In this document: positions 1 to 64,000 of the stretch, one piece after another
Layout of the letters: each line of letters begins with the position of its first letter
How positions within the stretch are numbered: the first letter of the stretch is position 1
Source of the DNA: Pyrinomonadaceae bacterium
Lineage (GTDB): Bacteria; Acidobacteriota; Blastocatellia; Pyrinomonadales; Pyrinomonadaceae
Direction of reading: 5' to 3'
Assembly: GCA_014380365.1 (NCBI GenBank)
Contig: JACMJZ010000032.1
Span: 104,860-168,859, forward strand
DNA: 64,000 nt
Notes under the pieces: generated by a model
The model's input: only the letters and a program-made list of their open reading frames with translations
What the model was told of the DNA's origin: nothing
The model's database searches: none
Program-made: the position numbers and the translations under genes

Positions 1-224
1 CTGATGTTCCATTGATAAGTCGATTTCGATTGTTTTGCGGTCAGCGACGCTACGCTCTCAATGCTTGCGGCTTTCGCTCCGGGCAGAGTGGAACCAGCGA
101 CCCCGACCTGCAGTTTGTCCATCACCGGGATCAATGGCAGCAGAGTGAACACAGAAACTACGAGCACAGGAATGACGAGGAAGCGATAGACGAGACGCGG
201 ATTGGATGTGGTATTACGGCGCAT
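1..224 (-). CDS. hypothetical membrane-anchored protein, 5' part only (runs off left edge)
   Basis: ATG at 224..222, then an open frame to position 1: MRRNTTSNPRLVYRFLVIPVLVVSVFTLLPLIPVMDKLQVGVAGS... (basic N-terminus plus one hydrophobic helix). Absent from the ORF track because no stop lies in the window. Confidence 0.35.
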   Translation of the reverse strand, partial: MRRNTTSNPRLVYRFLVIPVLVVSVFTLLPLIPVMDKLQVGVAGSTLPGAKAASIESVASLTAKQSKSTYQWNI

Positions 225-816
225 GTAGGTTTGAATGCAAAGCCGAGCTCTGCTTCCTTTTAGAACCGGCAGGTTTGACCGCGGCTTTTAGCGATCACGT
301 TCGATGTCAATGAATTAGACTTGCGGGCTGGCCACTGCCTTGGAGCGCTTGAGACTCAAGCCAGAATCAGGGCGGATGCTGGCGTTAAGAAGTCATTCAC
401 GTTTCAATTCGGACGAGTTGGCGGTGTCGTCGCGCGGCACTACGCTCTCGCTTTTGGCAAGACCCGTGCCGCCTCGAGATTGACGTTGCGCGACGGTTGA
501 CTCGCTTGATTTTGTTTCGCAACTACTTGTCTGGCACACGTAATGCCCATTTCCAAAGGCAGCCGCACTGGAGACAGAAAAGCGGAAGCTATGAGGTTAT
601 TGTCCCAGGCAAAAAAGTTGGTAAACGAACCCTTTCGCCACATTCGCAGACAATTTCCCGGGTCTCCTTTTCTCGGCAGCTAAACAATGGGAGACAGCAC
701 TTGTATTTCCTGGAACAAATTTCGCATGATTCAGAAAACGAAAGCGCGAGCCAATCACCACCATGAGAATTGGTCCAGGTTGTCCTACGCTTTCAGCTGG
801 CGTTAGTCTCTCCGGA

Positions 817-858
817 AGAAATTACATACTCCCCGTCAGAAATTACATAGCTCTCCCC
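817..858. promoter_or_regulatory. direct repeat AGAAATTACATA x2 (817..828 and 838..849, 21-nt period), each followed by a CTCCCC-like tail
   Basis: Exact 12-nt direct repeat two helical turns apart, about 100 nt upstream of the REC-PAS gene start at 946. Confidence 0.3.
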
Positions 859-945
859 GAGCGCAGGTGCGCGACGCACGCATCAAGCAATCAGAAACCC
901 TCCCCGTAAATTCGCCTGGAGTCATCTACAAATGAGTAAGCAGCC

Positions 946-1758
946 ATGATTAAGATTCTTGTTATCGACCACGCCGGATCCAGTCGCGGGATTCGCAAGG
1001 CGTTACCTGAGACTGGGATTCCCGGTTTCAAAATCAGTTTCGCAACCAGCTATCGAGATATGTTTGAAGGCTTTCGCGGGAAAGCGTACGACGTGTGTGT
1101 GATCGATTCGGCGAGTGGGAATGGTCAAAGGCTTTTCTCTGAGTCTCGCAGCCTTGGCTATGCCGAACCGGTAATCCTCGTGACCTCTAACGATGCGGGT
1201 GAGGCGGTTAACGCGATCCGCAGCGGCGTTGCAGACTGTCTGATCAGGGATGACATGACTGCGAACGGTATCGAGCGTTTAATATGTTCTGTAGTTGAAC
1301 AGGCGAGAGAAGCACATCAACAGAATGAACGCGCGCGCAGGCACCGGGCGCTGCTCGACAGTGCAGACGAAATCATCTTTACCCACGATCTCAAAGGGAA
1401 CCTCACGTCGATGAGTTCATCCGGTGAGCAATTGATTGGATACGCGCAACACGAGTGGCTGAGCTTGCCTGTCTCACAGATCTTCGGCCCGGCGTACCGT
1501 GAGGTTGCTCAGCAGTCGATTCAACAGACGCTCGACGAGCGGCGGCAGAGCTTCTGCAAAATTGAGATTGTGACGAAGCATGGCCAAAGTGTACTTGTTG
1601 AAGCAAGCCTACATTTGGTCTATCAACTGGGAACAGCAGTGGAAATCCAGTGGATTGCCAGGGACTTGACCGCCACCGACCTATCCACTGGCGCGTTTTT
1701 AGGAAACGCGCACGTTCATGAAACTGCCCTAAGTCTCGCGCAAAGCTCTACAGTGTAG
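946..1758 (+). CDS. response-regulator receiver domain fused to a PAS domain
   Basis: N-terminal REC pattern (ILVIDH..., VCVIDSAS phospho-Asp context, ILVTSND). The C-terminal half is PAS-like (ALLDSADEIIFTHDLKGNLTSMSSSGEQLIGY...). Confidence 0.8.
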   Translation: MIKILVIDHAGSSRGIRKALPETGIPGFKISFATSYRDMFEGFRGKAYDVCVIDSASGNGQRLFSESRSLGYAEPVILVTSNDAGEAVNAIRSGVADCLIRDDMTANGIERLICSVVEQAREAHQQNERARRHRALLDSADEIIFTHDLKGNLTSMSSSGEQLIGYAQHEWLSLPVSQIFGPAYREVAQQSIQQTLDERRQSFCKIEIVTKHGQSVLVEASLHLVYQLGTAVEIQWIARDLTATDLSTGAFLGNAHVHETALSLAQSSTV

Positions 1759-1844
1759 GACTGATCTCCCTTCCAACCTTCTCGCTCTGACCGTCAACCC
1801 GCCACCTGCCCGAATCGCGCACTCGCGCGTAGGAATTCCAAATC

Positions 1845-2348
1845 ATGAAATCATCTCTCCTCGCAATCCTATTGTTGTTGCTGATTCCGTTTCCTGCCAT
1901 GCCCGCGAAAAAATTGGATACAGGCACGCGGAAGCCTACCGTCGCCTGCCCGATGGCATACTGGCGATCAGACTCAATAGTGAATGTGCACTTTGTTCGG
2001 GACACGTTTACGCCGGAGCAACGACAGGCGTTATTAGACGCGATGGTATATTCGGAAGAGACTGCCAGGAAAATGGGATTGGCTGTTACGTTCAACTATG
2101 CCGGCGAAACAGACGGACTGATCGACTGTCAGAGCTGTCTAACAGTGACACGTCAGGACACTTACCAAAACCATCGGAGGGGACCTGTTACTTTGAACGC
2201 GTTGCGCCGCAATAATTCGGGCCAACTGATTTCGGCGTGGATCGGAATCGACCGCACGAGAAACACTTCGGTTGGGCTAAGCGGCTTGGTACTCGAAGCG
2301 TTGCGTGGGGTGCGAGGCACGAAGGCGTTATCAATCTGCAAGAAGTGA
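1845..2348 (+). CDS. secreted hypothetical protein
   Basis: Clear Sec signal peptide MKSSLLAILLLLLIPFPAMPA. No family recognised. Confidence 0.55.
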   Translation: MKSSLLAILLLLLIPFPAMPAKKLDTGTRKPTVACPMAYWRSDSIVNVHFVRDTFTPEQRQALLDAMVYSEETARKMGLAVTFNYAGETDGLIDCQSCLTVTRQDTYQNHRRGPVTLNALRRNNSGQLISAWIGIDRTRNTSVGLSGLVLEALRGVRGTKALSICKK

Positions 2349-2352
2349 GTCG

Positions 2353-2586
2353 TTACTTTTCTAAGAGCGTTCTTACGCTGCTTATGATCTTCGCGGAGCG
2401 GGGATACCATAGCCGATTCGAATCGAGCACTTTTTCGCCGTCGATAACGACGCTGAACTCACCCAACCCGCCTCTGAGTTTTATCACTTCAACATCGTCG
2501 TCTTGGTTTAGTTCAGCCGCCACCCGGGCGGCTATGCTTTGCTTGATCGGTCAAACCGGGCAGTAATGGATCTCAACCTTTTTCAT
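2353..2586 (-). CDS. SelW/Rdx-like selenoprotein (77 aa, Sec12 encoded by in-frame TGA at 2551..2553)
   Basis: ATG 2586..2584, MKKVEIHYCPV-U-PIKQSIAARVAAELNQDDDVEVIKLRGGLGEFSVVIDGEKVLDSNRLWYPRSAKIISSVRTLLEK, TAA 2355..2353. CxxU motif, Rdx-family pattern and a downstream SECIS-like hairpin. Confidence 0.8.
2515..2533 (-). promoter_or_regulatory. SECIS-like stem-loop for the SelW-like gene
   Basis: mRNA AGCCGCC-CGGGU-GGCGGCU: 7-bp GC-rich stem with a G-rich 5-nt loop, starting 17 nt after the UGA. Confidence 0.5.
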
Positions 2587-3020
2587 GGAAACAGGTCCTC
2601 CACTTCTTGTTTACTTCTAATCAAAGTACGCCAGTCTGCGAAAGCCGCAGGACGAAACTCACCTTTACGCTCAAAAGCGAAAAGGCGCAACAGTTTTTGG
2701 ACTGTCGCGCCTAATCTGTGTGGTCACTGTCCTCACCCCAGCAACCACGTGATGGAAGGATTCACCAACCATCTAGTTGCGCCTACTATAGCTCGCAACT
2801 CCTCGAATGGCAAACACCGCGTAAGGCTTTTTGAGCAGTCACAAAAGCTGATGTCGAAAAAATCGCCGGTGCAGGGGAACGCCTGGACGGGGGCGGGTCT
2901 CGAGGGCATCGAAAGCCGGTTGTGATGATAGGATGAACCCATCGGCGGCCCGTAGCGTACAGGTAAGATATGGGTGAAAGCGGGGCTTCCCGAGCGTTTT
3001 AACCCTGCGAATCCTGGTGA

Positions 3021-4025
3021 ATGAGGGCCCCTACAGCAATGACTGACTACAAAGAAAAAATTGACGAGTGGCAAAAAACTGCGCGCCGAAAAGCCCGCGA
3101 GCTTGATGAGAAGTTTGCCATATCAGAACTAGTGGACGAAGGCACGCGCGCCGCTGGAGAAGCAGCTAAACGCGGCGCCGAAACTCTTTCCTCTGGAGCT
3201 GAGAAGATTCGAGTAGAAGCGGAACGGCTGGCTGAGAACGCCGAGGTCGGTGACACCGCCCGGCGAGTCGCTGATGAAGCGGTACGTGGCGCGAAAAAGG
3301 CGGGCCAGGTCATACGCGACGCCACGGGTGAAACTGGTCAGAAAGCCACCAGGAAGGCCGGGGAAGTTTTCGACGATGCTAAGGCTTACTACAATCGCGC
3401 TTCCCAGGTTTATGACACCGGCGCAAAAGTAACGCGGGCTTCGAGCGCGGCCACCGCCGGAATTCTGAAGGCCCGCGACTGGATCAAAGAGAATCCGGGA
3501 AAGGCCGCGGCTGTTTCGTTTTCACTGGTCCTCGGCATACACATGGGCGCTGGATTTCCCGGAATCGATGCCGTTTTGCTGGGAGCGCATCCACATTGGT
3601 TAACTCACTCGGCGCTGCCCGTGTTTGGAATTCGCAAGTTAAGCGAAAAATTTGATTCGCACTTACGCAAACAGGAAGAACTGATCGCCGCGGGTCAACT
3701 GGATGAGGCCGAACGCAAACGCGTGGAGTTTCAACGGAACATGACCAAGTATGTAGGCGCGCCGCTGCTGGGAGCGTTTAGCTGCGCGGCCGGCGCGGCC
3801 ATGTTCGCGCAAATACTTCAGCCGGCAAGCGTCGCGGGAGCTCCGGTAAGTTGGGTGTTGGGTGGAAACCCTTTTCTCGGCGGCGTGTGGCTATTTGCCA
3901 ACGGCGTGATTTGTTTCCACGAAGGTTACAAGCTATTCATGATCGCGCTCGCCGATCAGGAGGAAGTCGCCGCGGTGGTGCGCGAGATCAAGGGACTCCT
4001 GCCCGCGGCAGCCGTCTCCCAATGA
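3021..4025 (+). CDS. hypothetical protein: Ala/Glu/Lys-rich helical N-domain plus C-terminal multi-pass membrane domain
   Basis: The first ~170 aa are hydrophilic and repeat-like (AAGEAAKRGAE..., ADEAVRGAKKAGQ...). They are followed by several hydrophobic segments. No family recognised. Confidence 0.6.
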   Translation: MRAPTAMTDYKEKIDEWQKTARRKARELDEKFAISELVDEGTRAAGEAAKRGAETLSSGAEKIRVEAERLAENAEVGDTARRVADEAVRGAKKAGQVIRDATGETGQKATRKAGEVFDDAKAYYNRASQVYDTGAKVTRASSAATAGILKARDWIKENPGKAAAVSFSLVLGIHMGAGFPGIDAVLLGAHPHWLTHSALPVFGIRKLSEKFDSHLRKQEELIAAGQLDEAERKRVEFQRNMTKYVGAPLLGAFSCAAGAAMFAQILQPASVAGAPVSWVLGGNPFLGGVWLFANGVICFHEGYKLFMIALADQEEVAAVVREIKGLLPAAAVSQ

Positions 4026-4029
4026 TTTA

Positions 4030-4105
4030 CCACTAAGACACAAAGACACTAAGGAATCCAAAGTGAAACCCTGGATCTTACCTTAGTGTCTTTGTGTCTT
4101 AGTGG
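4030..4105. repeat. perfect 25-bp inverted repeat (CCACTAAGACACAAAGACACTAAGG / CCTTAGTGTCTTTGTGTCTTAGTGG), 26-nt loop
   Basis: Arms at 4030..4054 and 4081..4105, between convergent genes. Likely a bidirectional terminator or REP-like element. Same word family as 30687..30760. Confidence 0.8.
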
Positions 4106-4112
4106 TCCTGCT

Positions 4113-5129
4113 TTAATTAATCGTAATCGGGAAGGGCACGAAGGAAAGCGCAAAGACGATGAGGGTGATGACGCCGACGACCACGCGTGCGTTGCCTAAA
4201 GGTTCCATCTGCTCCGGCGCTGGATGGCGCACCTTTAACATAACCGCTAGCAGCACCGTGTAAAGAAAACCGCTCGGGCTGCCGTACCAAACATATCCAA
4301 GGACAGACATCACCGCCATGATGATGAAGGCCACTCGCCCAAATAGCTGGTGGAGTCGTTGGCCGAAGACTGAAAACGTTCCGTGCCCGCCATCGAGTTG
4401 ACCCACCGGCATTAGATTGAGGCTCGTAACCAGCAGACCAATCCACGCCGCCATGTAAACCGGATTCGTCAACGCTTCGGCCAGGTTTGCGCCGGTAAAC
4501 TTTGCGATTATGTGGAAAAGCAGCGGGTCGCTAAATATTACTGGACTTTCGTGCTGACGAGCTTCCTGGAGAGTCAGAATCCCTGCGATGGCGAATGGCA
4601 ACAGCGCCACGAACCCCGCCAGCGGTCCTGCCAGACCAATGTCAAATAGCGCGCGGCGCGATGGGATGGGCGATTTCATCTTAATGAACGCGCCAAATGT
4701 TCCCGCCAGGAAAAGTGGTGGGGCAGGAATGAAGAAAGGCAAAGTCGCGCTGACGCCGTAGTAGCGGCAGGCAAGATAGTGACCCATCTCGTGAGCCATG
4801 AGTATTGTCACCAGCGCAACGGAGAAAGTTAATCCTTGAACGAGAATGCCTGGATGGGCAATCGCAAATGAAGCCAAAGCACCAACGATGCGCAGATAGT
4901 AGTCTGGGACATACAGGATATAACTCAGCAAGCCGGACAGAGCGGGTTCCGGCACGTCGATCTCCGGAGCGGCGATTACAATTCCGGCAAACGTCGTCGA
5001 GACAAACGTGACGACGAAAAAGGCAGTGTGTTTGATCCACTCGCGCTGGCTCGGACCTGCGAATTGGTTCCGGCCCGGTACCATGCTTGATCGTCGAGGG
5101 GGTTGAATAACTGGAACTGGCTCTGACAC
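4113..5129 (-). CDS. site-2 protease family (M50) membrane metalloprotease
   Basis: HEMGH (HExxH) inside a hydrophobic segment, a multi-pass membrane profile, and LDGG near the C-terminal part. Confidence 0.85.
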   Translation of the reverse strand: MSEPVPVIQPPRRSSMVPGRNQFAGPSQREWIKHTAFFVVTFVSTTFAGIVIAAPEIDVPEPALSGLLSYILYVPDYYLRIVGALASFAIAHPGILVQGLTFSVALVTILMAHEMGHYLACRYYGVSATLPFFIPAPPLFLAGTFGAFIKMKSPIPSRRALFDIGLAGPLAGFVALLPFAIAGILTLQEARQHESPVIFSDPLLFHIIAKFTGANLAEALTNPVYMAAWIGLLVTSLNLMPVGQLDGGHGTFSVFGQRLHQLFGRVAFIIMAVMSVLGYVWYGSPSGFLYTVLLAVMLKVRHPAPEQMEPLGNARVVVGVITLIVFALSFVPFPITIN

Positions 5130-5219
5130 TCACTACCCTTTTCAAGACTTGAGGCCAGTGTCAGGAAATGAAAGTCCCGACCCTAGCCTCGCAAATTAGT
5201 AACAAGACTGATTTAGATC

Positions 5220-5540
5220 CTAAAGCCCTGAGTCCTCCGCATCGTTGTTTGCTTCTCCACTCACAGCTGAGTCATCGCTTACCTGCAAGTCTTTACCCGG
5301 TTTGAAGCGAATAGTTTTGCCGGACGGAATTGCGACTTCCTCGCCAGTGCGCGGATTGCGGCCCACCCCCCGCTTGCGGGGCTTAACCACAAATACGCCG
5401 AACCCGCGTAGCTCGATCCGTTCACCCCGGGTGAGCGCTTCCTTCATCGAATGGAAAAGGGCATCCACCGCTTGCTCTGCTCGCATCTTTGGAACGCCGG
5501 TCTTCTCCGCCACGCGGTTAATGATGTCCAGTTTGATCAC
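5220..5540 (-). CDS. HU/IHF-family DNA-binding protein with acidic C-terminal tail
   Basis: ELRGFGVFVVKPRKRGVGRNPRTGEEVAIPSGKTIRFKPGK is the classic IHF/HU arm. Confidence 0.9.
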   Translation of the reverse strand: MIKLDIINRVAEKTGVPKMRAEQAVDALFHSMKEALTRGERIELRGFGVFVVKPRKRGVGRNPRTGEEVAIPSGKTIRFKPGKDLQVSDDSAVSGEANNDAEDSGL

Positions 5541-5903
5541 GGCTTAAGCCTCCGTTCGCGTCTCAATGAAAGATTCCAGCTGAGTCGGTGGTGCGGAAGG
5601 GATGATAGAGATGCGTTATGAAGACTGTCAACCGTTGCCGTTGCAATTCTGCGCGCCGATGGGAACTATTAAGTTGTTGATTAAGAGCTGTTAAGAGGAA
5701 ACTGACGGTCGAAGTTTAAATCAAACCGGAACGGGGCACGTTTTCTTCCGACCAACTATACGGACTGATTTCGCTGGAGAGTTAGCTTTGACAAGCAACC
5801 AGTCGAAAGCTAACCTCAAGTTGCAGTTGACTAACGATTATGAGATTGAGCTGGCCCTTGCATAACCGCCCGCGACGGTGCTAACGCCAGGACTTAACAA
5901 GAG

Positions 5904-6605
5904 ATGTTCGGAATAAGAACTCGTCGTCCGCCGCCGTTTGGCGATGTGCACATTGACGACGACAAAGACATCCAAGTTCACCGGCCTGAGCAGGCTTCGC
6001 GCCACGGCCTTTGGTCTGAAGGCCGCCTCCTGCTCCGCGACCTCGTGTTTGCCCTGATGATTGCGGCGCTGGTAGTTGTTTTCATTGTGCAACCAGTGAA
6101 AGTGGAAGGCACTTCCATGCTGCCGCGGCTTCATCACGGGGAGCGAATCTTCGTCAATAAACTAATCTATTACGATGAATACCGTTGGGCACCCAAGATT
6201 GAGCGCGGCGACATAGTGGTTTTTTGGTTTCCTGACGACCCCTCGAAAAGTTACATCAAGCGCGTTATCGGATTGCCGGGAGACACTGTGGAGATGCGCG
6301 AGGGCGTAGTCCGTGTGAACGGAAGCGATCTCGATGAAAAGTACCTTGATCGGAAACTAAGTTCATCGCCGAGAAGCCAACCGCCGGTCTACGTTCGACC
6401 AGGTTATTATTTTGTGATGGGCGACAATCGGGATAATTCCAGCGACTCGCGGGCCTGGGGGTTGGTTCCGAAGAAATACGTCTATGGCAAGGCGCTGTTC
6501 CGTTATTGGCCGTTAGGTGCAGCCAGCATTATCCGCCACGAGGATATTAAGACTGTGGCTGCACCGCCGGCTCAACCAGAGGATCCAGGATACGAAGAAA
6601 GATAG
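5904..6605 (+). CDS. lepB: signal peptidase I
   Basis: GTSMLP (catalytic Ser box), KRVIGLPGD, and GDNRDNSSDSRAWG boxes. Confidence 0.9.
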   Translation: MFGIRTRRPPPFGDVHIDDDKDIQVHRPEQASRHGLWSEGRLLLRDLVFALMIAALVVVFIVQPVKVEGTSMLPRLHHGERIFVNKLIYYDEYRWAPKIERGDIVVFWFPDDPSKSYIKRVIGLPGDTVEMREGVVRVNGSDLDEKYLDRKLSSSPRSQPPVYVRPGYYFVMGDNRDNSSDSRAWGLVPKKYVYGKALFRYWPLGAASIIRHEDIKTVAAPPAQPEDPGYEER

Positions 6606-6633
6606 TTGCTTACGGAAGCTGAGAGTTTTTAAG

Positions 6634-7953
6634 TTGAACGCAATTGATTGGTTACGAATTCTGGGAATGATCTTTTACGCGCCTGCTCGTGGTTTTCGAG
6701 AAGTGCGTGATCGCGCCCCGCTGGCAGCCCTCGGGCTGATGGCGCTGATTAGTCAGGTTTTATACTTTCTGGTCACGCAATGGCTGGCGGGAAATCGAAG
6801 CCTCGGGATCGCCGGTCCAACAGCGGTGATGCGCGTGCTCTTTCAGTCGGCACTTTCTCTGCTTCTTGTTTGCGGAGCATTAGTCCCGATCATCGCTTTT
6901 GTCGCTAATATTTTTGAGCGCAGAGGCCGCTTCGGTCTGCTGCTCCAACAGGAATACGCCTCGTTAGCATCTACCTTTCTGTATGCGTTGACGATTGCAA
7001 ACCTGGTGACAATCCCAGTTGCAATTTTTCTTAATCTTAGCGGAATCCAGGCCGCGTATATTGCCCAAAATCTTCAATCCGCCGCGCAACTTGAATCGTG
7101 GCTCCAGCTGCCGCCTGAGTTTCGCGCGCAATTACGGATTCTTCTCAGTGACCCTCGCTTCGTAGCGGAAGGTTTGTTCCGTACGGTCAAGTTATTTGGC
7201 TTCGCTGTCGGAGCGGTCATGGCGGTGCGCGAGGTATTCCGGATTTCAACCTTAAGAGCGACTGCCATTTCCGTATCAGGATTATCGCTGGCGCTCGTCT
7301 TGTCGCCGGTGTGGGGGCTCTTGCTGAGTCCGATCTTGGCTTCGCCCTTGCTGCTGTTGATTCTCTTTCTGCTCGTGCGCGGCTACATCAGCGGCGTCTT
7401 GCGTTCGCAGCGCGCCCGGGAGTCTTTCAAACAGAATCTGGAAGCGGCAACTCTTAATCCGGCGGATGCCTCGGCGCATTACAACCTGGGGTTAATTCAT
7501 CAACAGCGAAATGAACTGGAGGCTGCGCGTGAACGCTTCGAACGTGCGATTCAAATTGACGAAGATGAGATCGACGCGCATTACCAGTTGGGACGTATCG
7601 CCCGTCAACAAAAACGCTTCGCCGATGCCGTGAAAAACTTTGAGCAGGTCGTCTCGCGCGACCAGACACACGGTCAGCACGAAATCTGGCGCGAAGTCGG
7701 CGCCACCTACATTGAAGCCGGCCAGTTTGAAGACGCGCGCGACGCACTCGAAAGATTCCTGGAGCATCGTCCGTCTGATCCCGAAGCGCTCTACTTGATG
7801 GGGCGCGCGCACGCCGGTCTCGGCCATCGCCGCGAGGCCGCGAGTTCGATGCAAGCATGTATTGAGGCCGTGAAGACAGCGCCGGCTTATAAGTATCGCG
7901 CCGACAAGCGCTGGCTTAACGAAGCCCAGCAGTTCATCAAGAGCAGCCAGTAA
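6634..7953 (+). CDS. Yip1-like multi-pass membrane domain fused to C-terminal TPR repeats
   Basis: The ORF is open from 6517 but overlaps lepB. A TTG at 6634 gives [24 protein letters not shown]. The C-terminus has TPR repeats ([29 protein letters not shown]...). The start is uncertain. Confidence 0.7.
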
Positions 7954-7957
7954 GGAA

Positions 7958-8042
7958 GGTCCAAAGTCCAAAGGCCAAAGTCCAAAGGCCGGTTTAGCTA
8001 CACTGACATTTGACTTTGGACCTTGGACCTTGGACTTTGGAC
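7958..8042. repeat. imperfect hairpin made of CCAAAGT/CCAAAGG words and their complement
   Basis: Left arm GGTCCAAAGTCCAAAGGCCAAAGTCCAAAGGCC (7958..7990). Right arm GACTTTGGACCTTGGACCTTGGACTTTGGAC (8012..8042). It ends 10 nt before the carA ATG. Confidence 0.7.
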
Positions 8043-8051
8043 AATAGAACG

Positions 8052-9164
8052 ATGGCAAATAGAAACCAAAGCTCCGCGCTGCTCGCCCTTGAAGATGGCA
8101 GAGTGTTCCGCGGTCGTTCATGGGCCGCAGAAGGTGAGAACGTCGGCGAGATGGTCTTCAACACGTCGATGACCGGCTATCAGGAGGTTCTTACTGATCC
8201 TTCATACGCCGGCCAGATTGTGTGCATGACCTATCCGCTCATCGGAAACTATGGCGTCAACAGTGACGATGAAGAATCCGATCGCCCCTGGGTGGAAGGA
8301 TTCGTGGTGCGTGAGGCGAGCCGGGTGGCGTCGAATTGGCGTTCCCAGGAAACACTTGATGCTTATTTGAAAAGATGGAACATCGTGGCCCTCGAAGGAA
8401 TTGATACGCGCGCCCTGGTCCGCCACATCCGCGACAAAGGCGCAATGCGCGCCTGCATCTCTACCGTCGATTTAGACGAGGAGAGTTTGATAGAAAAGGC
8501 CCGCCAGTCGCCCTCGATGGAAAACCGTGAACTGGCAACTCTGGTAACCACGAGAGAGCGTTATGAAGTCGCGCCGGAAGGCGACCAGCGATTTCACGTG
8601 GTTTGTTACGACTTCGGCGTCAAGCGAAACTCGCTGCGTGAGCTAGCGCGGCTTGGCTGTCGCGTCACCGTCGTTTCGGCTTCAACTCCGGCGGCTGAAG
8701 TTCTCGCGCTGAATCCCGACGGCATTTTTCTTTCCAATGGCCCGGGCGATCCTGCTTCCATGGATAAAGAAGTGGAAGAGATTCGCCGGATTGTAGAGTC
8801 GCGGATGCCCACCTTCGGGATCTGTTTCGGCCACCAGTTGCTCGGTCGTGCGTTTGGCGGTGAGACGTTCAAGCTTGTCTTTGGGCACCGCGGCGGAAAC
8901 CAGCCGGTGAAAGATCTGCAGCATGGGGGTGTGGAGATCACTTCGCATAATCACGGGTTCGCAGTGTTAGCTGATAGTCTTCCGGATGAGGTTGAGGTAA
9001 CGCACGTCAATCTCAACGATCGCTGCGTCGAGGGCATGCGGCATAAGACACTTCCGATAATCTCGGTCCAGTATCATCCCGAAGCCGCACCCGGCCCACA
9101 CGATGCCGCACACCACTTCCAACGCTTCATCAAACTAATGGAAGGCGTCCCATTGCGGGCGTAA
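8052..9164 (+). CDS. carA: carbamoyl-phosphate synthase small (glutaminase) subunit
   Basis: [27 protein letters not shown] (catalytic Cys), and HNHGFAV...QYHPE. Start taken at ATG 8052 (MANRNQSS), not the 8010 extension inside the hairpin. Confidence 0.95.
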
Positions 9165-9177
9165 GCCTGTTCACCAC

Positions 9178-9330
9178 GCGGCAAGCCGCCGCACAGTGCG
9201 GAAAGCCTATGGCTTTCCGGCCAAGCCATCCAACCCAGTCTTTCCTGAGGCTCAGCCTCAGGAAAAGATTCTTGAATTACCCGATACTCGGTAAGGCAAG
9301 CCTTACCGCACTGTGCGGCGGCAAGCCGCA
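9178..9330. repeat. composite nested-hairpin element (closing stem plus three internal hairpins)
   Basis: 17-bp perfect closing stem, 9185..9201 with 9306..9322 (GCCGCCGCACAGTGCGG). Internal hairpins at 9199..9219, 9241..9265 (10-bp stem) and 9290..9307. Lies between convergent carA and the AI-2E gene. Confidence 0.75.
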
Positions 9331-9386
9331 AGCTCGGCCACGGCGGTAATCGCGGTAAGTGAGGCTGCGGGAACGGGGGCTTCTGT

Positions 9387-10694
9387 TTATTCAGGCATCT
9401 TCAATTCGCCCGTAGTGAGATCGGGTCGCTCGCGGACCATGTCTTCGGGCGTGGTCTCAGCGTCGGGATGGGTAGGGTGTTCATCTTCTGACGGAAACGT
9501 GAGGGTGCCCAATGCACCGGCGACTGCCGGCGTTGCCTCAACTGGCGTCGGTTCCAGGATATCTGCCAGACCTTCGCTGCCGCGATGTTCGAGCCAGTGG
9601 CGATAGCTGACGGTGAGAATCGCGACGACCGGAATCGCCAGAAAAATTCCCGCCACGCCCGCCAACTCGGCGCCCGAAAGCAAGGCGATGATCACGGCCA
9701 GTGGATGCAGATGTATTCCCTGGCCAATCAACCGCGGATAGACCGCATAATCCTGGACAATCCGCAGCACCACGAGAAACACGATCACCATGAGCGCAGA
9801 AAACGGGCCCGCGTGGAGCATGGCCAGAATTGCAGCCACCACCGCAATCATCAGTGGTCCCACCAGCGGCACAAACTCAAACACGCCGGCAATCAGACCC
9901 AGCACCAGCGGGCTCGGCAGCCCCAGCAGCGTGAAGCCAAGAGCGCAAACGATGCCGATGAAAAGGCACGCTGTGAGTTGAGCTCGTATGTAAGCGGCGA
10001 GCGTACTGTTGACGTCCTGAAAGAATTCGTCGCCGCGCCAGCGCCAGCGGCCGCGCGGCAGCATCTGCAAAGCTGAACGACGAAAAGTGTCCACGTCTTT
10101 CAAAAGGAAGAAACTCAAGACAGGAATGATGATCAGCCACGGTATGTAAGCCAGCCATCCCACCATCCCGGTGAGCACGGAGCTGACATTATGACTGACG
10201 CTGTCGATCACTCCGGGGATGGCGCCGTTGATTGCGTCAAGCAGCGGGCCCGGCATTCGATGGGCGCGAAAGTAGCCGACCAGCCCCTGCATTTTTCCGC
10301 CCACCGTATTCCAGTAACTCCGCGCTTGCTCGGTAAACTCCGGAAATTGGTTTCCCAGTCGCGGGGCCAGGAAATAGATCCCAACTACGACCGCTCCGAC
10401 GATGATTATGTAGGAAAGGGCAATCGCGAGGGTGCGGGGAATGGCGAATTGCTTTCCGGCGAGACGAACGGGACGGCGTAGGAATTCAACGAGGGGGGAA
10501 ACGAAGTACGCAAAGAAAATCGACAGTATCAAAAGCAGGATGACGGCGGTGAGCTTGATCAGAATCCAAAGCGTTACTGCGACTACGAGGATGATTAGGA
10601 TAATGCGGAGCACGGCGCGCGTCTGCGGCCAGGTTGCCTCCACGGCGACTTTTGCAGCGGCGCGCGCCGCTTCTTTAGTTTCGTGGTTGTCCAC
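9387..10694 (-). CDS. AI-2E family transporter (PerM/UPF0118)
   Basis: Multi-pass membrane protein with the characteristic GLIAGVFEFVPLVGP segment and an extended hydrophilic C-tail. Confidence 0.8.
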   Translation of the reverse strand: MDNHETKEAARAAAKVAVEATWPQTRAVLRIILIILVVAVTLWILIKLTAVILLLILSIFFAYFVSPLVEFLRRPVRLAGKQFAIPRTLAIALSYIIIVGAVVVGIYFLAPRLGNQFPEFTEQARSYWNTVGGKMQGLVGYFRAHRMPGPLLDAINGAIPGVIDSVSHNVSSVLTGMVGWLAYIPWLIIIPVLSFFLLKDVDTFRRSALQMLPRGRWRWRGDEFFQDVNSTLAAYIRAQLTACLFIGIVCALGFTLLGLPSPLVLGLIAGVFEFVPLVGPLMIAVVAAILAMLHAGPFSALMVIVFLVVLRIVQDYAVYPRLIGQGIHLHPLAVIIALLSGAELAGVAGIFLAIPVVAILTVSYRHWLEHRGSEGLADILEPTPVEATPAVAGALGTLTFPSEDEHPTHPDAETTPEDMVRERPDLTTGELKMPE

Positions 10695-10708
10695 TATTCC
10701 CTGATGAC

Positions 10709-11068
10709 CTAATGGTAAAGTCTGGCGATGATGCGACCGATGGCAATTTGTTCCGTCGGCGTGACCGTTCGAAACTCAACTCCAAACGTATCGGGGGTGG
10801 CATGGTGGACTACTTCGCCGTGCAAAGACAGGGCGTCTTCCTGGCCACAAAGAAGCAGCCCGAGCTTATCGCCAACTCTGACATTCGGGCAGGCGGGAAG
10901 ATTGGAGACGCGCAGGCCACCAAGACTGATATCTGATGGTTCACCCAGGCCGATGGACTCTTCAATACTCTCGTCTTCAATCGCCAGTGTCAGGCGCGTG
11001 CTGACGTGATACCGCGGATACTTTCGTCGTTCGTGTTCGGGCAGCATTAAAGGGGCGCTCATCGTCAC
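10709..11068 (-). CDS. PilZ domain protein
   Basis: RRKYPRY (RxxxR-type) and DISLGGLRV (DxSxxG) c-di-GMP binding motifs. Confidence 0.8.
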   Translation of the reverse strand: MTMSAPLMLPEHERRKYPRYHVSTRLTLAIEDESIEESIGLGEPSDISLGGLRVSNLPACPNVRVGDKLGLLLCGQEDALSLHGEVVHHATPDTFGVEFRTVTPTEQIAIGRIIARLYH

Positions 11069-11080
11069 TGATCCTTTCAG

Positions 11081-11563
11081 TTAGTTAACCGGCTCAAACT
11101 CATCTTCATCATCCTCATCATCGTCGATTACCGGCTTGGGAGCGGTTAAGCGAGGCTTGGCCGGCCCCCAAATCAATCCCTTCCATTCCTCGGTCGCGCC
11201 GAGAAGCTGAAGAGCCGCCAGCGGATGACCGGGGTTGCGCTCAATGCGGAGCACTTCGGCGATGACGTTGAGCTTCTGTCCGTCTTCGCCTTGCACTTCC
11301 AGACGCACACGACTGCCAACATCGGGCAGCAATTTCGGCAGATGCACCAAAGTCCCTTCCGGGCCAACGTCTTCGGTCGTGCCCTCGGACACAACGTGAA
11401 AACCTTCGGGTCCGTCCCATTCCGCGCGCACTTCGAAGGCCACTAAATAACGTGGTCCTGAACGACCTTCTGTTTCTATTTGGCGAGGCATCTCTTCAAA
11501 CTCCTGTCGGGCAAAACCCAAACTTGCTGTGGTCAAAATCTCACGTACTCTCGTCCGACTCAA
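11081..11563 (-). CDS. PilZ-like small protein with poly-acidic C-terminus
   Basis: Degenerate PilZ layout (RSGPRYLV ... EDVGPEGTLV) and a DDDEDDEDE tail. Weaker motifs than its neighbour. Confidence 0.5.
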   Translation of the reverse strand: MSRTRVREILTTASLGFARQEFEEMPRQIETEGRSGPRYLVAFEVRAEWDGPEGFHVVSEGTTEDVGPEGTLVHLPKLLPDVGSRVRLEVQGEDGQKLNVIAEVLRIERNPGHPLAALQLLGATEEWKGLIWGPAKPRLTAPKPVIDDDEDDEDEFEPVN

Positions 11564-11644
11564 AAACCGGTCGGAGGCTAGGCAGTGGGAGTTTATATTG
11601 TTTACCGCGAAACTCGCAGCTATTTTTTGTAGGTGCTTGCTGAG

Positions 11645-11740
11645 GTCAGTACCGCCTGCGGTAGCGGGCGGGTGCCTGTAACGTCAACGACCCACCTGCT
11701 ACCGCAGCTGGACCCACCCGCTATCGCAGGTGGTACTGAC
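11645..11740. repeat. 29-bp inverted repeat of the ACCGCCTGCGGTAGCGGGCGGG family
   Basis: Arms at 11645..11673 and 11712..11740 with 3 transition mismatches, plus a partial third copy in the loop. Same core as 34114..34224. Confidence 0.75.
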
Positions 11741-11753
11741 AAAACCCGCAACC

Positions 11754-13709
11754 CTACCCTTCGTCGCTTCGCAGCTTTTCCAAAACTGAAAAGTCTTCCA
11801 GGGTCGTCACATCGCCGGCGACTGTTCCACTCGTGGCAATCTCGCGCAACAGCCGCCGCATTATTTTTCCCGAACGCGTCTTCGGCAGGGCGTCGGTAAA
11901 TCGTATTTCGTCGGGTCGCGCGAGTGCCCCGATTTCTTTGGTGACGTGCGCGCGCAATTCCTCGTTCAATTGAGGAGAAGCCACGCGCGCACCTTCAAGC
12001 GTTACAAAAGCGACAATTGCCGATCCTTTCAAGTCATGCGGCCGCGCGACGACCGCTGCTTCCGCAACTGCTTCGTGCGACACCAGGGCGCTTTCGACCT
12101 CGGCCGTGCCCAATCGATGCCCGCTGACGTTAATCACATCGTCGATGCGGCCCATGATCCAGAAGTAGCCATCTTTATCGCGCCGGGCGCCGTCGCCGGC
12201 AAAGTAGATGTTTTCAATCTGCGACCAGTATTGTTCCCGGTAACGTTCATCATCGCCCCAGATCGTCCGCAACATTGAAGGCCAGGGACGTTTGATTACG
12301 AGATAACCGCCCTCGTTTGGCCCCACGGGCTGTCCTTCGCGGGTCATTACGTCTGCTTCGATTCCCGGAAAAGGCAGGGTCGCTGAACCGGGTTTAGTGG
12401 GCGTGGCGCCGGGCAGCGGCGAAATCATGATTGCCCCGGTTTCAGTCTGCCACCACGTATCGACAATCGGGCAACGCTCTTTCCCGATCAACCTGTGATA
12501 CCACATCCACGCTTCCGGATTGATTGGCTCGCCGACCGTGCCCAGCAAACGCAGGCTCGAGAGATCATGCTTGAGCGGCCATTGCTCGCCCCACTTGATG
12601 AACGCGCGAATGGCGGTCGGGGCCGTGTAGAGAATATTTACGCGATGCCGCTCGATGATGTCCCAGAAGCGATCCGGCTCAGGATGGTTTGGCGCGCCTT
12701 CGTACATGAGCACCGTGGCGCCGTTTGATAGTGGCCCATAGACGACGTAGCTGTGTCCGGTCACCCAACCGATGTCTGCAGTACACCAATAAATATCTTC
12801 GTCTTTGAAATCGAATATCCATTTGGTAGTCAGATGTGCTTGCAGCAGGTAACCGGCCGTGGTGTGCAGTATGCCTTTTGGTTTTCCTGTCGTCCCGGAA
12901 GTGTAGAGAATGTAGAGCGGGTGTTCGCTGTCTAACTCCCCAGCAGAGCAGTTGGCATCGACGGTGGTCATCAACTCGTGCCACCAATGGTCCCGGCCCG
13001 ACTCCATGTGGATGCGCTCGCCGGTGCGTCGAACAACTATGCAATTCCTGACTGTTGGGGTTTCTTTAAGCGCTTCATCAACCGCCGGCTTTAGTTTCAC
13101 TTCCTTGCCGCGACGCCAACCTCCGTCGGCGGTTACTACCAGCTTGCAGCTCGCATCGTTGATGCGATCAACCAGCGCGCTGCTCGAGAACCCGCCGAAG
13201 ATAACTGAATGGGTCGCGCCCAGACGCGCGCAAGCCAGCATCGCGATCGCCAGCTCCGGAATCAGCGGCATGTAAAGAGCAACGCGATCGCCTTTTTGAA
13301 TCCCGACACGCTTTAGTACGTTGGCGAATTTGCAGACTTCGAAATGCAATTGCTGGTAAGTCAGCGTGCGTTGGTCACCCGGCTCGCCCTCCCAAATGAG
13401 CGCCGCCTTGTTGCGCCGCCAACCGCTCAGGTGTCGATCCAGACAGTTGTACGAGACGTTAGTCTTTCCGCCGACAAACCACTCCGCGTGCGGCGGCTCC
13501 CACTTCAAAACCGTGTCCCATTTCTTGAACCAATGAAGCTCCTCAGCCATCCGCGCCCAGAATCCTTCCGGGTCGACGCTTGCTTCCGCGCGCAAACGCT
13601 CGAGCTCTTCCATAGTTGTGATATGTGCCGACTCGGCGAAAGACGGCGGTGGAGGAAAGACTCGATCTTCGTGTTGCAGCGATTCAATGTTTGTCGTGGT
13701 TGATGACAT
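11754..13709 (-). CDS. acs: acetyl-CoA synthetase (acetate--CoA ligase)
   Basis: Full-length Acs pattern: [18 protein letters not shown], and [14 protein letters not shown]...[15 protein letters not shown]. Start taken at the internal ATG 13709 (MSSTTNIESL). Confidence 0.95.
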
Positions 13710-13823
13710 ATCCCGGATATTACTAGCAAGATCTACGGCATCGTTCGCAGACTTGGTGTACCACAGAACGGCTTGACTCACCAATAACCCTGCTTGCAGT
13801 ATAAGTGAGCGCTGGAGGTAAAT

Positions 13824-14057
13824 ATGAGTCAGACTCTCGATGCGATAATTGATGAAGACGGAGCGGTTCGCCTATTACGGCCGGTTCATTTGTCCGGAGC
13901 TCGCAGGGCCCTCGTTACAATCCTGGACGACCAAGCTGATTGGGAAGGGGATCTCGATGCTGGCTACCGGGAGATGGCGCTGGATGAAGAGCGAGAAACT
14001 GAGGCACTTGAACTGGCTGAAGCAACCATTGGAGACGTGAGCGATGAAACGCGGTGA
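13824..14057 (+). CDS. type II antitoxin (DUF104-like N-terminus, acidic C-terminus)
   Basis: [28 protein letters not shown] resembles AF2212/DUF104 antitoxins. It overlaps the toxin gene by 14 nt. Confidence 0.65.
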
Positions 14058-14364
14058 AGTTTGGTGGGTCGCCTTTGATCCTTCAATAGGCGGTGAGATC
14101 AAGAAGACCAGACCGGCGGTCATCCTCAGCAATGACACTTCAAATAAGTATCTAAATCGTGTGCAAGTTGTGCCCTTAACGAGCAACATCGGCAAGCTTT
14201 ACCCTAGCGAAGCGTTCGTTACCGTTGGCGGCAAGCAAAGTAAGGCGATGGCCGACCAGTTGACCACGGCAAGTAAGCTGCGCCTGTCCAACTTTATCGG
14301 TGCCCTCTCACCGTCGGATCTGTCTGCAGTTGAATTTGCCCTTAGAACACAACTCAGTCTCTAG
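14044..14364 (+). CDS. mazF: MazF/PemK family endoribonuclease toxin
   Basis: [31 protein letters not shown]...VVPLTS is the canonical PemK/MazF signature. Confidence 0.9.
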
Positions 14365-14385
14365 ATTGCTTGAACTCCACAACAA

Positions 14386-15087
14386 ATGAACCTCCACGTC
14401 GGGACCAGCGGCTACAGCTACAAAGAGTGGAAGGGAAGCTTCTACCCGGAGAAAATCCCGGCGAAGGAGATGCTTCGTTACTATGCCGAGCGGTTAAGCA
14501 CGGTAGAGATCAATGCCACCTTCTACCGCATGCCGCAGCAGAGCATGCTGGAAAACTGGAAGGAGCAGGTGCCGGCGACGTTTCGGTTTTCACTCAAAGC
14601 TTCGCAACGCATCACCCACTTCAAAAGACTCAAAGAGACAGACGAGGAAACGAAGTATTTCTTAGAGACGGCATCAGTCTTGGCCGAACAACTGGGTGTC
14701 GTGCTTTTTCAGCTTCCGCCAAACATGAAGAAGGACCTGCCTCGGCTGGAGACTTTTCTCGCGCAACTACCGCCGGTCACGCGAGCCGCTTTCGAGTTTC
14801 GCCATCCCACCTGGTTCGATGATGACGTGCTGGAACTCCTGCGTAGCCAGAACCGTCCGCCGGTCGTTTCGGATACCGACGACATGCCGACCACGCATAT
14901 CGATAAGACGGCTGACTGGGGCTATCTCCGACTTCGCCGCGTCAACTACTCGGAAGAGAATTTGGCGGAGTGGGTCGAACGCATTCGCGTTCAGGGCTGG
15001 AAAGAGACGTTTGTATTCTTCAAGCACGAAGATGAGGGTACTGGCCCGAAGCTGGCGGCACAGTTTCTCAAGCTCGCGGGTAAATAA
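14386..15087 (+). CDS. DUF72 (YecE/UPF0759) family protein
   Basis: MNLHVGTSGYSYKEWKGSFYPEK... is a typical DUF72 N-terminus. Confidence 0.85.
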   Translation: MNLHVGTSGYSYKEWKGSFYPEKIPAKEMLRYYAERLSTVEINATFYRMPQQSMLENWKEQVPATFRFSLKASQRITHFKRLKETDEETKYFLETASVLAEQLGVVLFQLPPNMKKDLPRLETFLAQLPPVTRAAFEFRHPTWFDDDVLELLRSQNRPPVVSDTDDMPTTHIDKTADWGYLRLRRVNYSEENLAEWVERIRVQGWKETFVFFKHEDEGTGPKLAAQFLKLAGK

Positions 15088-15093
15088 AAGAAA

Positions 15094-15114
15094 AAGGGAC
15101 GCGAGGCGTCCCTT
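15094..15114. terminator. short GC hairpin between convergent genes
   Basis: AAGGGACGC-GAG-GCGTCCCTT (9-bp stem) preceded by an A-run. Lies between DUF72 (+) and the metallothionein-like gene (-). Confidence 0.45.
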
Positions 15115-15165
15115 AGTTGCAACCCAACAATGCTTGCGGATGCGTTAGATTAAGACTTCCAGCTC

Positions 15166-15315
15166 TTAGAAATTCCCACTGCAATCGTCATGTCCGCAAT
15201 CGCAATCAAGCTCGATCGTATCCCCAGTACCTTGACACGAAGCGCTGCAGTATTTGCCGTCGTGCGGAGCACAACCGCAAACCGGATTCTTACAGGTTTC
15301 TTTCTCGTCTGCCAT
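15166..15315 (-). CDS. SmtA/BmtA-like bacterial metallothionein (49 aa, 8 Cys, 2 His)
   Basis: MADEKETCKNPVCGCAPHDGKYCSASCQGTGDTIELDCDCGHDDCSGNF. GKYCSASC and CGHDDC resemble SmtA GLYYCSEAC and CGHTGC. A GGAGG lies 4 nt upstream of ATG 15315. Confidence 0.7.
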   Translation of the reverse strand: MADEKETCKNPVCGCAPHDGKYCSASCQGTGDTIELDCDCGHDDCSGNF

Positions 15316-15541
15316 GATGCCTCCTGAACCGTTTCTCTCAAAGTAGGGCGTACAGAGTAGCACATCCTGACGTGCCCTGACTTCTACATTCTTTGACAGA
15401 AGGACGATCCACGAAACCCTCTACTAACTCGAACTAAGAACCCGTTTCGTGTTCCTTCGTGCGATTTCGCGGATTCTTCGCAGGTTTTCCGCAGGCTGCT
15501 ACGGCTCGTCGTCCTCATCGTCCTCCTGCTGCGCAACTGTC

Positions 15542-16003
15542 TCAATCGCTCCCCTTGATTTCAACAACCTGATCACAGCTTTGTTGTTTTCCTCGATGGC
15601 GTGCGCCAGAGCATCTTTCTTTTTGTTGTCGACCGGCGGAATCGCGCAACGGGCAGCTTTGCGTGTTCGGGGACGCGTGGGCGACTGCGCTGGTCACGCT
15701 CAAGGTTGCGGTGAATGCTCCGGCAGCGATGCGTGAGGCGCGGCGACTGATGCGATGGAGCTTCAGTGCAGCTTGCGCCAGCAAAGGCTTTCCGTTTCCA
15801 TCTGAAACATACTGAACGCACAGACGCCCGTTTGAGCGCGCCACGAGACGCTGAACCTGATGGCGTGTCATCTGAGAAAGGTTGTGCACGGAAAGATCGC
15901 AGTGTTCGCAGAAACGGATTTGATCGTTCCCCTTCATTGAGTTCCAATCCACGCTGCAGGGACTGGGAATGGTCAGGGTTTTTAGGAAGAGTTTCGATGG
16001 CAT
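15542..16003 (-). CDS. small Cys3His-motif protein with one TM segment (possibly frameshifted at the 3' end)
   Basis: MPSKLFLKTLTIPSPCSVDWNSMKGNDQIRFCEHCDLSVHNLSQMT... then the hydrophobic IAAGAFTATLSVTSAVA. AAGGAG upstream of ATG 16003. Lies immediately downstream of the A2M gene. Confidence 0.6.
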   Translation of the reverse strand: MPSKLFLKTLTIPSPCSVDWNSMKGNDQIRFCEHCDLSVHNLSQMTRHQVQRLVARSNGRLCVQYVSDGNGKPLLAQAALKLHRISRRASRIAAGAFTATLSVTSAVAHASPNTQSCPLRDSAGRQQKERCSGARHRGKQQSCDQVVEIKGSD

Positions 16004-16128
16004 GGTGGTCTCCTTATCACGTTGCAGTTGATCGGAGAGCCGGGGAGAGAAGCTCTGGCGCGTTCTGCGCCGACTTAGACAGCCGGCCGGGACAGTTGTT
16101 CCGGGCCAATGCCGAGCGGCAAATAAAC

Positions 16129-19100
16129 TCATCTGACCACGAACGTTGCCGGCTCGACCACGACGCGAGCGTCGGGATTGTAGTAGTCATACATAAGGGA
16201 AGGCGCAGTCTTCGCGGTCATCGCCAGGCGCGGACGAAACTTAAAGGCAAACTGGACCCCGCCCGAGCGTGGCCAGAGGTAAACGACCACACGGTCCGGC
16301 AAAACGTCGTAGTGGCTAAGGGCGCCACCAGACGCTTTCATGGCGCTTTCGAGCGAGGCACGGTCGACGTCGGCTCCCGGAGGCAAGCCAATTTCCGCCA
16401 GCATCATTCCATAACGTGAATAGTCAACCCGTTCCGCTTTCACGCTGCACACAATCTCGTCGTTGATCCCGGCTGCCTTCTTGTCGAACGTAGCCGAGAG
16501 GCGCAACGAACTCGCGGCTCCGTTCACAGCAGGGTCCCCGGAAGCAACTGCCGACCAGGGCACGTAGTAGTTTGCTACGAGCTGGGCCGAGGCGAGGCCC
16601 GAGCCAGCGCTGCGACGCAACTCCACATGGTTTGCCCCGGGCTGCAAGAAGCGCGAGATATCGGCACGAACCAACCCGGTGTTCTGCTCGCGCGTGGGGA
16701 GCTGCAAGGAGGTCGCCAGCAGACCGTTGACGATCACCTCAACCGGAGTCCCTTGCGCGGCCGACTGTCGATCAGGCGAGATGTCAGTCGCCAGCAACGT
16801 CGTGAGGGTGTCCAGCACGTTGATCGTTGCCTGTGTCGAATACCAAACTCCGTAGCGGTCTTTCTGTCGCAGCAGGTGCAGCAGGCCACGGCTAACAACC
16901 GGGTCAGCAGACTGTCCGCGCGTCGTTGTCAGATCTGGCTGTGTTTTTGCAAATCGGGCCAGGGCCTGGGTAGCCAGGGCGGTTGTCTCCACCTCTCCGG
17001 CGAGGCCCCAACCATTGAATGGCGTGGCAGTTTCCAGCTTCCAATAGGTCGTGTCGCCTTCGTTACGGGCCAGGGCACGCAATCTTGCGACGGCACGGCT
17101 CGCGCCGGGCCTATCCCCGGCGTCTATCGCTGCCAGCGCATACGACGCGATCAAATGGGGCTCATCGATCGCTTCAATCTTCGGCGACAGATATGACAGC
17201 GCGCGTTTCAACTCGGGTGATGCGGTCCTGGCCGCCGTTGCGCCACCGGTCGACGCTTGGGGCTCAGTCATCGCCAGCACGCGCGCCACAAAGGCGGTTT
17301 GCAACGCAATCCCTCGCAGCTTATCAACTTGCCCTGAATTGTATGCCGACGCGGGCCAACTGCCGTCGGCGTGCTGCTGTTTGACCAGCCATTGGCGCAG
17401 ACCTTTGACCACCTCGGGATCCACTGAGACGAACTCCGCGGCGTCGTGCAGGAACCGCAGTGCATATGCGCTCAACGCGAGATCCGGTTCGCCGTGTCCC
17501 CAGTATGAGAATCCGCCGTTTGTACTGCGGTAATTGAGCAGGCGTTGGTAGCCCGCTCGAGCATAACGCTGCGCTTGCGCGCGTATTGGCGAACCTGTCT
17601 CCGACTGTTTATTGCCTCGCAAGACCAGCAGGCTCGGATAGGTTGATGAAATTGTCTGCTCGCCGCAGCCATAGGGCCGTTTCAGAATCCCTTCAATGCT
17701 CTCGATGACATGCGACATCAAACCGGGATAGATCTTCAATTCTGCCTGGGTCGAACCGGGGATCGCAGAAGCAGGAAGATTAATGTTCAGCATGGCTGTA
17801 TCGCCGAATACCTGGCTGGCAGTTTGCGTTTTTTCTTCGCCGTCCGGATGAACCGTTACCGGCTTTTCAATCGCGTCACTCGCCTCGGATCCGCGCGCTG
17901 TGATGCGTTGCTTGCCGTCCTTCACCGACGCCACGGCCTTCAACTCAAACGTCTGGCGCGAGGCTTCACCGGCGGGAACATCCGCGCGCTGCCGTGCGGG
18001 TCCCAGCAGTGCGAACCAACTCTCCGGTTTAATTTCGAGATCGACCGCCTGACCCCGTTCGAGATAGTTTCGCAAAACGATGGGCAAGGAGATTTGGTCG
18101 CCTTCAGTGAGCACGCGTGGCGGATCGTGTTCTACAAAAAACGGCTGAAAGGCCTTTATCTCAGTTTCCGCCACTCCAAGTTCGCCATCTTCAGTCGAAC
18201 CGATGACCGACATCTTCCAGGTAGTGATGTTGTCGGCGAGCTTAAACTTCAACTGCGCGCGACCGTGCTTATCAGTCTCCAGCGATGGCTGCCAAACGAG
18301 CGTTTCGGGAAAGTACTCGCGCAGCCGCGGGGTGGTCAGTTGCATTGGGTGGGCGATGGAAACGCGTAGGCGGCCTTCCGTAATTGTGGTGGCCACTGAT
18401 GAGGAAGTCATGTTCATAACGTCAGCTGCCGCCGACACGGTAACAGTCTCGCTAACAGTGCCCGGGTAGAGAGTGAAATTGACAGTGGTTACGTTCGAAG
18501 AGCTGACGGGGACTTCCAGAACGGTTACCTTCGTAAAACCCGGGGCCTCGCAGCGCACTTCGTAAAAGCCAACGGGGAGGTTGCGCAAGATGAATCTACC
18601 CTCGTCATCAGTTTTGGTCTCAAAGTTCTGCGACGAGTTCTTTAACGAAGCCGTCACTGCAATCCCCGGCACAACTGCGCCATTAGGGTCCGTGACGACG
18701 CCTTTTATTGCGCCTTTTGACCCTGGAAAGAAGATCCTTTGCGATGGCTGGTTCGCTGGCACACCGCTGCGAGACAGTTCAGCTGTTAGCCGAGAAAACG
18801 TTGCGACGTCAAAATCATCTGCGGTCCCTTCTTTGCCGTCCTCACCGCTGCTTCGCAAGCTAATGAAGCCGACGTGGTGGGTCACGGGTGTAGTTTCCAT
18901 GCGCTCTTTAGGCAGCTGGCCATAGGTGGCAAAGCTCTGAATTACTGTCCGGTCGGCAAGACGCATTTCGGTCTTGTAGGACGCGTAAAAACGATGACCC
19001 CAGGGATCGCGCAACGTGGCCGCTTCGATACCCGAGGTGGCAAATGCCTGCTGCAACTCGCTGTCGTTGCGTGGAAAACTGTGCATTTGTTCAAAGTACT

Positions 19101-22100
19101 CATCAATTGCTTTTTCCATGCGGGCACGCGTTTCGACGAGGTAGTTAACACTCGCAAGCCAGACTGTGACATCGTCGGACGTGGTGTGTGCATCCGCGAA
19201 ACTCTTATCTGGACCGGCACTCCTGACGGTTACGTTGAATAGATGCAGCCTGGTGGTGAAGTTGAGTTGGTAGGGTTGTCCCCACGGATCGCGTAGAGAG
19301 TCAAAATCGATTCCTTCGGCCCGCAATTCGTTTTTGAGCGTCGTGGCATTGCGGATGAAGCCGCCGGTGCGCGCGTGAAAGCGTTTGACCGCACGACTTA
19401 TGGCCTCGCCAGTGAAACGAAAATAAGACCGAGTGATCCGGGCGACGGAGGAATCATCCCCGGTAGTGAAGACTTTGTCCGGGCCGGCGCTAATGATTTC
19501 GAGAACGCTGTCGTCCTGGACTACGGAGAACAATTCCCGGTAAGGCGTGCCCCACGGGTCGCGCAGTTGATCAAAGTCTATTCCGGATTCAAACAGCAGG
19601 CGAAGAAGACTTTCGCGATTCGAGGGATAGGTGCCGGCGTCCGTATATTGAGTCTGAAGAAGGTCGGCAATCGGCTTAATGTGCAGACCTGTCAGGTTGG
19701 CAAAGACCCTTGTGTGATCTGTTTCAAACCCCTCATGGCTAAAGACGGCGCGCTCTACCTGCCGGGCTCCGAGAAGTAACTCGGCGACCAGTTCCATGTC
19801 GTCCGGCAGCGGCTTTGCAGGGTCTAGCCGCTGCAAGTCTTTGCGGGTGATGCCCCCGATCTGGTTGTCATATCCCTGCCACTCGCTGAAACTCCCGGAA
19901 AAACCAAACCGCCCTCCAAACTCCCGCTCGGTTCGTGCCCGCTCCTCGACTGCTTGATCGAAGATAACGATTCCCAGCGCGCTGTCGGCCGGTCGTCCGT
20001 CAGGCGCGAATACGCGAAAGTCCACCGTTGCACTCTCGCCCGGCTTGTAGGCGGGATGATCCAGACGCAACTCGACGTTAAGATCGCGATTCCGTGGGAA
20101 GAGAACCGTGCGAGAGCCGAACGGATGGTAGTAGTCGGAATATTCCGAAGTTCTGGAGTAGACGGAGATGGAAAGTTCATCCTGAAACTCGGGCCGGTAA
20201 GCGAGGGTGAATGTTGCTGCCCCGTCGTGCAGGGAGAGCGTTCGTGATTCGATGATGTGCGACTCGCGCGCGACGTCAACAACCATGTTCATTTCGGGCT
20301 TGCTCGCCGTGACGCTCACCCTGATTGGGTCGCCGCGCCGGTACAGAACTTTATCGGTTTCGACTCGAATCACCGGAACATCGCGATCGTAAAACGATTC
20401 CACGTGATGACCCAGCGACCCAGCGCCATTGCGTGCGGTGAAGGCGAGGGACAAGTTTCGCTCTCCGGATGTGGCCGGCAGTTTGAGTCCCGTGACTTTC
20501 GCGAGGCCATACTTGTTTGTGAGAATGGTCTGGAGAACAGGTGTGGGACTTCCGGGTTTGTCGTCCCCGCGGGCTGATTCGCTGATAGCGACCTCGCAAC
20601 GAGCGGGTGTGCCGTCGGCATAAGACGTTGCCAAATAGTATTGCATTGGGAAGTCCCGCGCCTGCCGGTTATTACCCTCGGTAACGTAAATGTGAATTGC
20701 CTCTTTCGTGAGCCGTAGATCGAAACGTCGCTGCTCTGTTCGGTTGCTCGTAGGATCAGTGAAATAGGCTGCGAACTTCAGATCCTTAAAGCGGGAATAT
20801 TCTTCCTCCGCCAGTTCTTTGTGGGCCTGCCTCAAATCAACGCGCGCCACAAAGCGTCCAGCGTCGTCGGTTTCGCCTTCATACTCTTCGCCCTCATCGA
20901 TGTCCCACTTCTGTTCGCGAAAATTCCATTCGCGCTCATCTTCCAGCACCACGCGCACATGGCCGCGTTTCACCGGTTGGCCGAAAAGATAGTCTGCGCG
21001 CACCTCGACGTCCGCGTTGTGTTGCGGCAGGTAGTAGGTGCGATCCGGTTTTACGTTGACGGCGAAGGTGGGCAGATCGTAACGGCTAATCTTGACGATC
21101 TGAAGTCCTTCGGAATCGCCATAGTTCTCTTCATCCATTTCAACGCGGATCGAGTAGTCGCCAAGGCGCGTATTCTCCGGAATGACCCAGTCGGCGTTGG
21201 CGACGCCAAAACGCGAGGTGACCAGGCTCGCCTCGAAAACGTTTGTATTTTCGGGGTCATTTATCTTCAGGGTAGCTTCGGCATTCGCCGCCGCCCGGTT
21301 AGCGGAATTGAAAACCAGCGCCCGTATGTGGAGCGCTTGTCCGGGTTGATAGATAGGCTTGTCCGTGGTGACCATGATGCGTGTACTGTTGCACACCTCG
21401 ATCTCGTCGCTCATTTCCCTGATGTACCCGCCATGCCGCGCCACTACTTTGAGGTCGCCATCGCCAGGGCGGGTGCTGGCTGGAACGTCAATGCTCACGA
21501 GCGCATAGCCGGAGTCGTCCGTTATTCCGCGGTTGGTGATCTTTGCTGCCGGAGCATCCTCATCAACCTGAAACTCGACGCCAATTTCGACACCCTTAAC
21601 GGGCTTCCGGGTTATGGGATTGAAAGCGCGAACATGCGTGTAGTGGCGAGTGCCCGCTTGCGTCTGGGCAGGAGCGGTCACTTCCAACGCAAAAATGTTT
21701 GGTGTGTCGATCTCCGAGAGTGAAATGACACCACTGACTGCGTCGAGGTTGGTCTTAGTTTCGCGGGATGGATCAATCCGATAGCGTAAGCGGTACCACG
21801 GCAGCGCCGTGTCACCGTCTTTAGTCAAGCTTCTCGCGGACAGCGCCAACGGAACAGTCAACTTGTTCAGGCCGGGTCGGAGCGCAAAATTGCGAACGCC
21901 TGATCCCTGAGCGGCGTCGTCGGGATCCAGGAGTTCCAGCCTTAGATGGACCGACAGCTCCTGGCTTAATGGGTTTACCACCTCCAGAATGACGATCACC
22001 TGATCCTCAATCAGAAACCTGGTGGCGGCCTCGTTAACCCGCAACCCGCTAGTAGCAGTTACCAGTTGGACAAAGAAAACGGCAAGCGAAAGGCCCAGGA

Positions 22101-22125
22101 GAGAGAAAAGCCATCTGCGGCTCAT
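16129..22125 (-). CDS. alpha-2-macroglobulin family thioester protein (1998 aa) with inserted GspG-like repeats and a CarboxypepD_reg domain
   Basis: Signal peptide. Thioester motif PYGCGEQ (CGEQ is aa 1487-1490, nt 17656..17667). MG-domain-like N-terminal half. Three DPWG repeats (aa ~800-1115). GVVTDPNGAVVPGIAVTA...DDEGRFILRNLPVGFYEV. Confidence 0.9.
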   Translation of the reverse strand: MSRRWLFSLLGLSLAVFFVQLVTATSGLRVNEAATRFLIEDQVIVILEVVNPLSQELSVHLRLELLDPDDAAQGSGVRNFALRPGLNKLTVPLALSARSLTKDGDTALPWYRLRYRIDPSRETKTNLDAVSGVISLSEIDTPNIFALEVTAPAQTQAGTRHYTHVRAFNPITRKPVKGVEIGVEFQVDEDAPAAKITNRGITDDSGYALVSIDVPASTRPGDGDLKVVARHGGYIREMSDEIEVCNSTRIMVTTDKPIYQPGQALHIRALVFNSANRAAANAEATLKINDPENTNVFEASLVTSRFGVANADWVIPENTRLGDYSIRVEMDEENYGDSEGLQIVKISRYDLPTFAVNVKPDRTYYLPQHNADVEVRADYLFGQPVKRGHVRVVLEDEREWNFREQKWDIDEGEEYEGETDDAGRFVARVDLRQAHKELAEEEYSRFKDLKFAAYFTDPTSNRTEQRRFDLRLTKEAIHIYVTEGNNRQARDFPMQYYLATSYADGTPARCEVAISESARGDDKPGSPTPVLQTILTNKYGLAKVTGLKLPATSGERNLSLAFTARNGAGSLGHHVESFYDRDVPVIRVETDKVLYRRGDPIRVSVTASKPEMNMVVDVARESHIIESRTLSLHDGAATFTLAYRPEFQDELSISVYSRTSEYSDYYHPFGSRTVLFPRNRDLNVELRLDHPAYKPGESATVDFRVFAPDGRPADSALGIVIFDQAVEERARTEREFGGRFGFSGSFSEWQGYDNQIGGITRKDLQRLDPAKPLPDDMELVAELLLGARQVERAVFSHEGFETDHTRVFANLTGLHIKPIADLLQTQYTDAGTYPSNRESLLRLLFESGIDFDQLRDPWGTPYRELFSVVQDDSVLEIISAGPDKVFTTGDDSSVARITRSYFRFTGEAISRAVKRFHARTGGFIRNATTLKNELRAEGIDFDSLRDPWGQPYQLNFTTRLHLFNVTVRSAGPDKSFADAHTTSDDVTVWLASVNYLVETRARMEKAIDEYFEQMHSFPRNDSELQQAFATSGIEAATLRDPWGHRFYASYKTEMRLADRTVIQSFATYGQLPKERMETTPVTHHVGFISLRSSGEDGKEGTADDFDVATFSRLTAELSRSGVPANQPSQRIFFPGSKGAIKGVVTDPNGAVVPGIAVTASLKNSSQNFETKTDDEGRFILRNLPVGFYEVRCEAPGFTKVTVLEVPVSSSNVTTVNFTLYPGTVSETVTVSAAADVMNMTSSSVATTITEGRLRVSIAHPMQLTTPRLREYFPETLVWQPSLETDKHGRAQLKFKLADNITTWKMSVIGSTEDGELGVAETEIKAFQPFFVEHDPPRVLTEGDQISLPIVLRNYLERGQAVDLEIKPESWFALLGPARQRADVPAGEASRQTFELKAVASVKDGKQRITARGSEASDAIEKPVTVHPDGEEKTQTASQVFGDTAMLNINLPASAIPGSTQAELKIYPGLMSHVIESIEGILKRPYGCGEQTISSTYPSLLVLRGNKQSETGSPIRAQAQRYARAGYQRLLNYRSTNGGFSYWGHGEPDLALSAYALRFLHDAAEFVSVDPEVVKGLRQWLVKQQHADGSWPASAYNSGQVDKLRGIALQTAFVARVLAMTEPQASTGGATAARTASPELKRALSYLSPKIEAIDEPHLIASYALAAIDAGDRPGASRAVARLRALARNEGDTTYWKLETATPFNGWGLAGEVETTALATQALARFAKTQPDLTTTRGQSADPVVSRGLLHLLRQKDRYGVWYSTQATINVLDTLTTLLATDISPDRQSAAQGTPVEVIVNGLLATSLQLPTREQNTGLVRADISRFLQPGANHVELRRSAGSGLASAQLVANYYVPWSAVASGDPAVNGAASSLRLSATFDKKAAGINDEIVCSVKAERVDYSRYGMMLAEIGLPPGADVDRASLESAMKASGGALSHYDVLPDRVVVYLWPRSGGVQFAFKFRPRLAMTAKTAPSLMYDYYNPDARVVVEPATFVVR

Positions 22126-22348
22126 GGCGGCCTCCTAAATTTTTTCGAAACCAAACCACGGCGGGAGACACACTACGACTCGACGAGAAACCAAGGAGTT
22201 TCACCGGCTGTCATTACTGCCAGAATTTGAAGGTAACTTTTGAGCCCGGGGAGAAGCTTTCAGATTTCGAGGGTGTGATGCGAGTGAGTTGCCGCTTGGT
22301 TGTCAGTATCTCGGAAACGAAAACGGAAGTTCGGACGCGGGCCGTGAG

Positions 22349-23254
22349 TCACTGAGTTAGCGCCCCGGCGATCTGAGCGGCGACGCGCGCGTTGTTTTCC
22401 AGCAGGGCGATGTTTGCCTCCAGCGTTGCGCCTTCGCTCATTTGGGCCATGCGCGACAGGAGAAACGGCGTCAGCTCGCGGCCGACGACATGTTGGCTTT
22501 CCGCTTTCCGTAACGCCGCATTTAATACGTTCTCTAAATCTGTCGCCGGAACTTCAAACTGCTCGGGCACCGGGACAGTTACCAATAGGGCGCGATTAAT
22601 TCCCAACGCTTCCTGAGCGCGGAAAACTGCGGCAACCTCCTCTGGCGAATCACAACGAGTATCGACAGGTAAACCGCTCGCGCGTGAATAGAAGGCGGGC
22701 ATCTCGTCGCAGCCGTATCCGACAACCGTGACGCCGTAAGTCTCAAGCCACTCGCGCGTCGCCGGTAGATCCAGAACGATCTTGGCCCCCGAACAAACGA
22801 CTACGATGGGCGTCGATGCGAGGACTGGCAAGTCCGCCGAAAGATCGGGCAAGGCGCCGCGATGAACGCCGCCAATTCCGCCGGTTGCGAATACCTTGAT
22901 CCCCGCGCGCTGGGCGATCCAGCTGGTTGAGGCAACGGTCGTCGCGCCGTTCCACTGCTGCGCGATCGCAATCGGAAGATCGCGGATACTGATCTTCCTG
23001 ATGTCGGCACCCTCGGCGACAAATCGGATTTGATCTTCGCTTAGTCCAACCGAAAGCTGGCCTGCGAGCACGGCGATCGTCGCGGGAAGGGCGCCGGCTT
23101 CTCTGACAATCTCTTCCAGCCGGCGGGCGGTTTCCAGATTCTGAGGGTGTGGCAGGCCATGCGCGATCACAGTTGATTCAAGCGCGACGATTGGCTTCTT
23201 TGTCTCCAGAGCTGATGAAACTTCAGAGCTAAGATTAAGAAGTAGTTTATCCAT
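22349..23254 (-). CDS. psuG: pseudouridine-5'-phosphate glycosidase
   Basis: VALESTVIAHGLPHPQN and GGIGGVHRG motifs of the IndA/PsuG family. Confidence 0.9.
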   Translation of the reverse strand: MDKLLLNLSSEVSSALETKKPIVALESTVIAHGLPHPQNLETARRLEEIVREAGALPATIAVLAGQLSVGLSEDQIRFVAEGADIRKISIRDLPIAIAQQWNGATTVASTSWIAQRAGIKVFATGGIGGVHRGALPDLSADLPVLASTPIVVVCSGAKIVLDLPATREWLETYGVTVVGYGCDEMPAFYSRASGLPVDTRCDSPEEVAAVFRAQEALGINRALLVTVPVPEQFEVPATDLENVLNAALRKAESQHVVGRELTPFLLSRMAQMSEGATLEANIALLENNARVAAQIAGALTQ

Positions 23255-23278
23255 TGTGGGTCAATCTAAATCAACGCT

Positions 23279-23407
23279 GGCGGGGGCAAGCCCCCTTCCT
23301 GACTTTCGAGATTATTCGACCCATGTCTTGGCCTGAGATCAAAGCTTGAAGAAAAGTAATTGCGACTCAGAAAGTCTCTAAGGTCAGGAAGGCGGGCTGG
23401 CCCCCGC
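23279..23407. repeat. MITE-like element, ~25-bp terminal inverted repeats GCGGGGGCAAGCCCCCTTCCTGAC
   Basis: Arms at 23279..23303 and 23383..23407 with a ~80-nt spacer. Same family as 33223..33357 and 40807..40881. The right arm contains the stop codon of the histidine kinase. Confidence 0.75.
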
Positions 23408-26400
23408 TCCTTTCAGTTGCAGCGTGAACACATTGGAGCCACTCTTCAGTTTGTCCCAGGAAATCTCCGCATCAATCAGACTCGCACGCGCGAGCATGTT
23501 TGCCAACCCGCGCCCGCTGCTTTTCTGGTTGGGATCAAGAGCGCGACCGTTGTCTTCGATCGTCAGGATGAAATTGGGCGCAGCGTGTACTTCCATCCTC
23601 ACGTGCGTGGCGCCGGCATGCCGGCAAATGTTACTCACCGACTCCTGCACAATGCGATAAATCTGCATTTGCACATTTCCCGGCAGTCGCGCGTGTTCCT
23701 CCAGATGTTCGTCGCAAACAAATTCGTACTCAAACCGCTGATCGGCCGGCGCATCCTGGACCGCATGGGAAAGCGCAAACTCCAGGGCCGCCGCGAACCC
23801 AACATTTTGAAGCACCGACGGACTCAGGTCTTCACAAATGCGCCGCACCTCCTGCGAGATTGATTCGATCTCACTGCGCAATGCGGCGGGGCCTGGTTGG
23901 GCATTGCGTTGCTGGCCACGTCGTTCACCCTCCCCGGGGTCACCGCTTGTTGGAAGCTGATCTGTTAGAAGTTGCAAGTGGCGCAGGTCGGCCAAAGTTT
24001 GATCGTGCAGGTCGCGCGCGATCCGGCGTCGCTCGCGTTCCGCTTCATTAGCGAGGTTGAGTCGCGCATCCGCCAGTTCGCGGTTCGCATCAACAAGCGC
24101 GGCGCTGGTGCGCGCAATCCGGCGCCTTTCGAGAATCGCCCAGATCAAGGCAAGCAGCGCCAGAGCCAGGAGAATGGCGAGCGCGGTTGAGGTCCATGGA
24201 AACGGCGACTTCGCAATAGCCAACTCAAACGACAACGGCTCCGAGGAAAGCAGATCCTTGCTGAACGCGCGCGCGGTGACTCGATACTTGCCCGCCGCTA
24301 GTCCTTCCATCGCAAACTGCGACTCGCGCGAGAGCCTCTGCTTGATGACCTTGCCGTTTCCGTCGAGCAGCGCAAACGAGTACTGAAACTGCTCCGGGAA
24401 AGTGCGACTGCTGATCGCCGCGACGTCCAGAAGCAAACTGTTTTGCGGATACTCGAGGCTGAGTCCTGACGCCAGTTCGCTGGGAGAATGCACGCGCTTG
24501 CTAATGACCCGAGTCGCATACAACGTGGGTGTTGTTCGGCCGGACTGGTAGCGCGCGATGCCGCGGCCCGTGCCGATGAGCACAGACTCGCTACCGTCCG
24601 GTTGAGACTCGGGACGAACTGCGAAGACGTTCTGCGAGGGCAGGCCCTGCTCGACGTCGAGTTGGGAAACCACCGGGCCAGCCTGATCGTCGAGCCTGAT
24701 CTTCAACAGCCCGTTTCCCGTGGTGGCGCACCACATCTCATTTCGTTTTGTTTCGGCATCGCGCGCGAGTGAACGCGCTTCGATTCCCGCTGCGGTCAGA
24801 ATGCACTCGCTGTCGGCCTTGCATAAATAGACGCCGCGATTCGTGGCGAACCACAACGTGTCGTCGAGCGTGCTCAGAATCGAGCGCACAGTGCTGCCTT
24901 TGAGTTTGGCGAAAGCCGGATCCTGCTTCACCTCGTTACCATCAAACGAGAGGACTCCGTCAGAGGCGGAGCCAACTAAGAGCCTGCGGTCGCCGTCGGC
25001 AAAAAGACTGATCACATCGCGTGGGACAGCGAGGTTTGCGCTCCAAAGATTCTGGAGCCGGCTCTCCTCAAGTCGCTCAACACCGCGCCCGTAGCTGGCG
25101 ACGTAAACCGATCCGCGAAATTGAGTGATGGCCCGGATGCTGCCGACCGCATCCGCATTACCGGAGCCGGCCTCAACTCTGTTGAAGCTGAGAGATTCGA
25201 GCTTCGTGTCCCTGGAAGGTCTTGTTCCCACATAGAAACCGCTGGCTGACCCGACGAGCAGACGTCCCTGATTGTCTTCGGCGATCGAATAAACGATATT
25301 CCGCGCGAGCCCGCCCACAGGGTTCCACTCAGACGATGAGGCGTCGTGAACGAAGAGCCCGCGGTTGGTTCCAGCCAACAGATGGCCCTCGGACGTTTGG
25401 TAAAACGTGCGCACGAAATTGCTTTCGGCCAGGTCGCCGATGGTCTCCACCCTGACCGCGTTTGGATCGAAACGACAGACTCCCCGGTCAGTTCCAAACC
25501 AAATCACGTCTTCGCGGTCCTGGAAAATCGTGTAGACGTGATCCGAACGCAAACCTCCTGCGGTGCCGTCAAACGTGTAACGCTGGACCTTCTTCCCTTC
25601 GGAGAAACGAAAGACGCCGCGTCCGTCAGTGGCAACCCAGACATCTTTTCCAATCGACTTAATACTCGTTACTGTCCCGGTCGGTGTTTCGTTGCGGACA
25701 AGTTTTTCCACTTCCCACCCCGTCAGAAGTGCCGGTTCCTCTTTCTTCACGCGCAGGCCGACCCAAAGTTTGCCGCTCGGATCCGCTTCCATCGAACGCA
25801 CAAAGAAACTTGTGGGCCGGGTTTCAATCTCGCGCGCCTGCCCGTCTGCAATCGCCAGCACGCCCCGACTGAACGAGCCGGCGAAGAGCGTATGGTTGAG
25901 CATCATCAAGCTCGTCAGTTGCAGTGCGCCCGGATTGTCGCGGTCGGCGCTTTGAAGTTGTTGAGTCAGCAGGGGCTCGGTCCGCCGTGATCCATCCGCC
26001 TGAATCCGGCAGTCGAAAATGTTTCCCTGCTCGGTAGCCAGCAGCGCACGACCGCTTTCAGGCGTGAGAATAGCAGCGATGGGGTGGCCGTTGATTTCCG
26101 TTATGGCTTCGAAACGGCCATCAACCATGCGTGCCGCGCCTGTTTCCGTGCCAATCCACAACGAGCCGTCCGCATCGCTTTGCAACGCCAGTACTCGGCC
26201 TGGCGCCAGACCGTTGATAGAGATGGTCTGAGTCCTGCGCCCGTCAAACTTTGCCAAACCCGCTTCCGTTCCAAACCACATCGCACCCTCCGGCCCCTGT
26301 GCGATCGCGTGCACCCGATCGGAAGGCAGGCCGTGAAAAAGTGTGACCGCGCCCCACTGGTGGAGCCCCGTAACGGGCGTCGGAGAAGGAGAAGGAGACG

Positions 26401-26593
26401 GCGATGGTGATGGTGAAGGACTTGGTGAAGGACTAGGGGAGGATCCAGGCTGAACCTCTTGAGATGAGGCAGGTGCCGGCGGTAGTAACGCGAGGGAGAA
26501 GGCAGTAAGCAGTAGGCAGAAGGCCGAAGGCAGGAAGAACTTGAAACGCAAAGGGCGCGAAGCAAGACGCAGAGAACGCGAAGCGATCCGCAT
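23384..26593 (-). CDS. sensor histidine kinase: periplasmic beta-propeller repeats plus Y_Y_Y-like region, TM, HisKA_3 and HATPase
   Basis: Repeated WFGT/WIGT/WVAT propeller motifs. H-box RRRIARDLHDQTLADL. ATPase IEDNGRAL...GRGLANM. Signal peptide and (SP)10 linker. Start taken at ATG 26593 (MRIASRSL). Confidence 0.85.
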   Translation of the reverse strand: MRIASRSLRLASRPLRFKFFLPSAFCLLLTAFSLALLPPAPASSQEVQPGSSPSPSPSPSPSPSPSPSPSPTPVTGLHQWGAVTLFHGLPSDRVHAIAQGPEGAMWFGTEAGLAKFDGRRTQTISINGLAPGRVLALQSDADGSLWIGTETGAARMVDGRFEAITEINGHPIAAILTPESGRALLATEQGNIFDCRIQADGSRRTEPLLTQQLQSADRDNPGALQLTSLMMLNHTLFAGSFSRGVLAIADGQAREIETRPTSFFVRSMEADPSGKLWVGLRVKKEEPALLTGWEVEKLVRNETPTGTVTSIKSIGKDVWVATDGRGVFRFSEGKKVQRYTFDGTAGGLRSDHVYTIFQDREDVIWFGTDRGVCRFDPNAVRVETIGDLAESNFVRTFYQTSEGHLLAGTNRGLFVHDASSSEWNPVGGLARNIVYSIAEDNQGRLLVGSASGFYVGTRPSRDTKLESLSFNRVEAGSGNADAVGSIRAITQFRGSVYVASYGRGVERLEESRLQNLWSANLAVPRDVISLFADGDRRLLVGSASDGVLSFDGNEVKQDPAFAKLKGSTVRSILSTLDDTLWFATNRGVYLCKADSECILTAAGIEARSLARDAETKRNEMWCATTGNGLLKIRLDDQAGPVVSQLDVEQGLPSQNVFAVRPESQPDGSESVLIGTGRGIARYQSGRTTPTLYATRVISKRVHSPSELASGLSLEYPQNSLLLDVAAISSRTFPEQFQYSFALLDGNGKVIKQRLSRESQFAMEGLAAGKYRVTARAFSKDLLSSEPLSFELAIAKSPFPWTSTALAILLALALLALIWAILERRRIARTSAALVDANRELADARLNLANEAERERRRIARDLHDQTLADLRHLQLLTDQLPTSGDPGEGERRGQQRNAQPGPAALRSEIESISQEVRRICEDLSPSVLQNVGFAAALEFALSHAVQDAPADQRFEYEFVCDEHLEEHARLPGNVQMQIYRIVQESVSNICRHAGATHVRMEVHAAPNFILTIEDNGRALDPNQKSSGRGLANMLARASLIDAEISWDKLKSGSNVFTLQLKGAGASPPS

Positions 26594-26655
26594 CAATTGG
26601 CGGGCAATTATTCCTTGCGACCTTTGCGGAAAGCTTTGCGTACTTTGCGGTGTGT
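26544..26655. repeat. imperfect hairpin of CGCAAAG-type words spanning the kinase start codon
   Basis: 26544..26592 carries GAAACGCAAAGGGCGCGAAGCAAGACGCAGAGAACGCGAAGCG. 26614..26655 carries CCTTGCGACCTTTGCGGAAAGCTTTGCGTACTTTGCGG. ATG 26593 lies in the loop. Same words as 54054..54127. Confidence 0.55.
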
Positions 26656-26657
26656 TT

Positions 26658-27431
26658 CTATTTCTTCCGTTGATTCGCACTCTTCTGTTCGTCTAAGAAG
26701 CGTTTCCCATCGCGCTCAAGCCAGGCTTCGAGTTCCTGGGCTGCCTTTTCCAGTTCGTCGTTGTTGAGTAGTCCACGTCGGAGCGCTTCAAAGAAGGCGC
26801 GCGTGCGTACATTGTAGGCGAGCTTTTCGTAAGCTTCGTGCGGCGTACCCTCCGCCGTTGAGGTGAAAAGCTTTTCGTAGAGCGTCGCCAGGCGGCTCTC
26901 CACGCCGCGCAGACTCAGCGAGCACTTCCGCGCAATCGCCCAGTTTGAAAGACCGAGCGCGAGATAGTAAAGCGCTTCTGATTCAAATTCAGTCAAGAGC
27001 GGCCGTTTGAACGAATCTTTGAACGCCGGATCGATCATGTCGGCGCCGTCTTCGAGTACCGCAGCTACGAAGCGGAGGAAACGCGACTCGGGATTGTTCT
27101 TGTGAATGAACCCGTAGGCCGGCGGCGGATCGACTGACTTAACAATCTTGCGGATCTCGTTGATATAAATTTCGTGTGGAAACTGCGTCCAGAAGATGAT
27201 GCGCGCGGAAGGGAAGTCGCGCCAGATAGCGCGCGCGGCTTTCACACCGGAAAGTTTGGGCATCTGGATGTCGAGGATGCAGAGCTCGGGCCGGTGCTCC
27301 AACGCCAGCTTGACCGTCTCCTCGCCGTCCGCTGCTTCCACGATGGGCAGGTGCGATGAAAACTCTTTGTCCAGAATCTCGCGCAGGTAGTGGCGCTGGG
27401 CCACGTTGTCTTCGGCAATTAGTATCGACAT
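26658..27431 (-). CDS. NarL/LuxR-type response regulator
   Basis: REC domain (MSILIAEDN..., ELCILDIQMPKLSG) and a GerE-type HTH (LTEFESEALYYLALGLSNWAIARKCSLSLRGVESRLATLYEKL). Lies directly upstream of the kinase. Confidence 0.85.
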   Translation of the reverse strand: MSILIAEDNVAQRHYLREILDKEFSSHLPIVEAADGEETVKLALEHRPELCILDIQMPKLSGVKAARAIWRDFPSARIIFWTQFPHEIYINEIRKIVKSVDPPPAYGFIHKNNPESRFLRFVAAVLEDGADMIDPAFKDSFKRPLLTEFESEALYYLALGLSNWAIARKCSLSLRGVESRLATLYEKLFTSTAEGTPHEAYEKLAYNVRTRAFFEALRRGLLNNDELEKAAQELEAWLERDGKRFLDEQKSANQRKK

Positions 27432-27574
27432 TGTGGCGATGATAGCCTGAAACGTCCCGCGCATAAACGTGGCATGCCACAGTTGCAATGACGGATCTGG
27501 CCACTGTGCGAGGATGCGACGGTTTGCTGGCAATCGGCTGTGCCACCCGATGTGCGGAAGGTCTCTTGGTAGCG

Positions 27575-27784
27575 TCAGCCATGATCGGTGTTCTCATCAA
27601 GGGCGAACATCTCTTCCACTGGCTTACCGAAGAGTTTCCCGAGCTTGATTGCGAGAGGCAGGCTGGGGTCGTACTTTTCCGTCTCGATTGCGTTTATGGC
27701 TTGCCGCGAAACGCCGACGCGCTGTGCAAGTTCCTCCTGCGTCCAGTTTTGTTCAGCCCGCAACACCTTCAAACGGTTCTTCAT
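27575..27784 (-). CDS. XRE-family HTH transcriptional regulator (69 aa)
   Basis: MKNRLKVLRAEQNWTQEELAQRVGVSRQAINAIETEKYDPSLPLAIKLGKLFGKPVEEMF. Confidence 0.85.
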   Translation of the reverse strand: MKNRLKVLRAEQNWTQEELAQRVGVSRQAINAIETEKYDPSLPLAIKLGKLFGKPVEEMFALDENTDHG

Positions 27785-27823
27785 TGTTCCGTCCCTCGTT
27801 CCCAACTGTTCGTTAGGGCGTTT

Positions 27824-28222
27824 TTATCGATACTTAAGCCAAGCTGCTGCGAAGCCGATGGCATACGGAATCAACAACACCAACGGCAGGTCGCGAGGAT
27901 CCCTGCCTGCCAGGAGCCCTTCAGCGCGGAAGTACCCAATCGCCCAAGCCGTTACCAGAGAGAGGGGGAAGGCAATCGCCAGGGCGTAGAGCTGGATCTG
28001 ACGTTGATATTCGTCCATATTGGCGAGCATGCGCGTGTAAAGGAAAATGAATGAGGCAAATCCTAATCCCATCAACGAGGTGACCAGCAGCCGGATGGGA
28101 TGTCCCGGAGGGTAAGAGCCGCGAAGCAGAACGTGAACGACGACGAGGCCGACGGTTAGACCGCAGAAAACAAGCACAGCGGTGGAACCCTTTGACGGCT
28201 TTTCTACTTCTTTATTGGTCAT
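27824..28222 (-). CDS. four-TM membrane protein co-transcribed with the XRE regulator
   Basis: Start at the internal ATG (MTNKEVEKPSKG). Four hydrophobic helices. The small-XRE-plus-membrane-partner arrangement is common. Confidence 0.6.
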   Translation of the reverse strand: MTNKEVEKPSKGSTAVLVFCGLTVGLVVVHVLLRGSYPPGHPIRLLVTSLMGLGFASFIFLYTRMLANMDEYQRQIQLYALAIAFPLSLVTAWAIGYFRAEGLLAGRDPRDLPLVLLIPYAIGFAAAWLKYR

Positions 28223-28276
28223 TTCATCACTCCTTCCATTTGTATAGCCTTTCTTCTTGAATTTCGAGCTGGAGGG

Positions 28277-28313
28277 AGAGTAAAGCATTCCTTCCTAAAT
28301 GTCAAGTATACTT
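28277..28313 (-). promoter_or_regulatory. sigma70-like promoter with overlapping palindrome
   Basis: Minus strand: TTGACA (28305..28300), a 17-nt spacer, TACTCT (28282..28277). The perfect palindrome AAGTATACTT (28304..28313) overlaps the -35 and is a possible XRE operator. Confidence 0.3.
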
Positions 28314-28560
28314 TACATAAAGATCATAAAGATCATTAGGGACGCGGTGGCTTTCTGAGGGGCGGGATAAACTACTCAGCATCGGGATGGAGGCGAGGGG
28401 CGGGTGGAAGGGGTCCAGGAGGGAGGAAGGACCTTGAGAAGACAGAGAAAATACGCGCGTCGCTGCCCTAGGTGACCCAGTAGATGGCAGGAGACGGACA
28501 CGGTTTTTCCACGGGTAAGCGACGGGATTCACCTGCCGGGGGCTTGCAGAGCCTGGTGCG

Positions 28561-29070
28561 CTACGGCTGGCTCGTCTCGTAGATCAGCACGCGTTTGCGC
28601 CCACCCCGGCCAATGAGGTAACCGCCCAGTGCGCCGACGCCTGCGCCAACTACCGTCAAGCCCGCGGTCACTGCATGGTCGATCTTCTCAAAGCCGCTGT
28701 TGTTACTTCCGCCCGCCGCGCCCAACGCAGCGCCGGCTCCTGCTCCCACTCCGAGACCAATTAGGGTCGCTTTCGTGGCCGATTTTTTTGTGACCTGGTG
28801 AACGCTGCGAACGTCCTCTCGCTTTACCTCGACAGGTTGGTTTTTGACAGAGAGCGACAGCGCAGAGTCAGAAACACCGCTCAGCTTTCCATCAACTGTC
28901 TTTCCGTTCTTGAGTGTTACGACCAGCTTGCTTCCTGATTCAACTGCAGTGAGCCGAGACCAGTCACCGGTTGGCGCGCTCGCAGTCTGGGCAAACAACG
29001 TAACAGGAGTGAGCAAAAGGGATGCAATCAGAACCATGCTTATCGTGAGTCTTCTGCTTCCAATACACAT
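28561..29070 (-). CDS. secreted protein with C-terminal glycine-zipper segment
   Basis: Signal peptide (ISMVLIASLLLTPVTLFAQTA). C-terminal LIGLGVGAGAGAALGAAGG...GLTVVGAGVGALGGYLIG. Confidence 0.6.
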   Translation of the reverse strand: MCIGSRRLTISMVLIASLLLTPVTLFAQTASAPTGDWSRLTAVESGSKLVVTLKNGKTVDGKLSGVSDSALSLSVKNQPVEVKREDVRSVHQVTKKSATKATLIGLGVGAGAGAALGAAGGSNNSGFEKIDHAVTAGLTVVGAGVGALGGYLIGRGGRKRVLIYETSQP

Positions 29071-29376
29071 AAGATTCTCCTTTGTGAACGGGCATGCAAC
29101 GTGGGGGCAAGTATCCTCGCCGTGAGTATGGAAGAGATTCTTACATTCCGTTTCAAACAGGATTGTAATAGTTGTGTATTCCTTCTGAAGTTGCGCGCAA
29201 CTCTACCTAAGATTGTAGGGGCGTCCCTCTGTGGGCGCTCCGAATCGGGCGGAATCCAGGGACGCCGTAAAGAATTAGGGTTCTACTCAACAGGAGGGCA
29301 ACCTTGACGAGCGTCGAACTTATTTGCACTATGGCGCTGCATTAACCCACGACATTTCCAGCCGGAAGGTATCGCG

Positions 29377-30660
29377 ATGCATCTGCAAAGAGTCCTGTAC
29401 ACAGTAGCCATTGGTCTGTTTTGCCTGTTCACCGTTAACGTCGCCGCCCAGCAACCTTCGGCTTCAGGCGGGCCACGCGACGAGAAACTCTGGCAGAAAG
29501 CCCTCCAGATTCATCGCAAAGCAGTCGTCATCGATACGCACAACGATGTGACCACCCCGATGACAAACGACGACTACGATCTCAGCGGCGCACCTCCAGT
29601 GCCTTACCGCACCAGCATCGAGCGCATGAAGCAAGGGGGTGTAACAGGACTATTCTTTTCGCTCTATATCCGGCCCTGGTATGTCGCCCATGGTGGATCG
29701 ACCCGCCGCACGCTCGACATGATCGACTCGGTCTATCGAGCGGTTGAGCGCCATCCGAGCGACTTGATGTTGGCCACTTCAACGCCCGACATTCGCCGCG
29801 CGAAGAAGCAAAAGAAGATTGCGGCGTTGATGGGCATCGAGGGCGGCCATGCGATTGAGAACTCGTTGGCGACGTTACGCGTGTTTCACCGGCTGGGAGT
29901 GCGGTACATGACACTGACGTGGAACAACACTAACGATTGGGCTGACGCCGGGCGTGGCGAGAAGAAGCATCATGGTCTCTCGGCATTTGGTGAAGAGGTT
30001 GTCCGGGAGATGAATCGTTTGGGAATGCTGGTGGACGTCAGCCATGTTTCTGACGAGACCATGAGCGATGCGCTCGACGTTTCGAAAGCGCCGATCATCG
30101 CTTCGCATTCATCGGCTCGCGCGCTTAGCAACGTGCCGCGAAATATTCCAGACGACTTGTTGCGACGCATCGCAAAGAATGGCGGCGTGGTGCAGGTAAA
30201 CTTCTACAGTGTCTTCGTCGACGCCGCGACCGTTACGCCGCAAAACAACGAACGCAATCGCCGCCTGAAAGCACAACAAGACGCGCTCGACGAGAAATAT
30301 AAAAACGACCCTGAGCGATTGGCGGAGGAAAGCGACAAACTTGACGCATCAAGTCCCCTTCCGCCGCTCCCGATTTCGAAGTTGATTGATCACATCGATC
30401 ATATCGTGAAGGTAGCTGGCGTCGATCATGTCGGCCTTGGTCCGGACTTTGACGGCGCTGTCGATATGCCTGAAGGCGCCCAGGACGTTTCGATGTTGCC
30501 CAATATCACCTATGAACTCCTCAAACGCGGCTACAGCGAGAAAGACATTCGCAAAGTGCTGGGTGAGAATTTTCTGCGAGCGTTTGCCGAAGCCGAGCGA
30601 GTTAGTAAAAGTTTGAGCAAGACGATCAGCGCTGACGGGAGTCTGAAAAGAATCAAGTGA
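29377..30660 (+). CDS. membrane dipeptidase (peptidase M19)
   Basis: Signal peptide, VIDTHNDV, MGIEGGHAIENSLATLRVFHRLGVRYMTLTWNNTNDWAD, and VDVSHVSD. Confidence 0.9.
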   Translation: MHLQRVLYTVAIGLFCLFTVNVAAQQPSASGGPRDEKLWQKALQIHRKAVVIDTHNDVTTPMTNDDYDLSGAPPVPYRTSIERMKQGGVTGLFFSLYIRPWYVAHGGSTRRTLDMIDSVYRAVERHPSDLMLATSTPDIRRAKKQKKIAALMGIEGGHAIENSLATLRVFHRLGVRYMTLTWNNTNDWADAGRGEKKHHGLSAFGEEVVREMNRLGMLVDVSHVSDETMSDALDVSKAPIIASHSSARALSNVPRNIPDDLLRRIAKNGGVVQVNFYSVFVDAATVTPQNNERNRRLKAQQDALDEKYKNDPERLAEESDKLDASSPLPPLPISKLIDHIDHIVKVAGVDHVGLGPDFDGAVDMPEGAQDVSMLPNITYELLKRGYSEKDIRKVLGENFLRAFAEAERVSKSLSKTISADGSLKRIK

Positions 30661-30686
30661 GAATTGGCAGGTTACAGACAGGACAA

Positions 30687-30760
30687 ACCACAAAGACACA
30701 AAGACACGAAGGTTTAGTTAAGACTGTATGCTTGTCTTTGTGCCTTCGTGTCTTTGTGGT
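30687..30760. repeat. imperfect hairpin of CACAAAGACAC words
   Basis: ACCACAAAGACACAAAGACACGAAGG (30687..30712) against CTTGTCTTTGTGCCTTCGTGTCTTTGTGGT (30731..30760). Same word family as 4030..4105. Confidence 0.7.
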
Positions 30761-30794
30761 AAATGCTGGCCGCTAATGTTCCCCGCGGAGCTCG

Positions 30795-31064
30795 TTATTC
30801 GCCTTGTGTCGGATCGGGCCTTCGATCGGATCCCTGATTCGACTGGCTATCATCCCGATTTTGTCCCTCGCCTCCAGAATATCCTCCCGGATTTTCCTGG
30901 CTTTGGCCGGAACCCTGTATGCCGCCGCCCTGACCGGCAGTCTCACTCGGAGAGTTTGCCGACCTGTCCTGGCCCTGAGCTCCGGCGTTCGCGGCCGCGC
31001 CCATCGCCTTTCCCTGGTCCTGTTCATTTTGTTGATTCTGATTCGTCGATTTCTCGTCTGGCAT
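30795..31064 (-). CDS. small Gln/Gly/Asn/Ser-rich intrinsically disordered protein
   Basis: MPDEKSTNQNQQNEQDQGKAMGAAANAGAQGQDRSANSPSETAGQGGG... A GGAGGG lies 4 nt upstream of ATG 31064. Confidence 0.5.
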   Translation of the reverse strand: MPDEKSTNQNQQNEQDQGKAMGAAANAGAQGQDRSANSPSETAGQGGGIQGSGQSQENPGGYSGGEGQNRDDSQSNQGSDRRPDPTQGE

Positions 31065-31232
31065 AAACACCCTCCTGATTGATGAAGTTTCCGGCCAAAC
31101 TGAATTGCCGATTTAGTGGGGCTTGAACTATCAACGGCTGTGCCACTCGCTTCTCGGGAGAATTCGGCGTTACCACGTCGCGAAAGTGATTGTGAGACAT
31201 ACACGCCGTGAAAAAATCAATACACAGCTCAA

Positions 31233-32459
31233 GTGATCGTGCCGCGCAAGGATAGGTCCGCAGCCGCGTGTTACAATTCCTCCACATTGAAGCCGGCCGG
31301 AATCTATATTCACATACCGTTTTGCCGCTCGCGTTGTTCTTACTGCGACTTCGCCACCGGAATGTACAGCGCACCGCTGGCGGAGCGTTATGTTTCAGGC
31401 GTGGCGCGCGAGATCCACTCATGGCTCGAAACGAAAGAAGCAGCGGCCTCAGATAACGTTGATCTTGAGCCGGACAGGATCAAGGTCGACACTATTTATT
31501 TTGGCGGCGGTACGCCATCCCTGCTTTCTCCCGCGCAGTTAAGAACTTTACTCACCGCGGTGCGGAGTCGTTTTAACGTCGGCCACGACGTTGAGATCAC
31601 TATGGAGATGAATCCGGGCACGGTGACTCCGGAAACGCTTTTGAGCTTTCGCGAGCTGGGTGTAAACCGCGCGAGCTTTGGCGCCCAGACATTTGACGAT
31701 GCCGAACTCGCACGCCTCGGCCGTTCCCACACTGCTGCCGACACGCGCCGGACTTTTAGTCAGCTTCGCGATGCCGGCTTCGAAAATGTCAGCTTCGACC
31801 TGATTGCCGGGTTGCCGGGCCAGTCTCTCGACGGCTGGCAGCGAAATCTAGACGAAGCGTTCGCGTTGCGGCCTGAACACCTTTCGTTCTACCTGCTGGA
31901 GGTGCATCAGGGAACGCCGCTGGCCGAACACATAAGTCGCGGTTTGCAACCCAAGGCTGATGAAGATCTGGCGGCGGAGATGTACGAAGTAATGCTCGAG
32001 CGAGCCGGCGACGCGGGCTACCGGCACTACGAGATTTCAAATCTGAGTTTGCCTGGATTTGAATCGCGGCATAACACTAAGTACTGGACAGGTGCGCCTT
32101 ACTTTGGTTTTGGGTGTTCCGCTCATTCCTACGATGGTGCGTTTCGGCGGTGGGCCAACGAGCGGGATATCGTTCGTTATCTTGAATTGATCGAGACTGA
32201 TCATTCGGCAGTCGTGGATGACACTAAACTGACTGACAGCGACCGTCAGGCCGAAGCGGTCTTTCTCGGGCTGAGGATGATGCAGGGCTTAAGCCTGAGT
32301 GGCTACCAGCGGCTTTTCGGTATTGACCTGAGCGCGGAACATGAAAACGATCTGGCGAGTTTTCGCGAGGCTGGCTTGATCGAATGCAACGGCGACCGGC
32401 TCAAGCTCACGCGTGCCGGCGCGTTGCTTTCCAACGAAGTGTTCGCGGCCTTTGTATAG
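31233..32459 (+). CDS. hemW: radical SAM heme chaperone HemW (HemN-like)
   Basis: GIYIHIPFCRSRCSYCDF (CxxxCxxC) with the HemN C-terminal domain pattern. The start is ambiguous (GTG 31233 or TTG 31287). Confidence 0.85.
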   Translation: MIVPRKDRSAAACYNSSTLKPAGIYIHIPFCRSRCSYCDFATGMYSAPLAERYVSGVAREIHSWLETKEAAASDNVDLEPDRIKVDTIYFGGGTPSLLSPAQLRTLLTAVRSRFNVGHDVEITMEMNPGTVTPETLLSFRELGVNRASFGAQTFDDAELARLGRSHTAADTRRTFSQLRDAGFENVSFDLIAGLPGQSLDGWQRNLDEAFALRPEHLSFYLLEVHQGTPLAEHISRGLQPKADEDLAAEMYEVMLERAGDAGYRHYEISNLSLPGFESRHNTKYWTGAPYFGFGCSAHSYDGAFRRWANERDIVRYLELIETDHSAVVDDTKLTDSDRQAEAVFLGLRMMQGLSLSGYQRLFGIDLSAEHENDLASFREAGLIECNGDRLKLTRAGALLSNEVFAAFV

Positions 32460-32467
32460 AGTCAAGC

Positions 32468-32535
32468 AGTTCAGAGTTCAAACTTTAGTTTGCTCGGTTT
32501 CGCCAAAAGACAAGCTCAAGCTTGAACTCTGAACT
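32468..32535. repeat. 14-bp perfect inverted repeat AGTTCAGAGTTCAA
   Basis: 32468..32481 pairs with 32522..32535. Lies just upstream of the cmk start. Related words (ACTCTGAACT) occur at 45171..45230. Confidence 0.65.
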
Positions 32536-32558
32536 ACTTGAACGAGCCCTACACCAGG

Positions 32559-33245
32559 ATGAATAAGAATCTGATCATTGCTATCGACGGCCCATCCGGC
32601 GCCGGCAAGTCAACCCTGGGCCGCATGCTGGCACGGGCACTTAATCTTCTCTACATTGATACAGGTTCAATGTATCGCGCTGTGGCGCTGGCGGTGATGG
32701 AGTCGAGCCTGAGCGCAAAGGATGATGTGGCGGTAGGCGCTCTGGCTGGTCGTGTCGATATCGACCTCGAGGGCGACCCTGATTCTTTGAGGGTGACTCT
32801 GGAGGGTCGCGATGTCAGCGACGAGATTCGTTCCGAAGAAGTTACTGAGATGTCGTCAATTATCTCAACTATTCCCGCCGTGCGACGTGCAATGGTTGAG
32901 CGGCAACGCGAACTGGGACAGCGTGGCGCGGTGCTAAACGGGCGTGACATCGGCACGGTTGTGTTTCCCGATGCCCACGTGAAGTTTTTTCTCACCGCGT
33001 TGCCCAATGAGCGCGCGGAAAGACGTTTTCATGAGGACCGGACTCAGAATCCGAACGTGGATTTTGAGGAGACGTTTGCAGATATGAAGGAACGCGATCG
33101 GCGTGACTCCACGCGCGCGGATTCGCCGCTGAAGAGCGCGGACGATGCGATCCTTGTCGACTCGACCGGGTTATCGATCGATGAAGTGTTTGAAACGATG
33201 ATGTCGGTCGTCCAGGGGAAGAGCGGGGTCAGGCCCCCTTCCTGA
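32559..33245 (+). CDS. cmk: cytidylate kinase
   Basis: IIAIDGPSGAGKSTLGRMLARALNLLYIDTGSMYRAVAL. The last 6-8 codons and the TGA lie inside the repeat arm 33223..33246. Confidence 0.9.
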   Translation: MNKNLIIAIDGPSGAGKSTLGRMLARALNLLYIDTGSMYRAVALAVMESSLSAKDDVAVGALAGRVDIDLEGDPDSLRVTLEGRDVSDEIRSEEVTEMSSIISTIPAVRRAMVERQRELGQRGAVLNGRDIGTVVFPDAHVKFFLTALPNERAERRFHEDRTQNPNVDFEETFADMKERDRRDSTRADSPLKSADDAILVDSTGLSIDEVFETMMSVVQGKSGVRPPS

Positions 33246-33357
33246 CTGCGAGATTCTCCTACACGAATCTGAGAGCTCGGCTTGAAAGACGTTCAAGCTA
33301 GAATGGAAGAGGAGCGTTACATCATCTCGAAGGTTAGGAAGGCGGGCTTGCCCCCGC
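33223..33357. repeat. MITE-like element, same family as 23279..23407
   Basis: Arms GCGGGGTCAGGCCCCCTTCCTGAC (33223..33246) and GTTAGGAAGGCGGGCTTGCCCCCGC (33333..33357). The ~86-nt spacer begins TGCGAGATT, like the other copy (TTCGAGATT). Confidence 0.75.
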
Positions 33358-33508
33358 TCTTAAACTTATGAAACTCACTAATTTTTCATTTAAACGCGAG
33401 CCAGCGTGGATCTTGTTGTTTTCGCTTGGGCCGGCAGCCCTTGGACTTCTGATCGTCTTGATTGTTTGGTTCATGCGATAGAACAAATCCGCAATTCGAA
33501 ATTCACGT

Positions 33509-34102
33509 ATGTTTACCGGAATCATCGAAGAACTCGGTCGCGTCAGAAGCGTGGAAGCGCTGGGCGAGAACGCGCGCATCGTGATCGCAGCGCACACGGT
33601 GACTGAAGACACAAAGCACGGCGACTCGATCGCAGTGAACGGAGTTTGCCTGACGGCCCTCGATGTCCAGCCGGATTCGTTTGCCGCGGATGTCTCGCGC
33701 GAGACACTGGAGCGTTCCACGATCGGGAAACTACGACCCGGCGCGGCGGTAAATCTCGAGCGAGCTGTGACACCGCTAACTCGTCTCGGCGGACACATCG
33801 TGCAGGGCCATGTAGATGCGCGTGGGAAGTTTCTCAGTGCGACGGATCTCAATGGCTCATGGACGGTGCGCATCGCTTACCCGTCGGAGATTGCGCGTTA
33901 TCTTGTCTTCAAAGGATCCGTCTCGGTTGAGGGAATCAGCCTCACGATCGCAGCTTTGCATGAAGATCATTTCGAAATCGCCGTCATCCCCAAGACCTGG
34001 GAAGTTACAAACTTTTCCCATTTGCAGGCCGGAGATGACGTGAATCTCGAAGTCGATGTGATTGCGAAATACGTCGAACGAATCCTTCAGTTTTCCAAGT
34101 GA
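33509..34102 (+). CDS. ribE: riboflavin synthase
   Basis: [12 protein letters not shown]... with the two-lobed lumazine-binding repeat ([12 protein letters not shown] / [11 protein letters not shown]). Confidence 0.95.
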
Positions 34103-34113
34103 TTACATAACAA

Positions 34114-34224
34114 GTTAGAACCGCCTGCGGTAGCGGGCGGGCCTGAGTTAACCACTCACTGACCTAAAGTCACTAAACGTTTCAACCGACTGATTGCCCG
34201 CCCGCTACCGCAGGCGGTTCTGAC
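34114..34224. repeat. 29-bp near-perfect inverted repeat, ACCGCCTGCGGTAGCGGGCGGG family
   Basis: Arms at 34114..34142 and 34196..34224 (1 mismatch) with a 53-nt loop. Lies between ribE and ribBA. Confidence 0.8.
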
Positions 34225-34340
34225 AAGGCCGCCTAAGCCTGCCGCATAGTCGCCAAAATTCAAGCCTCCATGCAAAGTCACAGGTTTTTGGGTTAACATG
34301 GCCTTTGGAATTTCAGATCTCAGATTCAAGATTTAAGAAG

Positions 34341-35540
34341 ATGACATTTGCCACTATTGAAGGCGCCGTCGCAGACATACGCGAAGGGCGCATGATCATC
34401 ATCATCGACGACGAAGATCGCGAGAACGAAGGCGATCTGGTATGCGCCGCGGAGAAGACCACGCCTGAGATTATTAACTTCATGGCCCGCCACGCGCGCG
34501 GCCTAATTTGTCTGCCGTTGACCGAAGAACGCTGCGATGAGTTGCACCTCACTACTCAAGTGGCTGACAACACGTCATTCCTCGGCACCGCGTTCACAGT
34601 TTCCATCGACGCACGCAAGGGCGTGACTACCGGAATCTCTGCTGCCGATCGCGCGACTACAATTCTGGCGGCGGTGGATCCCCATACTCGTCCGCAGGAC
34701 ATCGCCCGGCCCGGTCACATCTTTCCCCTGCGGGCTAAAAATGGCGGCGTGCTGGTGCGCCCCGGCCAGACCGAAGCCAGCGTGGACATAGCACGCATTG
34801 CCGGACTTTACCCGGCGGGCGTCATCTGCGAAATCATGAATGAAGATGGAACGATGGCGCGTCTTCCTGAGTTGAAAGAATTTGCCAGGCTGCACAACCT
34901 GAAAATGGTCACCGTTGCTGATCTCGTCAGATACCGCATTAGTAAAGAGACTCTGATCAAGCGGGCGGTGGAGACGGACCTGCCTACTGTCTATGGCCGA
35001 TTCCGCGCGGTTGCTTATGAAAACATCATCAACGGCGATGTCCACCTCGCCATGGTGATGGGCAACGTCGCCACGGAAGATCCGGTGCTGGTGCGCGTGC
35101 ACACTGAGAACGTCACCTGCGACATGTTTGGTTCGCTTATTGACGACACGGGATTTCAGCTGCACACGGCGCTGGAGAAAATCGCCGCCGCCGGACAGGG
35201 CGTCGTGCTTTACCTGCGCCAGCGCGAACACAGTCTCGATCTCGTGAATCAGCTCAGAACGTACGCGTTGATGCAGGAGCAAAGTGTCAGCAAGCGCGAG
35301 GCGAGTCTGGAAACGGGTTATGGGTTGGTGCGCGACTATGGCGTGGGTGCGCAAATCCTTCATGACCTGGGACTACGTCGTATACTATTGTTGACGAATC
35401 ATCCCCCGAAAGTCGCAGCCCTCGAAGGTTTCGCACTTGAGGTGGTCGACAATGTGGCCCTGGGCCAGCCGGCACATCTCAAGGATTCATTGGCAGAACG
35501 AAAGCAACCGTTGCCCGAAGAGAAAGCGCAACGGAGCTGA
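34341..35540 (+). CDS. ribBA: bifunctional 3,4-dihydroxy-2-butanone-4-phosphate synthase / GTP cyclohydrolase II
   Basis: [15 protein letters not shown] (RibB) and the GTP cyclohydrolase II half ([15 protein letters not shown]...). Start taken at ATG 34341. Confidence 0.95.
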
Positions 35541-35606
35541 AGATTAGTTCTATAGTGGCTCGCGAGGCTCTTGAGAATTTTCCCTCTCCCATCTTGAAGT
35601 ACGGTA

Positions 35607-35720
35607 GGACAGACACTCTTGTCTGTCCCGAAGATTGATTGGACAGGATTAACAAGACTCACAAGATTGGAAAAACCATTAAACTGGTTCCCTTATCTTG
35701 TTCATCTTGTTAATCCTGTC
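35607..35720. repeat. two hairpins of GGACAG words
   Basis: GGACAGAC-ACTCTT-GTCTGTCC (35607..35628). A 16-bp perfect stem GACAGGATTAACAAGA (35642..35657) pairs with 35705..35720. Confidence 0.7.
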
Positions 35721-35788
35721 AAATCGTTCCAAGAAACGACAGGCAGGAATGCGAGTCGTACTAAACCACCTTCGCCGGCTCTAGTGTT

Positions 35789-38700
35789 ATGAGTGTAGAC
35801 GATCGCGACAACGGTCCCGGGAAAGACTCGTCCCCATCCGGAAGTTCACCGAATAATTCGGCGAACGATCAGGAGATTGCTGAGGCCCTGCAGTCCAAGA
35901 CTGACGAGCCACTGCCGCCGGTTGCCGAAGTCATTGCCGAGCGCGACGCCCAAAGCAAACATCCCGTAACTCCGCAGGGCCGCCGCCGTCGTTATCTGAA
36001 TCAACGCAACCTCGTAATCGCGACAATCTTCGGCGCCGTTGGCATCGTAGCCTTAATCCTGCTGATCTTTCTGGCGTACAAACTCGGCTACACGGATCGC
36101 TACGTGGCGGGCCAGATCAAAGAGACGTTTGCGAAGTATGGCATTCGCGCGGAGATCAAAGAGTTTCATGCCGGCTTCCCACCGCAAACTGTCGAGATGT
36201 CAGGACTGGAACTTTTCGACGCTCAGACAGGAGAGAAGCTCGGGAAAATTGATCGACTGTCGGCGACTGTACGCATCGAGGATCTCTACGCTTTCAATCT
36301 GCAACGAAACATCAATCTCAAAGAACTCAAGATCGAGGGACTCGAAGCATGGGTCACATTTGATGCGCAGGGCAACTCAAACTTTCGCAACATCCGCATT
36401 CCCGCGCCCGAGCCCAACAAGAACATCCTATTCGCCTACTCCACCGCCTTCGTCCAAATAAAGAATGGTGTCATTCACTATGGCGATGCGCGTCATGAAA
36501 TTTCGGGCGAAGCTCGCAATCTCAACGCCACTGTCCAACCCGACGATCCCTCCGCGCCGGCTGCCAGCTGGATGAACACCGTAGTCCTCGGGCTCTCAAA
36601 TTCCACCTTCACTTACGACGGTCGCGCCGTTGACAACATCGGAGTCGAAGCTCGCGGACGCATAAATCAGACGCGCGCCGAGATCCAGTCGCTCGTGATC
36701 AAGTCGCCGCTGGCCGAAGCGCAGCTGAATGGGACGATGGACGACTGGCGCGCGCTTCGTTATCAGATGAACATCACTTCTTCCGTCGATCTTACGCAGC
36801 TCTCCGACCTGCTGCAGGCGGGCACGACCCTGCGTGGGGCCGGAAATTTTGCGGGCACGGTTACCGGCGAAGGCGATAATTACAAGGTTGACGGCAGCAT
36901 CAAGTCAGACGCGCTGGCGGCTGACGGCCTGCGCCTGCAAGGCCTGAATGTTACTGCCCGTGGCACGGGCCAAGGCAAGAGCTACGATCTGAACGGCAGC
37001 GCAGTGGCGGCTTTGCTCACGGCCGGCGACTTCCAACTCAACAACGTGCAACTTGTTGGCGGCGTGATGGGCACCGGCTCGGATTTTAGCTGGATCGGTG
37101 ACTTGCGCGCAGCCGCCGAGCGAAGTTACGGGACGACCATCACGAATTTGATACTGCAGGAGGCGCGGGCCGAGATGAACGACGGCGTGCTGACGGCTTC
37201 GTCGAGTCAATTTACGGCCGGCAGTCTGGCTAGTTCCGGCGCACGGGTTAACGGCATCACCGCTTCGGATTTACGTCTGCGCAGCGAAGGGGATTCCGCC
37301 ACGGCGTCGGTTTCCAAAGTGAAGGCGGGGACAATCGTCGGCTCCGGGGCGACGGTTAAAGGTGTCACGGCAAACAACGTGGACATCGCCAGCCGGGGTG
37401 GCGTGACGAGCGTAGTTGTAAAGGACGTGCAGGTTGGCGGAGCGAATGCCGCTGGAGCCGAGATTGGCAGCATCAGCATCGCGGGGGTACGGCTGTCCGT
37501 TCGTGGCGGACGGATGGAAGGGTCAACTGCGGACATCAATGCCGGCACAGTGAAACTTGCCGACGGCCAGGTGGAAAACGTGAAGCTGGCAAAGCCAGTC
37601 TTTGTCGTTGAGCCATCTGGCAGGTATCGAGCCAGCGCCGATTTGAGTCTCGGTGGGGGCATGCTGGGCCAGATGAACATGGGCCAGGCCAGCGCGAAGG
37701 TAGTAGTTACCAACACCGAGCTGCAACTCAACAACTTCGACGCCGACATCTTTCGCGGCAAGGCAAATGGCAACGCGAGAATAGCAATTGCCCGCGGCGG
37801 CACGTCACGCATCGCCGCCACCTTTGCCGACGTGGACGTTTCCGGACCGTTCACCGCCTTTGCCGGCGCTGCTGTCCCGCTTGCGGGCCGCGCGAGCGGC
37901 AGGATTGACCTGGCGTTTCCCGGCACCAATTTCCACCAGGCGACTGGAACACTGAATACCACCTTCACCGGACAGGACATCGGAGTGGACGGACGCGTGC
38001 CACTGTCAGGCGAGGTGGCAGTACGCGCCGATAAGGGTTTATTCAATATTGAAAAGGTTGATCTGCAAACCGCCGCGACCAAACTCAGGGCGACGGGACA
38101 GTTTTCCTTCACCGCTGATTCAAATCTTCAGGTCGACCTGAATTCCACCGACGCGGCGGAGTTGCAGGCGGTCTTGATCTCTTCGGGCCTGCTGCCGGAT
38201 GTGGAAGAGCAGATGCGCAGCTATGGGATTGACCTCGGCGGGCAGTTGGCTTTCAACGGGAGTCTAAAAGGAAAACTGACTTCGCCGGATATCGACGGGC
38301 GCGTCTCGCTGAGCACTCTCCTAATTAATGGAAAGGACCTTGGCGCCTTGTCCGCATCGCTCCGGATGACGGCGGCAGAGATGCGCATCGACGATGGACG
38401 CCTGACGGAAAGTGACGGCGGCGGGATGCAGTTTACGCTTGACGCCCCGCGCACCGGCGAAAACAACATCACGCTTAACGCCACGCTCGACCGCGTCAAC
38501 GCGGGCAACCTGCTCGCAGCGCTCCCGCTCAACAAGAACACCCGGGAACAGTTTGGCGACACTGTGGCTGATGCATCTGGTCAAATAAAGATAACTGGAA
38601 TTCCCGGCGCGATGAGCGGCAGCGCTGATTTGGCATTTGGTCCGGGCCGCCTCGCCGGCGAACCGCTCGAGGGCCTGGTCGCGCGCGCTACGTTCAGCGG

Positions 38701-40762
38701 ATCGAAAGTCAGCATCGAAAATATCGATGCGAAGCTGGCGGCGGGTCACATCGTTGCAAGCGGTGCATACGACACGACTACGAAAGCGTTTGAGATGAAG
38801 GGCCGAGCGGAAGGCGTTCAACTCAGCCGTCTCTTCGCGCTTACCGGTCAGCAGGGCGCCACGGTGTCAGGCATAGCAAACTTCAATGCTCAGATATCGG
38901 GAAGCTCATCCGCGTTGGACTTCTCCGGTTACCAGATCACGTTCGACGGCGAAGGAAACAACGTAGTCATCAACGGCCGCCCGGCAGGCACTCTTGCCCT
39001 GGTGGGTCGGACAGAAAACCAGCGACTCAACGTGACGCTGACAACCGGCCTTTTGGGAACGCCACAATCAATCACAGCGCAGGTTAATCTCGGCAGCGAG
39101 AAACTGGAAGCTAACGTCGAAACCACGCTCAACAATGCCGACCTCACGTCTCTGCTGAAAATGGTTTTGCCGCAGACCCCGGTAAAACTTTCGGGCCTTG
39201 CCACGGGCACGCTGAAGTTAAGCGGGAATCTGCTCGACGAAGACGGTTACCCTTCCGCCGGAGGTTTAAGCGGAGTTGCAAACTTCACCCAGCTCAGTTT
39301 CAGAGTTGAAGATGTTCAGCTCAACGCATCGTCGCCGCTAGTCGTGCGTTTTTCGCCGCGCGAAGTAGCTTTTGATCAGACCCGGTTCACGGGCCCTGGA
39401 ACAAATATCGTTCTCGGCGGCACGCTCGCCGTGGGTCCGGAAGGTCGGCAGAGCATGACGGCCGACGGACAGTTGAACCTCAGAGTGTTGAATGGACTGT
39501 CGCCCGATGTGTTCATGTCCGGGACGGCAGAGGTCGGCGTGCGGGTCACGGGCAGCTACGAACGGCCGCGACTAAACGGCAGCGCTTCCGTCGCCGGAGG
39601 TTCCGTCTCGGCACTGCTGGACAATGAACGGTGGACTGTCTCGAATTTAAGAGCGCTCGTCAGGTTCACTTCCAACCAGGCGCAGATTGATTCATTGACG
39701 GGGACGATGGGGGGCGGCCGGCTCTCCGCAACCGGAGGCGCGCTGCTCGATGGTTTCACCGTGTCGCGGTTCTTATTCAACATCCATGGCGATGACGTGT
39801 CGGTGACGATCCCGGAGAACTTCCGCTCGACGATTGACGCGGATATTGAGCTTAAGGGAACCGCTCGCGAGCAACTGGTTGGTGGGGTGATTAATGTGCG
39901 CCGTACTGAATACACCGAGGACATCGAGCTGGCCGATCTGATTAATACCCGGCGCGAAGAGTCGATTGAAGAGGGTGGCGACCTGGAGTTGACGCGAGCG
40001 ACGCTGTACAGCAACCTGCGAATTGAAGGTCGCAACGCGCTGGTGGTGAGAAACAATCTTGCCGATCTGGTTGGCTCCTTCTCGCTGCAGCTCAACGGGC
40101 CCGTAAAAGAACCCGTGATCTCCGGAAGGATTACGGCCACCAGCGGCACTCTGAATTTCCGGAACGATCGTTATCAGATAACCCGCGCTCTGATGGACTT
40201 GCCGGCGCAGCGCGATGCCGATCCGATAATCAACATTCAGGGCGAGTCGCAGATACGTGGCTACCGCGTGACCGTCGGACTGAGTGGTCCTCTTTCGCAG
40301 CCACAGGCGATAGTGAGTTCGGAGCCGTCGCTCCCGCAGGCGGATGTCGTTTCGTTGATCACGACCGGCCAGCTCTCGACCGGCGACACCAGCACCTCTG
40401 TCCTTTCACAATCCGGTTTGGGAACAGCGACCAGTCTGCTAACCGACGCCCTTATCAACGCCCCGGCACAACGCGCTACCAGCAGACTCTTCGGGTTGAG
40501 CCGTTTTGAGATAACTCCGGTAATCGGTGGACGGGGAACGTCGCCGTCGGCTCGCCTGACGCTGGGGAAGAGAATTAACAAAGACCTTACGTTTACTTAT
40601 TCGACCAATGTGACGTCTGATCCCAATCAGATTTTGGCTGTCGAGTATCGAGTGTCAGACAGGCTGTTTTTCATTGCGCAGTACGAACAAGTCTCTACGC
40701 AGAGATTAACTGCGCGCAGCGATAATTTTAGTTTTGAGATTAGGTTCAGAAAACGATTCTAA
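35789..40762 (+). CDS. tamB: TamB/AsmA-like translocation and assembly module protein (1657 aa)
   Basis: N-terminal TM anchor, long beta-rich repetitive body, and a C-terminal TamB/DUF490-like segment (INIQGESQIRGYRVTVGLSGPLSQPQAIVSSEPSLPQADVVSLITTGQ). Confidence 0.8.
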   Translation: MSVDDRDNGPGKDSSPSGSSPNNSANDQEIAEALQSKTDEPLPPVAEVIAERDAQSKHPVTPQGRRRRYLNQRNLVIATIFGAVGIVALILLIFLAYKLGYTDRYVAGQIKETFAKYGIRAEIKEFHAGFPPQTVEMSGLELFDAQTGEKLGKIDRLSATVRIEDLYAFNLQRNINLKELKIEGLEAWVTFDAQGNSNFRNIRIPAPEPNKNILFAYSTAFVQIKNGVIHYGDARHEISGEARNLNATVQPDDPSAPAASWMNTVVLGLSNSTFTYDGRAVDNIGVEARGRINQTRAEIQSLVIKSPLAEAQLNGTMDDWRALRYQMNITSSVDLTQLSDLLQAGTTLRGAGNFAGTVTGEGDNYKVDGSIKSDALAADGLRLQGLNVTARGTGQGKSYDLNGSAVAALLTAGDFQLNNVQLVGGVMGTGSDFSWIGDLRAAAERSYGTTITNLILQEARAEMNDGVLTASSSQFTAGSLASSGARVNGITASDLRLRSEGDSATASVSKVKAGTIVGSGATVKGVTANNVDIASRGGVTSVVVKDVQVGGANAAGAEIGSISIAGVRLSVRGGRMEGSTADINAGTVKLADGQVENVKLAKPVFVVEPSGRYRASADLSLGGGMLGQMNMGQASAKVVVTNTELQLNNFDADIFRGKANGNARIAIARGGTSRIAATFADVDVSGPFTAFAGAAVPLAGRASGRIDLAFPGTNFHQATGTLNTTFTGQDIGVDGRVPLSGEVAVRADKGLFNIEKVDLQTAATKLRATGQFSFTADSNLQVDLNSTDAAELQAVLISSGLLPDVEEQMRSYGIDLGGQLAFNGSLKGKLTSPDIDGRVSLSTLLINGKDLGALSASLRMTAAEMRIDDGRLTESDGGGMQFTLDAPRTGENNITLNATLDRVNAGNLLAALPLNKNTREQFGDTVADASGQIKITGIPGAMSGSADLAFGPGRLAGEPLEGLVARATFSGSKVSIENIDAKLAAGHIVASGAYDTTTKAFEMKGRAEGVQLSRLFALTGQQGATVSGIANFNAQISGSSSALDFSGYQITFDGEGNNVVINGRPAGTLALVGRTENQRLNVTLTTGLLGTPQSITAQVNLGSEKLEANVETTLNNADLTSLLKMVLPQTPVKLSGLATGTLKLSGNLLDEDGYPSAGGLSGVANFTQLSFRVEDVQLNASSPLVVRFSPREVAFDQTRFTGPGTNIVLGGTLAVGPEGRQSMTADGQLNLRVLNGLSPDVFMSGTAEVGVRVTGSYERPRLNGSASVAGGSVSALLDNERWTVSNLRALVRFTSNQAQIDSLTGTMGGGRLSATGGALLDGFTVSRFLFNIHGDDVSVTIPENFRSTIDADIELKGTAREQLVGGVINVRRTEYTEDIELADLINTRREESIEEGGDLELTRATLYSNLRIEGRNALVVRNNLADLVGSFSLQLNGPVKEPVISGRITATSGTLNFRNDRYQITRALMDLPAQRDADPIINIQGESQIRGYRVTVGLSGPLSQPQAIVSSEPSLPQADVVSLITTGQLSTGDTSTSVLSQSGLGTATSLLTDALINAPAQRATSRLFGLSRFEITPVIGGRGTSPSARLTLGKRINKDLTFTYSTNVTSDPNQILAVEYRVSDRLFFIAQYEQVSTQRLTARSDNFSFEIRFRKRF

Positions 40763-40764
40763 CA

Positions 40765-43700
40765 ATGGGTGGATCTGCATCAGGGATGAACGCTGTGGAA
40801 TCTCATGGTAAGGAAGGTGGGCTTGCCCCCGCTGGACTTGAGCGCCACTCAAGCAGCGGGGGTAAACCACCCTTCCTAACCTGTAAATTTGCGGCAGTTG
40901 CGGGTTTCCATGGAAGTGGCTCCCAGCAACGCTCCAGCGCTTTCTCGTTCGCGGTTCTCATTTCAATCCTGCTTGTTGCGTTTGTCAGCGCAGAGGCGGC
41001 TTCGACTTTTGAGGAGTATGAGGGGCGACTGATCCGATCGATCGAAATAACTTTTGAGGGCTCTCCAGCTGACCCGGGAGCGCAAGCAGAGTTTCTTTCG
41101 CTGCTTGCGATTGTTCCCAACACAGAATTTTCGGCGGTCGGTGTCCGCGATTCTCTCCAGGCCCTGTTTGTGTCAGAGCGGGTGGCGAATGCGCGAGTGG
41201 AAGTGTTTGAAGAAGGCGCGCCCAAAACGGGACCGCTCCGCCTGCGCTTTGTTATTACGCGGCAAGTGCAGATTGGGGACATCAGGCTCGATCTGGTTGC
41301 TCCCACCGGCACGCCGGTTTCCGAGGACGAGCTGCGCGCTCGCTTGAATTTGACCCAACCCGGCGCTCGACTTTCCCACCAGGTAATTCTGCGCAACTCC
41401 GACGAGCTCCAGGTCTATTTGCGAGACCGCGGTTACTTCAACGCGACGATTGAGACGGCGGAACAACTGGATCCCAGCGGCACGCGCGCCACTGTGACTT
41501 ACAAGATTGTTCCCGGCGAACAATCGCGTGTGGCGGCCTTCAATATCGACATCACCGGGTTTGACGTAAATACGGTTCGGCCGTCGCTGGCGCTGCAACC
41601 CAACGCGCCTTTCACCCGCGAAGCGCTCGGCCAGGACACCAATCGCATTCGCCAGGCTGTAATCGAGCAGGGAAATCTTTCACCGTTGCTCAACGAGGCG
41701 AGGGTGGAACGCGACCCCGAGAAGAACCAGATAACGATAACTCTCAAAGGCGTCGTGGGCCCGAAGGTCAATGTCATCGTCAAAGACTTCCCGCTTAGCG
41801 AGAAGACACAACGCGAGCTTTTGCCGGTCAAACGCGAAGGCAACATCGATATCTCTGCGATAGTCGAAGGCTCGCGCCGGCTGCGAAACAAATTTCAGGA
41901 GGATGGCTATTTCTTTGCTGAGGTATCTGCTGTGTGCACCGTCACACCGCCCACACCCGAGTTTGGCGAGAACGGCACGTCCGCGACTTGCGAGACTCTA
42001 AATCCTGAAACCCTGACTGGTCGTAACGTTGAGATCCGCTACGAGATCGAACCCGGCCGTCGCCTCAAGCTGACTGACATTCGTATCACCGGCACAAACA
42101 AACTGACGTTTGATGACGTCGCCGCCGATCTGAGAACTCAGAAAGCCAGCGCGATAGGCTTGATTCCGTTCCTCGGATACGGACGCGGCTACACCAGCCT
42201 CACGCTCCTGGAACAGGACCGGCGCACGATCGACTCTTACATGCGAGATATTGGTTACCGCCGCGTCCAGACAAAAGTGCTGCAGGGTGTTTCGGTCGAC
42301 GGTGAAAGCGTGATCATCACCTTTGAAGTAAACGAAGGACCGCTGACTCGAATTGCCGGTGCTGAAGTTCGCGGCAACAAAATCTATACCGACCAACGAC
42401 TGCGGGATCAGTTGAAGACTGTTATCGGCGCGCCTTTTTCCCGATCCCAGGCCCGAGCCGACGGCGACCGCGTGCTGGCGCTCTATTCACGCGAAGGTTA
42501 CCTCAACGCGCAGATTGATTTTTCCATCGTCGAGCTGCCGAAGCGTGGTGACGAAGAGCAGGTCAAGCTGCTTTACACGATCGCAAACGAAGGCGACAAG
42601 GTCTACGTCAATCACATCATCGTTAATGGCGTTACCGGCAGCGATAAGGCGATGCGGACCAAGCGCGCGGCGATCCTGCGCGTGATTCCGCTGGCCGAGG
42701 GCGACGTCTTGCGCGCCGACAGAATCGCCGAAAGCGAGCGCGAACTCTATCTCACAGACGCCTACCGCCAGGTGATAATTCGCACCGAGGCCGCCGGCGA
42801 AACCATTTCCGGCTTCAAGCGCCGCGATTTGATTATAGACGTCGAGGAAAAAAAGCCGCGCGTGATGGACTACGGCGGAGGATTTTCAACTGATACCGGA
42901 GCGCTCGGGTTGTTGGAGATCAGCAACGTCAACTTGCGGAATAAGCTGCGACATGGCGCCATGCGACTCAGGGCCAGCCGCCAGCAGCAACGCGTTCGAT
43001 TGGAATATTTGGATCCGCGATTCGCCCGGTATGGCGAAAGGCAGTTCGCGCCGCTGGGGCTGTCGCTGGAATACTCGCGCGATTCCACGGTGACGCGATT
43101 TTTCCGTTCCGCAATTGACCGCGGCACGATGGGCATCGTGCAACGGCTGGACGAGGAAGGCAATGCGCTGGACGAGTTTGGCCTGCGAGTCAATGAGCCG
43201 ACCATCAATCGCTTCACGGCCACGATCGAGACGCAACGAGTGCTCAATTCCAAAACGCGATCGATTCTGTTCGCTCGTTATAGTTATGAAGACGTGCGCC
43301 TGTTCAATCTCCAGAGTTTGCTGGTGAGACCGATCCTCGAGCCCGATCGCGCAGTCCGTCTCTCCCGGTTTGGAGTCTCATTCGTTCGCGACACACGCCA
43401 GCGATGCGAGCGAGGTTTGCTCGGCGCCGTCAGCACGAGAGACGAATCGGAAACCGGCGCGCCCGGCGAAGTCTGCCGCTACAATCAGCTCGACGCCACG
43501 CGAGGCGATTTCTTCAACATTGATTATGCGGTCGCTTTGCGCCAGCTGGGCGGAAACATTTCCTTCAACAGGATGCAGGCCACCTACCGTCGTTATTACA
43601 AACTCGGCGGTCTGCGCGGTACGGTGCTGGCCGGAAACGCGACCCTCGGTCTGGCCAACGTTTTCAGCCCGCGCGATCGCAACGGCAATGGTTTGGATGA

Positions 43701-44262
43701 AATTGATCTAACCCTGCCGATTAGCGAAAGGTTCTCGTCCGGCGGCTCCACCACCCTGCGCGGATTTGATTTCGAACAGGCTGGCCCGCGGCAGGTAATA
43801 ATTCCGGCAGGGCCGTTTATCGATCAGAATAAGGAACCGGTGATCTTGAATCCCTTCACCGTTCCCGTCGGCGGCAATGCGTTGGCGATAATTAACCTGG
43901 AGGCGCGCATTCCAGTTTCCAAATCGCTGCAAGCAGTTCCTTTCTATGATGGCGGCAACGTGTTTCGGCGGGTGGGCGATTTGTTTGGTAAGAAAGACCC
44001 GGCGGTTGTGCCGCCGGGAGATGTCCTGGCCGCCATAAACGCCGCAAACCTGCGCGCCGCTTGGACGAATACGGTAGGGCTGGGGTTCAGAATTCAGACG
44101 CCCTTCGGCGGCGCCCTCGCCGTGGACTATGGGTTTCTGCTGAATCCGCCGGAGTTTCTGATTCCTCAGCGCGGCCCAGGCGGAATAGCCTACGACGGGA
44201 CGCCCGCCATTTATCGACTGAAGCGAACCCAGCTACACTTTAGATTCACGCAAACATTCTAG
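40765..44262 (+). CDS. bamA: Omp85/BamA-family outer-membrane protein assembly factor (POTRA repeats plus beta-barrel)
   Basis: POTRA-like repeats (IRSIEITFEG..., GDIRLD..., VAAFNIDITG..., LTDIRITGTNKLT..., IAGAEVRGNKIYT...). C-terminal barrel ending RFTQTF. No ATG, GTG or TTG lies in-frame between the repeat element and the signal-peptide core. Confidence 0.8.
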   Translation: MGGSASGMNAVESHGKEGGLAPAGLERHSSSGGKPPFLTCKFAAVAGFHGSGSQQRSSAFSFAVLISILLVAFVSAEAASTFEEYEGRLIRSIEITFEGSPADPGAQAEFLSLLAIVPNTEFSAVGVRDSLQALFVSERVANARVEVFEEGAPKTGPLRLRFVITRQVQIGDIRLDLVAPTGTPVSEDELRARLNLTQPGARLSHQVILRNSDELQVYLRDRGYFNATIETAEQLDPSGTRATVTYKIVPGEQSRVAAFNIDITGFDVNTVRPSLALQPNAPFTREALGQDTNRIRQAVIEQGNLSPLLNEARVERDPEKNQITITLKGVVGPKVNVIVKDFPLSEKTQRELLPVKREGNIDISAIVEGSRRLRNKFQEDGYFFAEVSAVCTVTPPTPEFGENGTSATCETLNPETLTGRNVEIRYEIEPGRRLKLTDIRITGTNKLTFDDVAADLRTQKASAIGLIPFLGYGRGYTSLTLLEQDRRTIDSYMRDIGYRRVQTKVLQGVSVDGESVIITFEVNEGPLTRIAGAEVRGNKIYTDQRLRDQLKTVIGAPFSRSQARADGDRVLALYSREGYLNAQIDFSIVELPKRGDEEQVKLLYTIANEGDKVYVNHIIVNGVTGSDKAMRTKRAAILRVIPLAEGDVLRADRIAESERELYLTDAYRQVIIRTEAAGETISGFKRRDLIIDVEEKKPRVMDYGGGFSTDTGALGLLEISNVNLRNKLRHGAMRLRASRQQQRVRLEYLDPRFARYGERQFAPLGLSLEYSRDSTVTRFFRSAIDRGTMGIVQRLDEEGNALDEFGLRVNEPTINRFTATIETQRVLNSKTRSILFARYSYEDVRLFNLQSLLVRPILEPDRAVRLSRFGVSFVRDTRQRCERGLLGAVSTRDESETGAPGEVCRYNQLDATRGDFFNIDYAVALRQLGGNISFNRMQATYRRYYKLGGLRGTVLAGNATLGLANVFSPRDRNGNGLDEIDLTLPISERFSSGGSTTLRGFDFEQAGPRQVIIPAGPFIDQNKEPVILNPFTVPVGGNALAIINLEARIPVSKSLQAVPFYDGGNVFRRVGDLFGKKDPAVVPPGDVLAAINAANLRAAWTNTVGLGFRIQTPFGGALAVDYGFLLNPPEFLIPQRGPGGIAYDGTPAIYRLKRTQLHFRFTQTF
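40807..40881. repeat. compact copy of the GGAAGG(C/T)GGGCTTGCCCCCGC element inside the bamA-like 5' coding region
   Basis: GGTAAGGAAGGTGGGCTTGCCCCCGCTG (40807..40834) against CAGCGGGGGTAAACCACCCTTCCTAACC (40854..40881). The loop is itself a hairpin, CTTGAG-CGCCAC-TCAAG. Confidence 0.75.
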
Positions 44263-44263
44263 A

Positions 44264-44435
44264 GAGCAGAAGGCAGTAGGCAGAAGGCACTAGGCAGAAG
44301 GCAAAACGCAGAAGGCAAAACGCAGAAGGCAGAGTGCAGATATGATGTGGTTACCTAAAACGCGAAGCTCCTTAGGCAGATTGTTTCGTTCGATCCTGCG
44401 TTCTGCTTACTGCCTTCTGGCTTCTGCCTTCTGCC
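44264..44435. repeat. long imperfect hairpin of GCAGAAGGCA words enclosing the start codon of the SurA-like gene
   Basis: The left arm 44264..44339 holds about 7 tandem 9-11-nt units. The right arm 44396..44435 (CTGCGTTCTGCTTACTGCCTTCTGGCTTCTGCCTTCTGCC) lies in the coding region. ATG 44342 is in the loop. Confidence 0.7.
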
Positions 44436-45088
44436 TTTTACTGCTCACTGCCCACTGCTCACTACCCACTGCTTCCGCCCAGCAGGTGGTCGACAAGATG
44501 GTGGCCACCGTGAACGCCGGCACCCAATCGGGGTGCGACCTTTGCTTAATTACCTATTCTGACCTGCTTTGGCAGCTGGCACTGCAATCAAAAACTTCTT
44601 TGGCCAGCCCAGGTTCAGACGAGCTCAACCGCGCTTTAGAATTGATCATCGATCAGAGACTCATTCTGGAAGAGGCTGAAAAACTGCCTTCCATCGAGCC
44701 GACCGCCGACGAAGTAACGGCCGCCCGCAATCAGTTAGCGCAAACGTTTCCATCGCGCGCGGAATTCCAACTACGCCTACAGCGGGTAGGCCTCACTGCC
44801 GATAAACTCAATCAAATTCTCGAGCAACGCGTCAGAATTGAAAAATATCTCGACTTTCGTTTTCGCAACTTCGTCGTGATCACCCAAACTGAGATCGCCG
44901 ATTATTACAAGGATGTCTACGTCACTCGACTCAAGGCACGCGCGCCCGGCCAAATCGTGCCCACCCTGGAAGACGCGCGCGGCGAAATAGAAAAGGTCCT
45001 CACTGAAGCCAAGATCGAATCTGACATGGATGCTTTTCTCGATAACGCACGCGAGCGCGCGGAGATTGTGATGCTGAGTCCGGTATGA
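44342..45088 (+). CDS. SurA N-terminal-domain-like periplasmic chaperone
   Basis: Signal peptide, then VVDKMVATVN...ELIIDQRLILEEAEKL and DYYKD..., typical of the SurA_N chaperone module. No parvulin domain. Confidence 0.65.
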   Translation: MMWLPKTRSSLGRLFRSILRSAYCLLASAFCLLLLTAHCSLPTASAQQVVDKMVATVNAGTQSGCDLCLITYSDLLWQLALQSKTSLASPGSDELNRALELIIDQRLILEEAEKLPSIEPTADEVTAARNQLAQTFPSRAEFQLRLQRVGLTADKLNQILEQRVRIEKYLDFRFRNFVVITQTEIADYYKDVYVTRLKARAPGQIVPTLEDARGEIEKVLTEAKIESDMDAFLDNARERAEIVMLSPV

Positions 45089-45170
45089 CTACGGATGAGG
45101 TCGACGCACGTGCACGTCCCACAAAGACTACAACGAAAATCAAACTGTCTTGCTTGCATTGGCGACGTTT

Positions 45171-45225
45171 AGAGTACAAGCTTCAGCTTGCGTGTTCTCA
45201 ATCTGCAACCTGAAGGTTGTACTCT
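45171..45225. repeat. 16-bp inverted repeat AGAGTACAAGCTTCAG (1 mismatch)
   Basis: 45171..45186 pairs with 45210..45225, upstream of the patatin gene. Confidence 0.6.
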
Positions 45226-45252
45226 GAACTGCCTGACTCCCAATCCGCAGTT

Positions 45253-46119
45253 ATGTCCCATCGCTCCACTGACAAGAGTCCTCGAATTGGCCTGGCGCTT
45301 TCCGGAGGCGCGGCCCGCGGCATCGCCCACGTTGGCGTTCTGAAAGCGCTGGCCGAGTATGAAATCCCGATCAGTTGCGTGGCGGGAACCTCAGCGGGGT
45401 CGATTGTCGCGGGCGCGCTGGCGTCGGGCATGCCGCTGGCCGACATCGAAGCGATGTCCAAAACAATGCGTTGGCGCGACCTCGGGCGCATGACCATGTC
45501 GCGTCTGGGTGTGCAGGTTAACGATCGTTTGGAAAATTATCTGCGGGAGCGCCTGCCGGTAACTCGATTTGAAGATTTACCTATTCCGCTGGCGGTGGTC
45601 GCAACGGATCTCAAGTCGGGAACCGCAGTTGTCATGCGCGACGAGGGCGACGTTCCTTTTGCAATCAGGGCGAGTTGCGCAATTCCCGGTTGGTACGTTC
45701 CCGTCACCGATAGCGAGGGGCGACAGCTAGTCGATGGCGGTTTGGTGGCAGGTCTACCCACGGCGATGGTGCGGGCGCTGGACGCCGAGCTGGTGATCGC
45801 GGTTGACGTAAACGCGGAAGGCGCAACTTTCATCGGACCGACTCACTCCGTAATCAGCGTGCTGCTGCAGTCGATGTTGGTGGTGCAACGGACCGCCGGC
45901 ATGGCTCACCTCGAGTTGGCAGACTGTGTGATCATCCCCCGCGTTGGACACATCCGCTGGGACGAAATCTCCCGGGGCGAAGAGTTCATGGCCGCGGGTT
46001 ATGAGGCGGCAGTTGAAAGCATGCCAAAGATTCAGTCTTTGATTGAATCCATGACCAGGGCGCGGCCAAAGTGGTATCAAGTCCGACGCAAACGCGACCG
46101 TACGCCGCGCATCGCCTAA
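45253..46119 (+). CDS. patatin-like phospholipase
   Basis: GLALSGGAARG (oxyanion), GTSAGS (GxSxG) and VDGG (catalytic Asp). Start taken at ATG 45253. Confidence 0.9.
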   Translation: MSHRSTDKSPRIGLALSGGAARGIAHVGVLKALAEYEIPISCVAGTSAGSIVAGALASGMPLADIEAMSKTMRWRDLGRMTMSRLGVQVNDRLENYLRERLPVTRFEDLPIPLAVVATDLKSGTAVVMRDEGDVPFAIRASCAIPGWYVPVTDSEGRQLVDGGLVAGLPTAMVRALDAELVIAVDVNAEGATFIGPTHSVISVLLQSMLVVQRTAGMAHLELADCVIIPRVGHIRWDEISRGEEFMAAGYEAAVESMPKIQSLIESMTRARPKWYQVRRKRDRTPRIA

Positions 46120-46347
46120 CAAACATCTCACTTCCGCTTGCGCGCATCCTTGGCGGCACAGCCGAAAGCGGTGGCTCAACTCTAGAATTCCTCATCGATT
46201 AGCACTGTAATAAAGCATTCAGAAAAACGGAGAGCACTGAAGGGTAGCGAGCGGGCTGGCTGCGCCGTAAGACCTTGTCCGCAGAAGTGTGTTTGCCTGG
46301 GTGCTCCCTAACAGGATAAGAAGTTTTGTTTCATCGTCTGTCTCTTC

Positions 46348-48954
46348 ATGCCCATTGAAGTCACATCTTTACCCAGGCAGGCTGGAATTCGCAGCCTGCG
46401 CAAGTTCCTCCGACGGGTGCTGGCCCGCGCTCTACACCCCCTGGCCTACTCTTTCAGACACGCCGTCCCGTTGAGTAAACGGCAACTCCTCCTTCGCTCA
46501 GTTCCAGGCCTGCTGGCGATAGCCCTCGTAGCGGGGGGCGACACGTTGCTGCGCTCGTATAAGTATTACTCACGAATCATCGATGCTCGCCTGGCTTCGG
46601 GATACCTGACCAGCCGCCCTGGGCTCTATGCGGCGCCGCGCACGATTCAGGTCGGCCAAAATATTTCACGCTCGCGGTTGATCGACGCGTTACTGCGCGC
46701 GGGCTATGCGGAGTCTGTAACCGGCCTTACGAATCCTGTTGCCCATCCTATTGCCAATATCGTCTGGAACGGCAGCTTCAGCCAAACAGAGGCAGCCATC
46801 GAAATTTGTCCAGCGCGGAGAAGCAAACGGCCCGCGGTCATTCGCGCAACCTTTGGCGGCGCCGAGAACCAGAACACAATCTCGGAATTGACCGGCGACG
46901 ATTTGCCGCTCGACTCATTCACCCTCGAGCCCGAAGTTCTCTCCAACGATCTTTCCTACAAAACCGGAAAACGCGAGACCGTGCGCTACTCCGATCTCCC
47001 CCCGGTTCTTGTCCAGGCAATCCTGTCGATCGAAGATCGCAGATTCTTCCAACACTCGGGTTTAGACCCTATGGGAATTGGCCGCGCCCTGTTGCGTAAT
47101 GCCGGCGATGAACGCGTGGGCCAGGGCGGTTCAACGATAACCCAGCAGCTGGTGAAGAACACTTACCTGACTCCGGAGAGAACGCTGCGACGCAAGTATG
47201 CCGAGGCCATGCTGGCCTTTGCGCTCGAGCGACGGCTCACGAAACAGGATATTTTTGCGCTTTATTGCAACGAGGTTTATCTCGGGCAACGCGACGCGGT
47301 TGCTGCACGCGGCGTGCGAGAGGCAGCGCACATTTACTTTGGCAAGGAACTGAAAGACCTCTCGCTCGGCGAAGCTGCAACACTCGCGGGAATGATTCAG
47401 GGCCCGGTGCGCTATTCTCCTGTGCGTCATCCGGAAGCAGCGCAGCAGCGTCGAAACCTCGTGCTCAAGTCGATGGTCCGCGACGGTTGGATCGATGCCG
47501 CGCAATCGGCCGAGCTCTTGCCGGAACGTGTGGTTGTTTCCCCCGCGTCCGTCTCAAACAATTCGCTGGCGCCTTTCTTCGTCGACTACGTCGATCGAAC
47601 GATGGAGACACTGGGGGAGACCGTGGGGCGGTCGCATTCGGAGTCGACGGATGTCTCAGCTGCCAGCCAGCGAGTTTACACAACCATCGATCTCGATCTG
47701 CAGCGACTGGCCGAGAGTGCGATTAAGAAGCAACTTGTCCGCCTCGACGCTGTGTACAAAAGTCGAAACGTAAAGCCGCAGGCAGCTCTCGTTGCCCTCG
47801 ATCCGCGAACAGGAAACGTAGTGGCGATGGTGGGAGGGCGCGATTATGCCCGCTCCCAACTCAACCGCGTGACCGACGCGCGTCGCCAGCCGGGTTCAAC
47901 GTTCAAGCCTTTCGTCTATGCGGCCGCTCTCGAAGATGGCATGTCGCCGGTGCAACAGTTCGCCGATGCGCCGCGCGAATTCGTCTATGACCGAAACAAG
48001 ATCTACCGTCCGGCAAACTTTGGTGGCGGCTATTCCATGCGCGACGTGACCATGCGCGATGGCCTGGTGCGATCTTTGAATACCGTCACTGTAGATGTGG
48101 CGATGCAGACGGGTTTGGCCCGTATCGCCAACCTCGCTGCGCAGTTCGGCCTGCCAAGGCCGGAGCGCTACCCATCGCTGGCGCTTGGCACTGAAGAAGT
48201 AACGCCTTTGCAGCTCGCGGTCGCTTACGCAGCGTTCGTCAACGGCGGCCGGCGTGTTCAACCAAAGGTGATTGCCGCGTTTGGCGAGCCGCTGGCGGCT
48301 GCCTCAATGAGCGAAGAAACAAATAATGAAACAGAGCAGGTTATCAGCCCGACGACCGCCTATATGGTGACCAACATGCTGTCGGCGGTTGTCGATCATG
48401 GAACTGCGCGCGCAGCACGTGGTGCGGTGAAGGGAACTGCCATAGCCGGCAAGACTGGCACCTCGCGCGACGGTTGGTTTGTGGGATACACCCAGAATTT
48501 AGTTTGTGTGGTTTGGATCGGCTTCGACGACAACCAGCAACTCGGTCTTACTGGCGCGGCAGCCGCTCTGCCTGCGTGGACGGATTTCATGAGCGCCGCG
48601 ATTGAGTTGCGACCTGAACTCGGTGGCAGAAACTTTGAATGTCCGGAAGGAATAAACTTCGTGGAAATAGATGCTGATACTGGTCAACGCTCAACTCTTA
48701 CTTGCCCTCATCGCGAACTGATTGCCGTTACCCCGCGACTCCTGCCCAACCTGGAGTGCTTCGAGCATGGCGCCTTCCCGGAGCTGAAGGAACTGGCTCC
48801 AGAGAACCCGCGAGAGACTGAGAATCAAACCGTCCTGGCCCAGCACGCACGTGCTCCATTCAGACTCGTTCGCCCGAGCGACTCCGCCGCCGCCGCCACC
48901 CGAGTCGATGTTGACGCGCGCGGACGTCGAACTCTGGTGAATGCGCTGCGGTAG
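46348..48954 (+). CDS. class A penicillin-binding protein (PBP1A family: transglycosylase plus transpeptidase)
   Basis: SIEDRRFFQHSG, GGSTITQQLVKN, RKYAEAMLAFALE (GT51), then STFKP and KTGTS (transpeptidase). Confidence 0.9.
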   Translation: MPIEVTSLPRQAGIRSLRKFLRRVLARALHPLAYSFRHAVPLSKRQLLLRSVPGLLAIALVAGGDTLLRSYKYYSRIIDARLASGYLTSRPGLYAAPRTIQVGQNISRSRLIDALLRAGYAESVTGLTNPVAHPIANIVWNGSFSQTEAAIEICPARRSKRPAVIRATFGGAENQNTISELTGDDLPLDSFTLEPEVLSNDLSYKTGKRETVRYSDLPPVLVQAILSIEDRRFFQHSGLDPMGIGRALLRNAGDERVGQGGSTITQQLVKNTYLTPERTLRRKYAEAMLAFALERRLTKQDIFALYCNEVYLGQRDAVAARGVREAAHIYFGKELKDLSLGEAATLAGMIQGPVRYSPVRHPEAAQQRRNLVLKSMVRDGWIDAAQSAELLPERVVVSPASVSNNSLAPFFVDYVDRTMETLGETVGRSHSESTDVSAASQRVYTTIDLDLQRLAESAIKKQLVRLDAVYKSRNVKPQAALVALDPRTGNVVAMVGGRDYARSQLNRVTDARRQPGSTFKPFVYAAALEDGMSPVQQFADAPREFVYDRNKIYRPANFGGGYSMRDVTMRDGLVRSLNTVTVDVAMQTGLARIANLAAQFGLPRPERYPSLALGTEEVTPLQLAVAYAAFVNGGRRVQPKVIAAFGEPLAAASMSEETNNETEQVISPTTAYMVTNMLSAVVDHGTARAARGAVKGTAIAGKTGTSRDGWFVGYTQNLVCVVWIGFDDNQQLGLTGAAAALPAWTDFMSAAIELRPELGGRNFECPEGINFVEIDADTGQRSTLTCPHRELIAVTPRLLPNLECFEHGAFPELKELAPENPRETENQTVLAQHARAPFRLVRPSDSAAAATRVDVDARGRRTLVNALR

Positions 48955-49443
48955 CTCTACATCATTTTCAACGTAGCCAACGCAATGTTTCTTCGTTGTC
49001 TAGCAGCGCTTGCGAATGCTGATAAATTCGATCCCCATGTGCCGCTCGCTCTGCGAAATCCACTTCGGAAGCGGTAAGAAATCTCCTCAATCAATAATCA
49101 ATGTCTTTTCCTCCGGAGAAGATATCAGCGCTGGTAGCTCATCCTCCGTCTCGCACTCTGATGGATCTTTGCTTGGGTAATCAGAGACCCGTTCTAACCC
49201 GATGCCGCAACATGTGAATCCCCGTAAATTTTTCGCGATTTATGGATCATGGTGCCGAAAGCGATGCCAGGACTCCACCATGCCCAACTTTTTCGAAAGA
49301 TGCGGCCCGGTCAAGCCCCAGAAACGCGCAAAATTCGGCATCTAGATACCAAATATGTGAGTAATATCAAGTTTGACATGGCTCATTAGTTCGTGTATTG
49401 ATGTCTCGTCTGTTTGTACTTTCTTTCTGGGGCGGAGGGCATT

Positions 49444-50031
49444 ATGAATCACGAAGCCAAAATGAGCCGAAGCAAGAAATCAAGTTTCCAAATGGACGAG
49501 AAGGATGAAGCAATACTTCACTGCCTTGAGCAGACCCCAAAAATACTTCTGAAGAATATTCCAAATGCATTGGTAGCCAGCGGCGGACCTGCCATACCGT
49601 ACACAACTGTGCAGAAGCGAGTAAAGAAGCTCACTGCGAGAAGAATAATTGACCGGCATGTCTCGATAAACTGGGTGGAAGCTGGCTACCTGGTTAGATA
49701 CCGCGTCGGCGTTCTCATAGATCCTACAGCACTCCGCGACAGCGCTATCACGGGAGACAAATATGATTCTCAGCCAAAACTAGCCAATTACATTATGAGG
49801 GATCTTGCGCAGGGTGTTCGGTTCAAGAATAGGCTCGTGGTCGATGACGTCTATATTCTGCTAGGCGGGAGTGTTGACTTGGCAATAGATTTCTACGCTA
49901 GGGACGATAAGACCGCTACCCAATTCATAATAGATGCGTTGAGAAATCTTCCAGGCATCCGGGACACGGTCTCAGCTAAATTGGCTTATTCCACGAAACA
50001 TAGCTGGCTGAGTAAGAACGGAGATGAATAG
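49444..50031 (+). CDS. Lrp/AsnC-like transcriptional regulator
   Basis: MDEKDEAILHCLEQ...TTVQKRVKKLTARRII (HTH_AsnC pattern) and a C-terminal RAM-like half (VYILLGGSVDLAIDFYARDDKTATQFIIDALRNLPGIRDT). A GGAGGG lies 4 nt upstream of ATG 49444. AT-rich gene. Confidence 0.55.
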   Translation: MNHEAKMSRSKKSSFQMDEKDEAILHCLEQTPKILLKNIPNALVASGGPAIPYTTVQKRVKKLTARRIIDRHVSINWVEAGYLVRYRVGVLIDPTALRDSAITGDKYDSQPKLANYIMRDLAQGVRFKNRLVVDDVYILLGGSVDLAIDFYARDDKTATQFIIDALRNLPGIRDTVSAKLAYSTKHSWLSKNGDE

Positions 50032-50159
50032 TTCAAAAGTGTATGCGAATCCCACGCTTCATCAAACGGCTTAACCGTCCGAGTTTTAATATGCGAATCC
50101 GGCAGGTTGGCCACAGTTAAGCAACCCAATTAAGCCAAAGGCTTAGAAAGAGAGACAAC

Positions 50160-50486
50160 ATGAGAAAACTAAGATTGTTAACAATGTCTGTGTTCCTGGG
50201 ATTGAGTGCGTTGATGGTATGCGCAAATCAAACCCTCGGGACCAATCTGAACGCGTGCGAGAGGGGCAACAACATCCTCAACGCTAGCGTGGTCAACAAC
50301 TCCATGAACGTAAACACAGCGAATAGCAACTCCGCGAACGCGAACGGAGACAACAACACCTCCATGAACGTAAACGGAGCGAATAGCAACTCCGCGAACG
50401 CGAACGGAGACAACAACACCTCCATGAACGCCAACGGGAGCATTAGCAACTTCTTGAACGCTAATAGGGAGAACAACAACTCCTGA
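50160..50486 (+). CDS. secreted Asn-rich tandem-repeat protein (108 aa)
   Basis: Signal peptide MRKLRLLTMSVFLGLSALMVCA, then NTSMNVNGANSNSANANGDN repeats. The frame is maintained through a 60-nt tandem repeat. Confidence 0.5.
   Translation: MRKLRLLTMSVFLGLSALMVCANQTLGTNLNACERGNNILNASVVNNSMNVNTANSNSANANGDNNTSMNVNGANSNSANANGDNNTSMNANGSISNFLNANRENNNS
50301..50480 (+). repeat. 60-nt tandem repeat x3 (copies 1 and 2 are 58/60 identical, copy 3 diverged)
   Basis: Copies at 50301..50360, 50361..50420 and 50421..50480. TCCATGAACGTAAAC(ACA/GGA)GCGAATAGCAACTCCGCGAACGCGAACGGAGACAACAACACC. Confidence 0.9.
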
Positions 50487-50677
50487 AGGCGAACGAGATC
50501 AGGACCTGAACCAGTAATTCGCCAGAAGCCTGTGCGTCCTTGCTCATTAGGTTTCGGGCCAATGTGACGGCAAAACACGGAGGTCTTAATGACAATCAAC
50601 CGAGAGATACCAAGGGCGATATATCTTCCGAAATATTGCGACAGTATCTCCCCCAACAAGACGAGGAGGGCTTTCAA

Positions 50678-50776
50678 ATGGACCCATTTGATTTGCTACA
50701 CGCCCTCGTTGCGGCACTTGTGGTAGAGATTCTGCTAGTGCTCAGAGGTTACGTGCGGAACCGAAAGGATCAATAG
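50678..50776 (+). CDS. 32-aa hydrophobic peptide (candidate small membrane toxin)
   Basis: GAGGAGGG lies 7 nt upstream of the ATG. MDPFDLLHALVAALVVEILLVLRGYVRNRKDQ. A terminator hairpin starts 9 nt after the stop. Confidence 0.35.
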   Translation: MDPFDLLHALVAALVVEILLVLRGYVRNRKDQ

Positions 50777-50784
50777 TTCCGGGA

Positions 50785-50813
50785 AAAGGGGCAGTTATCT
50801 GCCTCTTTTCTAT
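50785..50813 (+). terminator. intrinsic terminator-like hairpin
   Basis: AAAGGGGCAG-TTAT-CTGCCTCTTT, then TCTATT. Confidence 0.5.
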
Positions 50814-50886
50814 TGAAAAGCTCGGAACATGAGAAGAGCGCGTAATGTGATTAGACCAGAACGAAACTGTACGACCCCCCCTATAT

Positions 50887-50926
50887 CAAAAGGCCACCGC
50901 AACGCTAAGTCACAGTGGCCTTTTTT
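50887..50926. terminator. bidirectional intrinsic terminator-like hairpin
   Basis: CAAAAGGCCAC-(17-nt loop)-GTGGCCTTTTTT. There is a T6 tract on the plus strand and T4 on the minus strand. Confidence 0.5.
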
Positions 50927-50962
50927 GATAATCAGCCCCCAAGGGGCGATATATCTTCCTAC
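50887..50962 (-). ncRNA. hypothetical ~75-nt sRNA (promoter, 5' antisense box, terminator)
   Basis: Minus strand: TTGACA (50997..50992), 17 nt, TAAATA (50974..50969). The predicted 5' end carries GGAAGATATATCGCCCCTTGG, complementary to 50610..50629. It ends at hairpin 50887..50926. Confidence 0.25.
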
Positions 50963-51033
50963 CAAAGGTATTTACACGAGTCGTCGATACATGTCAATGC
51001 CATATTCCCTTCGGTCCAGTCAGTTGAATCTAA

Positions 51034-51414
51034 TCAAACTCGCTCGAGCACTACATGCACAATTGCGTGTTCGCTGGTGTGGGACATCGACAGGTGGGCG
51101 GCGGTGGCGCCCGACGAGATAAACAATTCCTGCACGCGACCGTGAAAGTTCAATACCGGCGCACCGCTCTCCAGTAAACTGACCTCAACGTCCTGCCAAC
51201 TAATTCCACCGCGCCAGCCAGTTTGAAAAGCTTTTAGCGTCGCTTCTTTGGCGGCGAAGCGCGCGGCATAATGCTGGGCCGCCGTTGCGCCGCGACTTTC
51301 GCAATACGCACGCTCGGCAGCTGTGAACACGCGCTGGGCGAAACGAGGAGTGCGCAGGAGCACTTCGCGAATTCGCGCTACTTCGATAATGTCAATACCA
51401 ATGGAAACGATCAT
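51034..51414 (-). CDS. acpS: holo-[acyl-carrier-protein] synthase
   Basis: MIVSIGIDIIEVARI...FAAKEATLKA...HLSMSHTSEHA. Confidence 0.9.
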   Translation of the reverse strand: MIVSIGIDIIEVARIREVLLRTPRFAQRVFTAAERAYCESRGATAAQHYAARFAAKEATLKAFQTGWRGGISWQDVEVSLLESGAPVLNFHGRVQELFISSGATAAHLSMSHTSEHAIVHVVLERV

Positions 51415-52291
51415 AGGTGATAACGAACTAGAGAGTGCTGGTTTTTACTGGCGCACGGTTGACGGCGTAACCGCCCTCGTTTGCGCGCCGCTTGAACAAG
51501 CCGGTTTCACTAACGGATTTTCAACTCGCGGCGGCGGCACGAGCCCCATGCCCGAGAACGCGCTCAACCTCGCCGGTTTCCACGAAGATGCGGCGGAAAA
51601 CATTCTGGAGAATCGCCGCCGCTTTCTCAAGCTTTTTCCGGGCGAGTGGGCGCTGGCCGGGTGTTGGCAGATGCATGGCGTTGACGTTCGCGCTGTGAAG
51701 GATCGCGACGATGCCAAGCCCGCTGAAGACGGGACAGGTGAAACAATCTATTGTGATGCGATCGTCAGCAACGCTCCTCACGTTCTGGCCGGTGTGAAGA
51801 CTGCGGATTGCGTGCCGCTGTTGATTGGCGACCAGCGTACGGGTGCGTTTGCAGCGGTGCATGCTGGTTGGCGTGGCACGTTTGCCGGAGTTGTTTTCTA
51901 CGCGCTGGAGCGGATGGGCCACGAATACGGCGCGCGACCGGAAGATGTAACGGTTGCTATTGGTCCGGCGGCGGCCGCGTGTTGCTACGAAGTGGGTGGC
52001 GAAGTGATTGAAGGATTCAAAGAGCGTTTTGCTGACGCTGATAGCCTTTTAACTCCGACACGCGACGGCCACGCCTGCATCGATCTGCTTAAGGCCAATC
52101 GCGATCAGTTGATCTCATCCGGCGTAGATCCTAAACGGATCTACACAGCTCCGCTCTGCACGATGTGTCGCACGGATCTGTTTTTTTCCTATCGACGCGA
52201 GAAGAAGACGCTGGGGAAGGTTGGGCGGCTGATGTCAGTTGTCGGACGGACGACCGATGACGGCCGACCCGCGTCCGAAGACATTGAATAG
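51401..52291 (+). CDS. pgeF: peptidoglycan editing factor PgeF (YfiH/DUF152 laccase-domain protein)
   Basis: FSTRGGGTS...NLAG, TADCVPLL, AVHAGWRGT and CTMC...FFSYRR. The start is uncertain; ATG 51401 overlaps the divergent acpS start by 14 nt. Confidence 0.85.
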   Translation: METIIGDNELESAGFYWRTVDGVTALVCAPLEQAGFTNGFSTRGGGTSPMPENALNLAGFHEDAAENILENRRRFLKLFPGEWALAGCWQMHGVDVRAVKDRDDAKPAEDGTGETIYCDAIVSNAPHVLAGVKTADCVPLLIGDQRTGAFAAVHAGWRGTFAGVVFYALERMGHEYGARPEDVTVAIGPAAAACCYEVGGEVIEGFKERFADADSLLTPTRDGHACIDLLKANRDQLISSGVDPKRIYTAPLCTMCRTDLFFSYRREKKTLGKVGRLMSVVGRTTDDGRPASEDIE

Positions 52292-52351
52292 ACTTTTGAC
52301 GATCTGGGGATCACCTATCGTCCGTCGGCGGTCATCGGTCGCCGGTCGTAG

Positions 52352-52861
52352 TCATTCAATTTTCAGCCACAACTTTTCTTCTTTAGTCTGCGGCGGAAAA
52401 CAAACCTCATCGTCGCAGCTTTGATATCTCACTTTTGCTTTTATCTCCGCCGTACCGGTGGCAAAGTTTCGCGGCACCATTACGCTGAAGCGCATCGTCA
52501 CCCGTCCCTCGTATACCGCGACTCTGTTCCTGGAAAACTTCAGGTTGCGCAATAGTGCACGCGGATAAGTCACCGGCCCCACCCGCAGACCGTTCGGCGC
52601 TTCAACCTGAAGTTGGGTGGCAATCAGAAACCTCTCCAGAGGTTTATTCGAATGAACGTGGAACCCGCGTGGAATTTCCATCACCACCGTTGCCTGCGCG
52701 GTTCGCCCACGGCCGACCTTAGCCGGTGTAAAATTTCCCTTGATGGATATGTTTGGCTGGGCGTTTGCCGTCGCCGCCGAATAGAAACCGCCGGAGAAAA
52801 GTGTGAAGACCGCTAATAGAAGAAAGCGTTTTGCTGAATGGTTGAATCTTGATGGCTGCAT
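52352..52861 (-). CDS. DsbD N-terminal-domain-like periplasmic thiol-disulfide protein
   Basis: Signal peptide. HVHSNKP and YQSCDDEVCFPP motifs typical of the DsbD alpha domain. GAGGA upstream of ATG 52861. Confidence 0.7.
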   Translation of the reverse strand: MQPSRFNHSAKRFLLLAVFTLFSGGFYSAATANAQPNISIKGNFTPAKVGRGRTAQATVVMEIPRGFHVHSNKPLERFLIATQLQVEAPNGLRVGPVTYPRALLRNLKFSRNRVAVYEGRVTMRFSVMVPRNFATGTAEIKAKVRYQSCDDEVCFPPQTKEEKLWLKIE

Positions 52862-52880
52862 CGGTTCCTCGATTATTTGT

Positions 52881-53987
52881 TTAGTTAACCTGGGCCAGAA
52901 CTGAATTGATGTTTGGCGGCGGTGGATTAGTATCCCGCCGGGCGGCAAGTTGGCCGCAGGCGGCAAAGATGTCGCGGCCCCGCGGCCTGCGGACGAAACT
53001 GCGCACGCCCTTCGACTCAAGGACTGACTGAAACTGCGTCACCCTTTCAGCGGGCGACGGCTGATAGGGCAGCGGGTCCGCCGGGTTATGGGGAATCAAA
53101 TTCACTTTCGCGTGGAGAGCATGGCGGTTGAGCAGGTTGGCGAGTTGCCGCGCATGCTCATCTGAGTCGTTGATGCCATCGAGCAGGACATACTCAACCG
53201 TAAATCGCTCGCCCGTTTTTAGTGTCTTCTCAAACTCCTTACACGCGCCGAGTAATTCCTCGAGCGGCCATTTCTTGTTGATGGGCATTAGCTCGTTGCG
53301 CTGTTCATTGGTTGGCGCGCCCATCGAGATCGCCAGGTGCGGGCGGTCGGGAATCGTCGCCAGCTCGAGAATGCGAGGCACAACTCCGGCCGTTGAAATC
53401 GTCACCCGATTGGGGACGATGAATAACCCTTGTGGGTCAGCCATAACTCGCAACGCTTTGATGAGTTCATCGAAGTTAAGAAACGGTTCGCCCGCACCCA
53501 TGCCGACGAGGTTGGTGCCCCGGGGCGGCTTCACCCCAACACCGTAGGCGTCGTTGAGCGCGATGATTATCTGTTCCACGATTTCGCCGGCGGTTAACGA
53601 ACGAAGCAAACCCAATTGGGCCGTAAGGCAAAAAGTGCACTGGAGTGGGCAGCCGGATTGGGACGAAAAACAGATTGTGTCGCGATGTTCTTCGGGAATG
53701 AAAACCGTCTCGACGGGAAGATTGTCGTGCGTCTTCATCAAAAAGCGACGTGTTCCGTCGTCAGAGATGTAACGCGATTCAACCGTGAGCGTCGCAGCAG
53801 AGGCCGTTTCGTTTAGCCGCGTTCGCAGGTGCTTAGGGAGATCTGACATTTCATCAAACGATCGCAATCTTCGCTGGTGTAACCCGCCGAAGACCTGGCG
53901 TGCGCGATAGGCAGGTTCACCCATTCCTTCCATGAAGGAGACCACGCCTGACTGGCTCAAACCCATTAGCTGAACGCGACTTTCCAT
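52881..53987 (-). CDS. rlmN: 23S rRNA/tRNA (adenine-C2)-methyltransferase RlmN (radical SAM)
   Basis: YRARQVFGGLHQ..., SSQSGCPLQCTFCLT (CxxxCxxC), GMGEPFLN and AACGQL. Start taken at ATG 53987. Confidence 0.9.
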   Translation of the reverse strand: MESRVQLMGLSQSGVVSFMEGMGEPAYRARQVFGGLHQRRLRSFDEMSDLPKHLRTRLNETASAATLTVESRYISDDGTRRFLMKTHDNLPVETVFIPEEHRDTICFSSQSGCPLQCTFCLTAQLGLLRSLTAGEIVEQIIIALNDAYGVGVKPPRGTNLVGMGAGEPFLNFDELIKALRVMADPQGLFIVPNRVTISTAGVVPRILELATIPDRPHLAISMGAPTNEQRNELMPINKKWPLEELLGACKEFEKTLKTGERFTVEYVLLDGINDSDEHARQLANLLNRHALHAKVNLIPHNPADPLPYQPSPAERVTQFQSVLESKGVRSFVRRPRGRDIFAACGQLAARRDTNPPPPNINSVLAQVN

Positions 53988-54053
53988 TTTCACGATTCTA
54001 ACATTCGCCCTCGCGCACGCCGAATGTGCCTTCGAGTCGTACTGATGCAATTT

Positions 54054-54127
54054 GGCTTTGCGGTCTTTGCGCGCTTTGCGGTTTCGCAGTTTGTTTTACC
54101 GCAAAGGACGCCAAGAACGCGCAAAGA
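54054..54127. repeat. hairpin of CTTTGCG/CGCAAAG words
   Basis: TCTTTGCGCG (54064..54073) pairs with CGCGCAAAGA (54118..54127). CTTTGCGG (54074..54081) pairs with CCGCAAAG (54099..54106). Lies upstream of rlmN. Confidence 0.65.
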
Positions 54128-54258
54128 AAGACAGATTCAATCCAGCGAATCCTGAGTCCTGCTATGAAATCACGCGCAGGATGCGCGAGCCACGTGAAAA
54201 AGGGTGAGTGGATCAGTTCGTGATCCATTCACCCTTTGGTTAGTTGTTCCTGGCTGAT

Positions 54259-55917
54259 TTAGGGCACTACGGAGAACTTCGCCGAAGGAACCAGAGACTG
54301 GCCTGAGACGCGATCGCGTAAACGAATCGCTAACTCGTAATCGCCGGGAACCAGACCTTTCGTATCGATCAAGCGGGCCAGGGTCAAACGCTGTCCTGAG
54401 TCGCTGAGGCCGCGCCAATCTTCAAGTTGCTTCCCGAGTTCTTTGCCGTCTTTCGTTAATACATACTCGGCATCAACCGCAGGCCGCAGCGTCGTTTGAT
54501 CGATGCCGGCATTGTAAACCTGCATGTAGACGCCAACCGGTTGACCGCGACGATAGACTCCGGAAACGTTTGGGATCACCTTTGATTGGCCGATGACAAA
54601 TTGACCCACCGCTGGTTGATCGACGAGGCTTTCCAACTTCGCCGCAAGGACTAACGTAGACGTCGAAAGTTTTTGCGGATCATACTTGGGGACGGTGAAG
54701 CCGATGTGCTTCACTCCAGTAGCTCCGGAAGCTACATCGCGAACAATCACGTCAACTTTGTAGGTCCCAGGTGTCAGGGCAACCGCTTTCTGGTAAGCAG
54801 ACTTGCGGTCCTTAGCGTCAGTAAGTTCCGTTTGGGTAGCGGTAGTGATAACTGGATCTTCAAAGGTCCCCGCCCGACGCCCCGCTACGGATGTTATCCT
54901 TCCGAAGATATTGATGCGGGCCTGTTGGAGGCCACCGCTATCCTGAAACACCAGGTCCTTGTTGTCAGTTTGAATGGTCAGTGCGGTGATGACGCGCTCG
55001 TCTGACTGGCGAAAGAAATCTACGCGAATATCGAAGTTAAGCGGGTTGTCTTCGATGACGCCGGTGTTTACCGCAGAGGCGAGATCGTTAAACTTGACCT
55101 GCGGAGGACGACCGAGATCGGCCAGCATTTGCAGTCGCGAAAAGGGACTGTCTTGCTCACGCTGGTATTGGTTGTTTCCGACGCCGCCAAGCCCGGAAAT
55201 TCTATCGCCCTTATTGGATAACCCGAGTTGTTCCGAGAGAGTCAGACCGGCGCCCGGAATCATCAGGAGTGCATCTTTCTCGTTAGGGTTGCGCGCGATT
55301 CTATATTCGCCGCTGCCGGTTGGATCTACAAACTCAATCTCGATACCGGAACCCACACCGGGGAGATGGCGATAAAACCATATTTCAAAGGGAAAGGTTG
55401 AGGTGTTGCCGCCGCCTTCGTATGAGGGACGTTCGTAGCTGCCGCCCATCGGGTGGGTCTCCCGCTCGTGAGGCTTGCCATACATAATCCAGATACGCCC
55501 GCGGTCAGACTTCCAGCCAGGAATACCGGACGCAAAATGCTCATTCGCGTAGGCGATGCGTTCGTAGTATTCCTCTTTGAATTCGTTCTCGTCAGTATCG
55601 GGATCAGGGTCGCGACGCCGCCAGAATTCACCAATAAACTGCTCCCGCTCGTCATCAGTAGCCAGTTTCTTGAAAGCTTTCTTCTCCTCGTCGGAGATGA
55701 TGTAAGTCACGTCCTTATCCAGCCAATCCTTATAGGCCTTCTTAAGTTCGGGTTTCACATTCCGTGGCTTATCCGTGGGGTCCTGTGTTTGCCGGCGGTC
55801 CTGGGCGAACCCAGGCAGGGCGGAGCCAGCAACGAGGCCACCTAAAAGCAGGGCGAAAATCGGCCCTCGAAGAGAATATCTCAAATACGACATAGCTAAA
55901 CTCCTGCTAACTTGCAT
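54259..55917 (-). CDS. GWxTD domain-containing secreted protein
   Basis: Signal peptide. FIGEFWRRRDPDPDTDENEFKEEYYERIAYANEHF...GWKSDRGRIWIMYGKP is the GWxTD domain signature. Confidence 0.85.
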   Translation of the reverse strand: MQVSRSLAMSYLRYSLRGPIFALLLGGLVAGSALPGFAQDRRQTQDPTDKPRNVKPELKKAYKDWLDKDVTYIISDEEKKAFKKLATDDEREQFIGEFWRRRDPDPDTDENEFKEEYYERIAYANEHFASGIPGWKSDRGRIWIMYGKPHERETHPMGGSYERPSYEGGGNTSTFPFEIWFYRHLPGVGSGIEIEFVDPTGSGEYRIARNPNEKDALLMIPGAGLTLSEQLGLSNKGDRISGLGGVGNNQYQREQDSPFSRLQMLADLGRPPQVKFNDLASAVNTGVIEDNPLNFDIRVDFFRQSDERVITALTIQTDNKDLVFQDSGGLQQARINIFGRITSVAGRRAGTFEDPVITTATQTELTDAKDRKSAYQKAVALTPGTYKVDVIVRDVASGATGVKHIGFTVPKYDPQKLSTSTLVLAAKLESLVDQPAVGQFVIGQSKVIPNVSGVYRRGQPVGVYMQVYNAGIDQTTLRPAVDAEYVLTKDGKELGKQLEDWRGLSDSGQRLTLARLIDTKGLVPGDYELAIRLRDRVSGQSLVPSAKFSVVP

Positions 55918-56072
55918 GCAACTAAAAAAGGTTCGATCGGGACAAATCAGGGCGCGTCACGCGGGACTCAGGATTCTAAGGTTTCAGCAGATCACAGTCA
56001 AGATGCGGAAAATGCGACCATCCGTTGCTTTCGGGCGGTTGAAATTCCTTATAAGCATTCCAGATAAAGCGA

Positions 56073-57152
56073 TTATCCGTTCTGGTCAACTGCCCGTCGC
56101 GGACGGTTGAATATCCACGCCACCAGTATCGACAACATGTAAAGAACAATCATTGGGGTGGCAAACAACACCATGTTTGGAATGTCGTTCGTTGGCGAAA
56201 GTACGGCGGCAGAAATCAATATGACGATTAGGGCGGTCTTCCAAATCTTGATCAGAAATCGAGCGGTAACCAACCCTATCCGGGCGAGGACATACGTTAT
56301 TGCCGGCATTTGAAATACTATTCCCATGCCCAGCATCACTACGATAATCAAATCAAAGTAGTCGTTGGCTTTCAGTAATAGCCGGAAGTCCTGTCCTAAC
56401 CCGAGGAGGTACTTCGCTGCTGGAGGAAAAATTATTTTGTACGCGAACATCGCGCCCAGCACAAACGAGATAGAGGAGAGCGCGATAAAGGGTGTGACAT
56501 AGCCGCGCTCGTGCGGGTATAGGCCCGGCGAAACGAAAGCCCAGATTTGCCATAACAGAAACGGAACGGACAAGCAGAGCGCGGCATAGAGCGACACTTT
56601 GACGTACAGAGAAAACGGTTCGGTAGCGCTGGTGACGATTAACTTGTCATTGATCCCGGAATAGGCTTCAGGTAGCGCCGCAAAATCTATGGGAAGTCGC
56701 ACCCCTTTGGGAATGACTGTGTTGCCCGCGTAAAGCGGCTCATCGGTAAAAAGCCCGAGCTGGCCGTTTACATCTTTCGCGGCCCTCGCCATCACGGACG
56801 ACCCAACCGGAATCAGGCTCGTACCAAACTTCGTCTCTTCCGGGAAGATATAGCGCCCGGTGTCGTTTTCGCGAATTGAACCCAACGGCAAAATCTGTTC
56901 GTTGCCGGTTAATCCCTTGAATGGCACTTCGCGCCTCTGGGCCTCCGCCAGAGCGTGCTCGACGGGCACAGCAAGAAACGCATAGATACGACCCGAAACA
57001 AACCAGCAAAAAGTGGCCGCGAGAAACACAAACAACAGCGAACGGATCAGACGACTCCGCAGTTCGTCCAGGTGTTCGAGGAAAGACATCTGGCCGCCCA
57101 GGTCTTCTTCCTTACCCTTGCCGGCGGTGAGTGCTCTTAGAATCGTTGACAT
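56073..57152 (-). CDS. tatC: twin-arginine translocase subunit TatC with a ~100-aa insertion in the first periplasmic loop
   Basis: MSFLEHLDELRSRLIRS, PFSLYVKVSLY..., WAFVSPGLYPHERG, and a six-TM layout. Confidence 0.9.
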   Translation of the reverse strand: MSTILRALTAGKGKEEDLGGQMSFLEHLDELRSRLIRSLLFVFLAATFCWFVSGRIYAFLAVPVEHALAEAQRREVPFKGLTGNEQILPLGSIRENDTGRYIFPEETKFGTSLIPVGSSVMARAAKDVNGQLGLFTDEPLYAGNTVIPKGVRLPIDFAALPEAYSGINDKLIVTSATEPFSLYVKVSLYAALCLSVPFLLWQIWAFVSPGLYPHERGYVTPFIALSSISFVLGAMFAYKIIFPPAAKYLLGLGQDFRLLLKANDYFDLIIVVMLGMGIVFQMPAITYVLARIGLVTARFLIKIWKTALIVILISAAVLSPTNDIPNMVLFATPMIVLYMLSILVAWIFNRPRRAVDQNG

Positions 57153-57181
57153 TTAATGTGCTGGAAGCGGTGCCGGCGGTG

Positions 57182-57610
57182 TCATAACCAATCGCGCTTG
57201 CGCGAGGGTTCTGCGGGGTCAATCACCTCGTTCATGCCGGTAACAGAACTCAGATCAGTCTCGTTAGACGACGGAAGTGCGGCCAAATCGACAGGTTGGC
57301 GGGGTATCACTCGATCCGCGGCTACAGCTTCGACGGTCGGCGGTAGTAAAGTCTGGCTGCTGTCGTCCCATAGGTTGCTTTCCTGATGCGGCTTTGGCGA
57401 CTCGGAATTCTGTGTGCCAACCTCTTCGAGCGTCACCTCCCGGTCCCAGGTACGTTTGAAATCCTCTGAAGCGCGCCGAAACTCCGCCAGATGTTTCCCC
57501 ATCGAACGGCTCAGCTGCGGCAGCTTGCGTGGACCGAAAAAGACCAGCGCCATCACGAGGATGAAAACCAGTTCGGTACTGCCCAGCGACTCGAGAATCA
57601 ATAAAACCAC
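57182..57610 (-). CDS. tatA: TatA/TatB-family Sec-independent translocase component
   Basis: STELVFILVMALVFFGPRKLPQLSRSMGKHLAEFRRA. Confidence 0.85.
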   Translation of the reverse strand: MVLLILESLGSTELVFILVMALVFFGPRKLPQLSRSMGKHLAEFRRASEDFKRTWDREVTLEEVGTQNSESPKPHQESNLWDDSSQTLLPPTVEAVAADRVIPRQPVDLAALPSSNETDLSSVTGMNEVIDPAEPSRKRDWL

Positions 57611-57717
57611 TTGCTCAGGATACCTCTCGGCTTAATCGTTCGGGAAGATGCTTCCAGAGTTAGGGATTGTAACCTGTGGCCAGATAAACCAGAAGGACAC
57701 CTATAAAGGACACCTAT

Positions 57718-57925
57718 AGCTGGGAGCGCAGGCATCCTGCCTGCAATGAGCGCGCAGCGCGAATAACTCTGAGATCGTTGCCACATTTCACGTTATCCGC
57801 TCCATTCGTTCGCCAAACTTGACACGTTCCATGACCCTCGTAGAACCTTAATCCAACGGGCCGATCTTGAAACTCGGAGGATGAGACTAACGCGAGTTGA
57901 AGCAGACATGTCTGCGCTCCCAGCT
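57718..57925. repeat. inverted-repeat pair AGCTGGGAGCGCAG(G)CA..TG.CTGC flanking the ligase upstream region
   Basis: 14-bp perfect arms at 57718..57731 and 57912..57925. Each abuts a small palindrome (GCAGGCATCCTGCCTGC, GCAGACATGTCTGC). The interior has TTGACA (57819..57824), 16 nt, then TAGAAC. Confidence 0.6.
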
Positions 57926-57941
57926 GCAGCAAACTTTTTCT

Positions 57942-59627
57942 ATGGCAGTTCCCACTAACCAAGACACGGCCATCCCGTCAATTCCTGCTTCTCTTCAACA
58001 CTTAGCCGAGGTGGCGGAACAAGTCGCGGCCACCACCAAGAAACTTGAAAAGGCAGCGCTCGTTGGCGCATATCTCAAACAACTCAACAATGCTGACCTG
58101 GGACGCGCGGCTCGTTACTTCGCCGGCCATCAATTCGCTTCGCATGACTCCCGAACGACGAACGTTGGCGGCGCAATCATTAACGCCGCGCTGAGCGAGG
58201 CCACCGGATTGACCAACGAGGATCTTCAGCCGATCTATGTACGCCTCGGAGATGCAGGAGAAGCCGCCTTCGAAGCGGTCAAAGCAGCGGGACATTTTTC
58301 AGAACAATCAATCAGTCTGGCAGACATCGAATCGCTGATCGCCCGCCTCAGTGAAACCCGCGCGAATAAGGATAAGACCCGGTTGTTAGTCATCGTGTTG
58401 AGCCGCGCCACGCCGCTCGAGGCGAAGTACCTCATCAAACTACTGGTGGGAGATTTACGGATTGGGCTGCGCGAGAGCCTGGTTGAAGATGCAGTCGCCC
58501 GAGCTTTCGGCCAGCAGTTGTCCGCAGTAGCCCAGGTGAACATGCTGCTTGGCGACATTGGTGAGACGGCCGTGCGTGCCCGGGCAAACGACCTGGCAAA
58601 CGTCGAGATGCGTTTGTTTCACCCGATCAAGTTTATGTTGGCAACTCCCGCCGCGGACCTTGCAGATGTCGCACGCACTATGCCCGACGAGTTTTTTGTC
58701 GAGGATAAGTTCGACGGCATTCGCGCCCAGGTGCATGCGAAGGATGGTCGCGTGGCCATTTATTCGCGAACGATGGATGAGATCACGCATCGGTTTCCCG
58801 AGCTTATTGCCCCACTCCAACAGCTCCCGAACGATGCGGTTATCGATGGGGAAATCGTGCCGGCGCGCGGCGAGAAGATTCTGCCCTTCAGCGATCTGCA
58901 AAAGCGCCTGGGCCGAAAGACCATTGGCGACGATCTGTTGCGCGACGTTCCCGTCATTCTGGTGGCTTACGATCTGCTGTACGCGGACGGACACGTCTTG
59001 ACTGACGAATCGCTCGAGAGTCGCCGCCAGCTTATGGAGCAGATGATCCCGCGCGAGGGCACGATTAGACTGTCACTCGCCAAACGATTTTGCGAGGTTG
59101 CCGCTCTGGATGACGAATTCGACGCCGCGCGCGCCCGCGGCAACGAAGGTCTGATGATCAAGAGCCCGGCGTCTTTTTATAAGCCCGGAAAGCGCGGACG
59201 CGAGTGGTTGAAGGTGAAGCGGGCGATCGCGACGCTCGACGTGGTGGTCACGGCGGTTGAAGTTGGTCACGGAAAGCGTAGGAAGTTGCTGTCAGACTAC
59301 ACGTTTGCTGTGCGCCGTTCAGCCGACGACGAGGAATTGTTGAATATCGGCAAGGCATATTCCGGGTTGACTGACGTGGAGTTGACTGAAATGACTGAGT
59401 GGTTCACAAACCACACAATTCAGGAGTTTGCGCATGGAAGGGTTCGTTTGGTGGAACCGGCGATCGTGATTGAAGTCACCTTCGATCGTGTTCAGGAATC
59501 CAAAAGGCACAAGAGCGGCTATGCCCTGCGCTTTCCCAGAATCCTCCGCCTGCGGCCGGACAAGAAACCCGACGAGATCGACACACTGGAAACCGTCCGA
59601 AAACTGGTGGAAGCGAATACGAACTAA
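57942..59627 (+). CDS. ATP-dependent DNA ligase (Lig1-like, with N-terminal DNA-binding domain)
   Basis: Adenylation motif I EDKFDGIRAQ, then EGLMIKS and EWLKVK motifs and an OB-fold C-terminus. Start taken at ATG 57942. Confidence 0.9.
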   Translation: MAVPTNQDTAIPSIPASLQHLAEVAEQVAATTKKLEKAALVGAYLKQLNNADLGRAARYFAGHQFASHDSRTTNVGGAIINAALSEATGLTNEDLQPIYVRLGDAGEAAFEAVKAAGHFSEQSISLADIESLIARLSETRANKDKTRLLVIVLSRATPLEAKYLIKLLVGDLRIGLRESLVEDAVARAFGQQLSAVAQVNMLLGDIGETAVRARANDLANVEMRLFHPIKFMLATPAADLADVARTMPDEFFVEDKFDGIRAQVHAKDGRVAIYSRTMDEITHRFPELIAPLQQLPNDAVIDGEIVPARGEKILPFSDLQKRLGRKTIGDDLLRDVPVILVAYDLLYADGHVLTDESLESRRQLMEQMIPREGTIRLSLAKRFCEVAALDDEFDAARARGNEGLMIKSPASFYKPGKRGREWLKVKRAIATLDVVVTAVEVGHGKRRKLLSDYTFAVRRSADDEELLNIGKAYSGLTDVELTEMTEWFTNHTIQEFAHGRVRLVEPAIVIEVTFDRVQESKRHKSGYALRFPRILRLRPDKKPDEIDTLETVRKLVEANTN

Positions 59628-59633
59628 TAGCAT

Positions 59634-59733
59634 CCACAGATTACGCCGATTACACAGATTAAAAACAGAGTTGCCATTAGAGTTTTTATGACTGCCGTCG
59701 GTTTGGAATCTGCGTAATCGGCGTAATCTGCGG
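59634..59733. repeat. 27-bp inverted repeat of GATTACGCC/GATTACACA words (2 mismatches)
   Basis: CCACAGATTACGCCGATTACACAGATT (59634..59660) against AATCTGCGTAATCGGCGTAATCTGCGG (59707..59733). Confidence 0.75.
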
Positions 59734-59815
59734 ATATACATTTTCACCGGCGTTTGTGCTCTAAGCGTATCTTCAATATCATGCGACCCCAGGCGCGGTG
59801 CCCCCAATACAACTT

Positions 59816-61402
59816 ATGAACACTACGAAGACACTCTCGATTTTTACGTTCCTGCTTCTGATTGCGACAACAATGTCCGCCCAGTCTCCCAGAAGGAGAG
59901 GCGGCGTCCGAACGCCTGGTGCGAAGCCCCCAGCTACTCAGCCAGCGAAGCCAGCAGCGCAACCAGCAGCGATACCCGCAGTCACACCCAGGCCCGCATC
60001 CGTGGCGGCGCCAAAGGCCCCGGTCCTGCTGGCGGTTGTGAATGGCCAAAACATCACGACGGCGGATATTGATCCAAGGGTGCGGGAGCTAGTGGAGACT
60101 CTGGACGCGAGAATCGCAGGGGCGCGCAACCAAATCCTGGAGATGGAAATCAACACCTTGCTACTCGCCAGCGAAGCGAACAGGCGAAAGCTAACTCCCC
60201 AACAGTTTTACGATCTCGAGGTCACCAGAAAGATTACTGACCCTCCGGCTGCGGAAGTCGACAAGTTCATCGAGGACAATCGCGAAGAACTCAAGCAAGT
60301 CGATCCGGCGGCGGCGCGCAAACAGGTCGTTGAGTATTTACGTGGCGAACGCGAGGCGGCTATTTCCGCAGCGTTAGTTAAACGTCTTCGCGCCTCAACT
60401 TCGGTGGTCAAGGGCGCTCTCCCCAGTGCTTCGGATTTACCGGCGTCAGCGGTCATGGCAACAATCGGAGGACGCGCCATCACCGCGGGGACCATAAATG
60501 AACGACTCAAGCCCATTGCCTACGACATGCGGGTGAATGCCTACCGTCCGCAACGACAGGCGCTGGATCAGACAATCGACGACATGCTTTTGATCGCGGA
60601 GGCTAACCGGCGTAGCGTCGGGCCCGAGCAAATTATACGCACGGAAATCAGCGATAAAGTGCGCCCGCCCACCGAACAGGAGATAGCCAAGTTTTTCACT
60701 GACAACAAAGCGAGCATGAAGGGCGACCTTGCTTCAGTGCGTGATCAGATTGCGCAGTTCCTACAGGATCAGAATCAGGTTCGACTGGAGGAGGAGCTCT
60801 CCCTGCGGCTGCGCAAAGGCGCGAATATTCGAATACTCCTCTCCGAACCGACACCTCCAGCCCAGGCGGTAAGCGTCGACGACGATCCTGTACGCGGACC
60901 TGCAAGCGCAGCGGTCACCGTCGTCGAGTTTACGGACTTCCAATGTCCTTCGTGCGCCGCCATGCATCCGGTTTTGGAGGAAGTGCTGAAGTCGTACGGC
61001 GCGAAGGTGAGATTTGTCGTGCGGGATTTCCCGCTTGCCATGCACCCTCAGGCGCGGAAAGCGGCGGAGGCCGCGAATGCCGCACATGCTCAGGGCAAGT
61101 TCTTCGAGTATGCCGCGCTGCTTTTCAAACGCCAGAATGCGCTCGATGTTCCTTCACTGAAAAAGTATGCGACGGAACTGGGCCTGGATCGCGTTCGCTT
61201 TGACGCAGCGCTCGATGGGGGAAAGTTTGCCGATGAAGTGCGACATGACGTCGCGCAGGGCGAGTTGTATGGCGTTGGCGCAACGCCCACGATCTTTGTC
61301 AATGGAGTCATGCTCACCGAGTTGACTAGCGAAGGATTGCGAGCCGCGATCGACCGCGCACTCGCAACGCCCAATTCAGCGCCCAAAGTTTCCGCGAAGT
61401 AA
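59816..61402 (+). CDS. exported SurA_N-like chaperone domains fused to a DsbA-family thioredoxin domain
   Basis: Signal peptide MNTTKTLSIFTFLLLIATTMSA. Two SurA-N-like segments. C-terminal VVEFTDFQCPSCAAMHP (CxxC) with the DsbA pattern. Confidence 0.8.
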   Translation: MNTTKTLSIFTFLLLIATTMSAQSPRRRGGVRTPGAKPPATQPAKPAAQPAAIPAVTPRPASVAAPKAPVLLAVVNGQNITTADIDPRVRELVETLDARIAGARNQILEMEINTLLLASEANRRKLTPQQFYDLEVTRKITDPPAAEVDKFIEDNREELKQVDPAAARKQVVEYLRGEREAAISAALVKRLRASTSVVKGALPSASDLPASAVMATIGGRAITAGTINERLKPIAYDMRVNAYRPQRQALDQTIDDMLLIAEANRRSVGPEQIIRTEISDKVRPPTEQEIAKFFTDNKASMKGDLASVRDQIAQFLQDQNQVRLEEELSLRLRKGANIRILLSEPTPPAQAVSVDDDPVRGPASAAVTVVEFTDFQCPSCAAMHPVLEEVLKSYGAKVRFVVRDFPLAMHPQARKAAEAANAAHAQGKFFEYAALLFKRQNALDVPSLKKYATELGLDRVRFDAALDGGKFADEVRHDVAQGELYGVGATPTIFVNGVMLTELTSEGLRAAIDRALATPNSAPKVSAK

Positions 61403-61410
61403 ACCTTTCT

Positions 61411-61995
61411 TCAGTTCGCTTTTTTTCGGGTCAAAATATTACACGCCTCAACCACGCTGGTGGGATCGATAGCCGAGTTTCCTTCGTCGATGTGACGAAT
61501 GATCCCCTCTTTATCGATCACAAAAGTTGCCCGGTTGCCGAACCCCTGCTCTTCGTTGAAGATTCCGTAGTCCTTAACCACGGTGCGTTTGAAGTCACTT
61601 AGTAGCGGAAAGGTGACGCCAATCTGCTTGGCAAACTCGCGGTTAGCGGGAACGCTGTCAACACTGAGTCCAAATACCTGCGTGTCAGTTGCTTCGAATT
61701 TGGCAATACCAGCCTGGTACGCCTGCATTTCCTTCGTTCAACCACCGGTGAACGCCAGCACGTATGCGGCGATCACGACATTCTTCTGACCTTTGAAGTC
61801 GCTCAACTTGTACGTCTTGCCGTCCGTTGCGCGCAGCGTAAAGTCCGGCGCCGGCTGGCCAACCTGCAGGTGCGTCTTCGGCGCCGCCGGCCGAGGCGCG
61901 GGGCTTGCGGCCGGTGACGGCGCGGGCGCTTGCGCAAATGCCGACACGGCAAGAGACGCCAGCAAGACCACCAACGTTAAGGATCTCTTAATCAT
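61411..61995 (-). CDS. exported peroxiredoxin-like (AhpC/TSA-redoxin) selenoprotein, Sec86 encoded by TGA 61738..61740
   Basis: Two same-frame ORFs join through the TGA: ...[42 protein letters not shown]...FPLLSDF...[20 protein letters not shown] lies 7 nt upstream of ATG 61995. Signal peptide present. Confidence 0.8.
61702..61723 (-). promoter_or_regulatory. SECIS-like stem-loop for the Prx-like gene
   Basis: mRNA GGCG-UACCA-GGC-UGGUA-U-UGCC: 9 bp with one bulged U and a G-rich apical loop, starting 14 nt after the UGA. Confidence 0.4.
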
Positions 61996-62149
61996 TCCGA
62001 ATCTCCTCTCAACAGCTTCCGACAAACTTATGGCAAAAAGCTACTTTACAAACGCTTGTCGCAGGATAAACGCTAGCGCGCGGTGGAGCAAGGTCTAGTA
62101 CAATTCGATAGTATCCTGAACTTGAATTGATCGAATTCGAAGCCTGGAC

Positions 62150-62230
62150 CGGGGCACTAGCCCGACCGTCAGGGAGGGCTCTGATCGAGGCATGAGCGGA
62201 GCCCTCCCTGACGGTCGGGCTAATGCCCCG
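62150..62230. repeat. 32-bp inverted repeat (1 mismatch) with a 17-nt loop
   Basis: CGGGGCACTAGCCCGACCGTCAGGGAGGGCTC (62150..62181) against GAGCCCTCCCTGACGGTCGGGCTAATGCCCCG (62199..62230). Lies between the divergent Prx-like and ubiB-like genes. Confidence 0.8.
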
Positions 62231-62273
62231 CTCCGGTAACATGTCTACGCCAGCGCCAAAAGGAAACCCGTAA

Positions 62274-63947
62274 ATGCTCTCGCTGAAAACCGAACGCCTT
62301 AAAAGATACAAAGACGTCGCAGTCCTGCTCGCAAAGTATGGGCGCAGCGATCTGGTCAAACAGGCGGGTCTGGAAGAAAGTCTCGAATTGGACGAACAAG
62401 CGCTCGCGGAAACCCGGCCGGAGGCGGAAGAGCTCGCTGCCGATCTCGAGAAACTCGGGCCCGCGTTCATCAAGCTGGGTCAGCTCCTTTCGACGCGCGC
62501 CGACTTGCTGCCAGCGCCGTACCTTGAAGCCCTCTCGCGTTTGCAGGACAGAGTCGAGCCTTTCACCTACGAGGAAGTGGACAAGATCGTGGCCAGCGAG
62601 ATCGGCGTCAGAATTTCCAAGGCTTTCGCCGACTTCGATCCGGAACCTCTTGCCGCGGCTTCGCTGGCGCAAGTGCACCTCGCGCACATGCGCGACGGAC
62701 GCGCAGTTGTAGTCAAAGTGCAGCGGCCAGGCATTCGTGAGCAGATCATCGAGGACCTGGAATCACTGAACGACATTGCCGAGTTTCTGGATACGCATAC
62801 GGAGATGGGACGGCGTTATGAGTTTGGCAACATGCTGCTGGGGTTTCGCCGAAGTCTGTTGCGTGAGCTGGACTTCAAAGTAGAAGCAAACAATCTCGTC
62901 ACGCTGGCCGAGAACCTGCGCGAGTTTGAGAAGATAATTATTCCCCAACCCATCGACGATTTCACCACCTCGCGCGTGCTCACGATGGACTACATCCCGG
63001 GTAAGAAGATTACCGACTTGAGTCCGCTGCGCTTGATGGACCTCGATGGCGGCGGCCTGGCCCGCGAACTGTTTCGCGCTTATCTAAAGCAGATACTCAT
63101 CGATGGTTTTGTTCACGCCGACCCGCATCCGGGCAATGTATTCCTGACCGACGACGATTTGATTGCGATATTGGATCTGGGGATGGTTACGCGTCTCATG
63201 CCCGGTCTCCAGGACAACCTTTTGCGATTGCTGTTGGCGATCAGCGAAGGAAAGGGTGACGAAGCGGCGGACATCACAATCAGAATGGGCGAGCCGAAGC
63301 CTGGGTTTATGAAGTCGGAATTTACCCATCGAGTTGGCGAGCTGGTTGCCGAGCACTCAGGCGCGAGCGTTGCGCGACTCAATTCCGGCCAGGTTGTGCT
63401 GGAGATTACGAAGATTTCCGCTGACTGCTGGTTTCGACTGCCGCAGGAATTCACGATGGTTGCAAAGGCCCTGCTGAATCTCGACCGCGTGGTCTACACG
63501 CTCGATCCAAACTTTGAACCGACGGCGGTGATTCGCCAACGGGCCACGGAAATACTGCAACGCAATTTGTTGAAGACCATCAATCCAGTGAACTTGATCG
63601 GCGGAGTGGTGGAGTTGAAAGAGTTTGTCGAGAAACTGCCAGGCCGCATCAACAACATTCTGGACACGGTGGGGAACAATGAGTTGAAGGTGAACGTGGA
63701 CGCCATCGACGAAAAGCTGCTGGTGGAAGGATTTCAGAAAGTCGCGAACCGCATCACCCTCGGCCTCATCCTCGCGGCGTTGATTGTGGGCGCGGCGATG
63801 TTGATGCGGGTTGAGACTTCCTTCCGCATCCTCGGGTACCCGGGTTTGCCAATGATCTTCTTTCTCATCGCAGCCCTCGGCGGCCTGGGGCTCGTCATCA
63901 ACATCATCCACAGCGACGTGAAGGCGCGCAAGAAACCAAACCAATAA
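62274..63947 (+). CDS. ubiB: ABC1/UbiB-family atypical kinase
   Basis: FIKLGQLLSTRADLLP, ASLAQVHLA, VVKVQRPG, HADPHPGNV and two C-terminal TM helices. Confidence 0.85.
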   Translation: MLSLKTERLKRYKDVAVLLAKYGRSDLVKQAGLEESLELDEQALAETRPEAEELAADLEKLGPAFIKLGQLLSTRADLLPAPYLEALSRLQDRVEPFTYEEVDKIVASEIGVRISKAFADFDPEPLAAASLAQVHLAHMRDGRAVVVKVQRPGIREQIIEDLESLNDIAEFLDTHTEMGRRYEFGNMLLGFRRSLLRELDFKVEANNLVTLAENLREFEKIIIPQPIDDFTTSRVLTMDYIPGKKITDLSPLRLMDLDGGGLARELFRAYLKQILIDGFVHADPHPGNVFLTDDDLIAILDLGMVTRLMPGLQDNLLRLLLAISEGKGDEAADITIRMGEPKPGFMKSEFTHRVGELVAEHSGASVARLNSGQVVLEITKISADCWFRLPQEFTMVAKALLNLDRVVYTLDPNFEPTAVIRQRATEILQRNLLKTINPVNLIGGVVELKEFVEKLPGRINNILDTVGNNELKVNVDAIDEKLLVEGFQKVANRITLGLILAALIVGAAMLMRVETSFRILGYPGLPMIFFLIAALGGLGLVINIIHSDVKARKKPNQ

Positions 63948-64000
63948 CAATCAATCAAATAATCACGCGCGTTTCGTGTCCATCTTCAGGAACCTCTTAT

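What the first reader, a model, noticed from the sequence alone, without database searches (positions are those of the whole stretch)
4030..62230. Nearly every intergenic gap holds a long hairpin whose arms are built from short tandem words
At least 18 loci have 14-32-bp inverted repeats: 4030, 7958, 9178, 11645, 23279, 26544, 30687, 32468, 33223, 34114, 35607, 40807, 44264, 45171, 54054, 57718, 59634 and 62150. In many, each arm is itself a tandem of 7-11-nt words and the other arm is the complement. Word pairs include CACAAAGACA, CCAAAGT/CCAAAGG, GCAGAAGGCA, CGCAAAG, GATTACGCC/GATTACACA and GGACAG. Several word sets recur at distant loci, so these are dispersed families and not private terminators. 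They occur between convergent, tandem and divergent genes alike. This density (about one per 3.5 kb) and the word-tandem construction are striking. The annotated genes do not explain them.
Basis: seen in the sequence. Interest (0 to 1): 0.6.

Follow-up and report, generated by a model that had tools for sequence, protein, structure and literature searches.

The report
Three families of dispersed intergenic hairpins
The many hairpins between genes in this soil acidobacterium are real and belong to dispersed repeat families of three kinds, each with a small "parent" gene sitting between the same arms elsewhere in the genome; they look like small mobile DNA, not one-off terminators.

Summary
The window holds 18 strong inverted repeats against 0.3 in shuffles. 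The genome (Pyrinomonadaceae, Acidobacteriota) holds 933, of which 95% lie outside coding interiors and only 99 are singletons.

Only about half are word tandems. I sort the hairpins into three kinds, each with gene-bearing copies:
1. REP/REPIN palindromes whose arms flank RAYT tyrosine-transposase genes. This kind is known.
2. Tandem-heptamer hairpins. All 9 PF05635 four-helix-bundle genes (23S-rRNA-IVS/Avd family) in the genome sit between such inverted heptamer arrays.
3. 9-nt-word hairpins. Both GxxExxY nuclease genes sit among these arms.

The CRCARAG-word families and three complex families have no parent gene.

The evidence favours mobile or decaying DNA over locally selected RNA stems:
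- Orthologous gaps within the genus are empty or filled with different families.
- Related four-helix-bundle genes carry related words at unrelated sites.
- One site shows a full cassette, a deletion remnant and a lone arm in different species.
- Sense-strand G·U and A·C mismatches are equal.
- No T-tract follows the stems.

What moves kinds 2 and 3 is unknown, and RNA data could not be obtained. This scan has reported kinds 2 and 3 before on other DNA. New here are their coexistence, fixed arm topology, word anatomy and the correlation with gene number.

The parts
4029..4106 (.). Hairpin with 26-nt perfect arms built of 8-nt words (CACTAAGA/CACAAAGA), lying between convergent stop codons. It belongs to the CRCARAG-type word families, for which no parent gene was found.
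   Evidence: -48.6 kcal/mol, z -10.0; family listing; no gene-bearing copy
7956..8042 (.). Heptamer-word hairpin (GTCCAAA/GTCCAAG words). It fills the gap from the TPR-gene stop to 9 nt before the carA start.
   Evidence: The same word sits at the orthologous gap in L008, L012, L014, L017, L020, L023 and L086. The family has 63 arrays in the genome. PF05635 cassettes with this word occur in relatives G003 and G008 (L158, L159).
9178..9329 (.). REPIN-like element (GCGGCAAGCCGCCGCACAGTGCGG arms, loop conserved within the family). This family flanks a truncated RAYT-like gene at G000:C7:278139-278693.
   Evidence: family of 78; 54 of 68 loops related
11645..11740 (.). Complex palindromic element (GTCAGTACCGCCTGCGGTAGCGGGCGGG arms). 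Same family as 34114. No parent gene found.
   Evidence: related elements fill the orthologous gaps in L113 and L115
23282..23404 (.). Complex palindromic element (GGGGGCAAGCCCCCTTCCTGAC arms). Same family as 33219 and 40807. No parent gene found.
   Evidence: family of 34
26493..26533 (+). Lone heptamer array (AGGCAGA, 5.9 copies) with no inverted partner.
   Evidence: the word is the same as at 44264 and close to the arms of the PF05635 cassette at G000:C7:251127
26546..26656 (.). Degenerate hairpin of CGCAAAG/CGCGAAG words, with CTTTGCG words on the right arm.
   Evidence: sequence read directly; family. It falls below my 16-match threshold.
30687..30760 (.). Hairpin of 8-nt words (CACAAAGA). 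Same small family as 4029.
   Evidence: z -6.5
32462..32541 (.). REP-type palindrome (AGTTCAGAGTTCAAACTTTAGTTTGC). Its arms flank a RAYT-like gene at G000:C1:99760-100371.
   Evidence: cluster of 124; 75.7 bits against a cut-off of 80. Copies at 80-88% identity occur in six genus relatives. The orthologous gap is 0-9 nt in L110-L112.
33219..33361 (.). Complex palindromic element of the GAGCGGGGNCAAGCCCGCCTTCC family.
   Evidence: the same family is at the orthologous gap in L108 and the gap is absent in L109-L112
34114..34224 (.). Complex palindromic element (AGAACCGCCTGCGGTAGCGGGCGGGC arms, 97% complementary).
   Evidence: The orthologous gap is 10-27 nt and empty in L108, L109 and L112. It holds a heptamer hairpin in L110 and a 9-mer hairpin in L111.
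35605..35629 (.). Single GTAG-tagged REP (GTAGGACAGACACTCTTGTCTGTCC). This family flanks a RAYT gene at G000:C5:503972-504649 on both sides.
   Evidence: NF047646, 80.6 bits against a cut-off of 80
35637..35725 (.). Hairpin of 9-nt words (ACAGGATTA/ACAAGATT). These words surround the GxxExxY nuclease gene at G000:C34:155408-155743.
   Evidence: z -8.3; the same words appear in relatives L022 and L111
40807..40881 (.). Complex palindromic element of the GGGGGCAAGCCC...CCTTCC family.
44264..44439 (.). Long heptamer-word hairpin (GCAGAAG/GCAGTAG words, about 10 + 6 copies) starting 2 nt after a stop codon.
   Evidence: the PF05635 cassette at G000:C7:251127 has GGCAGTC/GGCAGGA arms
45167..45229 (.). 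REP-type palindrome of the same family as 32462.
52245..52347 (.). Heptamer-like hairpin (GACGGAC/GACCGAT words).
   Evidence: (I20); the PF05635 cassette at G000:C20:46089 has GACGGATGACCGGCGACCG arms
54056..54120 (.). Hairpin of CTTTGCG / CGCAAAG words (8-9-nt steps).
   Evidence: z -2.6, the weakest tested
57719..57764 (.). Single REP unit (GCTGGGAGCGCAGGCATCCTGCCTGCAATGAGCGCG...). Two 46-nt perfect inverted copies of it flank the RAYT gene at G000:C33:105724-106332.
   Evidence: (NF047646, 88.3 bits against a cut-off of 80)
59632..59735 (.). Hairpin of 9-nt words (CAGATTACG/CCGATTACA). The same arms bracket the GxxExxY nuclease gene at G000:C19:21334-21669.
   Evidence: z -8.9; family of 40 with unrelated loops
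62146..62234 (.). Complex GC-rich palindrome (GGGGCANTAGCCCGACCGTCAGGGAGGGCTC arms of 36-41 nt). Large family; no parent gene found.
   Evidence: -84.6 kcal/mol, z -11.6

Best explanation
The hairpins are copies of many dispersed families of small palindromic repeat elements that have colonised the gaps at gene ends in this Pyrinomonadaceae genome. There are three kinds, each with a few gene-bearing copies in which the same arms bracket a small gene.

1. REP/REPIN palindromes whose arms flank RAYT (Y1 tyrosine transposase) genes. For these, mobilisation by the RAYT is the mechanism proposed in the literature.
2. Hairpins whose arms are inverted arrays of a 7-nt word. The gene-bearing form carries a PF05635 four-helix-bundle gene, of the family first found in 23S rRNA intervening sequences and related to Avd.
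3. Hairpins with 9-nt words, whose gene-bearing form carries a GxxExxY (PD-(D/E)XK) nuclease gene.

These steps are shown by the data:
- The families are dispersed.
- The gene-plus-arms design is present.
- Related four-helix-bundle genes carry related words at unrelated sites.
- Sites are filled in some genus members and empty in others.
- One site shows decay in place from cassette to deletion remnant to lone arm.

These steps are inferred:
- Gene-plus-arms units insert into short intercistronic gaps.
- The gene is later lost, leaving gene-less hairpins and lone arrays.
- The arrays are periodic recognition sites (5-6 fixed plus 1-2 free bases per word) for a sequence-specific factor, most likely the encoded protein.
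- When transcribed, the long stems are RNase III substrates, as in rRNA intervening sequences.

The enzyme that moves kinds 2 and 3 is unknown.
For: Reality and dispersal:
- 18 inverted repeats in the window against 0.3 in shuffles.
- 933 genome-wide, of which 46 lie in coding interiors and 99 are singletons.

REP/RAYT:
- Two genes pass the NCBIfam RAYT cut-off and two fall just under it.
- Each is flanked by a different window family.

Heptamer/PF05635:
- 9 of 9 genes in the genome are bracketed by inverted heptamer arrays, each with its own word.
- 44 of 56 cassettes from more than 30 genomes have arms, 37 of them heptameric.
- The fraction of cassette pairs sharing a word falls with protein identity: 1 of 1 at 85% or more, 6 of 20 at 70-85%, 4 of 22 at 60-70%, about 2% below 60%. 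Most of the word-sharing pairs have unrelated flanks.
- Alignment A1 shows a full cassette (L013, L018), an internal-deletion remnant (L009) and a lone arm (L011, L015) at one orthologous site.
- PF05635 gene number tracks heptamer-array density over 16 genomes (Spearman 0.69, p 0.003). For other inverted repeats the figure is 0.40 (p 0.13).

9-mer/GxxExxY:
- 2 of 2 genes are associated with the two 9-mer families seen in the window.

Against locally selected RNA stems:
- G·U and A·C mismatches on the sense strand are 89:96 and 291:290.
- No T-tract follows the stems.
- Orthologous gaps are 0-27 nt when empty and hold different families when filled.

Constraint on words:
- In GTCCAAN, 94 of 175 non-consensus letters fall at position 7.
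- The 9-mer core C.GATT is invariant.

Topology is fixed within a family in 93 of 94 hairpins.
Against: - No movement was seen between near-identical genomes. The closest relatives are only about 80% identical in coding DNA.
- I saw no obvious target-site duplication in the flanks printed, but I did not search for one systematically.
- Loops are unrelated within most families, so whole elements are not simply copied.
- PF05635 proteins have no known catalytic activity.
- The largest heptamer family (GTCCAAA) has no cassette in this 95%-complete genome.
- Matching of words between cassettes and gene-less arrays, genome by genome, is untidy.
- The CRCARAG families and three complex families have no parent gene.
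- The correlation is confounded: genomes without the gene are poor in repeats generally, and relatives are not independent.
Confidence: 0.68

Rival explanations
1. The word arrays are binding sites for a host factor. The arrays were recruited as periodic binding sites for the four-helix-bundle proteins or another host protein. These would act on the transcripts or on DNA, for example in RNA processing or stability between cistrons or in nucleoid organisation. Selection for that function would maintain the hairpins, not selfish spread. This partly overlaps with the best explanation.
For: - Words have fixed and free positions.
- Words are kept at orthologous sites over divergences at which neutral DNA should be randomised, for example GTCCAAN upstream of carA in nine species and the RGATG core in G000 against L156.
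- All words of both arms change together along the protein tree.
- The hairpins favour co-directional gaps.
- Word hairpins lie between tRNA genes.
- RNase III cuts the heptamer stem of the Coxiella intervening sequence (PMC4990558).
Against: - There is no excess of sense-strand G·U pairs.
- Different families occupy the same gap in different species, and many species have an empty gap.
- Genomes without PF05635 genes do without such hairpins.
- Families persist without a cognate gene in the genome.
Confidence: 0.2
2. The hairpins are private terminators or 3'-end stabilisers. Each would have evolved in place as a transcription terminator or mRNA 3' protector, and word tandems would arise by replication slippage.
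For: - Stems are strong.
- The median distance to the upstream stop codon is 25 nt, and 443 of 641 hairpins in co-directional gaps are closer to the stop than to the next start.
- Hairpins are depleted in divergent gaps.
Against: - 834 of 933 belong to multi-copy families.
- Among the 10 nt after each stem, 3-4 T is the most common count, and 102 of 933 stems have 6 or more.
- G·U equals A·C.
- Several hairpins end 9 nt before the next start codon, so they cannot be followed by a promoter.
- The same arms bracket genes elsewhere.
Confidence: 0.07
3. The hairpins are made in place by mutation bias alone. Slippage of tandem words plus template switching within quasi-palindromes would create and maintain them at each site without any transfer between sites.
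For: - Arms are about as complementary when shifted by one word (0.86) as in register (0.91), so each arm behaves as an independent array of one word.
- Mismatches are strand-symmetric.
- Copy number varies between orthologues.
Against: - Dozens of loci share the same 7-nt or 9-nt word and the same topology (93 of 94).
- Period 7 outnumbers period 8 by 443 to 8.
- Free and fixed word positions are not expected from slippage.
- Cassettes with related genes carry related words at unrelated sites.
Confidence: 0.04
4. The repeats are an assembly artefact created by the assembler.
For: None found.
Against: The same designs occur in 80 independent assemblies of relatives from different projects, including multi-megabase contigs and a complete chromosome.
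Confidence: 0.01

Closest known systems
REP/REPIN elements with RAYT transposases (Di Nocera et al. 2013, PMC3733652)
   Same: - They are short palindromes in high copy, extragenic, often paired in opposite orientation, and mostly between co-directional and convergent genes.
- Several families here carry a GTAG or GTGG tag.
- RAYT genes are flanked by their own repeat.
- About half of the window's hairpins fit this description.
   Different: - The word-tandem hairpins have no RAYT.
- Their gene-bearing copies hold a four-helix-bundle or a PD-(D/E)XK gene instead.
- Their arms are periodic arrays, not a single imperfect palindrome.
ORF-bearing intervening sequences of 23S rRNA (Coxiella burnetii, Leptospira; Warrier et al. 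2016, PMC4990558)
   Same: - The same gene family (PF05635, 'S23p') lies in the loop of a long stem.
- The stem contains tandem heptamers whose copy number varies between strains.
- There, RNase III cuts within the stem at the first repeat.
- This genome has an RNase III gene.
   Different: - Here the cassettes and their gene-less forms lie between protein genes and tRNA genes, not in rRNA.
- There are nine cassettes with nine different words, plus more than 130 gene-less hairpins.
- Excision was not tested.
Unexplained intergenic heptamer repeats: Xanthomonas GGGAATC and Nostoc GGGGAYT (Rehm et al. 2015, PMC4692102); Geobacter metallireducens heptanucleotide elements (PMC2700814); TAACTGA in Beggiatoaceae, cyanobacteria and Bacteroidetes (PMC4679880)
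   Same: - They are tandem heptamers, intergenic and close to or overlapping stop codons.
- In Xanthomonas, 70-75 are convergent inverted pairs with the G-rich repeat first on each strand. That is the topology found here.
- They are reported as transcribed in Xanthomonas.
   Different: - Those papers treat one word per genome and explain it by G-quadruplexes or translational control.
- In the passages I searched, none of them links the repeats to a PF05635 gene.
- Here there are dozens of words, most of which cannot form quadruplexes.
Ssn nucleases and their NTS/SRM repeats (Chenal et al. 2025, PMC11893778)
   Same: A small nuclease gene is associated with, and specific for, a short repeat present in hundreds of copies. 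This is the nearest printed parallel for the GxxExxY/9-mer pair.
   Different: - The fold differs: GIY-YIG there, PD-(D/E)XK here.
- No small GIY-YIG gene exists in this genome.
- Cleavage by GxxExxY proteins is untested.
MITEs (miniature inverted-repeat transposable elements)
   Same: - They have terminal inverted repeats, carry no gene, occur in many copies, and have an autonomous relative.
- Four families here have conserved interiors.
   Different: - In most families the loops are unrelated.
- I saw no obvious target-site duplication in the flanks read.
- No DDE transposase is associated.

Membership tests
REP/REPIN-RAYT | Short (20-40 nt) imperfect palindrome, in high copy, extragenic | tested here: met
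   Family clusters of 12 to 152 copies. Density is 0.011 per kb in coding DNA against 0.7-1.3 per kb in gaps.
REP/REPIN-RAYT | Unpaired GTAG (or CGTC) tag at one end | tested here: inconclusive
   The tag is present in GTAGGACAGG..., GTGGCACGGG... and (CA)GTAGCCCGACCG... It is not evident in GCTGGGAGCGCAGGC..., GAGCGGGGGCAAGCC... or AGTTCAGAGTTC... This was judged from the sequences only.
REP/REPIN-RAYT | A RAYT gene flanked by copies of the family's own repeat | tested here: met
   - C33:105724-106332 scores 88.3 bits (cut-off 80) and lies between 46-nt perfect arms.
- C5:503972-504649 scores 80.6 bits and lies between GTAGGACAGG doublets.
- C1:99760-100371 (75.7 bits) and C7:278139-278693 (48.5 bits, truncated) are each flanked by a different repeat family.

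REP/REPIN-RAYT | The word-tandem hairpins (7-, 8- and 9-nt words) belong to this family | tested here: not met
   None of the seven Y1-transposase loci is flanked by word arrays. Their gene-bearing copies hold PF05635 or PF13366 genes.
23S rRNA intervening sequence with S23p ORF | A PF05635 ORF in the loop of a long stem containing tandem heptamers | tested here: met
   9 of 9 genes in the genome. 37 of 56 in the wider sample have heptamer arms.
23S rRNA intervening sequence with S23p ORF | Inserted in helix 9, 25 or 45 of the 23S rRNA gene | tested here: not met
   Protein-coding sequence adjoins the cassettes read, and the window has no rRNA. I did not inspect the genome's own 23S gene.
23S rRNA intervening sequence with S23p ORF | Excised from the transcript by RNase III | not testable with these tools
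   An RNase III gene is present.
Intrinsic (Rho-independent) terminator | G+C-rich stem followed directly by a T/U tract | tested here: not met
   In the 10 nt after each stem, 3-4 T is the most common count. Only 102 of 933 stems have 6 or more T on either strand.
Structured RNA under selection for pairing | Excess of G·U over A·C non-Watson-Crick pairs on the transcribed strand | tested here: not met
   89:96 for periodic arms and 291:290 for the others, in co-directional gaps. No Rfam family matches in the window.
MITE | Terminal inverted repeats plus a conserved interior, copied as a unit | tested here: not met
   Loops are related in 0 of 40, 0 of 31, 0 of 27, 2 of 20 and 0 of 8 members of the main word and complex families. 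The feature is met only in four families, with 54 of 68, 12 of 15, 8 of 10 and 6 of 6 related loops.
MITE | Target-site duplication | not tested
   I did not search for duplications systematically. None was obvious in the flanks printed. Relatives are too diverged for base-level alignment of filled against empty sites.
Ssn-type nuclease with cognate repeat | A small GIY-YIG nuclease gene framed by the repeat | tested here: not met
   There are only two GIY-YIG hits, in open frames of 629 and 323 aa.
GxxExxY (PF13366/TIGR04256) repeat-armed cassette (noted by this scan; I found no paper describing it) | A GxxExxY gene lying between inverted arrays of a short word, with gene-less copies elsewhere | tested here: met
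   - C19:21334 lies between CTATCCGCAGATTACGCCGATTACACAGATT arms with 27 of 31 matched.
- C34:155408 lies among ACAGGATTA/ACAAGATT arrays in a less regular layout.
- Gene-less families have 40 members and more than 10 members.

The most novel reading that the evidence does not exclude
The 7-nt word arrays are periodic, sequence-specific recognition sites (about six fixed bases and one free base per step) for the four-helix-bundle protein encoded between them. Gene plus arms would then form a mobile cassette of a kind not described, with no known transposase. The cassette seeds gene-less hairpins as it decays. The GxxExxY nuclease with its 9-nt words would be a second, parallel system. If so, three long-unexplained things would be one phenomenon: ORF-bearing rRNA intervening sequences, the dispersed heptamer repeats of cyanobacteria, Xanthomonas and Geobacter, and the large 'four helix bundle protein' family. 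The fixed arm topology, with the G-rich word leading on each strand, would be a trace of how the arms are made.
Probability: 0.3. Interest if true: 0.85.

Novelty: new variant of a known kind. Interest (0 to 1): 0.62.

Why it matters
Dispersed palindromic repeats with a cognate gene are understood for only one case, REP with RAYT. This genome carries that case side by side with two others whose cognate genes are a four-helix-bundle protein and a small PD-(D/E)XK nuclease. Both are large families of unknown function.

All nine four-helix-bundle genes here are armed, and there are more than 130 gene-less heptamer hairpins and 16 comparable genomes. That makes Pyrinomonadaceae a good place to test three questions:
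- What these proteins bind.
- How the arms are made and kept alike.
- Whether rRNA intervening sequences and the heptamer repeats of cyanobacteria and Xanthomonas are the same thing.

For annotators the practical points are:
- Such hairpins inflate ORF calls at gene starts.
- They can supply stop codons and C-terminal tails.
- They should not be called terminators.

Tried and rejected
- **Rfam.** No family reaches its gathering score in the window.
- **Terminator reading.** Rejected on the missing T-tract and the family structure.
- **RNA-structure reading.** Not supported by the G·U against A·C test.
- **Mirror duplication.** I tested whether each hairpin's two arms are true mirror copies. 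In register they are only slightly better than when shifted by one word (0.91 against 0.86), and the best register was chosen as the maximum. I therefore dropped 'born as a perfect palindrome' for the heptamer class.
- **One cassette per word family.** Matching is only partial: 72 of 131 gene-less hairpins lie within one mismatch of a cassette word, against roughly a quarter expected by chance. The genome-by-genome matching is untidy.
- **Other cargo genes.** ORFs inside long-spaced arm pairs turned out to be ordinary neighbours lying between two separate elements (GtrA-like, DinB, a response-regulator-like ORF and others), apart from PF05635, PF13366 and the Y1 transposases.
- **Small GIY-YIG (Ssn-like) gene.** None found.
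- **Telomerase-like addition of words at a break.** I considered this to explain the arm topology. The only reverse transcriptase in the genome is fused to a protease domain and looks like a defence gene, so there is no candidate enzyme. The idea remains speculation.
- **Filled against empty sites.** The nearest genomes are about 80% identical in coding DNA, so base-level alignment was not possible.

Full report
**What is there**

The window is G000:C8:104860-168859 of a 4.98-Mb, 34-contig genome with 55% G+C. Relatives found with its CarA protein are all Pyrinomonadaceae/Blastocatellia (Acidobacteriota) metagenome-assembled genomes.

The repeat finder shows inverted repeats at 16 of the 18 listed loci. 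The other two are single REP stems. My own census required arms of at least 14 nt, at least 80% complementarity, a loop of at most 120 nt and at least 16 matched pairs. It gives 18 in the window against a mean of 0.3 in 20 dinucleotide shuffles. Eight hairpins folded at -30 to -85 kcal/mol, with z-scores from -2.6 to -11.5.

Genome-wide there are 933 such repeats. With an approximate gene call (3,616 ORFs covering 85% of the genome), only 46 lie in coding interiors. That is 0.011 per kb, against 0.7-1.3 per kb of gap. Clustering the arms leaves 99 singletons. The rest fall into families of up to 152 members. The observation and the claim of dispersed families are confirmed.

**How much is word tandem**

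About half of the window's loci have periodic arms. Genome-wide, 170 of 933 arms are strictly periodic, against 1 of 933 shuffled arms. Period 7 is special: there are 443 arrays of three or more units. The counts for other periods are 8 for period 8, 45 for period 9, 3 for period 10 and 1 for period 11.

With a looser cut there are 696 heptamer arrays. At least 156 of them form inverted pairs of the same word, and 131 of those have spacers of at most 120 nt.

**Kind 1: REP/REPIN with RAYT**

The genome has seven Y1-transposase hits. By NCBIfam, two pass the cut-off for REP-associated tyrosine transposase: C33:105724-106332 at 88.3 bits and C5:503972-504649 at 80.6 bits, against a cut-off of 80. 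Two are just under or truncated, and two are IS200-like.

Each is flanked by its own repeat:
- The C33 gene lies between 46-nt perfect arms, GCTGGGAGCGCAGGCATCCTGCCTGCAATGAGCGCGAAGC. This is the unit at window 57719.
- The C5 gene lies between GTAGGACAGGCATTCCTGCCTGTCC doublets (window 35605).
- The C1 gene lies between ...GTTCAGAGCTCAAACTTTAGTTTGC arms (window 32462 and 45167).
- The truncated C7 gene lies between CCGCACAGTGCGGCGGC elements (window 9178).

This matches the published description of REPs and RAYTs (PMC3733652). Three further complex families in the window have no parent gene in this assembly: 11645/34114, then 23282/33219/40807, and 62146.

**Kind 2: heptamer hairpins and PF05635**

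While comparing the gap upstream of carA in relatives, I saw that two of them hold a 'four helix bundle' gene between word arrays. The genome itself has nine PF05635 genes. All nine are bracketed by inverted heptamer arrays, each with a different word: AGATGCY, AATCAGC, GTTTCRA, GGTGYCR, GGCAGKM, CAGARRT, GTCAGTR, GACSGVY and AATGATG. The nine proteins are only 22-50% identical to each other.

In a wider sample of 56 cassettes from more than 30 genomes of the family, 44 have inverted arms and 37 have clear heptamer arms. PF05635 genes occur in 54 of 61 genomes sampled, at 0 to 22 copies each.

**Evidence that gene and arms travel together**

Among armed cassettes, the fraction of pairs sharing a word (at most one mismatch) falls with protein identity:
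- 1 of 1 at 85% identity or more
- 6 of 20 at 70-85%
- 4 of 22 at 60-70%
- 1 of 42 at 50-60%
- 4 of 196 at 40-50%

Most of the word-sharing pairs lie at sites whose flanks are unrelated by tblastx. Examples are L168/L173 and L169/L173 (CATTTGW), L158/L159 (GTCCAAW) and G000:C15/L163 (GTCAGTR). Within a protein clade the words drift together, for example GTGACAG, GTGATAA and GTAAATA. All words of both arms therefore change in concert.

**Evidence for decay in place**

At the gap between the TPR gene and carA, the relatives form a series (alignment A1):
- L013 and L018 hold a full cassette. Its left arm starts at the host stop codon.
- L009 keeps both arms and the last 60 nt or so of the ORF, but lacks about 330 nt of the interior.
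- L011 and L015 keep only the left arm.

The window and eight other species have a GTCCAAN hairpin at the same gap. Others have different words, a REPIN or nothing.

In the conserved hemN-cmk-p197-ribBA stretch, gaps are 0-27 nt when empty. When filled they hold different families in different species of the genus.

**Kind 3: 9-nt words and GxxExxY**

One arm pair of the CAGATTACG family encloses a 130-aa ORF that is a PD-(D/E)XK_3 / TIGR04256 'GxxExxY' protein. The genome has two such genes. One lies between CAGATTACG arms, which is the family at window 59632. The other lies among ACAGGATTA/ACAAGATT arrays, which is the family at window 35637.

**Properties that any mechanism must explain**

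1. Topology is fixed within a heptamer family in 93 of 94 hairpins. The leading (5') arm is the G-rich strand in 98 of 128 gene-less hairpins and in 28 of 37 armed cassettes. This is the 'convergent' arrangement reported for Xanthomonas GGGAATC repeats (PMC4692102).
2. Words have fixed and free positions. In GTCCAAN, 94 of 175 non-consensus letters fall at position 7 (chi-square p about 1e-46). In the 9-mer, the core C.GATT is invariant.
3. Mismatches in the stems show no excess of sense-strand G·U over A·C (89:96 and 291:290), and no T-tract follows the stems.
4. The two arms are hardly more complementary in register (0.91) than when shifted by one word (0.86).
5. Loops are unrelated within most families, although four families have conserved interiors.
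6. Heptamer hairpins favour co-directional gaps (0.19-0.26 per kb) over convergent gaps (0.105) and divergent gaps (0.034). Half of the stop-side distances measured for periodic-arm hairpins are 10 nt or less. Closeness to stop codons largely follows from insertion into very short gaps.
7. Over 16 genomes of the family, PF05635 gene number correlates with heptamer-array density (Spearman 0.69, p 0.003) and with heptamer hairpins (0.68). It correlates less with other inverted repeats (0.40, p 0.13). The four genomes without the gene are repeat-poor overall, and relatives are not independent, so this is supportive only.

**Interpretation**

The hairpins are best read as small, mostly gene-less palindromic repeat elements of three kinds. 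They occupy the permissive space at gene ends.

For REPs, the literature proposes mobilisation by RAYTs. For the heptamer and 9-mer kinds, the data show a gene-plus-arms unit found at unrelated sites, decay in place to gene-less hairpins and lone arrays, and constraint on the word sequence. I infer that the arrays are periodic recognition sites for the encoded protein. I also infer that the long stems are cut by RNase III when transcribed, as shown for the Coxiella intervening sequence, which has the same gene family and tandem heptamers in its stem (PMC4990558). The RNase III gene is present here.

What catalyses movement is unknown. No movement between near-identical genomes could be examined. 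Loops do not behave as in copy-and-paste elements. I weighed four rival readings, and they fit the counts less well:
- arrays recruited as host binding sites
- private terminators
- generation in place by mutation bias alone
- assembly artefact

**Relation to earlier work**

I found the PF05635 link and the GxxExxY link before looking up the scan's notes. Those notes show that both cassette designs were reported before on other DNA, and that later checks rated the 'mobile element' reading at 12-50%.

The papers I read describe heptamer repeats, ORF-bearing intervening sequences, REP/RAYT and Ssn/NTS separately. My full-text searches found no paper linking heptamer hairpins to PF05635 genes or 9-mer hairpins to GxxExxY genes.

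- All three systems coexist in one genome.
- All nine PF05635 genes are armed.
- Words and proteins diverge together at non-orthologous sites.
- One site shows the series from cassette to remnant to lone arm.
- Arm topology is fixed and G-rich-leading.
- Words have fixed and free positions.
- Stem mismatches are strand-symmetric.
- Gene number correlates with array density.

Noticed in passing
G000:C5:279000-282300 (outside the window): A tRNA gene cluster has word hairpins (GTCCAAA, GTTTCGA, CAGAGGT and CCTCAGT words) between successive tRNA genes. These hairpins must be part of the tRNA precursor transcript.
   Followed up: partly
window 50294-50495: A tandem repeat of period 60 nt (30-nt sub-period), 3.4 copies at 85% match, lies inside the 108-aa ORF 50160-50486.
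   Followed up: no
G000:C5:5450-7111 (locus L206 951-2612): The only RVT_1 hit in the genome is a 553-aa reverse transcriptase fused to a trypsin-like protease domain (GHSGGP motif). It looks like a defence-type reverse transcriptase.
   Followed up: partly
L009, L011 and L015, roughly positions 5850-5900 (gap upstream of carA): In these relatives the TPR gene reads into the GGCAGTA heptamer array. The array supplies the gene's last residues (...SRQEAVGSRQ) and its stop codon.
   Followed up: partly
L193 and L204 (other genera of the family): Two PF05635 cassettes have arms built of 9-nt words (AGTCTGGCG, AAGTCTAGG), not 7-nt words. Word length is therefore not strictly tied to the gene family.
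   Followed up: no
window 40765-40881: The hairpin at 40807-40881 lies inside the longest-ORF call 40765-44262. The true start of that 1,165-aa gene is therefore probably downstream of 40881.
   Followed up: no
window 57693-57718: A perfect 13-nt direct repeat (AAGGACACCTATA, two copies) lies directly before the REP unit at 57719.
   Followed up: no
window 54199-54237: A short hairpin (AAAGGGTGAGTGGATCA, 5-nt loop) has no family resemblance to the others. It may be an ordinary local stem.
   Followed up: no

Follow-up and report, generated by a model that had tools for sequence, protein, structure and literature searches.

The gene lies on the reverse strand of a 64,000-nucleotide stretch of DNA from a soil Acidobacterium of the Pyrinomonadaceae, referred to here as the window. 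The reading frame (ORF list and translation) opens with ATG and encodes 1998 amino acids. Pfam recognizes MG2, MG3, A2M_BRD, T2SSG, CarboxypepD_reg, A2M, TED_complement and A2M_recep domains in the product (Table 1); the MG2, MG3, A2M_BRD, A2M and A2M_recep scores are each above the Pfam cut-off, and the MG2/MG3 region can be aligned to MG domains of C5 and CD109. The protein has two of the features that define the A2M/TEP superfamily: a series of MG domains with a C-terminal RBD/MG8 domain, collinear with those of CD109, A2M and C5, and a CXEQ thioester domain (TED_complement, 126.6 bits). The original prediction, a thioester alpha-2-macroglobulin of this length, is thus borne out by the reading frame, the Pfam domains and the PYGCGEQ motif (aa 1484-1490), whose CGEQ had been placed exactly where the translation has it. 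Of 190 homologues, 181 or more retain C-x-E-Q; among the variants tallied, 151 have CGEQ and 30 have CAEQ. Judged from its sequence, the gene product is an A2M/TEP-family thioester protein that carries three tandem GspG-like modules and a CarboxypepD_reg domain.

Table 1 Features of the gene, in protein order (nucleotide positions in the window)
Feature	Position	Strand	Evidence
Whole gene, A2M/TEP-family thioester protein, 1998 aa	16129..22125	(-)	ORF list, translation, Pfam
Signal peptide (aa 1-~25), lipobox cysteine absent	22051..22125	(-)	Hydrophobicity; cleavage site inferred
MG2 (aa 250-335) and MG3 (aa 349-433)	20827..21378	(-)	Pfam 90.3 / 32.2 bits
A2M_BRD match (aa 586-726), final MG domains ahead of bait-region insertion point	19948..20370	(-)	PF07703
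Conserved linker (aa 727-802) ahead of modules	19720..19947	(-)	Moderate conservation, 190 homologues
Pseudopilin-like module 1 (aa 803-900)	19426..19719	(-)	T2SSG 24.4 bits alone, cut-off 21
Pseudopilin-like module 2 (aa 901-996)	19138..19425	(-)	T2SSG 16.7 bits alone, below cut-off
Pseudopilin-like module 3 (aa 997-1114)	18784..19137	(-)	T2SSG 19.4 bits alone, below cut-off
CarboxypepD_reg beta-sandwich (aa 1140-1219)	18469..18708	(-)	Pfam PF13620 69.9 bits, cut-off 32.3
Hypervariable bait-like segment (aa ~1225-1262)	18340..18453	(-)	Indel load, entropy, length spread
Pfam A2M domain and TPRLREYFPETLVWQP motif (aa 1264-1364)	18034..18336	(-)	Pfam A2M 80.3 bits
Thioester domain (aa 1470-1775)	16801..17718	(-)	Pfam TED_complement 126.6 bits
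Thioester motif CGEQ (aa 1487-1490)	17656..17667	(-)	Located in sequence
Receptor-binding/MG8-type C-terminal domain (aa 1906-1989)	16159..16410	(-)	Pfam A2M_recep 31.6 bits, cut-off 21.7

No other 19-mer in the sequence is as hydrophobic as residues 6-24 (Kyte-Doolittle 2.17), and the N-terminal MSRRWL[FL]SLL is kept among homologues. Because the N terminus is both strongly hydrophobic and conserved, the start codon and the signal peptide, which had already been proposed, are supported. On inspection, the signal peptide contains no cysteine and hence no lipobox.

About 540 residues separate the Pfam A2M_BRD match from the Pfam A2M domain proper (aa 1275-1364). They comprise, in order, a linker, the three modules, the CarboxypepD_reg domain and a hypervariable, bait-like segment. 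Within the linker, aa 761-780 have an entropy of 1.69 across the 190 homologues. The CarboxypepD_reg domain, foreseen after the repeats and found there with a clear PF13620 score, is present in all 120 homologues listed. The N-terminal edge of the insertion is tentatively drawn from one weak Pfam hit to A2M_BRD (PF07703; 26.8 bits, cut-off 22.7, matched over positions 1-137 of the 140 in the profile), and a single-sequence search of the PDB with aa 426-800 returned no match.

The C-terminal edge was located by alignment. The bait-like segment abuts the conserved TPRLREYFPETLVWQP motif, which corresponds in the alignment to FPETWIW, the sequence that follows the bait in CD109 and A2M, and from 'sTPRLReyFPETLvWqP' on, the family profile aligns to CD109 from residue 702 and to human A2M from residue 722, that is, directly past their bait regions. 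Residues 1241-1260 carry the highest indel load of the protein (a mean of 11 inserted residues and 25% gaps) and a top-tier entropy of 2.82, against 0.7-1.0 around TPRLREYFPETLVWQP and the A2M domain; the length of the whole segment ranges from 21 to 102 residues among the 190 homologues. The site between the MG6 halves at which a bait is expected is thus occupied by a stretch that is variable and rich in indels, and it is this variability in sequence that marks it as bait-like. An ordinary bait-region domain, which interrupts MG6, is 66-126 residues long (PMC12939704). These alignments support reading the insert as a bait-region domain expanded to about 540 residues at the A2M bait-region site. 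The original prediction put the insert roughly at the bait region, and this position stands; the modules do not appear to be the bait itself, for which the separate segment C-terminal to them is the candidate.

The three repeats had been placed at nt 18781..19728, which equals aa 800-1115, and all of the repeat strings quoted for them are present: GIDFDQLRDPWG (aa 848-859) and IISAGPDKVFTTGDD (aa 877-891) in repeat 1, GIDFDSLRDPWG (aa 938-949) and VRSAGPDKSFAD (aa 967-978) in repeat 2, and GIEAATLRDPWG (aa 1032-1043) and LRSSGEDGKEGTADDF (aa 1090-1105) in repeat 3. In pairwise local alignments against shuffled controls, modules 1 and 2 match each other with z = 18.8, and module 3 matches modules 1 and 2 with z = 8.2 and 11.6, respectively, a similarity in sequence far beyond chance.

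Several comparisons relate the modules to GspG, the major pseudopilin of type II secretion. The insert matches Pfam T2SSG (PF08334) with 46.5-48.3 bits over three stretches (gathering cut-off 21), and 14 of 16 divergent homologues match it independently. A profile of the insert finds GspG (3g20) as its best match in the PDB (E 0.0018). An AlphaFold model of module 1 (pLDDT 93.7) has a helix-helix-strand-strand-strand topology, and Foldseek returns 3g20_A, the GspG of EHEC, as the top match of the single-module model, over the full domain (probability 0.99, TM 0.51, E 0.026, rmsd 6.1). By contrast, GspG is absent from the top 50 Foldseek matches of the three-module model (pLDDT 88.6); the proposed fold is thus upheld by modelling for a single module and not for the trio, and the predicted structural likeness to GspG is moderate.

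A more specific resemblance lies in the calcium loop. The Ca2+ ligands of OutG and PulG are D117, T/S122, D124 and D125, in the beta2-beta3 loop (PMC13081927). Modules 1 and 3 have the same D-x4-[TS]-x-D-D spacing, conserved to at least 90%: D883-T888-D890-D891 in module 1, where the ligand positions (Asp, or Thr/Ser at 888) are kept in 182-189 of 190 homologues, and D1096-T1101-D1103-D1104 in module 3, where they (Asp, or Thr/Ser at 1101) are kept in 172-180 of 190. Both modules therefore retain the GspG calcium-ligand pattern and have putative Ca2+ sites. Module 2 has, in place of the calcium loop, a longer loop of variable length across the family, and module 3 contains a long beta-hairpin insertion.

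The modules share with GspG, PulG and OutG the T2SSG profile, a predicted long helix, short helix and three strands, and a DPWG-x-Y strand. They differ from them in being three tandem copies fused inside another protein, in the altered loop of module 2 and the hairpin of module 3, and in lying outside any gsp operon. No prepilin G/FTLxE cleavage-methylation motif occurs anywhere in the protein, and no hydrophobic alpha1-N helix in the insert, where the maximum Kyte-Doolittle average over 19 residues within aa 727-1140 is 0.76. The GspG equivalog model TIGR01710 gives 32.5 bits (E 7.5e-8) against a cut-off of 88.85, and it matches aa ~945-989, within module 2. Because they lack the prepilin leader and the hydrophobic helix and score far below the equivalog cut-off, the modules are best described as pilin-derived domains and not as pilins or pseudopilins. 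Since HMMs of the modules match nothing else among the ORFs of the window and of 80 loci that carry the gene, the modules also appear to have diverged from working pseudopilins. The GspG-like modules of the original prediction accordingly hold as members of the T2SSG fold family, by Pfam, PDB profile, Foldseek and Ca2+ spacing, but not as true pseudopilins.

The architecture is widespread in Acidobacteriota and not rare. A phmmer search of 1.84 billion proteins with the insert yielded 474 clusters at 50% identity (E<=0.001), in which the insert occupies roughly aa 800-1120; because these 474 were all that it returned, the ubiquitous true GspG proteins evidently escape single-sequence comparison. 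The architecture is carried by 116 genome loci, nearly all in Acidobacteriota, and the module order m1-m2-m3 is fixed in 65 of 65 full-length homologues, so the insertion is lineage-wide. The databases already contain an identical protein (P0030), entered under a Pyrinomonadaceae MAG. The architecture had been taken to be undescribed. As far as our literature search reached, we found no publication that describes or studies it; it is not unseen, however, as PF08334 has already been computed for hundreds of relatives in public databases.

The immediate neighbours of the gene are a truncated Cys3His-TM protein and a psuG-like Indigoidine_A protein. The downstream Cys3His gene had been proposed to encode a small protein; the ORF is what an internal deletion has left of a Cys3His-TM-CarboxypepD_reg-ankyrin protein of 450-600 residues. 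The metallothionein label given to a further downstream gene has no profile support. As the original prediction had it, pbpC is not adjacent, and a pbpC/PBP1c partner was found neither in the window nor among the 80 loci; the window contains a single class A PBP, at a distance of 24 kb and with no BiPBP_C domain. No operon partner is conserved: every neighbour family occurs in at most 12 of the 80 loci, with no PBP among them, and neither T2SS, T4P or gsp genes nor a mag-like operon are conserved beside the gene in these loci.

Bacterial A2Ms of type I (E. coli YfhM/ECAM and Salmonella Sa-A2M) are encoded in an operon with pbpC (PBP1c) (PMC5764988), and their presumed mechanism is cleavage of the bait with covalent capture (PMC5764988; PMC4498604). 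The protein is likewise bacterial and has the CXEQ thioester; it differs from them in having neither a pbpC/PBP1c partner nor the lipobox cysteine of an inner-membrane lipoprotein, and the extra, bacterial-specific bMG Pfam domains were not detected in it (bMG5 only at E 0.13). Type II proteins (MagD) have no thioester and are encoded in a six-gene mag operon (PMC5764988); this identity was rejected, as the protein has a thioester and no mag-like operon. Its best PDB sequence matches are the metazoan A2ML1, CD109 and A2M (E 1e-40 from the sequence alone and 1e-61 to 1e-66 with the profile); the matches to YfhM and Sa-A2M are much weaker, at E ~1e-11, and cover aa 1315-1588 only. By sequence, it is closer to these metazoan proteins than to bacterial YfhM. 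Outside the insert, it has the same order of MG domains, split MG6 with the BRD site, MG7, CUB/TED and RBD as A2ML1, CD109 and human A2M, the same CGEQ thioester and a variable, bait-like segment directly ahead of an FPETW/LVW motif. It differs from them in its bacterial host, in a bait-region domain of ~540 residues as opposed to 66-126, and in four folded insert domains that are found in no solved A2M.

In C3, C4 and C5, the ANA domain, a small disulfide-rich helical domain, is inserted between the MG6 halves, just ahead of the site at which activating cleavage occurs. From what is known of C3 and from the alignment, the insert would place folded domains at the same topological position, with an unrelated fold; the protein has no ANATO Pfam match.

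In the A2M family, bait cleavage triggers a conformational change and thioester capture (PMC9156758, PMC9352918, PMC4498604). By analogy with the family, a protease trap is the most likely mode of action. We think it probable that the protein is a secreted trap of this kind, working by bait cleavage and thioester capture, in which pilin-derived modules expand the bait-region domain. An attacking endopeptidase would cut the exposed variable bait, releasing a conformational lock and exposing the buried thioester, which would link covalently to the protease and block it sterically, as in the monomeric A2ML1, CD109 and ECAM. The weakest step of this explanation concerns the modules, which may form a rigid, Ca2+-stabilized and protease-resistant scaffold that stays on the N-terminal fragment and presents the bait. 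In a position analogous to the anaphylatoxin domain of C3/C4/C5, they might, we speculate, cover one face of the MG ring, serving there as a bulky stopper or a steric shield. A large folded insert beside the bait could instead serve binding, localization or signalling.

Other readings weigh the same observations differently. The protein might not be a protease inhibitor but a complement/TEP-like tagging protein, the activated thioester of which marks competitor cells, polysaccharide or biofilm matrix, with the pseudopilin trio and CarboxypepD_reg domain released or used for recognition like an ANA or ligand-binding domain. Such a role would suit the match to CD109, A2ML1, A2M, C4 and TEP1 (E ~1e-40 to 1e-66), which is closer than that to YfhM (1e-11), a folded insert at the topological site of ANA, directly before the activating cleavage site, and a signal peptide with no lipid anchor. 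We nevertheless consider it unlikely: Pfam finds no anaphylatoxin-type domain, the region N-terminal to the modules, with its fairly conserved linker, shows no sign of a second conserved cleavage site, the analysis identified no target surface, and hypervariability of the bait is the hallmark of a broad sensor of proteases. The modules might also dock the macroglobulin to a T2SS, type IV pilus or other envelope structure, either positioning or exporting it or interfering with such machines. They have the fold and Ca2+-site pattern of the major pseudopilin, a protein that touches its T2SS partners through its surface, and their strict positional orthology across the family hints at a separate conserved surface for every module. 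Yet pilin-pilin assembly is driven by the hydrophobic alpha1-N helix, which the modules lack, T2SS/T4P genes are not conserved nearby, no neighbour family exceeds 12 of 80 loci, and the module HMMs find no counterpart in the window or these loci, all of which makes docking improbable.

The resemblance to GspG might itself be convergent or too weak to count, the repeats then being a lineage-specific alpha/beta elaboration of the bait-region domain. This would account for the modest Foldseek statistics (E 0.026, rmsd 6.1), the loss of GspG from the three-module query, the failure of phmmer to reach true GspG among 1.84 billion proteins and the low TIGR01710 score. It seems very unlikely, however, given four independent lines of evidence: T2SSG scores above the curated cut-off in this protein and in 14 of 16 divergent homologues, GspG as the best PDB match by profile, GspG again as the best match by structure (probability 0.99, full-domain coverage), and a spacing of Ca2+-loop ligands identical to that of GspG.

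The protease trap with an expanded bait-region domain remains our preferred reading. A bolder proposal, which we regard as decidedly improbable, is that the protein and its acidobacterial relatives form a third class of bacterial thioester proteins, one of metazoan-like character: a secreted, calcium-gated device for covalent tagging or sensing. The fused trio of calcium-binding pseudopilin domains would take the part of the anaphylatoxin or bait-region 'wedge' in complement and A2M, holding the native state; once the bait is cleaved, it would shift position or come free and bind a partner such as pilus or secretion filaments or a receptor in the envelope. If this were true, the protein would not be a simple protease inhibitor of the periplasm, and it would matter for how close the common ancestry of metazoan and bacterial TEPs is, which the YfhM type makes look more distant.

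The window protein is a thioester-containing alpha-2-macroglobulin (A2M) whose bait-region domain is enlarged by three tandem modules and a CarboxypepD_reg β-sandwich. The 1,998-aa ORF reported in the original prediction is real, with an ATG start, and its PYGCGEQ thioester motif is located at aa 1484–1490 (CGEQ at nt 17656..17667), as had been stated. The three repeats described there were also found (DPWG at aa 856, 946 and 1040); pairwise local alignments of the modules give z = 18.8, 8.2 and 11.6 over shuffled controls. Pfam matches on the whole protein are listed in the table and include the β-sandwich that had been placed after the repeats; NCBIfam has no family or curated model for the protein. 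Hydrophobicity peaks at the N terminus (aa 1–25; 22051..22125(-)), and homologue N termini are conserved (MSRRWL[FL]SLL), which together support the start codon and a signal peptide. The signal region contains no cysteine and therefore no lipobox. The conserved N terminus resembles a twin-arginine (S-R-R-x-F-L) motif, although its h-region is very hydrophobic.

Features of the window protein (aa) and of the surrounding window (nt)
Feature	Position	Strand	Remarks
MG2	aa 250-335		Pfam, 90.3 bits
MG3	aa 349-433		Pfam, 32.2 bits
A2M_BRD	aa 586-726		Pfam, 26.8 bits
MG6a			precedes linker
Linker	aa 727-802		conserved
Module 1	aa 803-900
T2SSG	aa 814-890		Pfam, 36.4 bits (cut-off 21)
Module 2	aa 901-996
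Module 3	aa 997-1114
CarboxypepD_reg	aa 1140-1219		Pfam, 69.9 bits
Putative bait	aa ~1225-1262
MG6b/MG7			follows bait
A2M	aa 1275-1364		Pfam, 80.3 bits
TED_complement	aa 1470-1775		Pfam, 126.6 bits
A2M_recep	aa 1906-1989		Pfam, 31.6 bits
Small ORF	13824..14057	+	overlaps 106-aa ORF
106-aa ORF	14044..14364	+
65-aa Cys-rich ORF	15166..15363	-	10 cysteines; conserved beside A2M in six relatives/loci
Downstream gene, deleted remnant	15542..16132	-	start likely near nt 16003
A2M (window protein)	16129..22125	-	1,998 aa
Reg_prop beta-propeller histidine kinase	23384..26680	-	upstream of A2M
LuxR-type response regulator	26658..27533	-	upstream of A2M
TamB-like gene	35789..40762	+	1,657 aa
Omp85/POTRA gene	40765..44262	+	1,165 aa; adjoins TamB-like gene
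Class A PBP	46348..48954	+	transglycosylase and transpeptidase domains, without BiPBP_C

The usual bait-region domain comprises 66–126 residues inserted in MG6 (PMC12939704); the matching stretch of the window protein is ~540 residues long, so that in this family the domain is enlarged four- to eightfold over its usual A2M size. At the C-terminal edge, the family-profile stretch 'sTPRLReyFPETLvWqP' (aa 1264–1280) aligns with 'SSPHVRKHFPETWIW' of CD109 at residue 702 and with human A2M from residue 722, positions directly after the respective bait regions. The N-terminal edge rests on the Pfam A2M_BRD match, which stops at aa 726, because a single-sequence PDB search with aa 426–800, run to fix this edge, gave no match. 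Across 190 full-length homologues, aa 1241–1260 have the highest indel load of the protein (mean 11 inserted residues, 25% gaps, entropy 2.82); family members differ in the length of the variable segment, from 21 to 102 residues, and the motif that follows it is among the best-conserved parts of the protein (entropy 0.78). Such a segment is the signature of a bait, and the putative bait is placed here. Together, the edge alignments and the hypervariable residues indicate that the insert is N-terminal to the putative bait and distinct from it. The original prediction had placed the insert roughly at the bait site: it does lie within the bait-region domain, but ahead of the segment that would serve as bait.

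Two bacterial A2M types have been described: type I has CXEQ and is in an operon with PBP1c, whereas type II (MagD) has no thioester and is located in the mag operon (PMC5764988). The window protein shares CXEQ with type I (YfhM) but lacks its PBP1c context and is not YfhM-like in sequence; unlike MagD it has a thioester, and it has no mag-operon context. Its best matches among PDB sequences are CD109, A2ML1, human A2M, C4 and TEP1 (E ~1e-40), whereas bacterial YfhM/ECAM and Salmonella A2M reach only ~1e-11 over a shorter stretch. With the family profile, metazoan matches lie between 1e-61 and 1e-66 and no YfhM-type chain is found at 1e-30. CD109, A2ML1 and A2M are thus closest by sequence, and the domain set is metazoan-like. 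The family has no lipid anchor and no conserved partner gene. Membership of the YfhM type was rejected on the weak PDB match and the absence of PBP1c among the neighbours; the family fits neither published bacterial type.

A survey of homologues finds the insert to be lineage-wide. A protein identical to the window protein (P0030) is deposited as 'carboxypeptidase regulatory-like domain-containing protein [Pyrinomonadaceae bacterium]', and the full-length query has 1,181 relatives at E ≤ 1e-10; among the 120 relatives listed, most are ~2,000 aa with a precomputed PF08334 match. An exhaustive search of the insert against 1.84 billion cluster representatives gave 474 proteins at E ≤ 0.001 (364 at E ≤ 1e-10); the full-length proteins among the 150 matches listed carry it at ~aa 800–1120 of a ~2,000-aa protein. 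A homologue query with the insert only returned just 29 matches, fragments and many of them frameshifted, against more than 1,000 for the full-length query, and so badly under-reports the family, because many entries are frameshifted fragments. Such short fragments (P0001, P0004, P0005, P0016 and others) sit on long contigs and apparently stem from error-prone assemblies. Among the species-representative genomes, scanned with a trimmed 7-sequence alignment (a 16-sequence alignment was too divergent as a seed), 116 loci encode the family, almost all in Acidobacteriota (Pyrinomonadaceae, other Blastocatellia, Acidoferrum, Angelobacter and Terriglobales); full-length collinear orthologues are present at ~60 loci. 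Module-specific HMMs recover the order module 1–module 2–module 3 in 65/65 full-length proteins, with an additional module 1-like copy in three, and match no other ORF in the window and the loci. This fixed order argues that the triplication is old and that every module has been held in position. Some genomes encode tandem A2M paralogues (loci L073, 126-6119 and 6483-12260; L061, 1-2628 and 2908-8904); all full-length copies (at least 1,800 aa) have the three modules, and the three homologues with a fourth, module 1-like unit come from elsewhere.

The gene neighbourhood is conserved at clade level only. When neighbours within 6 kb were clustered across 80 loci, no family occurred at more than 12 and none was PBP1c/pbpC, in line with the predicted absence of an adjacent pbpC; the class A PBP of the window lies 24 kb from the A2M gene and is therefore not a pbpC partner. 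Upstream on the same strand are a psuG-like Indigoidine_A gene, then the sensor kinase and the LuxR-type regulator, the latter two being syntenic with A2M in only ~8–10 close relatives. Directly downstream, 7–9 close relatives encode a protein with a Cys3His N terminus (C-x16-C-x2-C-x4-H), a TM helix, CarboxypepD_reg and ankyrin repeats, 450–600 aa long in L058, L003, L037, L010, L017, L072 and L061. The window copy has lost ~770 nt internally, leaving the N-terminal ~117 aa and an out-of-frame C-terminal remnant at about 15532-15633. The small Cys3His protein that had been predicted here does have this N terminus but is the remnant of a larger protein; for the two small ORFs downstream, Pfam and NCBIfam searches (E ≤ 10) support neither a zinc-finger label nor the predicted metallothionein, and the 65-aa Cys-rich ORF matches no family in either database. 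Further downstream, the 106-aa ORF looks by eye like what we take to be a MazF/PemK-type toxin, and the small-ORF pair may be a toxin–antitoxin system. Only 1/80 related loci has a relative, which makes a recent insertion at this site, flanked by the DUF72 and acetyl-CoA synthetase genes, probable.

The pseudopilin likeness of the modules is seen in profiles and in a single-module model. Scanned alone, the insert matches T2SSG in three stretches (46.5 bits); single modules 1, 2 and 3 score 24.4, 16.7 and 19.4 bits (cut-off 21). T2SSG is also above its curated cut-off in 14/16 homologues, each independently (25–69% identity to the window protein), while the GspG equivalog TIGR01710 gives the insert only 32.5 bits (cut-off 88.85). 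Searched against PDB sequences, the insert profile has EHEC GspG (3g20, E 0.0018) as its top match, with further GspG entries next. An AlphaFold2 model of the three modules (54-sequence alignment; pLDDT 88.6, pTM 0.74) builds each from one long and one short helix plus three strands, but Foldseek with this model against the PDB returned noise only (DnaK, SAS-6, XLF), with nothing at E ≤ 0.001 and no GspG in the top 50. The model of module 1 alone (pLDDT 93.7, pTM 0.83) retrieved GspG (3g20_A) first, with probability 0.99 and TMq 0.51 over 111 aligned columns, at an E of only 0.026 and an r.m.s.d. of 6.1; a type IV pilin ranked eighth. Structure comparison thus gives the GspG-like fold proposed originally moderate support for the single module and none for the three-module model.

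In OutG and PulG, Ca2+ is bound by D117, T/S122, D125 and possibly D124 (PMC13081927). The counterparts are D883, T888, D890 and D891 in module 1 and D1096, T1101, D1103 and D1104 in module 3; the spacing at these predicted sites is identical to that of the pseudopilin, and each position is conserved in 172–189 of the 190 homologues. In module 2 the loop at this location is longer and variable. From profiles, models and motifs together we conclude that the modules share ancestry with the globular domain of the major pseudopilin; the structural part of this support is moderate. A repeat merely convergent with GspG would sit well with the empty three-module search and poorly with the shared ligand spacing, and we consider it very improbable. 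No prepilin cleavage/methylation motif was found in the whole window protein, nor any hydrophobic segment in aa 727–1140. Working pseudopilins were rejected on these grounds, there being no leader and no hydrophobic helix; judged by sequence, the modules cannot assemble as pilins.

In sequence, the A2M/TEP domain set is complete and conserved; a signal peptide and the conserved thioester motif are present, and the bait position is taken by a hypervariable segment. In three papers on the A2M family (PMC9156758, PMC9352918, PMC4498604), bait cleavage is described as causing a conformational change, and the exposed thioester as capturing the protease covalently. By analogy, a cut in the bait of the window protein would trigger a conformational change that exposes the thioester, and the protease would be captured covalently. 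We tentatively suggest that the modules and β-sandwich form a rigid, Ca2+-stabilised, protease-resistant scaffold, which might present the bait, add steric bulk or, as a stopper, block the MG ring from one side. PulG without calcium is degraded (PMC13081927), so calcium loading may matter for the modules too. In position the scaffold would correspond to the anaphylatoxin domain of C3/C4/C5, as might be expected of a complement-like tagging protein; we regard such a role as unlikely for a protein whose bait position is hypervariable. Equally doubtful is a docking device for a pilus or secretion machinery, which the pseudopilin likeness might suggest and for which a conserved partner gene might be expected.

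We found no paper that names alpha-2-macroglobulin together with pseudopilin or that deals with A2M in Acidobacteria, in agreement with the claim that the architecture is undescribed. The sequences are already public and annotated automatically by domain; what is undescribed is thus an architectural variant, lineage-wide, within a known family, rather than a new kind of system. With the refinements made here, the original interpretation is upheld. The insertion site of the A2M bait and the complement anaphylatoxin can take large folded modules, here a bait-region domain assembled with domains that the type II secretion pseudopilin has supplied, and the pseudopilin fold is documented in non-filament use. 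The family is a tractable bacterial system in which to study bait-region mechanics and the evolutionary connection of bacterial with animal thioester proteins; it would gain in significance should the modules prove to have a specific function, or should its metazoan-like character have a bearing on how thioester proteins arose. Its hundreds of sequence clusters make it widespread in soil Acidobacteriota, and it therefore probably matters to the survival of these abundant, poorly studied bacteria in the face of extracellular proteases.

What the first reader, a model, noticed from the sequence alone, without database searches (positions are those of the whole stretch)
23279..23407. MITE-like element (TIR GCGGGGGCAAGCCCCCTTCCTGAC) supplies the stop codon and last residues of the histidine kinase
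The element is about 130 bp, with ~25-bp terminal inverted repeats (23279..23303 and 23383..23407) and an ~80-nt spacer. Its architecture and spacer opening (T(T/G)CGAGATT) match the copy at 33223..33357. The kinase gene reads into the right TIR on the minus strand and ends ...GAGASPPS-TGA, with the TGA at 23384..23386 inside CCTTCCTGAC. This is the same TIR-encoded PPS-stop ending seen in cmk. The pattern suggests insertion into gene 3' ends, with the element providing a ready-made terminus.
Basis: seen in the sequence. Interest (0 to 1): 0.6.

Follow-up and report, generated by a model that had tools for sequence, protein, structure and literature searches.

The report
REPIN repeat ends a kinase gene
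A 128-bp hairpin-forming mobile repeat, a REPIN of the kind copied by a REP-associated tyrosine transposase, sits on the 3' end of a sensor kinase gene in a soil acidobacterium and encodes its last eight residues and stop codon; the element is real, but this behaviour is already described for such repeats.

Summary
**Observation:** confirmed. Window 23280-23407 is an inverted doublet of a ~30-nt unit (GGTYRGGAAGGCGGGCTTGCCCCCGCTCTT). The kinase ORF (23384-26680, minus strand) reads through one unit and stops at a TGA inside it (...FTLQLK-GAGASPPS*).

**The family:**
- About 99 units at 60 loci in this 5-Mb Pyrinomonadaceae genome.
- 0-239 units per genome across 61 congeners.

**Classification:** a REPIN/RAYT system, not a classical MITE.
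- No target-site duplication.
- Units also occur singly and tail-to-tail.
- Termini are 91% alike, interiors 47%.
- In at least 16 related species a REP-associated tyrosine transposase gene (NCBIfam NF047646, 93.8 bits; HVH and YIHANP motifs) is flanked by these units.
- This genome's assembly has no orthologue of that gene, and one related genome (G008) holds only pseudogenes, so the family is probably orphaned here.

**Effect on genes:**
- Kinase orthologues without the repeat end differently (TLRKxxAAPxVSS*).
- At least 10 species have a tail coded by this unit.
- cmk shows the same in at least 17 of 30 orthologues.
- The coded tail lies beyond the catalytic domain and is probably neutral.

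**Verdict:** a new member of a known kind. REP termini supplying stop codons were reported in 2013. Interest is modest.

The parts
23280..23407 (.). REPIN: head-to-head doublet of the REP-like unit, 128 bp core to core, between the kinase and the psuG-like gene
   Evidence: I24; fold -71 kcal/mol, z -7; profile hits C8:128139-128272, which is window 23280-23413
23280..23311 (-). Left unit, 20-nt core variant GGAAGGGGGCTTGCCCCCGC read on the minus strand. Its outer end lies 25 nt from the psuG-like start codon.
23375..23407 (+). Right unit, 21-nt core variant GGAAGGCGGGCTGGCCCCCGC with foot GTCAGG. The kinase is translated through it on the opposite strand.
23384..23410 (-). Unit-encoded end of the kinase: GGA GCG GGG GCC AGC CCG CCT TCC TGA, giving G-A-G-A-S-P-P-S-stop
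   Evidence: Orthologue comparison.
23384..26680 (-). Sensor histidine kinase CDS (Reg_prop repeats, HisKA_3, HATPase_c), 1098 aa. The start codon was not verified.
22349..23254 (-). Downstream co-directional gene, pseudouridine-5'-phosphate glycosidase-like (Indigoidine_A family). In several orthologous loci it abuts the kinase directly.
33223..33357 (.). Second REPIN of the same family. Its left unit encodes the last residues and the TGA of cmk.
32538..33245 (+). Cytidylate kinase CDS ending ...GKSGVRPPS*. The Cytidylate_kin domain ends at residue 226 of 235.
40799..40888 (.). Third locus of the family: two units tail-to-tail around a 24-nt palindromic spacer
   Evidence: (D3)

Best explanation
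The element is a REPIN: two copies of a ~30-nt REP-like unit (foot GTNRGG, then GAAGG, a short G+C hairpin with a TT loop, then GCTCTT) in head-to-head orientation around a ~75-nt poorly conserved spacer.

**Mobilisation.** The family belongs to a REP-associated tyrosine transposase (RAYT, a class 2 Y1/HUH enzyme). By analogy with E. coli TnpA_REP and IS200/IS605, that enzyme should recognise the unit as a single-stranded hairpin and copy it in trans without a target duplication. This step is inferred, not shown.

**Effect here.** Copies lie almost only in spacers next to gene 3' ends. A unit overlaps the last codons of the kinase. Translation runs from the unit's outer end through 8 codons (GAGASPPS) to the TGA, which is the complement of the unit's GTCAGG foot. 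It replaces the ~10-residue tail seen in repeat-free orthologues. The new tail lies after the HATPase_c domain and is probably neutral.

**Transcript.** The REPIN also places a strong hairpin between the kinase and psuG-like cistrons. This could stabilise or attenuate the transcript, but that was not tested.

**Status in this genome.** The family appears orphaned, because no cognate RAYT is in the assembly.
For: **Family size and form**
- 99 units at 60 loci, with 34 head-to-head pairs, mostly 130-146 bp between profile-hit bounds (128-136 bp core to core).
- Termini are 91% pairwise identical and interiors 47%.
- Single units and tail-to-tail pairs also exist.
- No target-site duplication at any offset.

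**Position relative to genes**
- Only 3 of 58 typed loci are in divergent spacers, against 23% of spacer length (P = 2e-4).

**Distribution**
- 0 to 239 units per genome in 61 congeners, with forward and reverse counts about equal and 1 hit in total (one genome) for the reversed-pattern control.
- All listed exact matches to the motif in the GTDB species representatives are in Acidobacteriota, Blastocatellia or Pyrinomonadaceae MAGs, apart from two titled only 'bacterium'.

**Cognate transposase in relatives**
- The G047 gene (201 aa) scores 93.8 bits against NF047646 'REP-associated tyrosine transposase' (cut-off 80).
- It also matches Pfam Y1_Tnp and PDB 4er8 TnpA_REP at E = 4.8e-5, with HVH and YIHANP aligned.
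- It is flanked by 3 units upstream and 2 inverted units downstream.
- The same arrangement appears in at least 16 of 24 species loci.
- The flanking unit changes along with RAYT divergence.

**Gene ends**
- Kinase and cmk orthologue tails are compared.

**Literature**
- REPs lie mainly downstream of coding regions and their termini often provide stop codons (PMC3733652).
Against: - No RAYT orthologue is in this genome. The best match is 30% identical and has its own, different repeat. Mobilisation here is therefore historical or depends on an unassembled gene; the assembly is 95% complete in 34 contigs.
- The single unit is only a weak hairpin (-6.2 kcal/mol, z = -0.9).
- The foot is GTNRGG, not the canonical GT[AG]G.
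- Transposition has not been observed.
- Across genomes, RAYT presence and unit count are only loosely linked. Of genomes with the RAYT, 14 of 24 have at least 30 units; of those without, 11 of 37 do (Mann-Whitney P = 0.02; genomes are not independent and many are incomplete MAGs).
- The strong conservation of the termini without a resident RAYT is unexplained.
Confidence: 0.82

Rival explanations
1. It is a classical MITE: an internally deleted DDE-transposase insertion sequence, mobilised through its terminal inverted repeats and leaving target-site duplications.
For: It has ~25-30-nt terminal inverted repeats, a uniform length of ~130 bp, no coding capacity and many copies.
Against: - No direct repeats flank 27 clean copies at any offset or length tested.
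- Units occur singly and tail-to-tail, which a unit-length MITE should not do.
- No recurrent transposase-like ORF other than Y1 genes lies near the motif in 118 loci from many genomes.
- The arms flank a RAYT gene in many species.
Confidence: 0.05
2. It is primarily a host regulatory element, such as a transcription terminator or attenuator, an mRNA stabiliser or a protein-binding palindrome. On this view selection for that function, not mobility, keeps it next to 3' ends.
For: - The fold is strong.
- Copies are almost all next to 3' ends.
- Termini are far better conserved than interiors even without a resident RAYT.
- REPs have known effects on mRNA stability, termination and translation in E. 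coli (own knowledge; summarised in PMC3733652).
Against: - There is no terminator-type U tract on the transcribed strand. The single consensus hit is on the antisense strand and is within the number expected from shuffles.
- The distribution among congeners is patchy, from 0 to 239 units.
- The unit is linked to, and changes along with, a RAYT.
- A regulatory function may have been added secondarily, but it does not explain where the element came from.
Confidence: 0.08
3. The ...AGASPPS tail is a native, selected C-terminal motif of these proteins, and the DNA repeat similarity follows from the coding sequence.
For: The same PPS* ending occurs on two unrelated proteins here. Tails coded by this unit persist in at least 10 kinase and at least 17 cmk orthologues.
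Against: - The same sequence occurs about 99 times, almost always non-coding and in both orientations.
- Repeat-free orthologues have unrelated tails.
- The tail lies outside the Pfam domains.
- In several species the unit-coded tail is decayed or truncated, for example KSGG*, KRAAA* and GRAAVSHP*.
Confidence: 0.02

Closest known systems
REPIN-RAYT systems of Pseudomonas fluorescens SBW25 and other Gammaproteobacteria (Bertels & Rainey 2011, PMC3116915; PMC3337134)
   Same: - Inverted doublets of a short unit that fold into a long hairpin.
- A spacer less conserved than the units.
- Tens to hundreds of extragenic copies.
- A low-copy RAYT flanked by the units.
- Several families, each with its own RAYT, in one genome.
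- Orphaned families where the RAYT has been lost.
   Different: - The phylum is Acidobacteriota (Pyrinomonadaceae).
- The unit sequence is unrelated, with foot GTNRGG rather than GTAG and a very short hairpin.
- This genome has no cognate RAYT.
E. coli REP/BIME with TnpA_REP (REPtron; PDB 4er8)
   Same: The transposase is homologous, with HUH and Y---NP motifs aligned. Units flank the gene in inverted orientation. The repeats lie after gene 3' ends.
   Different: E. coli REPs are ~35 nt with long bulged stems and a GTAG foot. Sequence identity of the enzyme is low (E = 4.8e-5).
GTAG/CGTC REP super-families and TIRYT/TIRtrons, including those of Acidobacteria (Di Nocera et al. 2013, PMC3733652)
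   Same: That paper reports several features also seen here:
- REPs mostly downstream of coding regions, between co-directional and convergent genes.
- Loops that often fit the consensus TY.
- Predominantly head-to-head dimers.
- REP termini that 'often provide the stop codon' to flanking ORFs.
- RAYT-like genes with repeat families in Acidobacteria such as Koribacter.
   Different: There the stop is the TAG of the GTAG foot, met by an ORF entering at the foot. Here the ORF enters at the opposite end, is translated through the whole unit (8 codons), and stops at the complement of the foot. This particular family and its host clade were not described there.
Rickettsia palindromic elements (RPE) and bacterial MITEs such as Correia/NEMIS, ERIC and RUP (own knowledge; listed in PMC3733652)
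   Same: These are small palindromic repeats that can become part of coding sequences or alter gene ends, and that form hairpins in mRNA.
   Different: RPEs insert in frame inside genes. Correia, ERIC and RUP elements are TIR-plus-target-duplication elements tied to DDE transposases. Neither description applies here.

Membership tests
REP/REPIN-RAYT system | Short repeated unit present in many, mostly extragenic copies | tested here: met
   99 units at E < 0.05 in 60 loci. Five loci fall inside crude ORF calls.
REP/REPIN-RAYT system | Units paired in inverted orientation to give a long hairpin, with the spacer less conserved than the units | tested here: met
   34 head-to-head pairs. The fold is -71 kcal/mol (z = -7). 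Termini are 91% and interiors 47% pairwise identical.
REP/REPIN-RAYT system | The unit is itself a palindrome (stem-loop) | tested here: inconclusive
   The stem is 5-6 bp, GGGGGC/GCCCCC or a bulged variant. The fold is -6.2 kcal/mol, no better than shuffles. One sub-family has a compensatory C:G to T:A change at the loop-closing pair, GGGTTTACCC.
REP/REPIN-RAYT system | A cognate RAYT gene flanked by the units in inverted orientation | tested here: met
   Met in relatives: G047, G007 and at least 14 further species loci. Not met in this genome, where no orthologue was found.
REP/REPIN-RAYT system | The transposase is a class 2 Y1 enzyme (HUH motif and Y---NP) at low copy number | tested here: met
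   NF047646 scores 93.8 bits against a cut-off of 80. Motifs are PDHVHLIV and NYIHANP. PDB 4er8 matches at E = 4.8e-5. Most genomes hold 1 copy, at most 4.
REP/REPIN-RAYT system | Conserved 5' GT[AG]G tetranucleotide foot | tested here: not met
   The foot is GTNRGG: GTTGGG 25, GTCAGG 18, GTCGGG 15, GTTAGG 7. It resembles the canonical tag but is not identical. The cleavage site is unknown.
REP/REPIN-RAYT system | Demonstrated mobility | not testable with these tools
   The evidence is indirect only: presence or absence at orthologous kinase and cmk sites.
Classical bacterial MITE (DDE IS derivative) | Terminal inverted repeats on a short non-coding element | tested here: met
Classical bacterial MITE (DDE IS derivative) | Target-site duplication flanking the copies | tested here: not met
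   No 2-5-nt direct repeats above the null at offsets 0-6 in 27 copies. The AAGA/TCTT flanks are inverted, so they belong to the arms.
Classical bacterial MITE (DDE IS derivative) | A parent IS with the same arms that encodes a DDE transposase | tested here: not met
   No recurrent transposase family lies near the motif in 118 loci from many genomes. Only Y1 genes are associated with it. The search was limited to the fetched loci.
Intrinsic terminator | G+C hairpin followed by a U tract on the transcribed strand | tested here: not met
   The only consensus hit is on the + strand, antisense to both genes, and is within the number expected from shuffles.

The most novel reading that the evidence does not exclude
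Placement of these REPINs on or against stop codons may not be passive. Unit-coded tails were gained or lost at the kinase 3' end at least 5 times, mostly at one identical junction. Unit-coded tails occur at cmk in at least 17 species. Four or more different REP families occupy the same kinase-psuG spot in different species. Together these would fit either site-directed integration at translation-termination regions, or selection for a stop-proximal hairpin that tunes translation termination and operon polarity. A whole intergenic 'REPIN layer' with at least 8 families in one genome might then act as a regulatory system in Pyrinomonadaceae.
Probability: 0.12. Interest if true: 0.55.

Novelty: new member of a known kind. 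Interest (0 to 1): 0.3.

Why it matters
- **Extension of known biology:** it extends REPIN-RAYT biology, studied almost entirely in Proteobacteria, to an uncultured-rich soil clade (Acidobacteriota, Pyrinomonadaceae). There, several RAYT/repeat families fill most intergenic gaps.
- **Annotation:** units create or move stop codons, add 8-10-residue tails to real proteins (the kinase, cmk and a 975-aa protein), create spurious ORF ends, and break MAG contigs.
- **Evolution:** it is a clear case of a mobile repeat repeatedly rewriting the C-terminus of conserved genes without touching their domains.
- **Limits:** it does not reveal a new mechanism. REP termini supplying stop codons and REP-encoded peptide segments are already in the literature.

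Tried and rejected
- **Rfam:** a scan of 22000-42000 at E ≤ 1 found nothing relevant.
- **Fuzzy regex:** a genome-wide run timed out and was replaced by blastn and an nhmmer profile.
- **Target-site duplication:** none found.
- **RAYT next to the motif in this genome:** 9 Y1_Tnp and 8 NF047646 hits, none within 1 kb of a unit. At least seven are flanked by a different repeat family.
- **Y1 ORFs in the 118 motif-bearing loci from public genomes:** 4 found, none adjacent to the motif. No other recurrent gene family was found near the motif.
- **Single-origin test for the unit-coded kinase tail:** rejected. The tree needs 8 changes, at least 5 of them forced by well-supported branches. Repeated insertion versus recombination was not resolved.
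- **Terminator scan:** no support.
- **'Hugging' of stop codons:** I considered treating it as evidence of targeting. I rejected that as proof, because pre-insertion spacers in this compact genome are already only 0-60 nt.

Full report
**1. Observation**

- The left arm is 23280-23303, GCGGGGGCAAGCCCCCTTCCTGAC.
- The right arm is 23383-23407, GTCAGGAAGGCGGGCTGGCCCCCGC. It is the reverse complement of the left arm apart from one extra C and one mismatch.
- The motif occurs three times in the window against 0.02 expected.
- The whole 139 nt folds at -71 kcal/mol (z = -7.0), and at -61.8 kcal/mol on the strand transcribed with the kinase.

The minus-strand ORF 23384-26680 encodes a 1098-aa sensor kinase with Reg_prop repeats, HisKA_3 and HATPase_c. 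It ends ...VFTLQLKGAGASPPS*, with the TGA at 23384-23386 inside the arm. HATPase_c ends at residue 1089, so the arm-coded residues lie beyond the catalytic domain.

The copy at 33223-33357 has the same build and ends cmk (...GKSGVRPPS*). The Cytidylate_kin domain ends at 226 of 235 residues.

**2. The family in this genome**

The window is C8:104860-168859 of a 4.98-Mb, 34-contig, 55% G+C assembly. Titles of public contigs holding the exact motif place it in Acidobacteriota, Blastocatellia, Pyrinomonadaceae.

A profile of the unit finds 99 units at E < 0.05 in 60 loci.
- 34 loci are head-to-head pairs, mostly 130-146 bp between profile-hit bounds (128-136 bp core to core).
- Shorter pairs, single units and tail-to-tail pairs also occur. 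One tail-to-tail pair is in the window at 40799-40888.
- The consensus is AAGAGCGGGGGCAAGCCCGCCTTCCYRACC ... GGTYRGGAAGGCGGGCTTGCCCCCGCTCTT.
- Pairwise identity is 91% for the termini and 47% for the interior. The interior keeps only a central CTTGAAAG-N-TTCAAG hairpin and a few short words.
- No target-site duplication is detectable. The AAGA/TCTT flanks are inverted, so they are part of the arms.

**3. Position relative to genes**

I used crude ORF-based gene calls (3781 genes, 87% coding).
- 55 of the 60 loci lie next to at least one gene 3' end.
- Only 3 of 58 typed loci lie in divergent spacers, which make up 23% of spacer length (P = 2e-4).
- Of 51 units with a converging gene end within 200 nt, most lie 1-23 nt from the stop codon.
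- Five units contain the stop codon. Three are in the ...PPS frame: the kinase, cmk and a 975-aa protein ending PPSRP*. Two end ...ERG* at the TAA of a GGGGGTAAAC sub-variant.
- Only 25 of 81 units carry the GTCAGG or GTTAGG foot that gives TGA or TAA in that frame.

Repeat-free orthologous spacers are only 0-60 nt long. Closeness to stop codons is therefore largely expected and is not proof of targeting.

**4. Cognate transposase**

This genome has nine Y1_Tnp-like ORFs. At least seven are flanked by their own, different palindromic repeat family, and none is flanked by this unit.

I then searched Y1_Tnp in the congeners richest in the unit.
- In G047 (239 units) a 201-aa gene has three units upstream and two inverted units downstream.
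- G007 shows the same arrangement.
- The G047 protein scores 93.8 bits on NCBIfam NF047646 'REP-associated tyrosine transposase' (cut-off 80).
- It matches Pfam Y1_Tnp and E. coli TnpA_REP (PDB 4er8, E = 4.8e-5), with HVH and YIHANP aligned.
- YIHANP fits the class 2 signature Y---NP of PMC6006769.

Its orthologues (60-79% identical) were found in 24 of 61 congeners, mostly as one copy.
- In at least 16 of the 24 fetched loci they are flanked by units, '+' upstream and '-' downstream, within about 30-150 bp. The chance expectation is about 1% per gene.
- The flanking unit changes as the RAYT diverges. Variants include GGGCGGTTTACCCCCGC, and forms where the TT loop is expanded to about 50 nt while the GGAAGG and CCCCCGCTCTT feet are kept.

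This genome has no orthologue; the best match is 30% identical. G008, which carries a decayed copy of the element at the same kinase site, has two copies with internal stops. The family therefore looks orphaned here, although a 95%-complete assembly cannot prove absence.

**5. Distribution**

With up to 2 mismatches, the 21-nt core occurs 0 to 239 times per genome in 61 congeners. Forward and reverse counts are about equal, and the reversed-pattern control gave 1 hit in total, in one genome.

Genomes with the RAYT have more units: median 40 against 4, and 14 of 24 against 11 of 37 have at least 30 units (P = 0.02). This link is weak, for three reasons:
- the genomes are related to one another;
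- many are fragmented MAGs;
- RAYT-positive genomes with diverged units escape the strict pattern.

**6. Orthologous sites**

*Kinase.*
- Repeat-free orthologues end in a shared tail, TL[RK]KxxAAPxVS[SG]*, or in other short tails. Five abut the psuG-like gene directly.
- At least 10 species have a tail coded by this unit (LQLK-RAAASRPS*, LHLK-TAGASRPS*, LHLK-KAGASPPS*, LQLR-RAGASHPS* and others). The unit is intact in some and decayed or truncated in others (GRAAVSHP*, KRAAA*).
- G181 has a different junction (TLKKEVK-AGASPPS*), which indicates a separate insertion.
- In G179 the tail is the first ~16 nt of this unit followed by a unit of another family, which supplies a TAG.

On a tree of the C-terminal 338 residues the unit-coded tail needs 8 changes, at least 5 of them forced by well-supported branches. 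This genome sits in a 100/98 clade whose five other members lack the element and mostly carry other repeat families at that spot. Repeated insertion and recombination of the 3' end cannot be separated with these data.

*cmk.* At least 17 of 30 orthologues end in the unit or a remnant of it (KSGGMPPS*, KSGGKPAFPT*, KSGGKPPSQP*, KSGG*, KSV*). More distant orthologues have unrelated tails.

**7. Mechanism**

Shown:
- the unit is transcribed and translated as the last 8 codons plus the stop of the kinase ORF;
- the family is tied to a RAYT in relatives;
- copies are gained or lost at orthologous sites.

Inferred from homology to TnpA_REP and IS200/IS605:
- single-strand hairpin recognition and copying in trans without a target duplication.

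Inferred and untested:
- the tail is neutral;
- the ~-62 kcal/mol hairpin between the kinase and the psuG-like gene affects mRNA stability or read-through. No terminator-type U tract is present on the transcribed strand.

**8. Comparison with known systems and novelty**

The anatomy matches REPINs (PMC3116915), REPtrons and the REP families catalogued in PMC3733652. That paper already states the following:
- REPs lie mainly downstream of coding regions;
- head-to-head dimers predominate;
- many loops fit the consensus TY;
- REP termini often provide stop codons;
- Acidobacteria have RAYT-like genes with repeat families.

Three things differ here. The host clade is different. The unit has a GTNRGG foot and a very short stem. 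The ORF enters at the non-foot end, so a whole unit is translated before the stop.

This is a new member of a known kind. It is well supported, useful for annotation, and of modest general interest.

Noticed in passing
window 62146-62234; 9178-9329; 32462-32541 and 45205-45239; 57718-57925; genome loci L001-L008: This genome carries at least 7 other RAYT-like genes, each flanked by its own palindromic repeat family. Several families appear in the window: the 62146-62234 hairpin matches the flanks of the ORF at C9:301-471; 9178-9329 matches the flanks of the C7:278190 gene; 32462-32541 and 45205-45239 match the flanks of the C1:99976 gene; and the CTGGGAGCGCAG word noted at 57718 occurs in the flanks of the C33:106015 gene. 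The C9 ORF has NHVH and YVLLGQ motifs, like class 3 of PMC6006769.
   Followed up: partly
L194-L222 (kinase-psuG junction in congeners): The same intergenic spot holds at least four different repeat families in different species: the GCGGCTTTGCCGCC...GTGCGGAAAGGC type in many; GCGGGCGCCCTCGCCCGC in G009; GGCCCGAAGGGCC in G189; and the GTCAGTACC...GCGGTAGCGGG type in G179. In G179 that last family, not the one studied here, supplies the kinase's TAG stop.
   Followed up: partly
window 11645-11740 and 34114-34224: A further inverted-repeat family (GTYAGWACCGCCTGCGGTAGCGGGCGGG) has a GTAG-containing core. No RAYT flanked by it was found among the nine Y1-like ORFs of this genome.
   Followed up: no
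window 33334-33873 (minus strand): A 179-aa ORF antisense to the riboflavin-synthase-like gene ends ...LRAGASPPS in the right arm of the cmk REPIN. It is almost certainly spurious. It shows how these units can create false ORF ends.
   Followed up: no
G008 loci (L192 and G008:C1:623480-623923): Both copies of the cognate RAYT in G008, which carries a decayed copy of the element at the same kinase site, have internal stop codons, yet that genome still holds about 114 units. This looks like a family in the process of being orphaned.
   Followed up: partly
L187, L188, L190 (G013, G064, G070): In diverged members of the RAYT clade the flanking unit keeps the GGAAGG and CCCCCGCTCTT feet, but the 2-nt loop is replaced by 15-50 nt of extra stem-loop. 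This may be a route by which new REP families arise.
   Followed up: no
genome C2:91-125, C17:33-164, C9:301-471: Several contigs begin in or next to REP units or a RAYT-like gene. These repeats probably break the assembly, so RAYT genes embedded in repeats may be under-assembled in MAGs.
   Followed up: no
genome C20:396569-396709: An 83-aa ORF matches only the C-terminal third of the RAYT model (E = 3.7e-9). It is probably a RAYT remnant and is not near any unit of this family.
   Followed up: no
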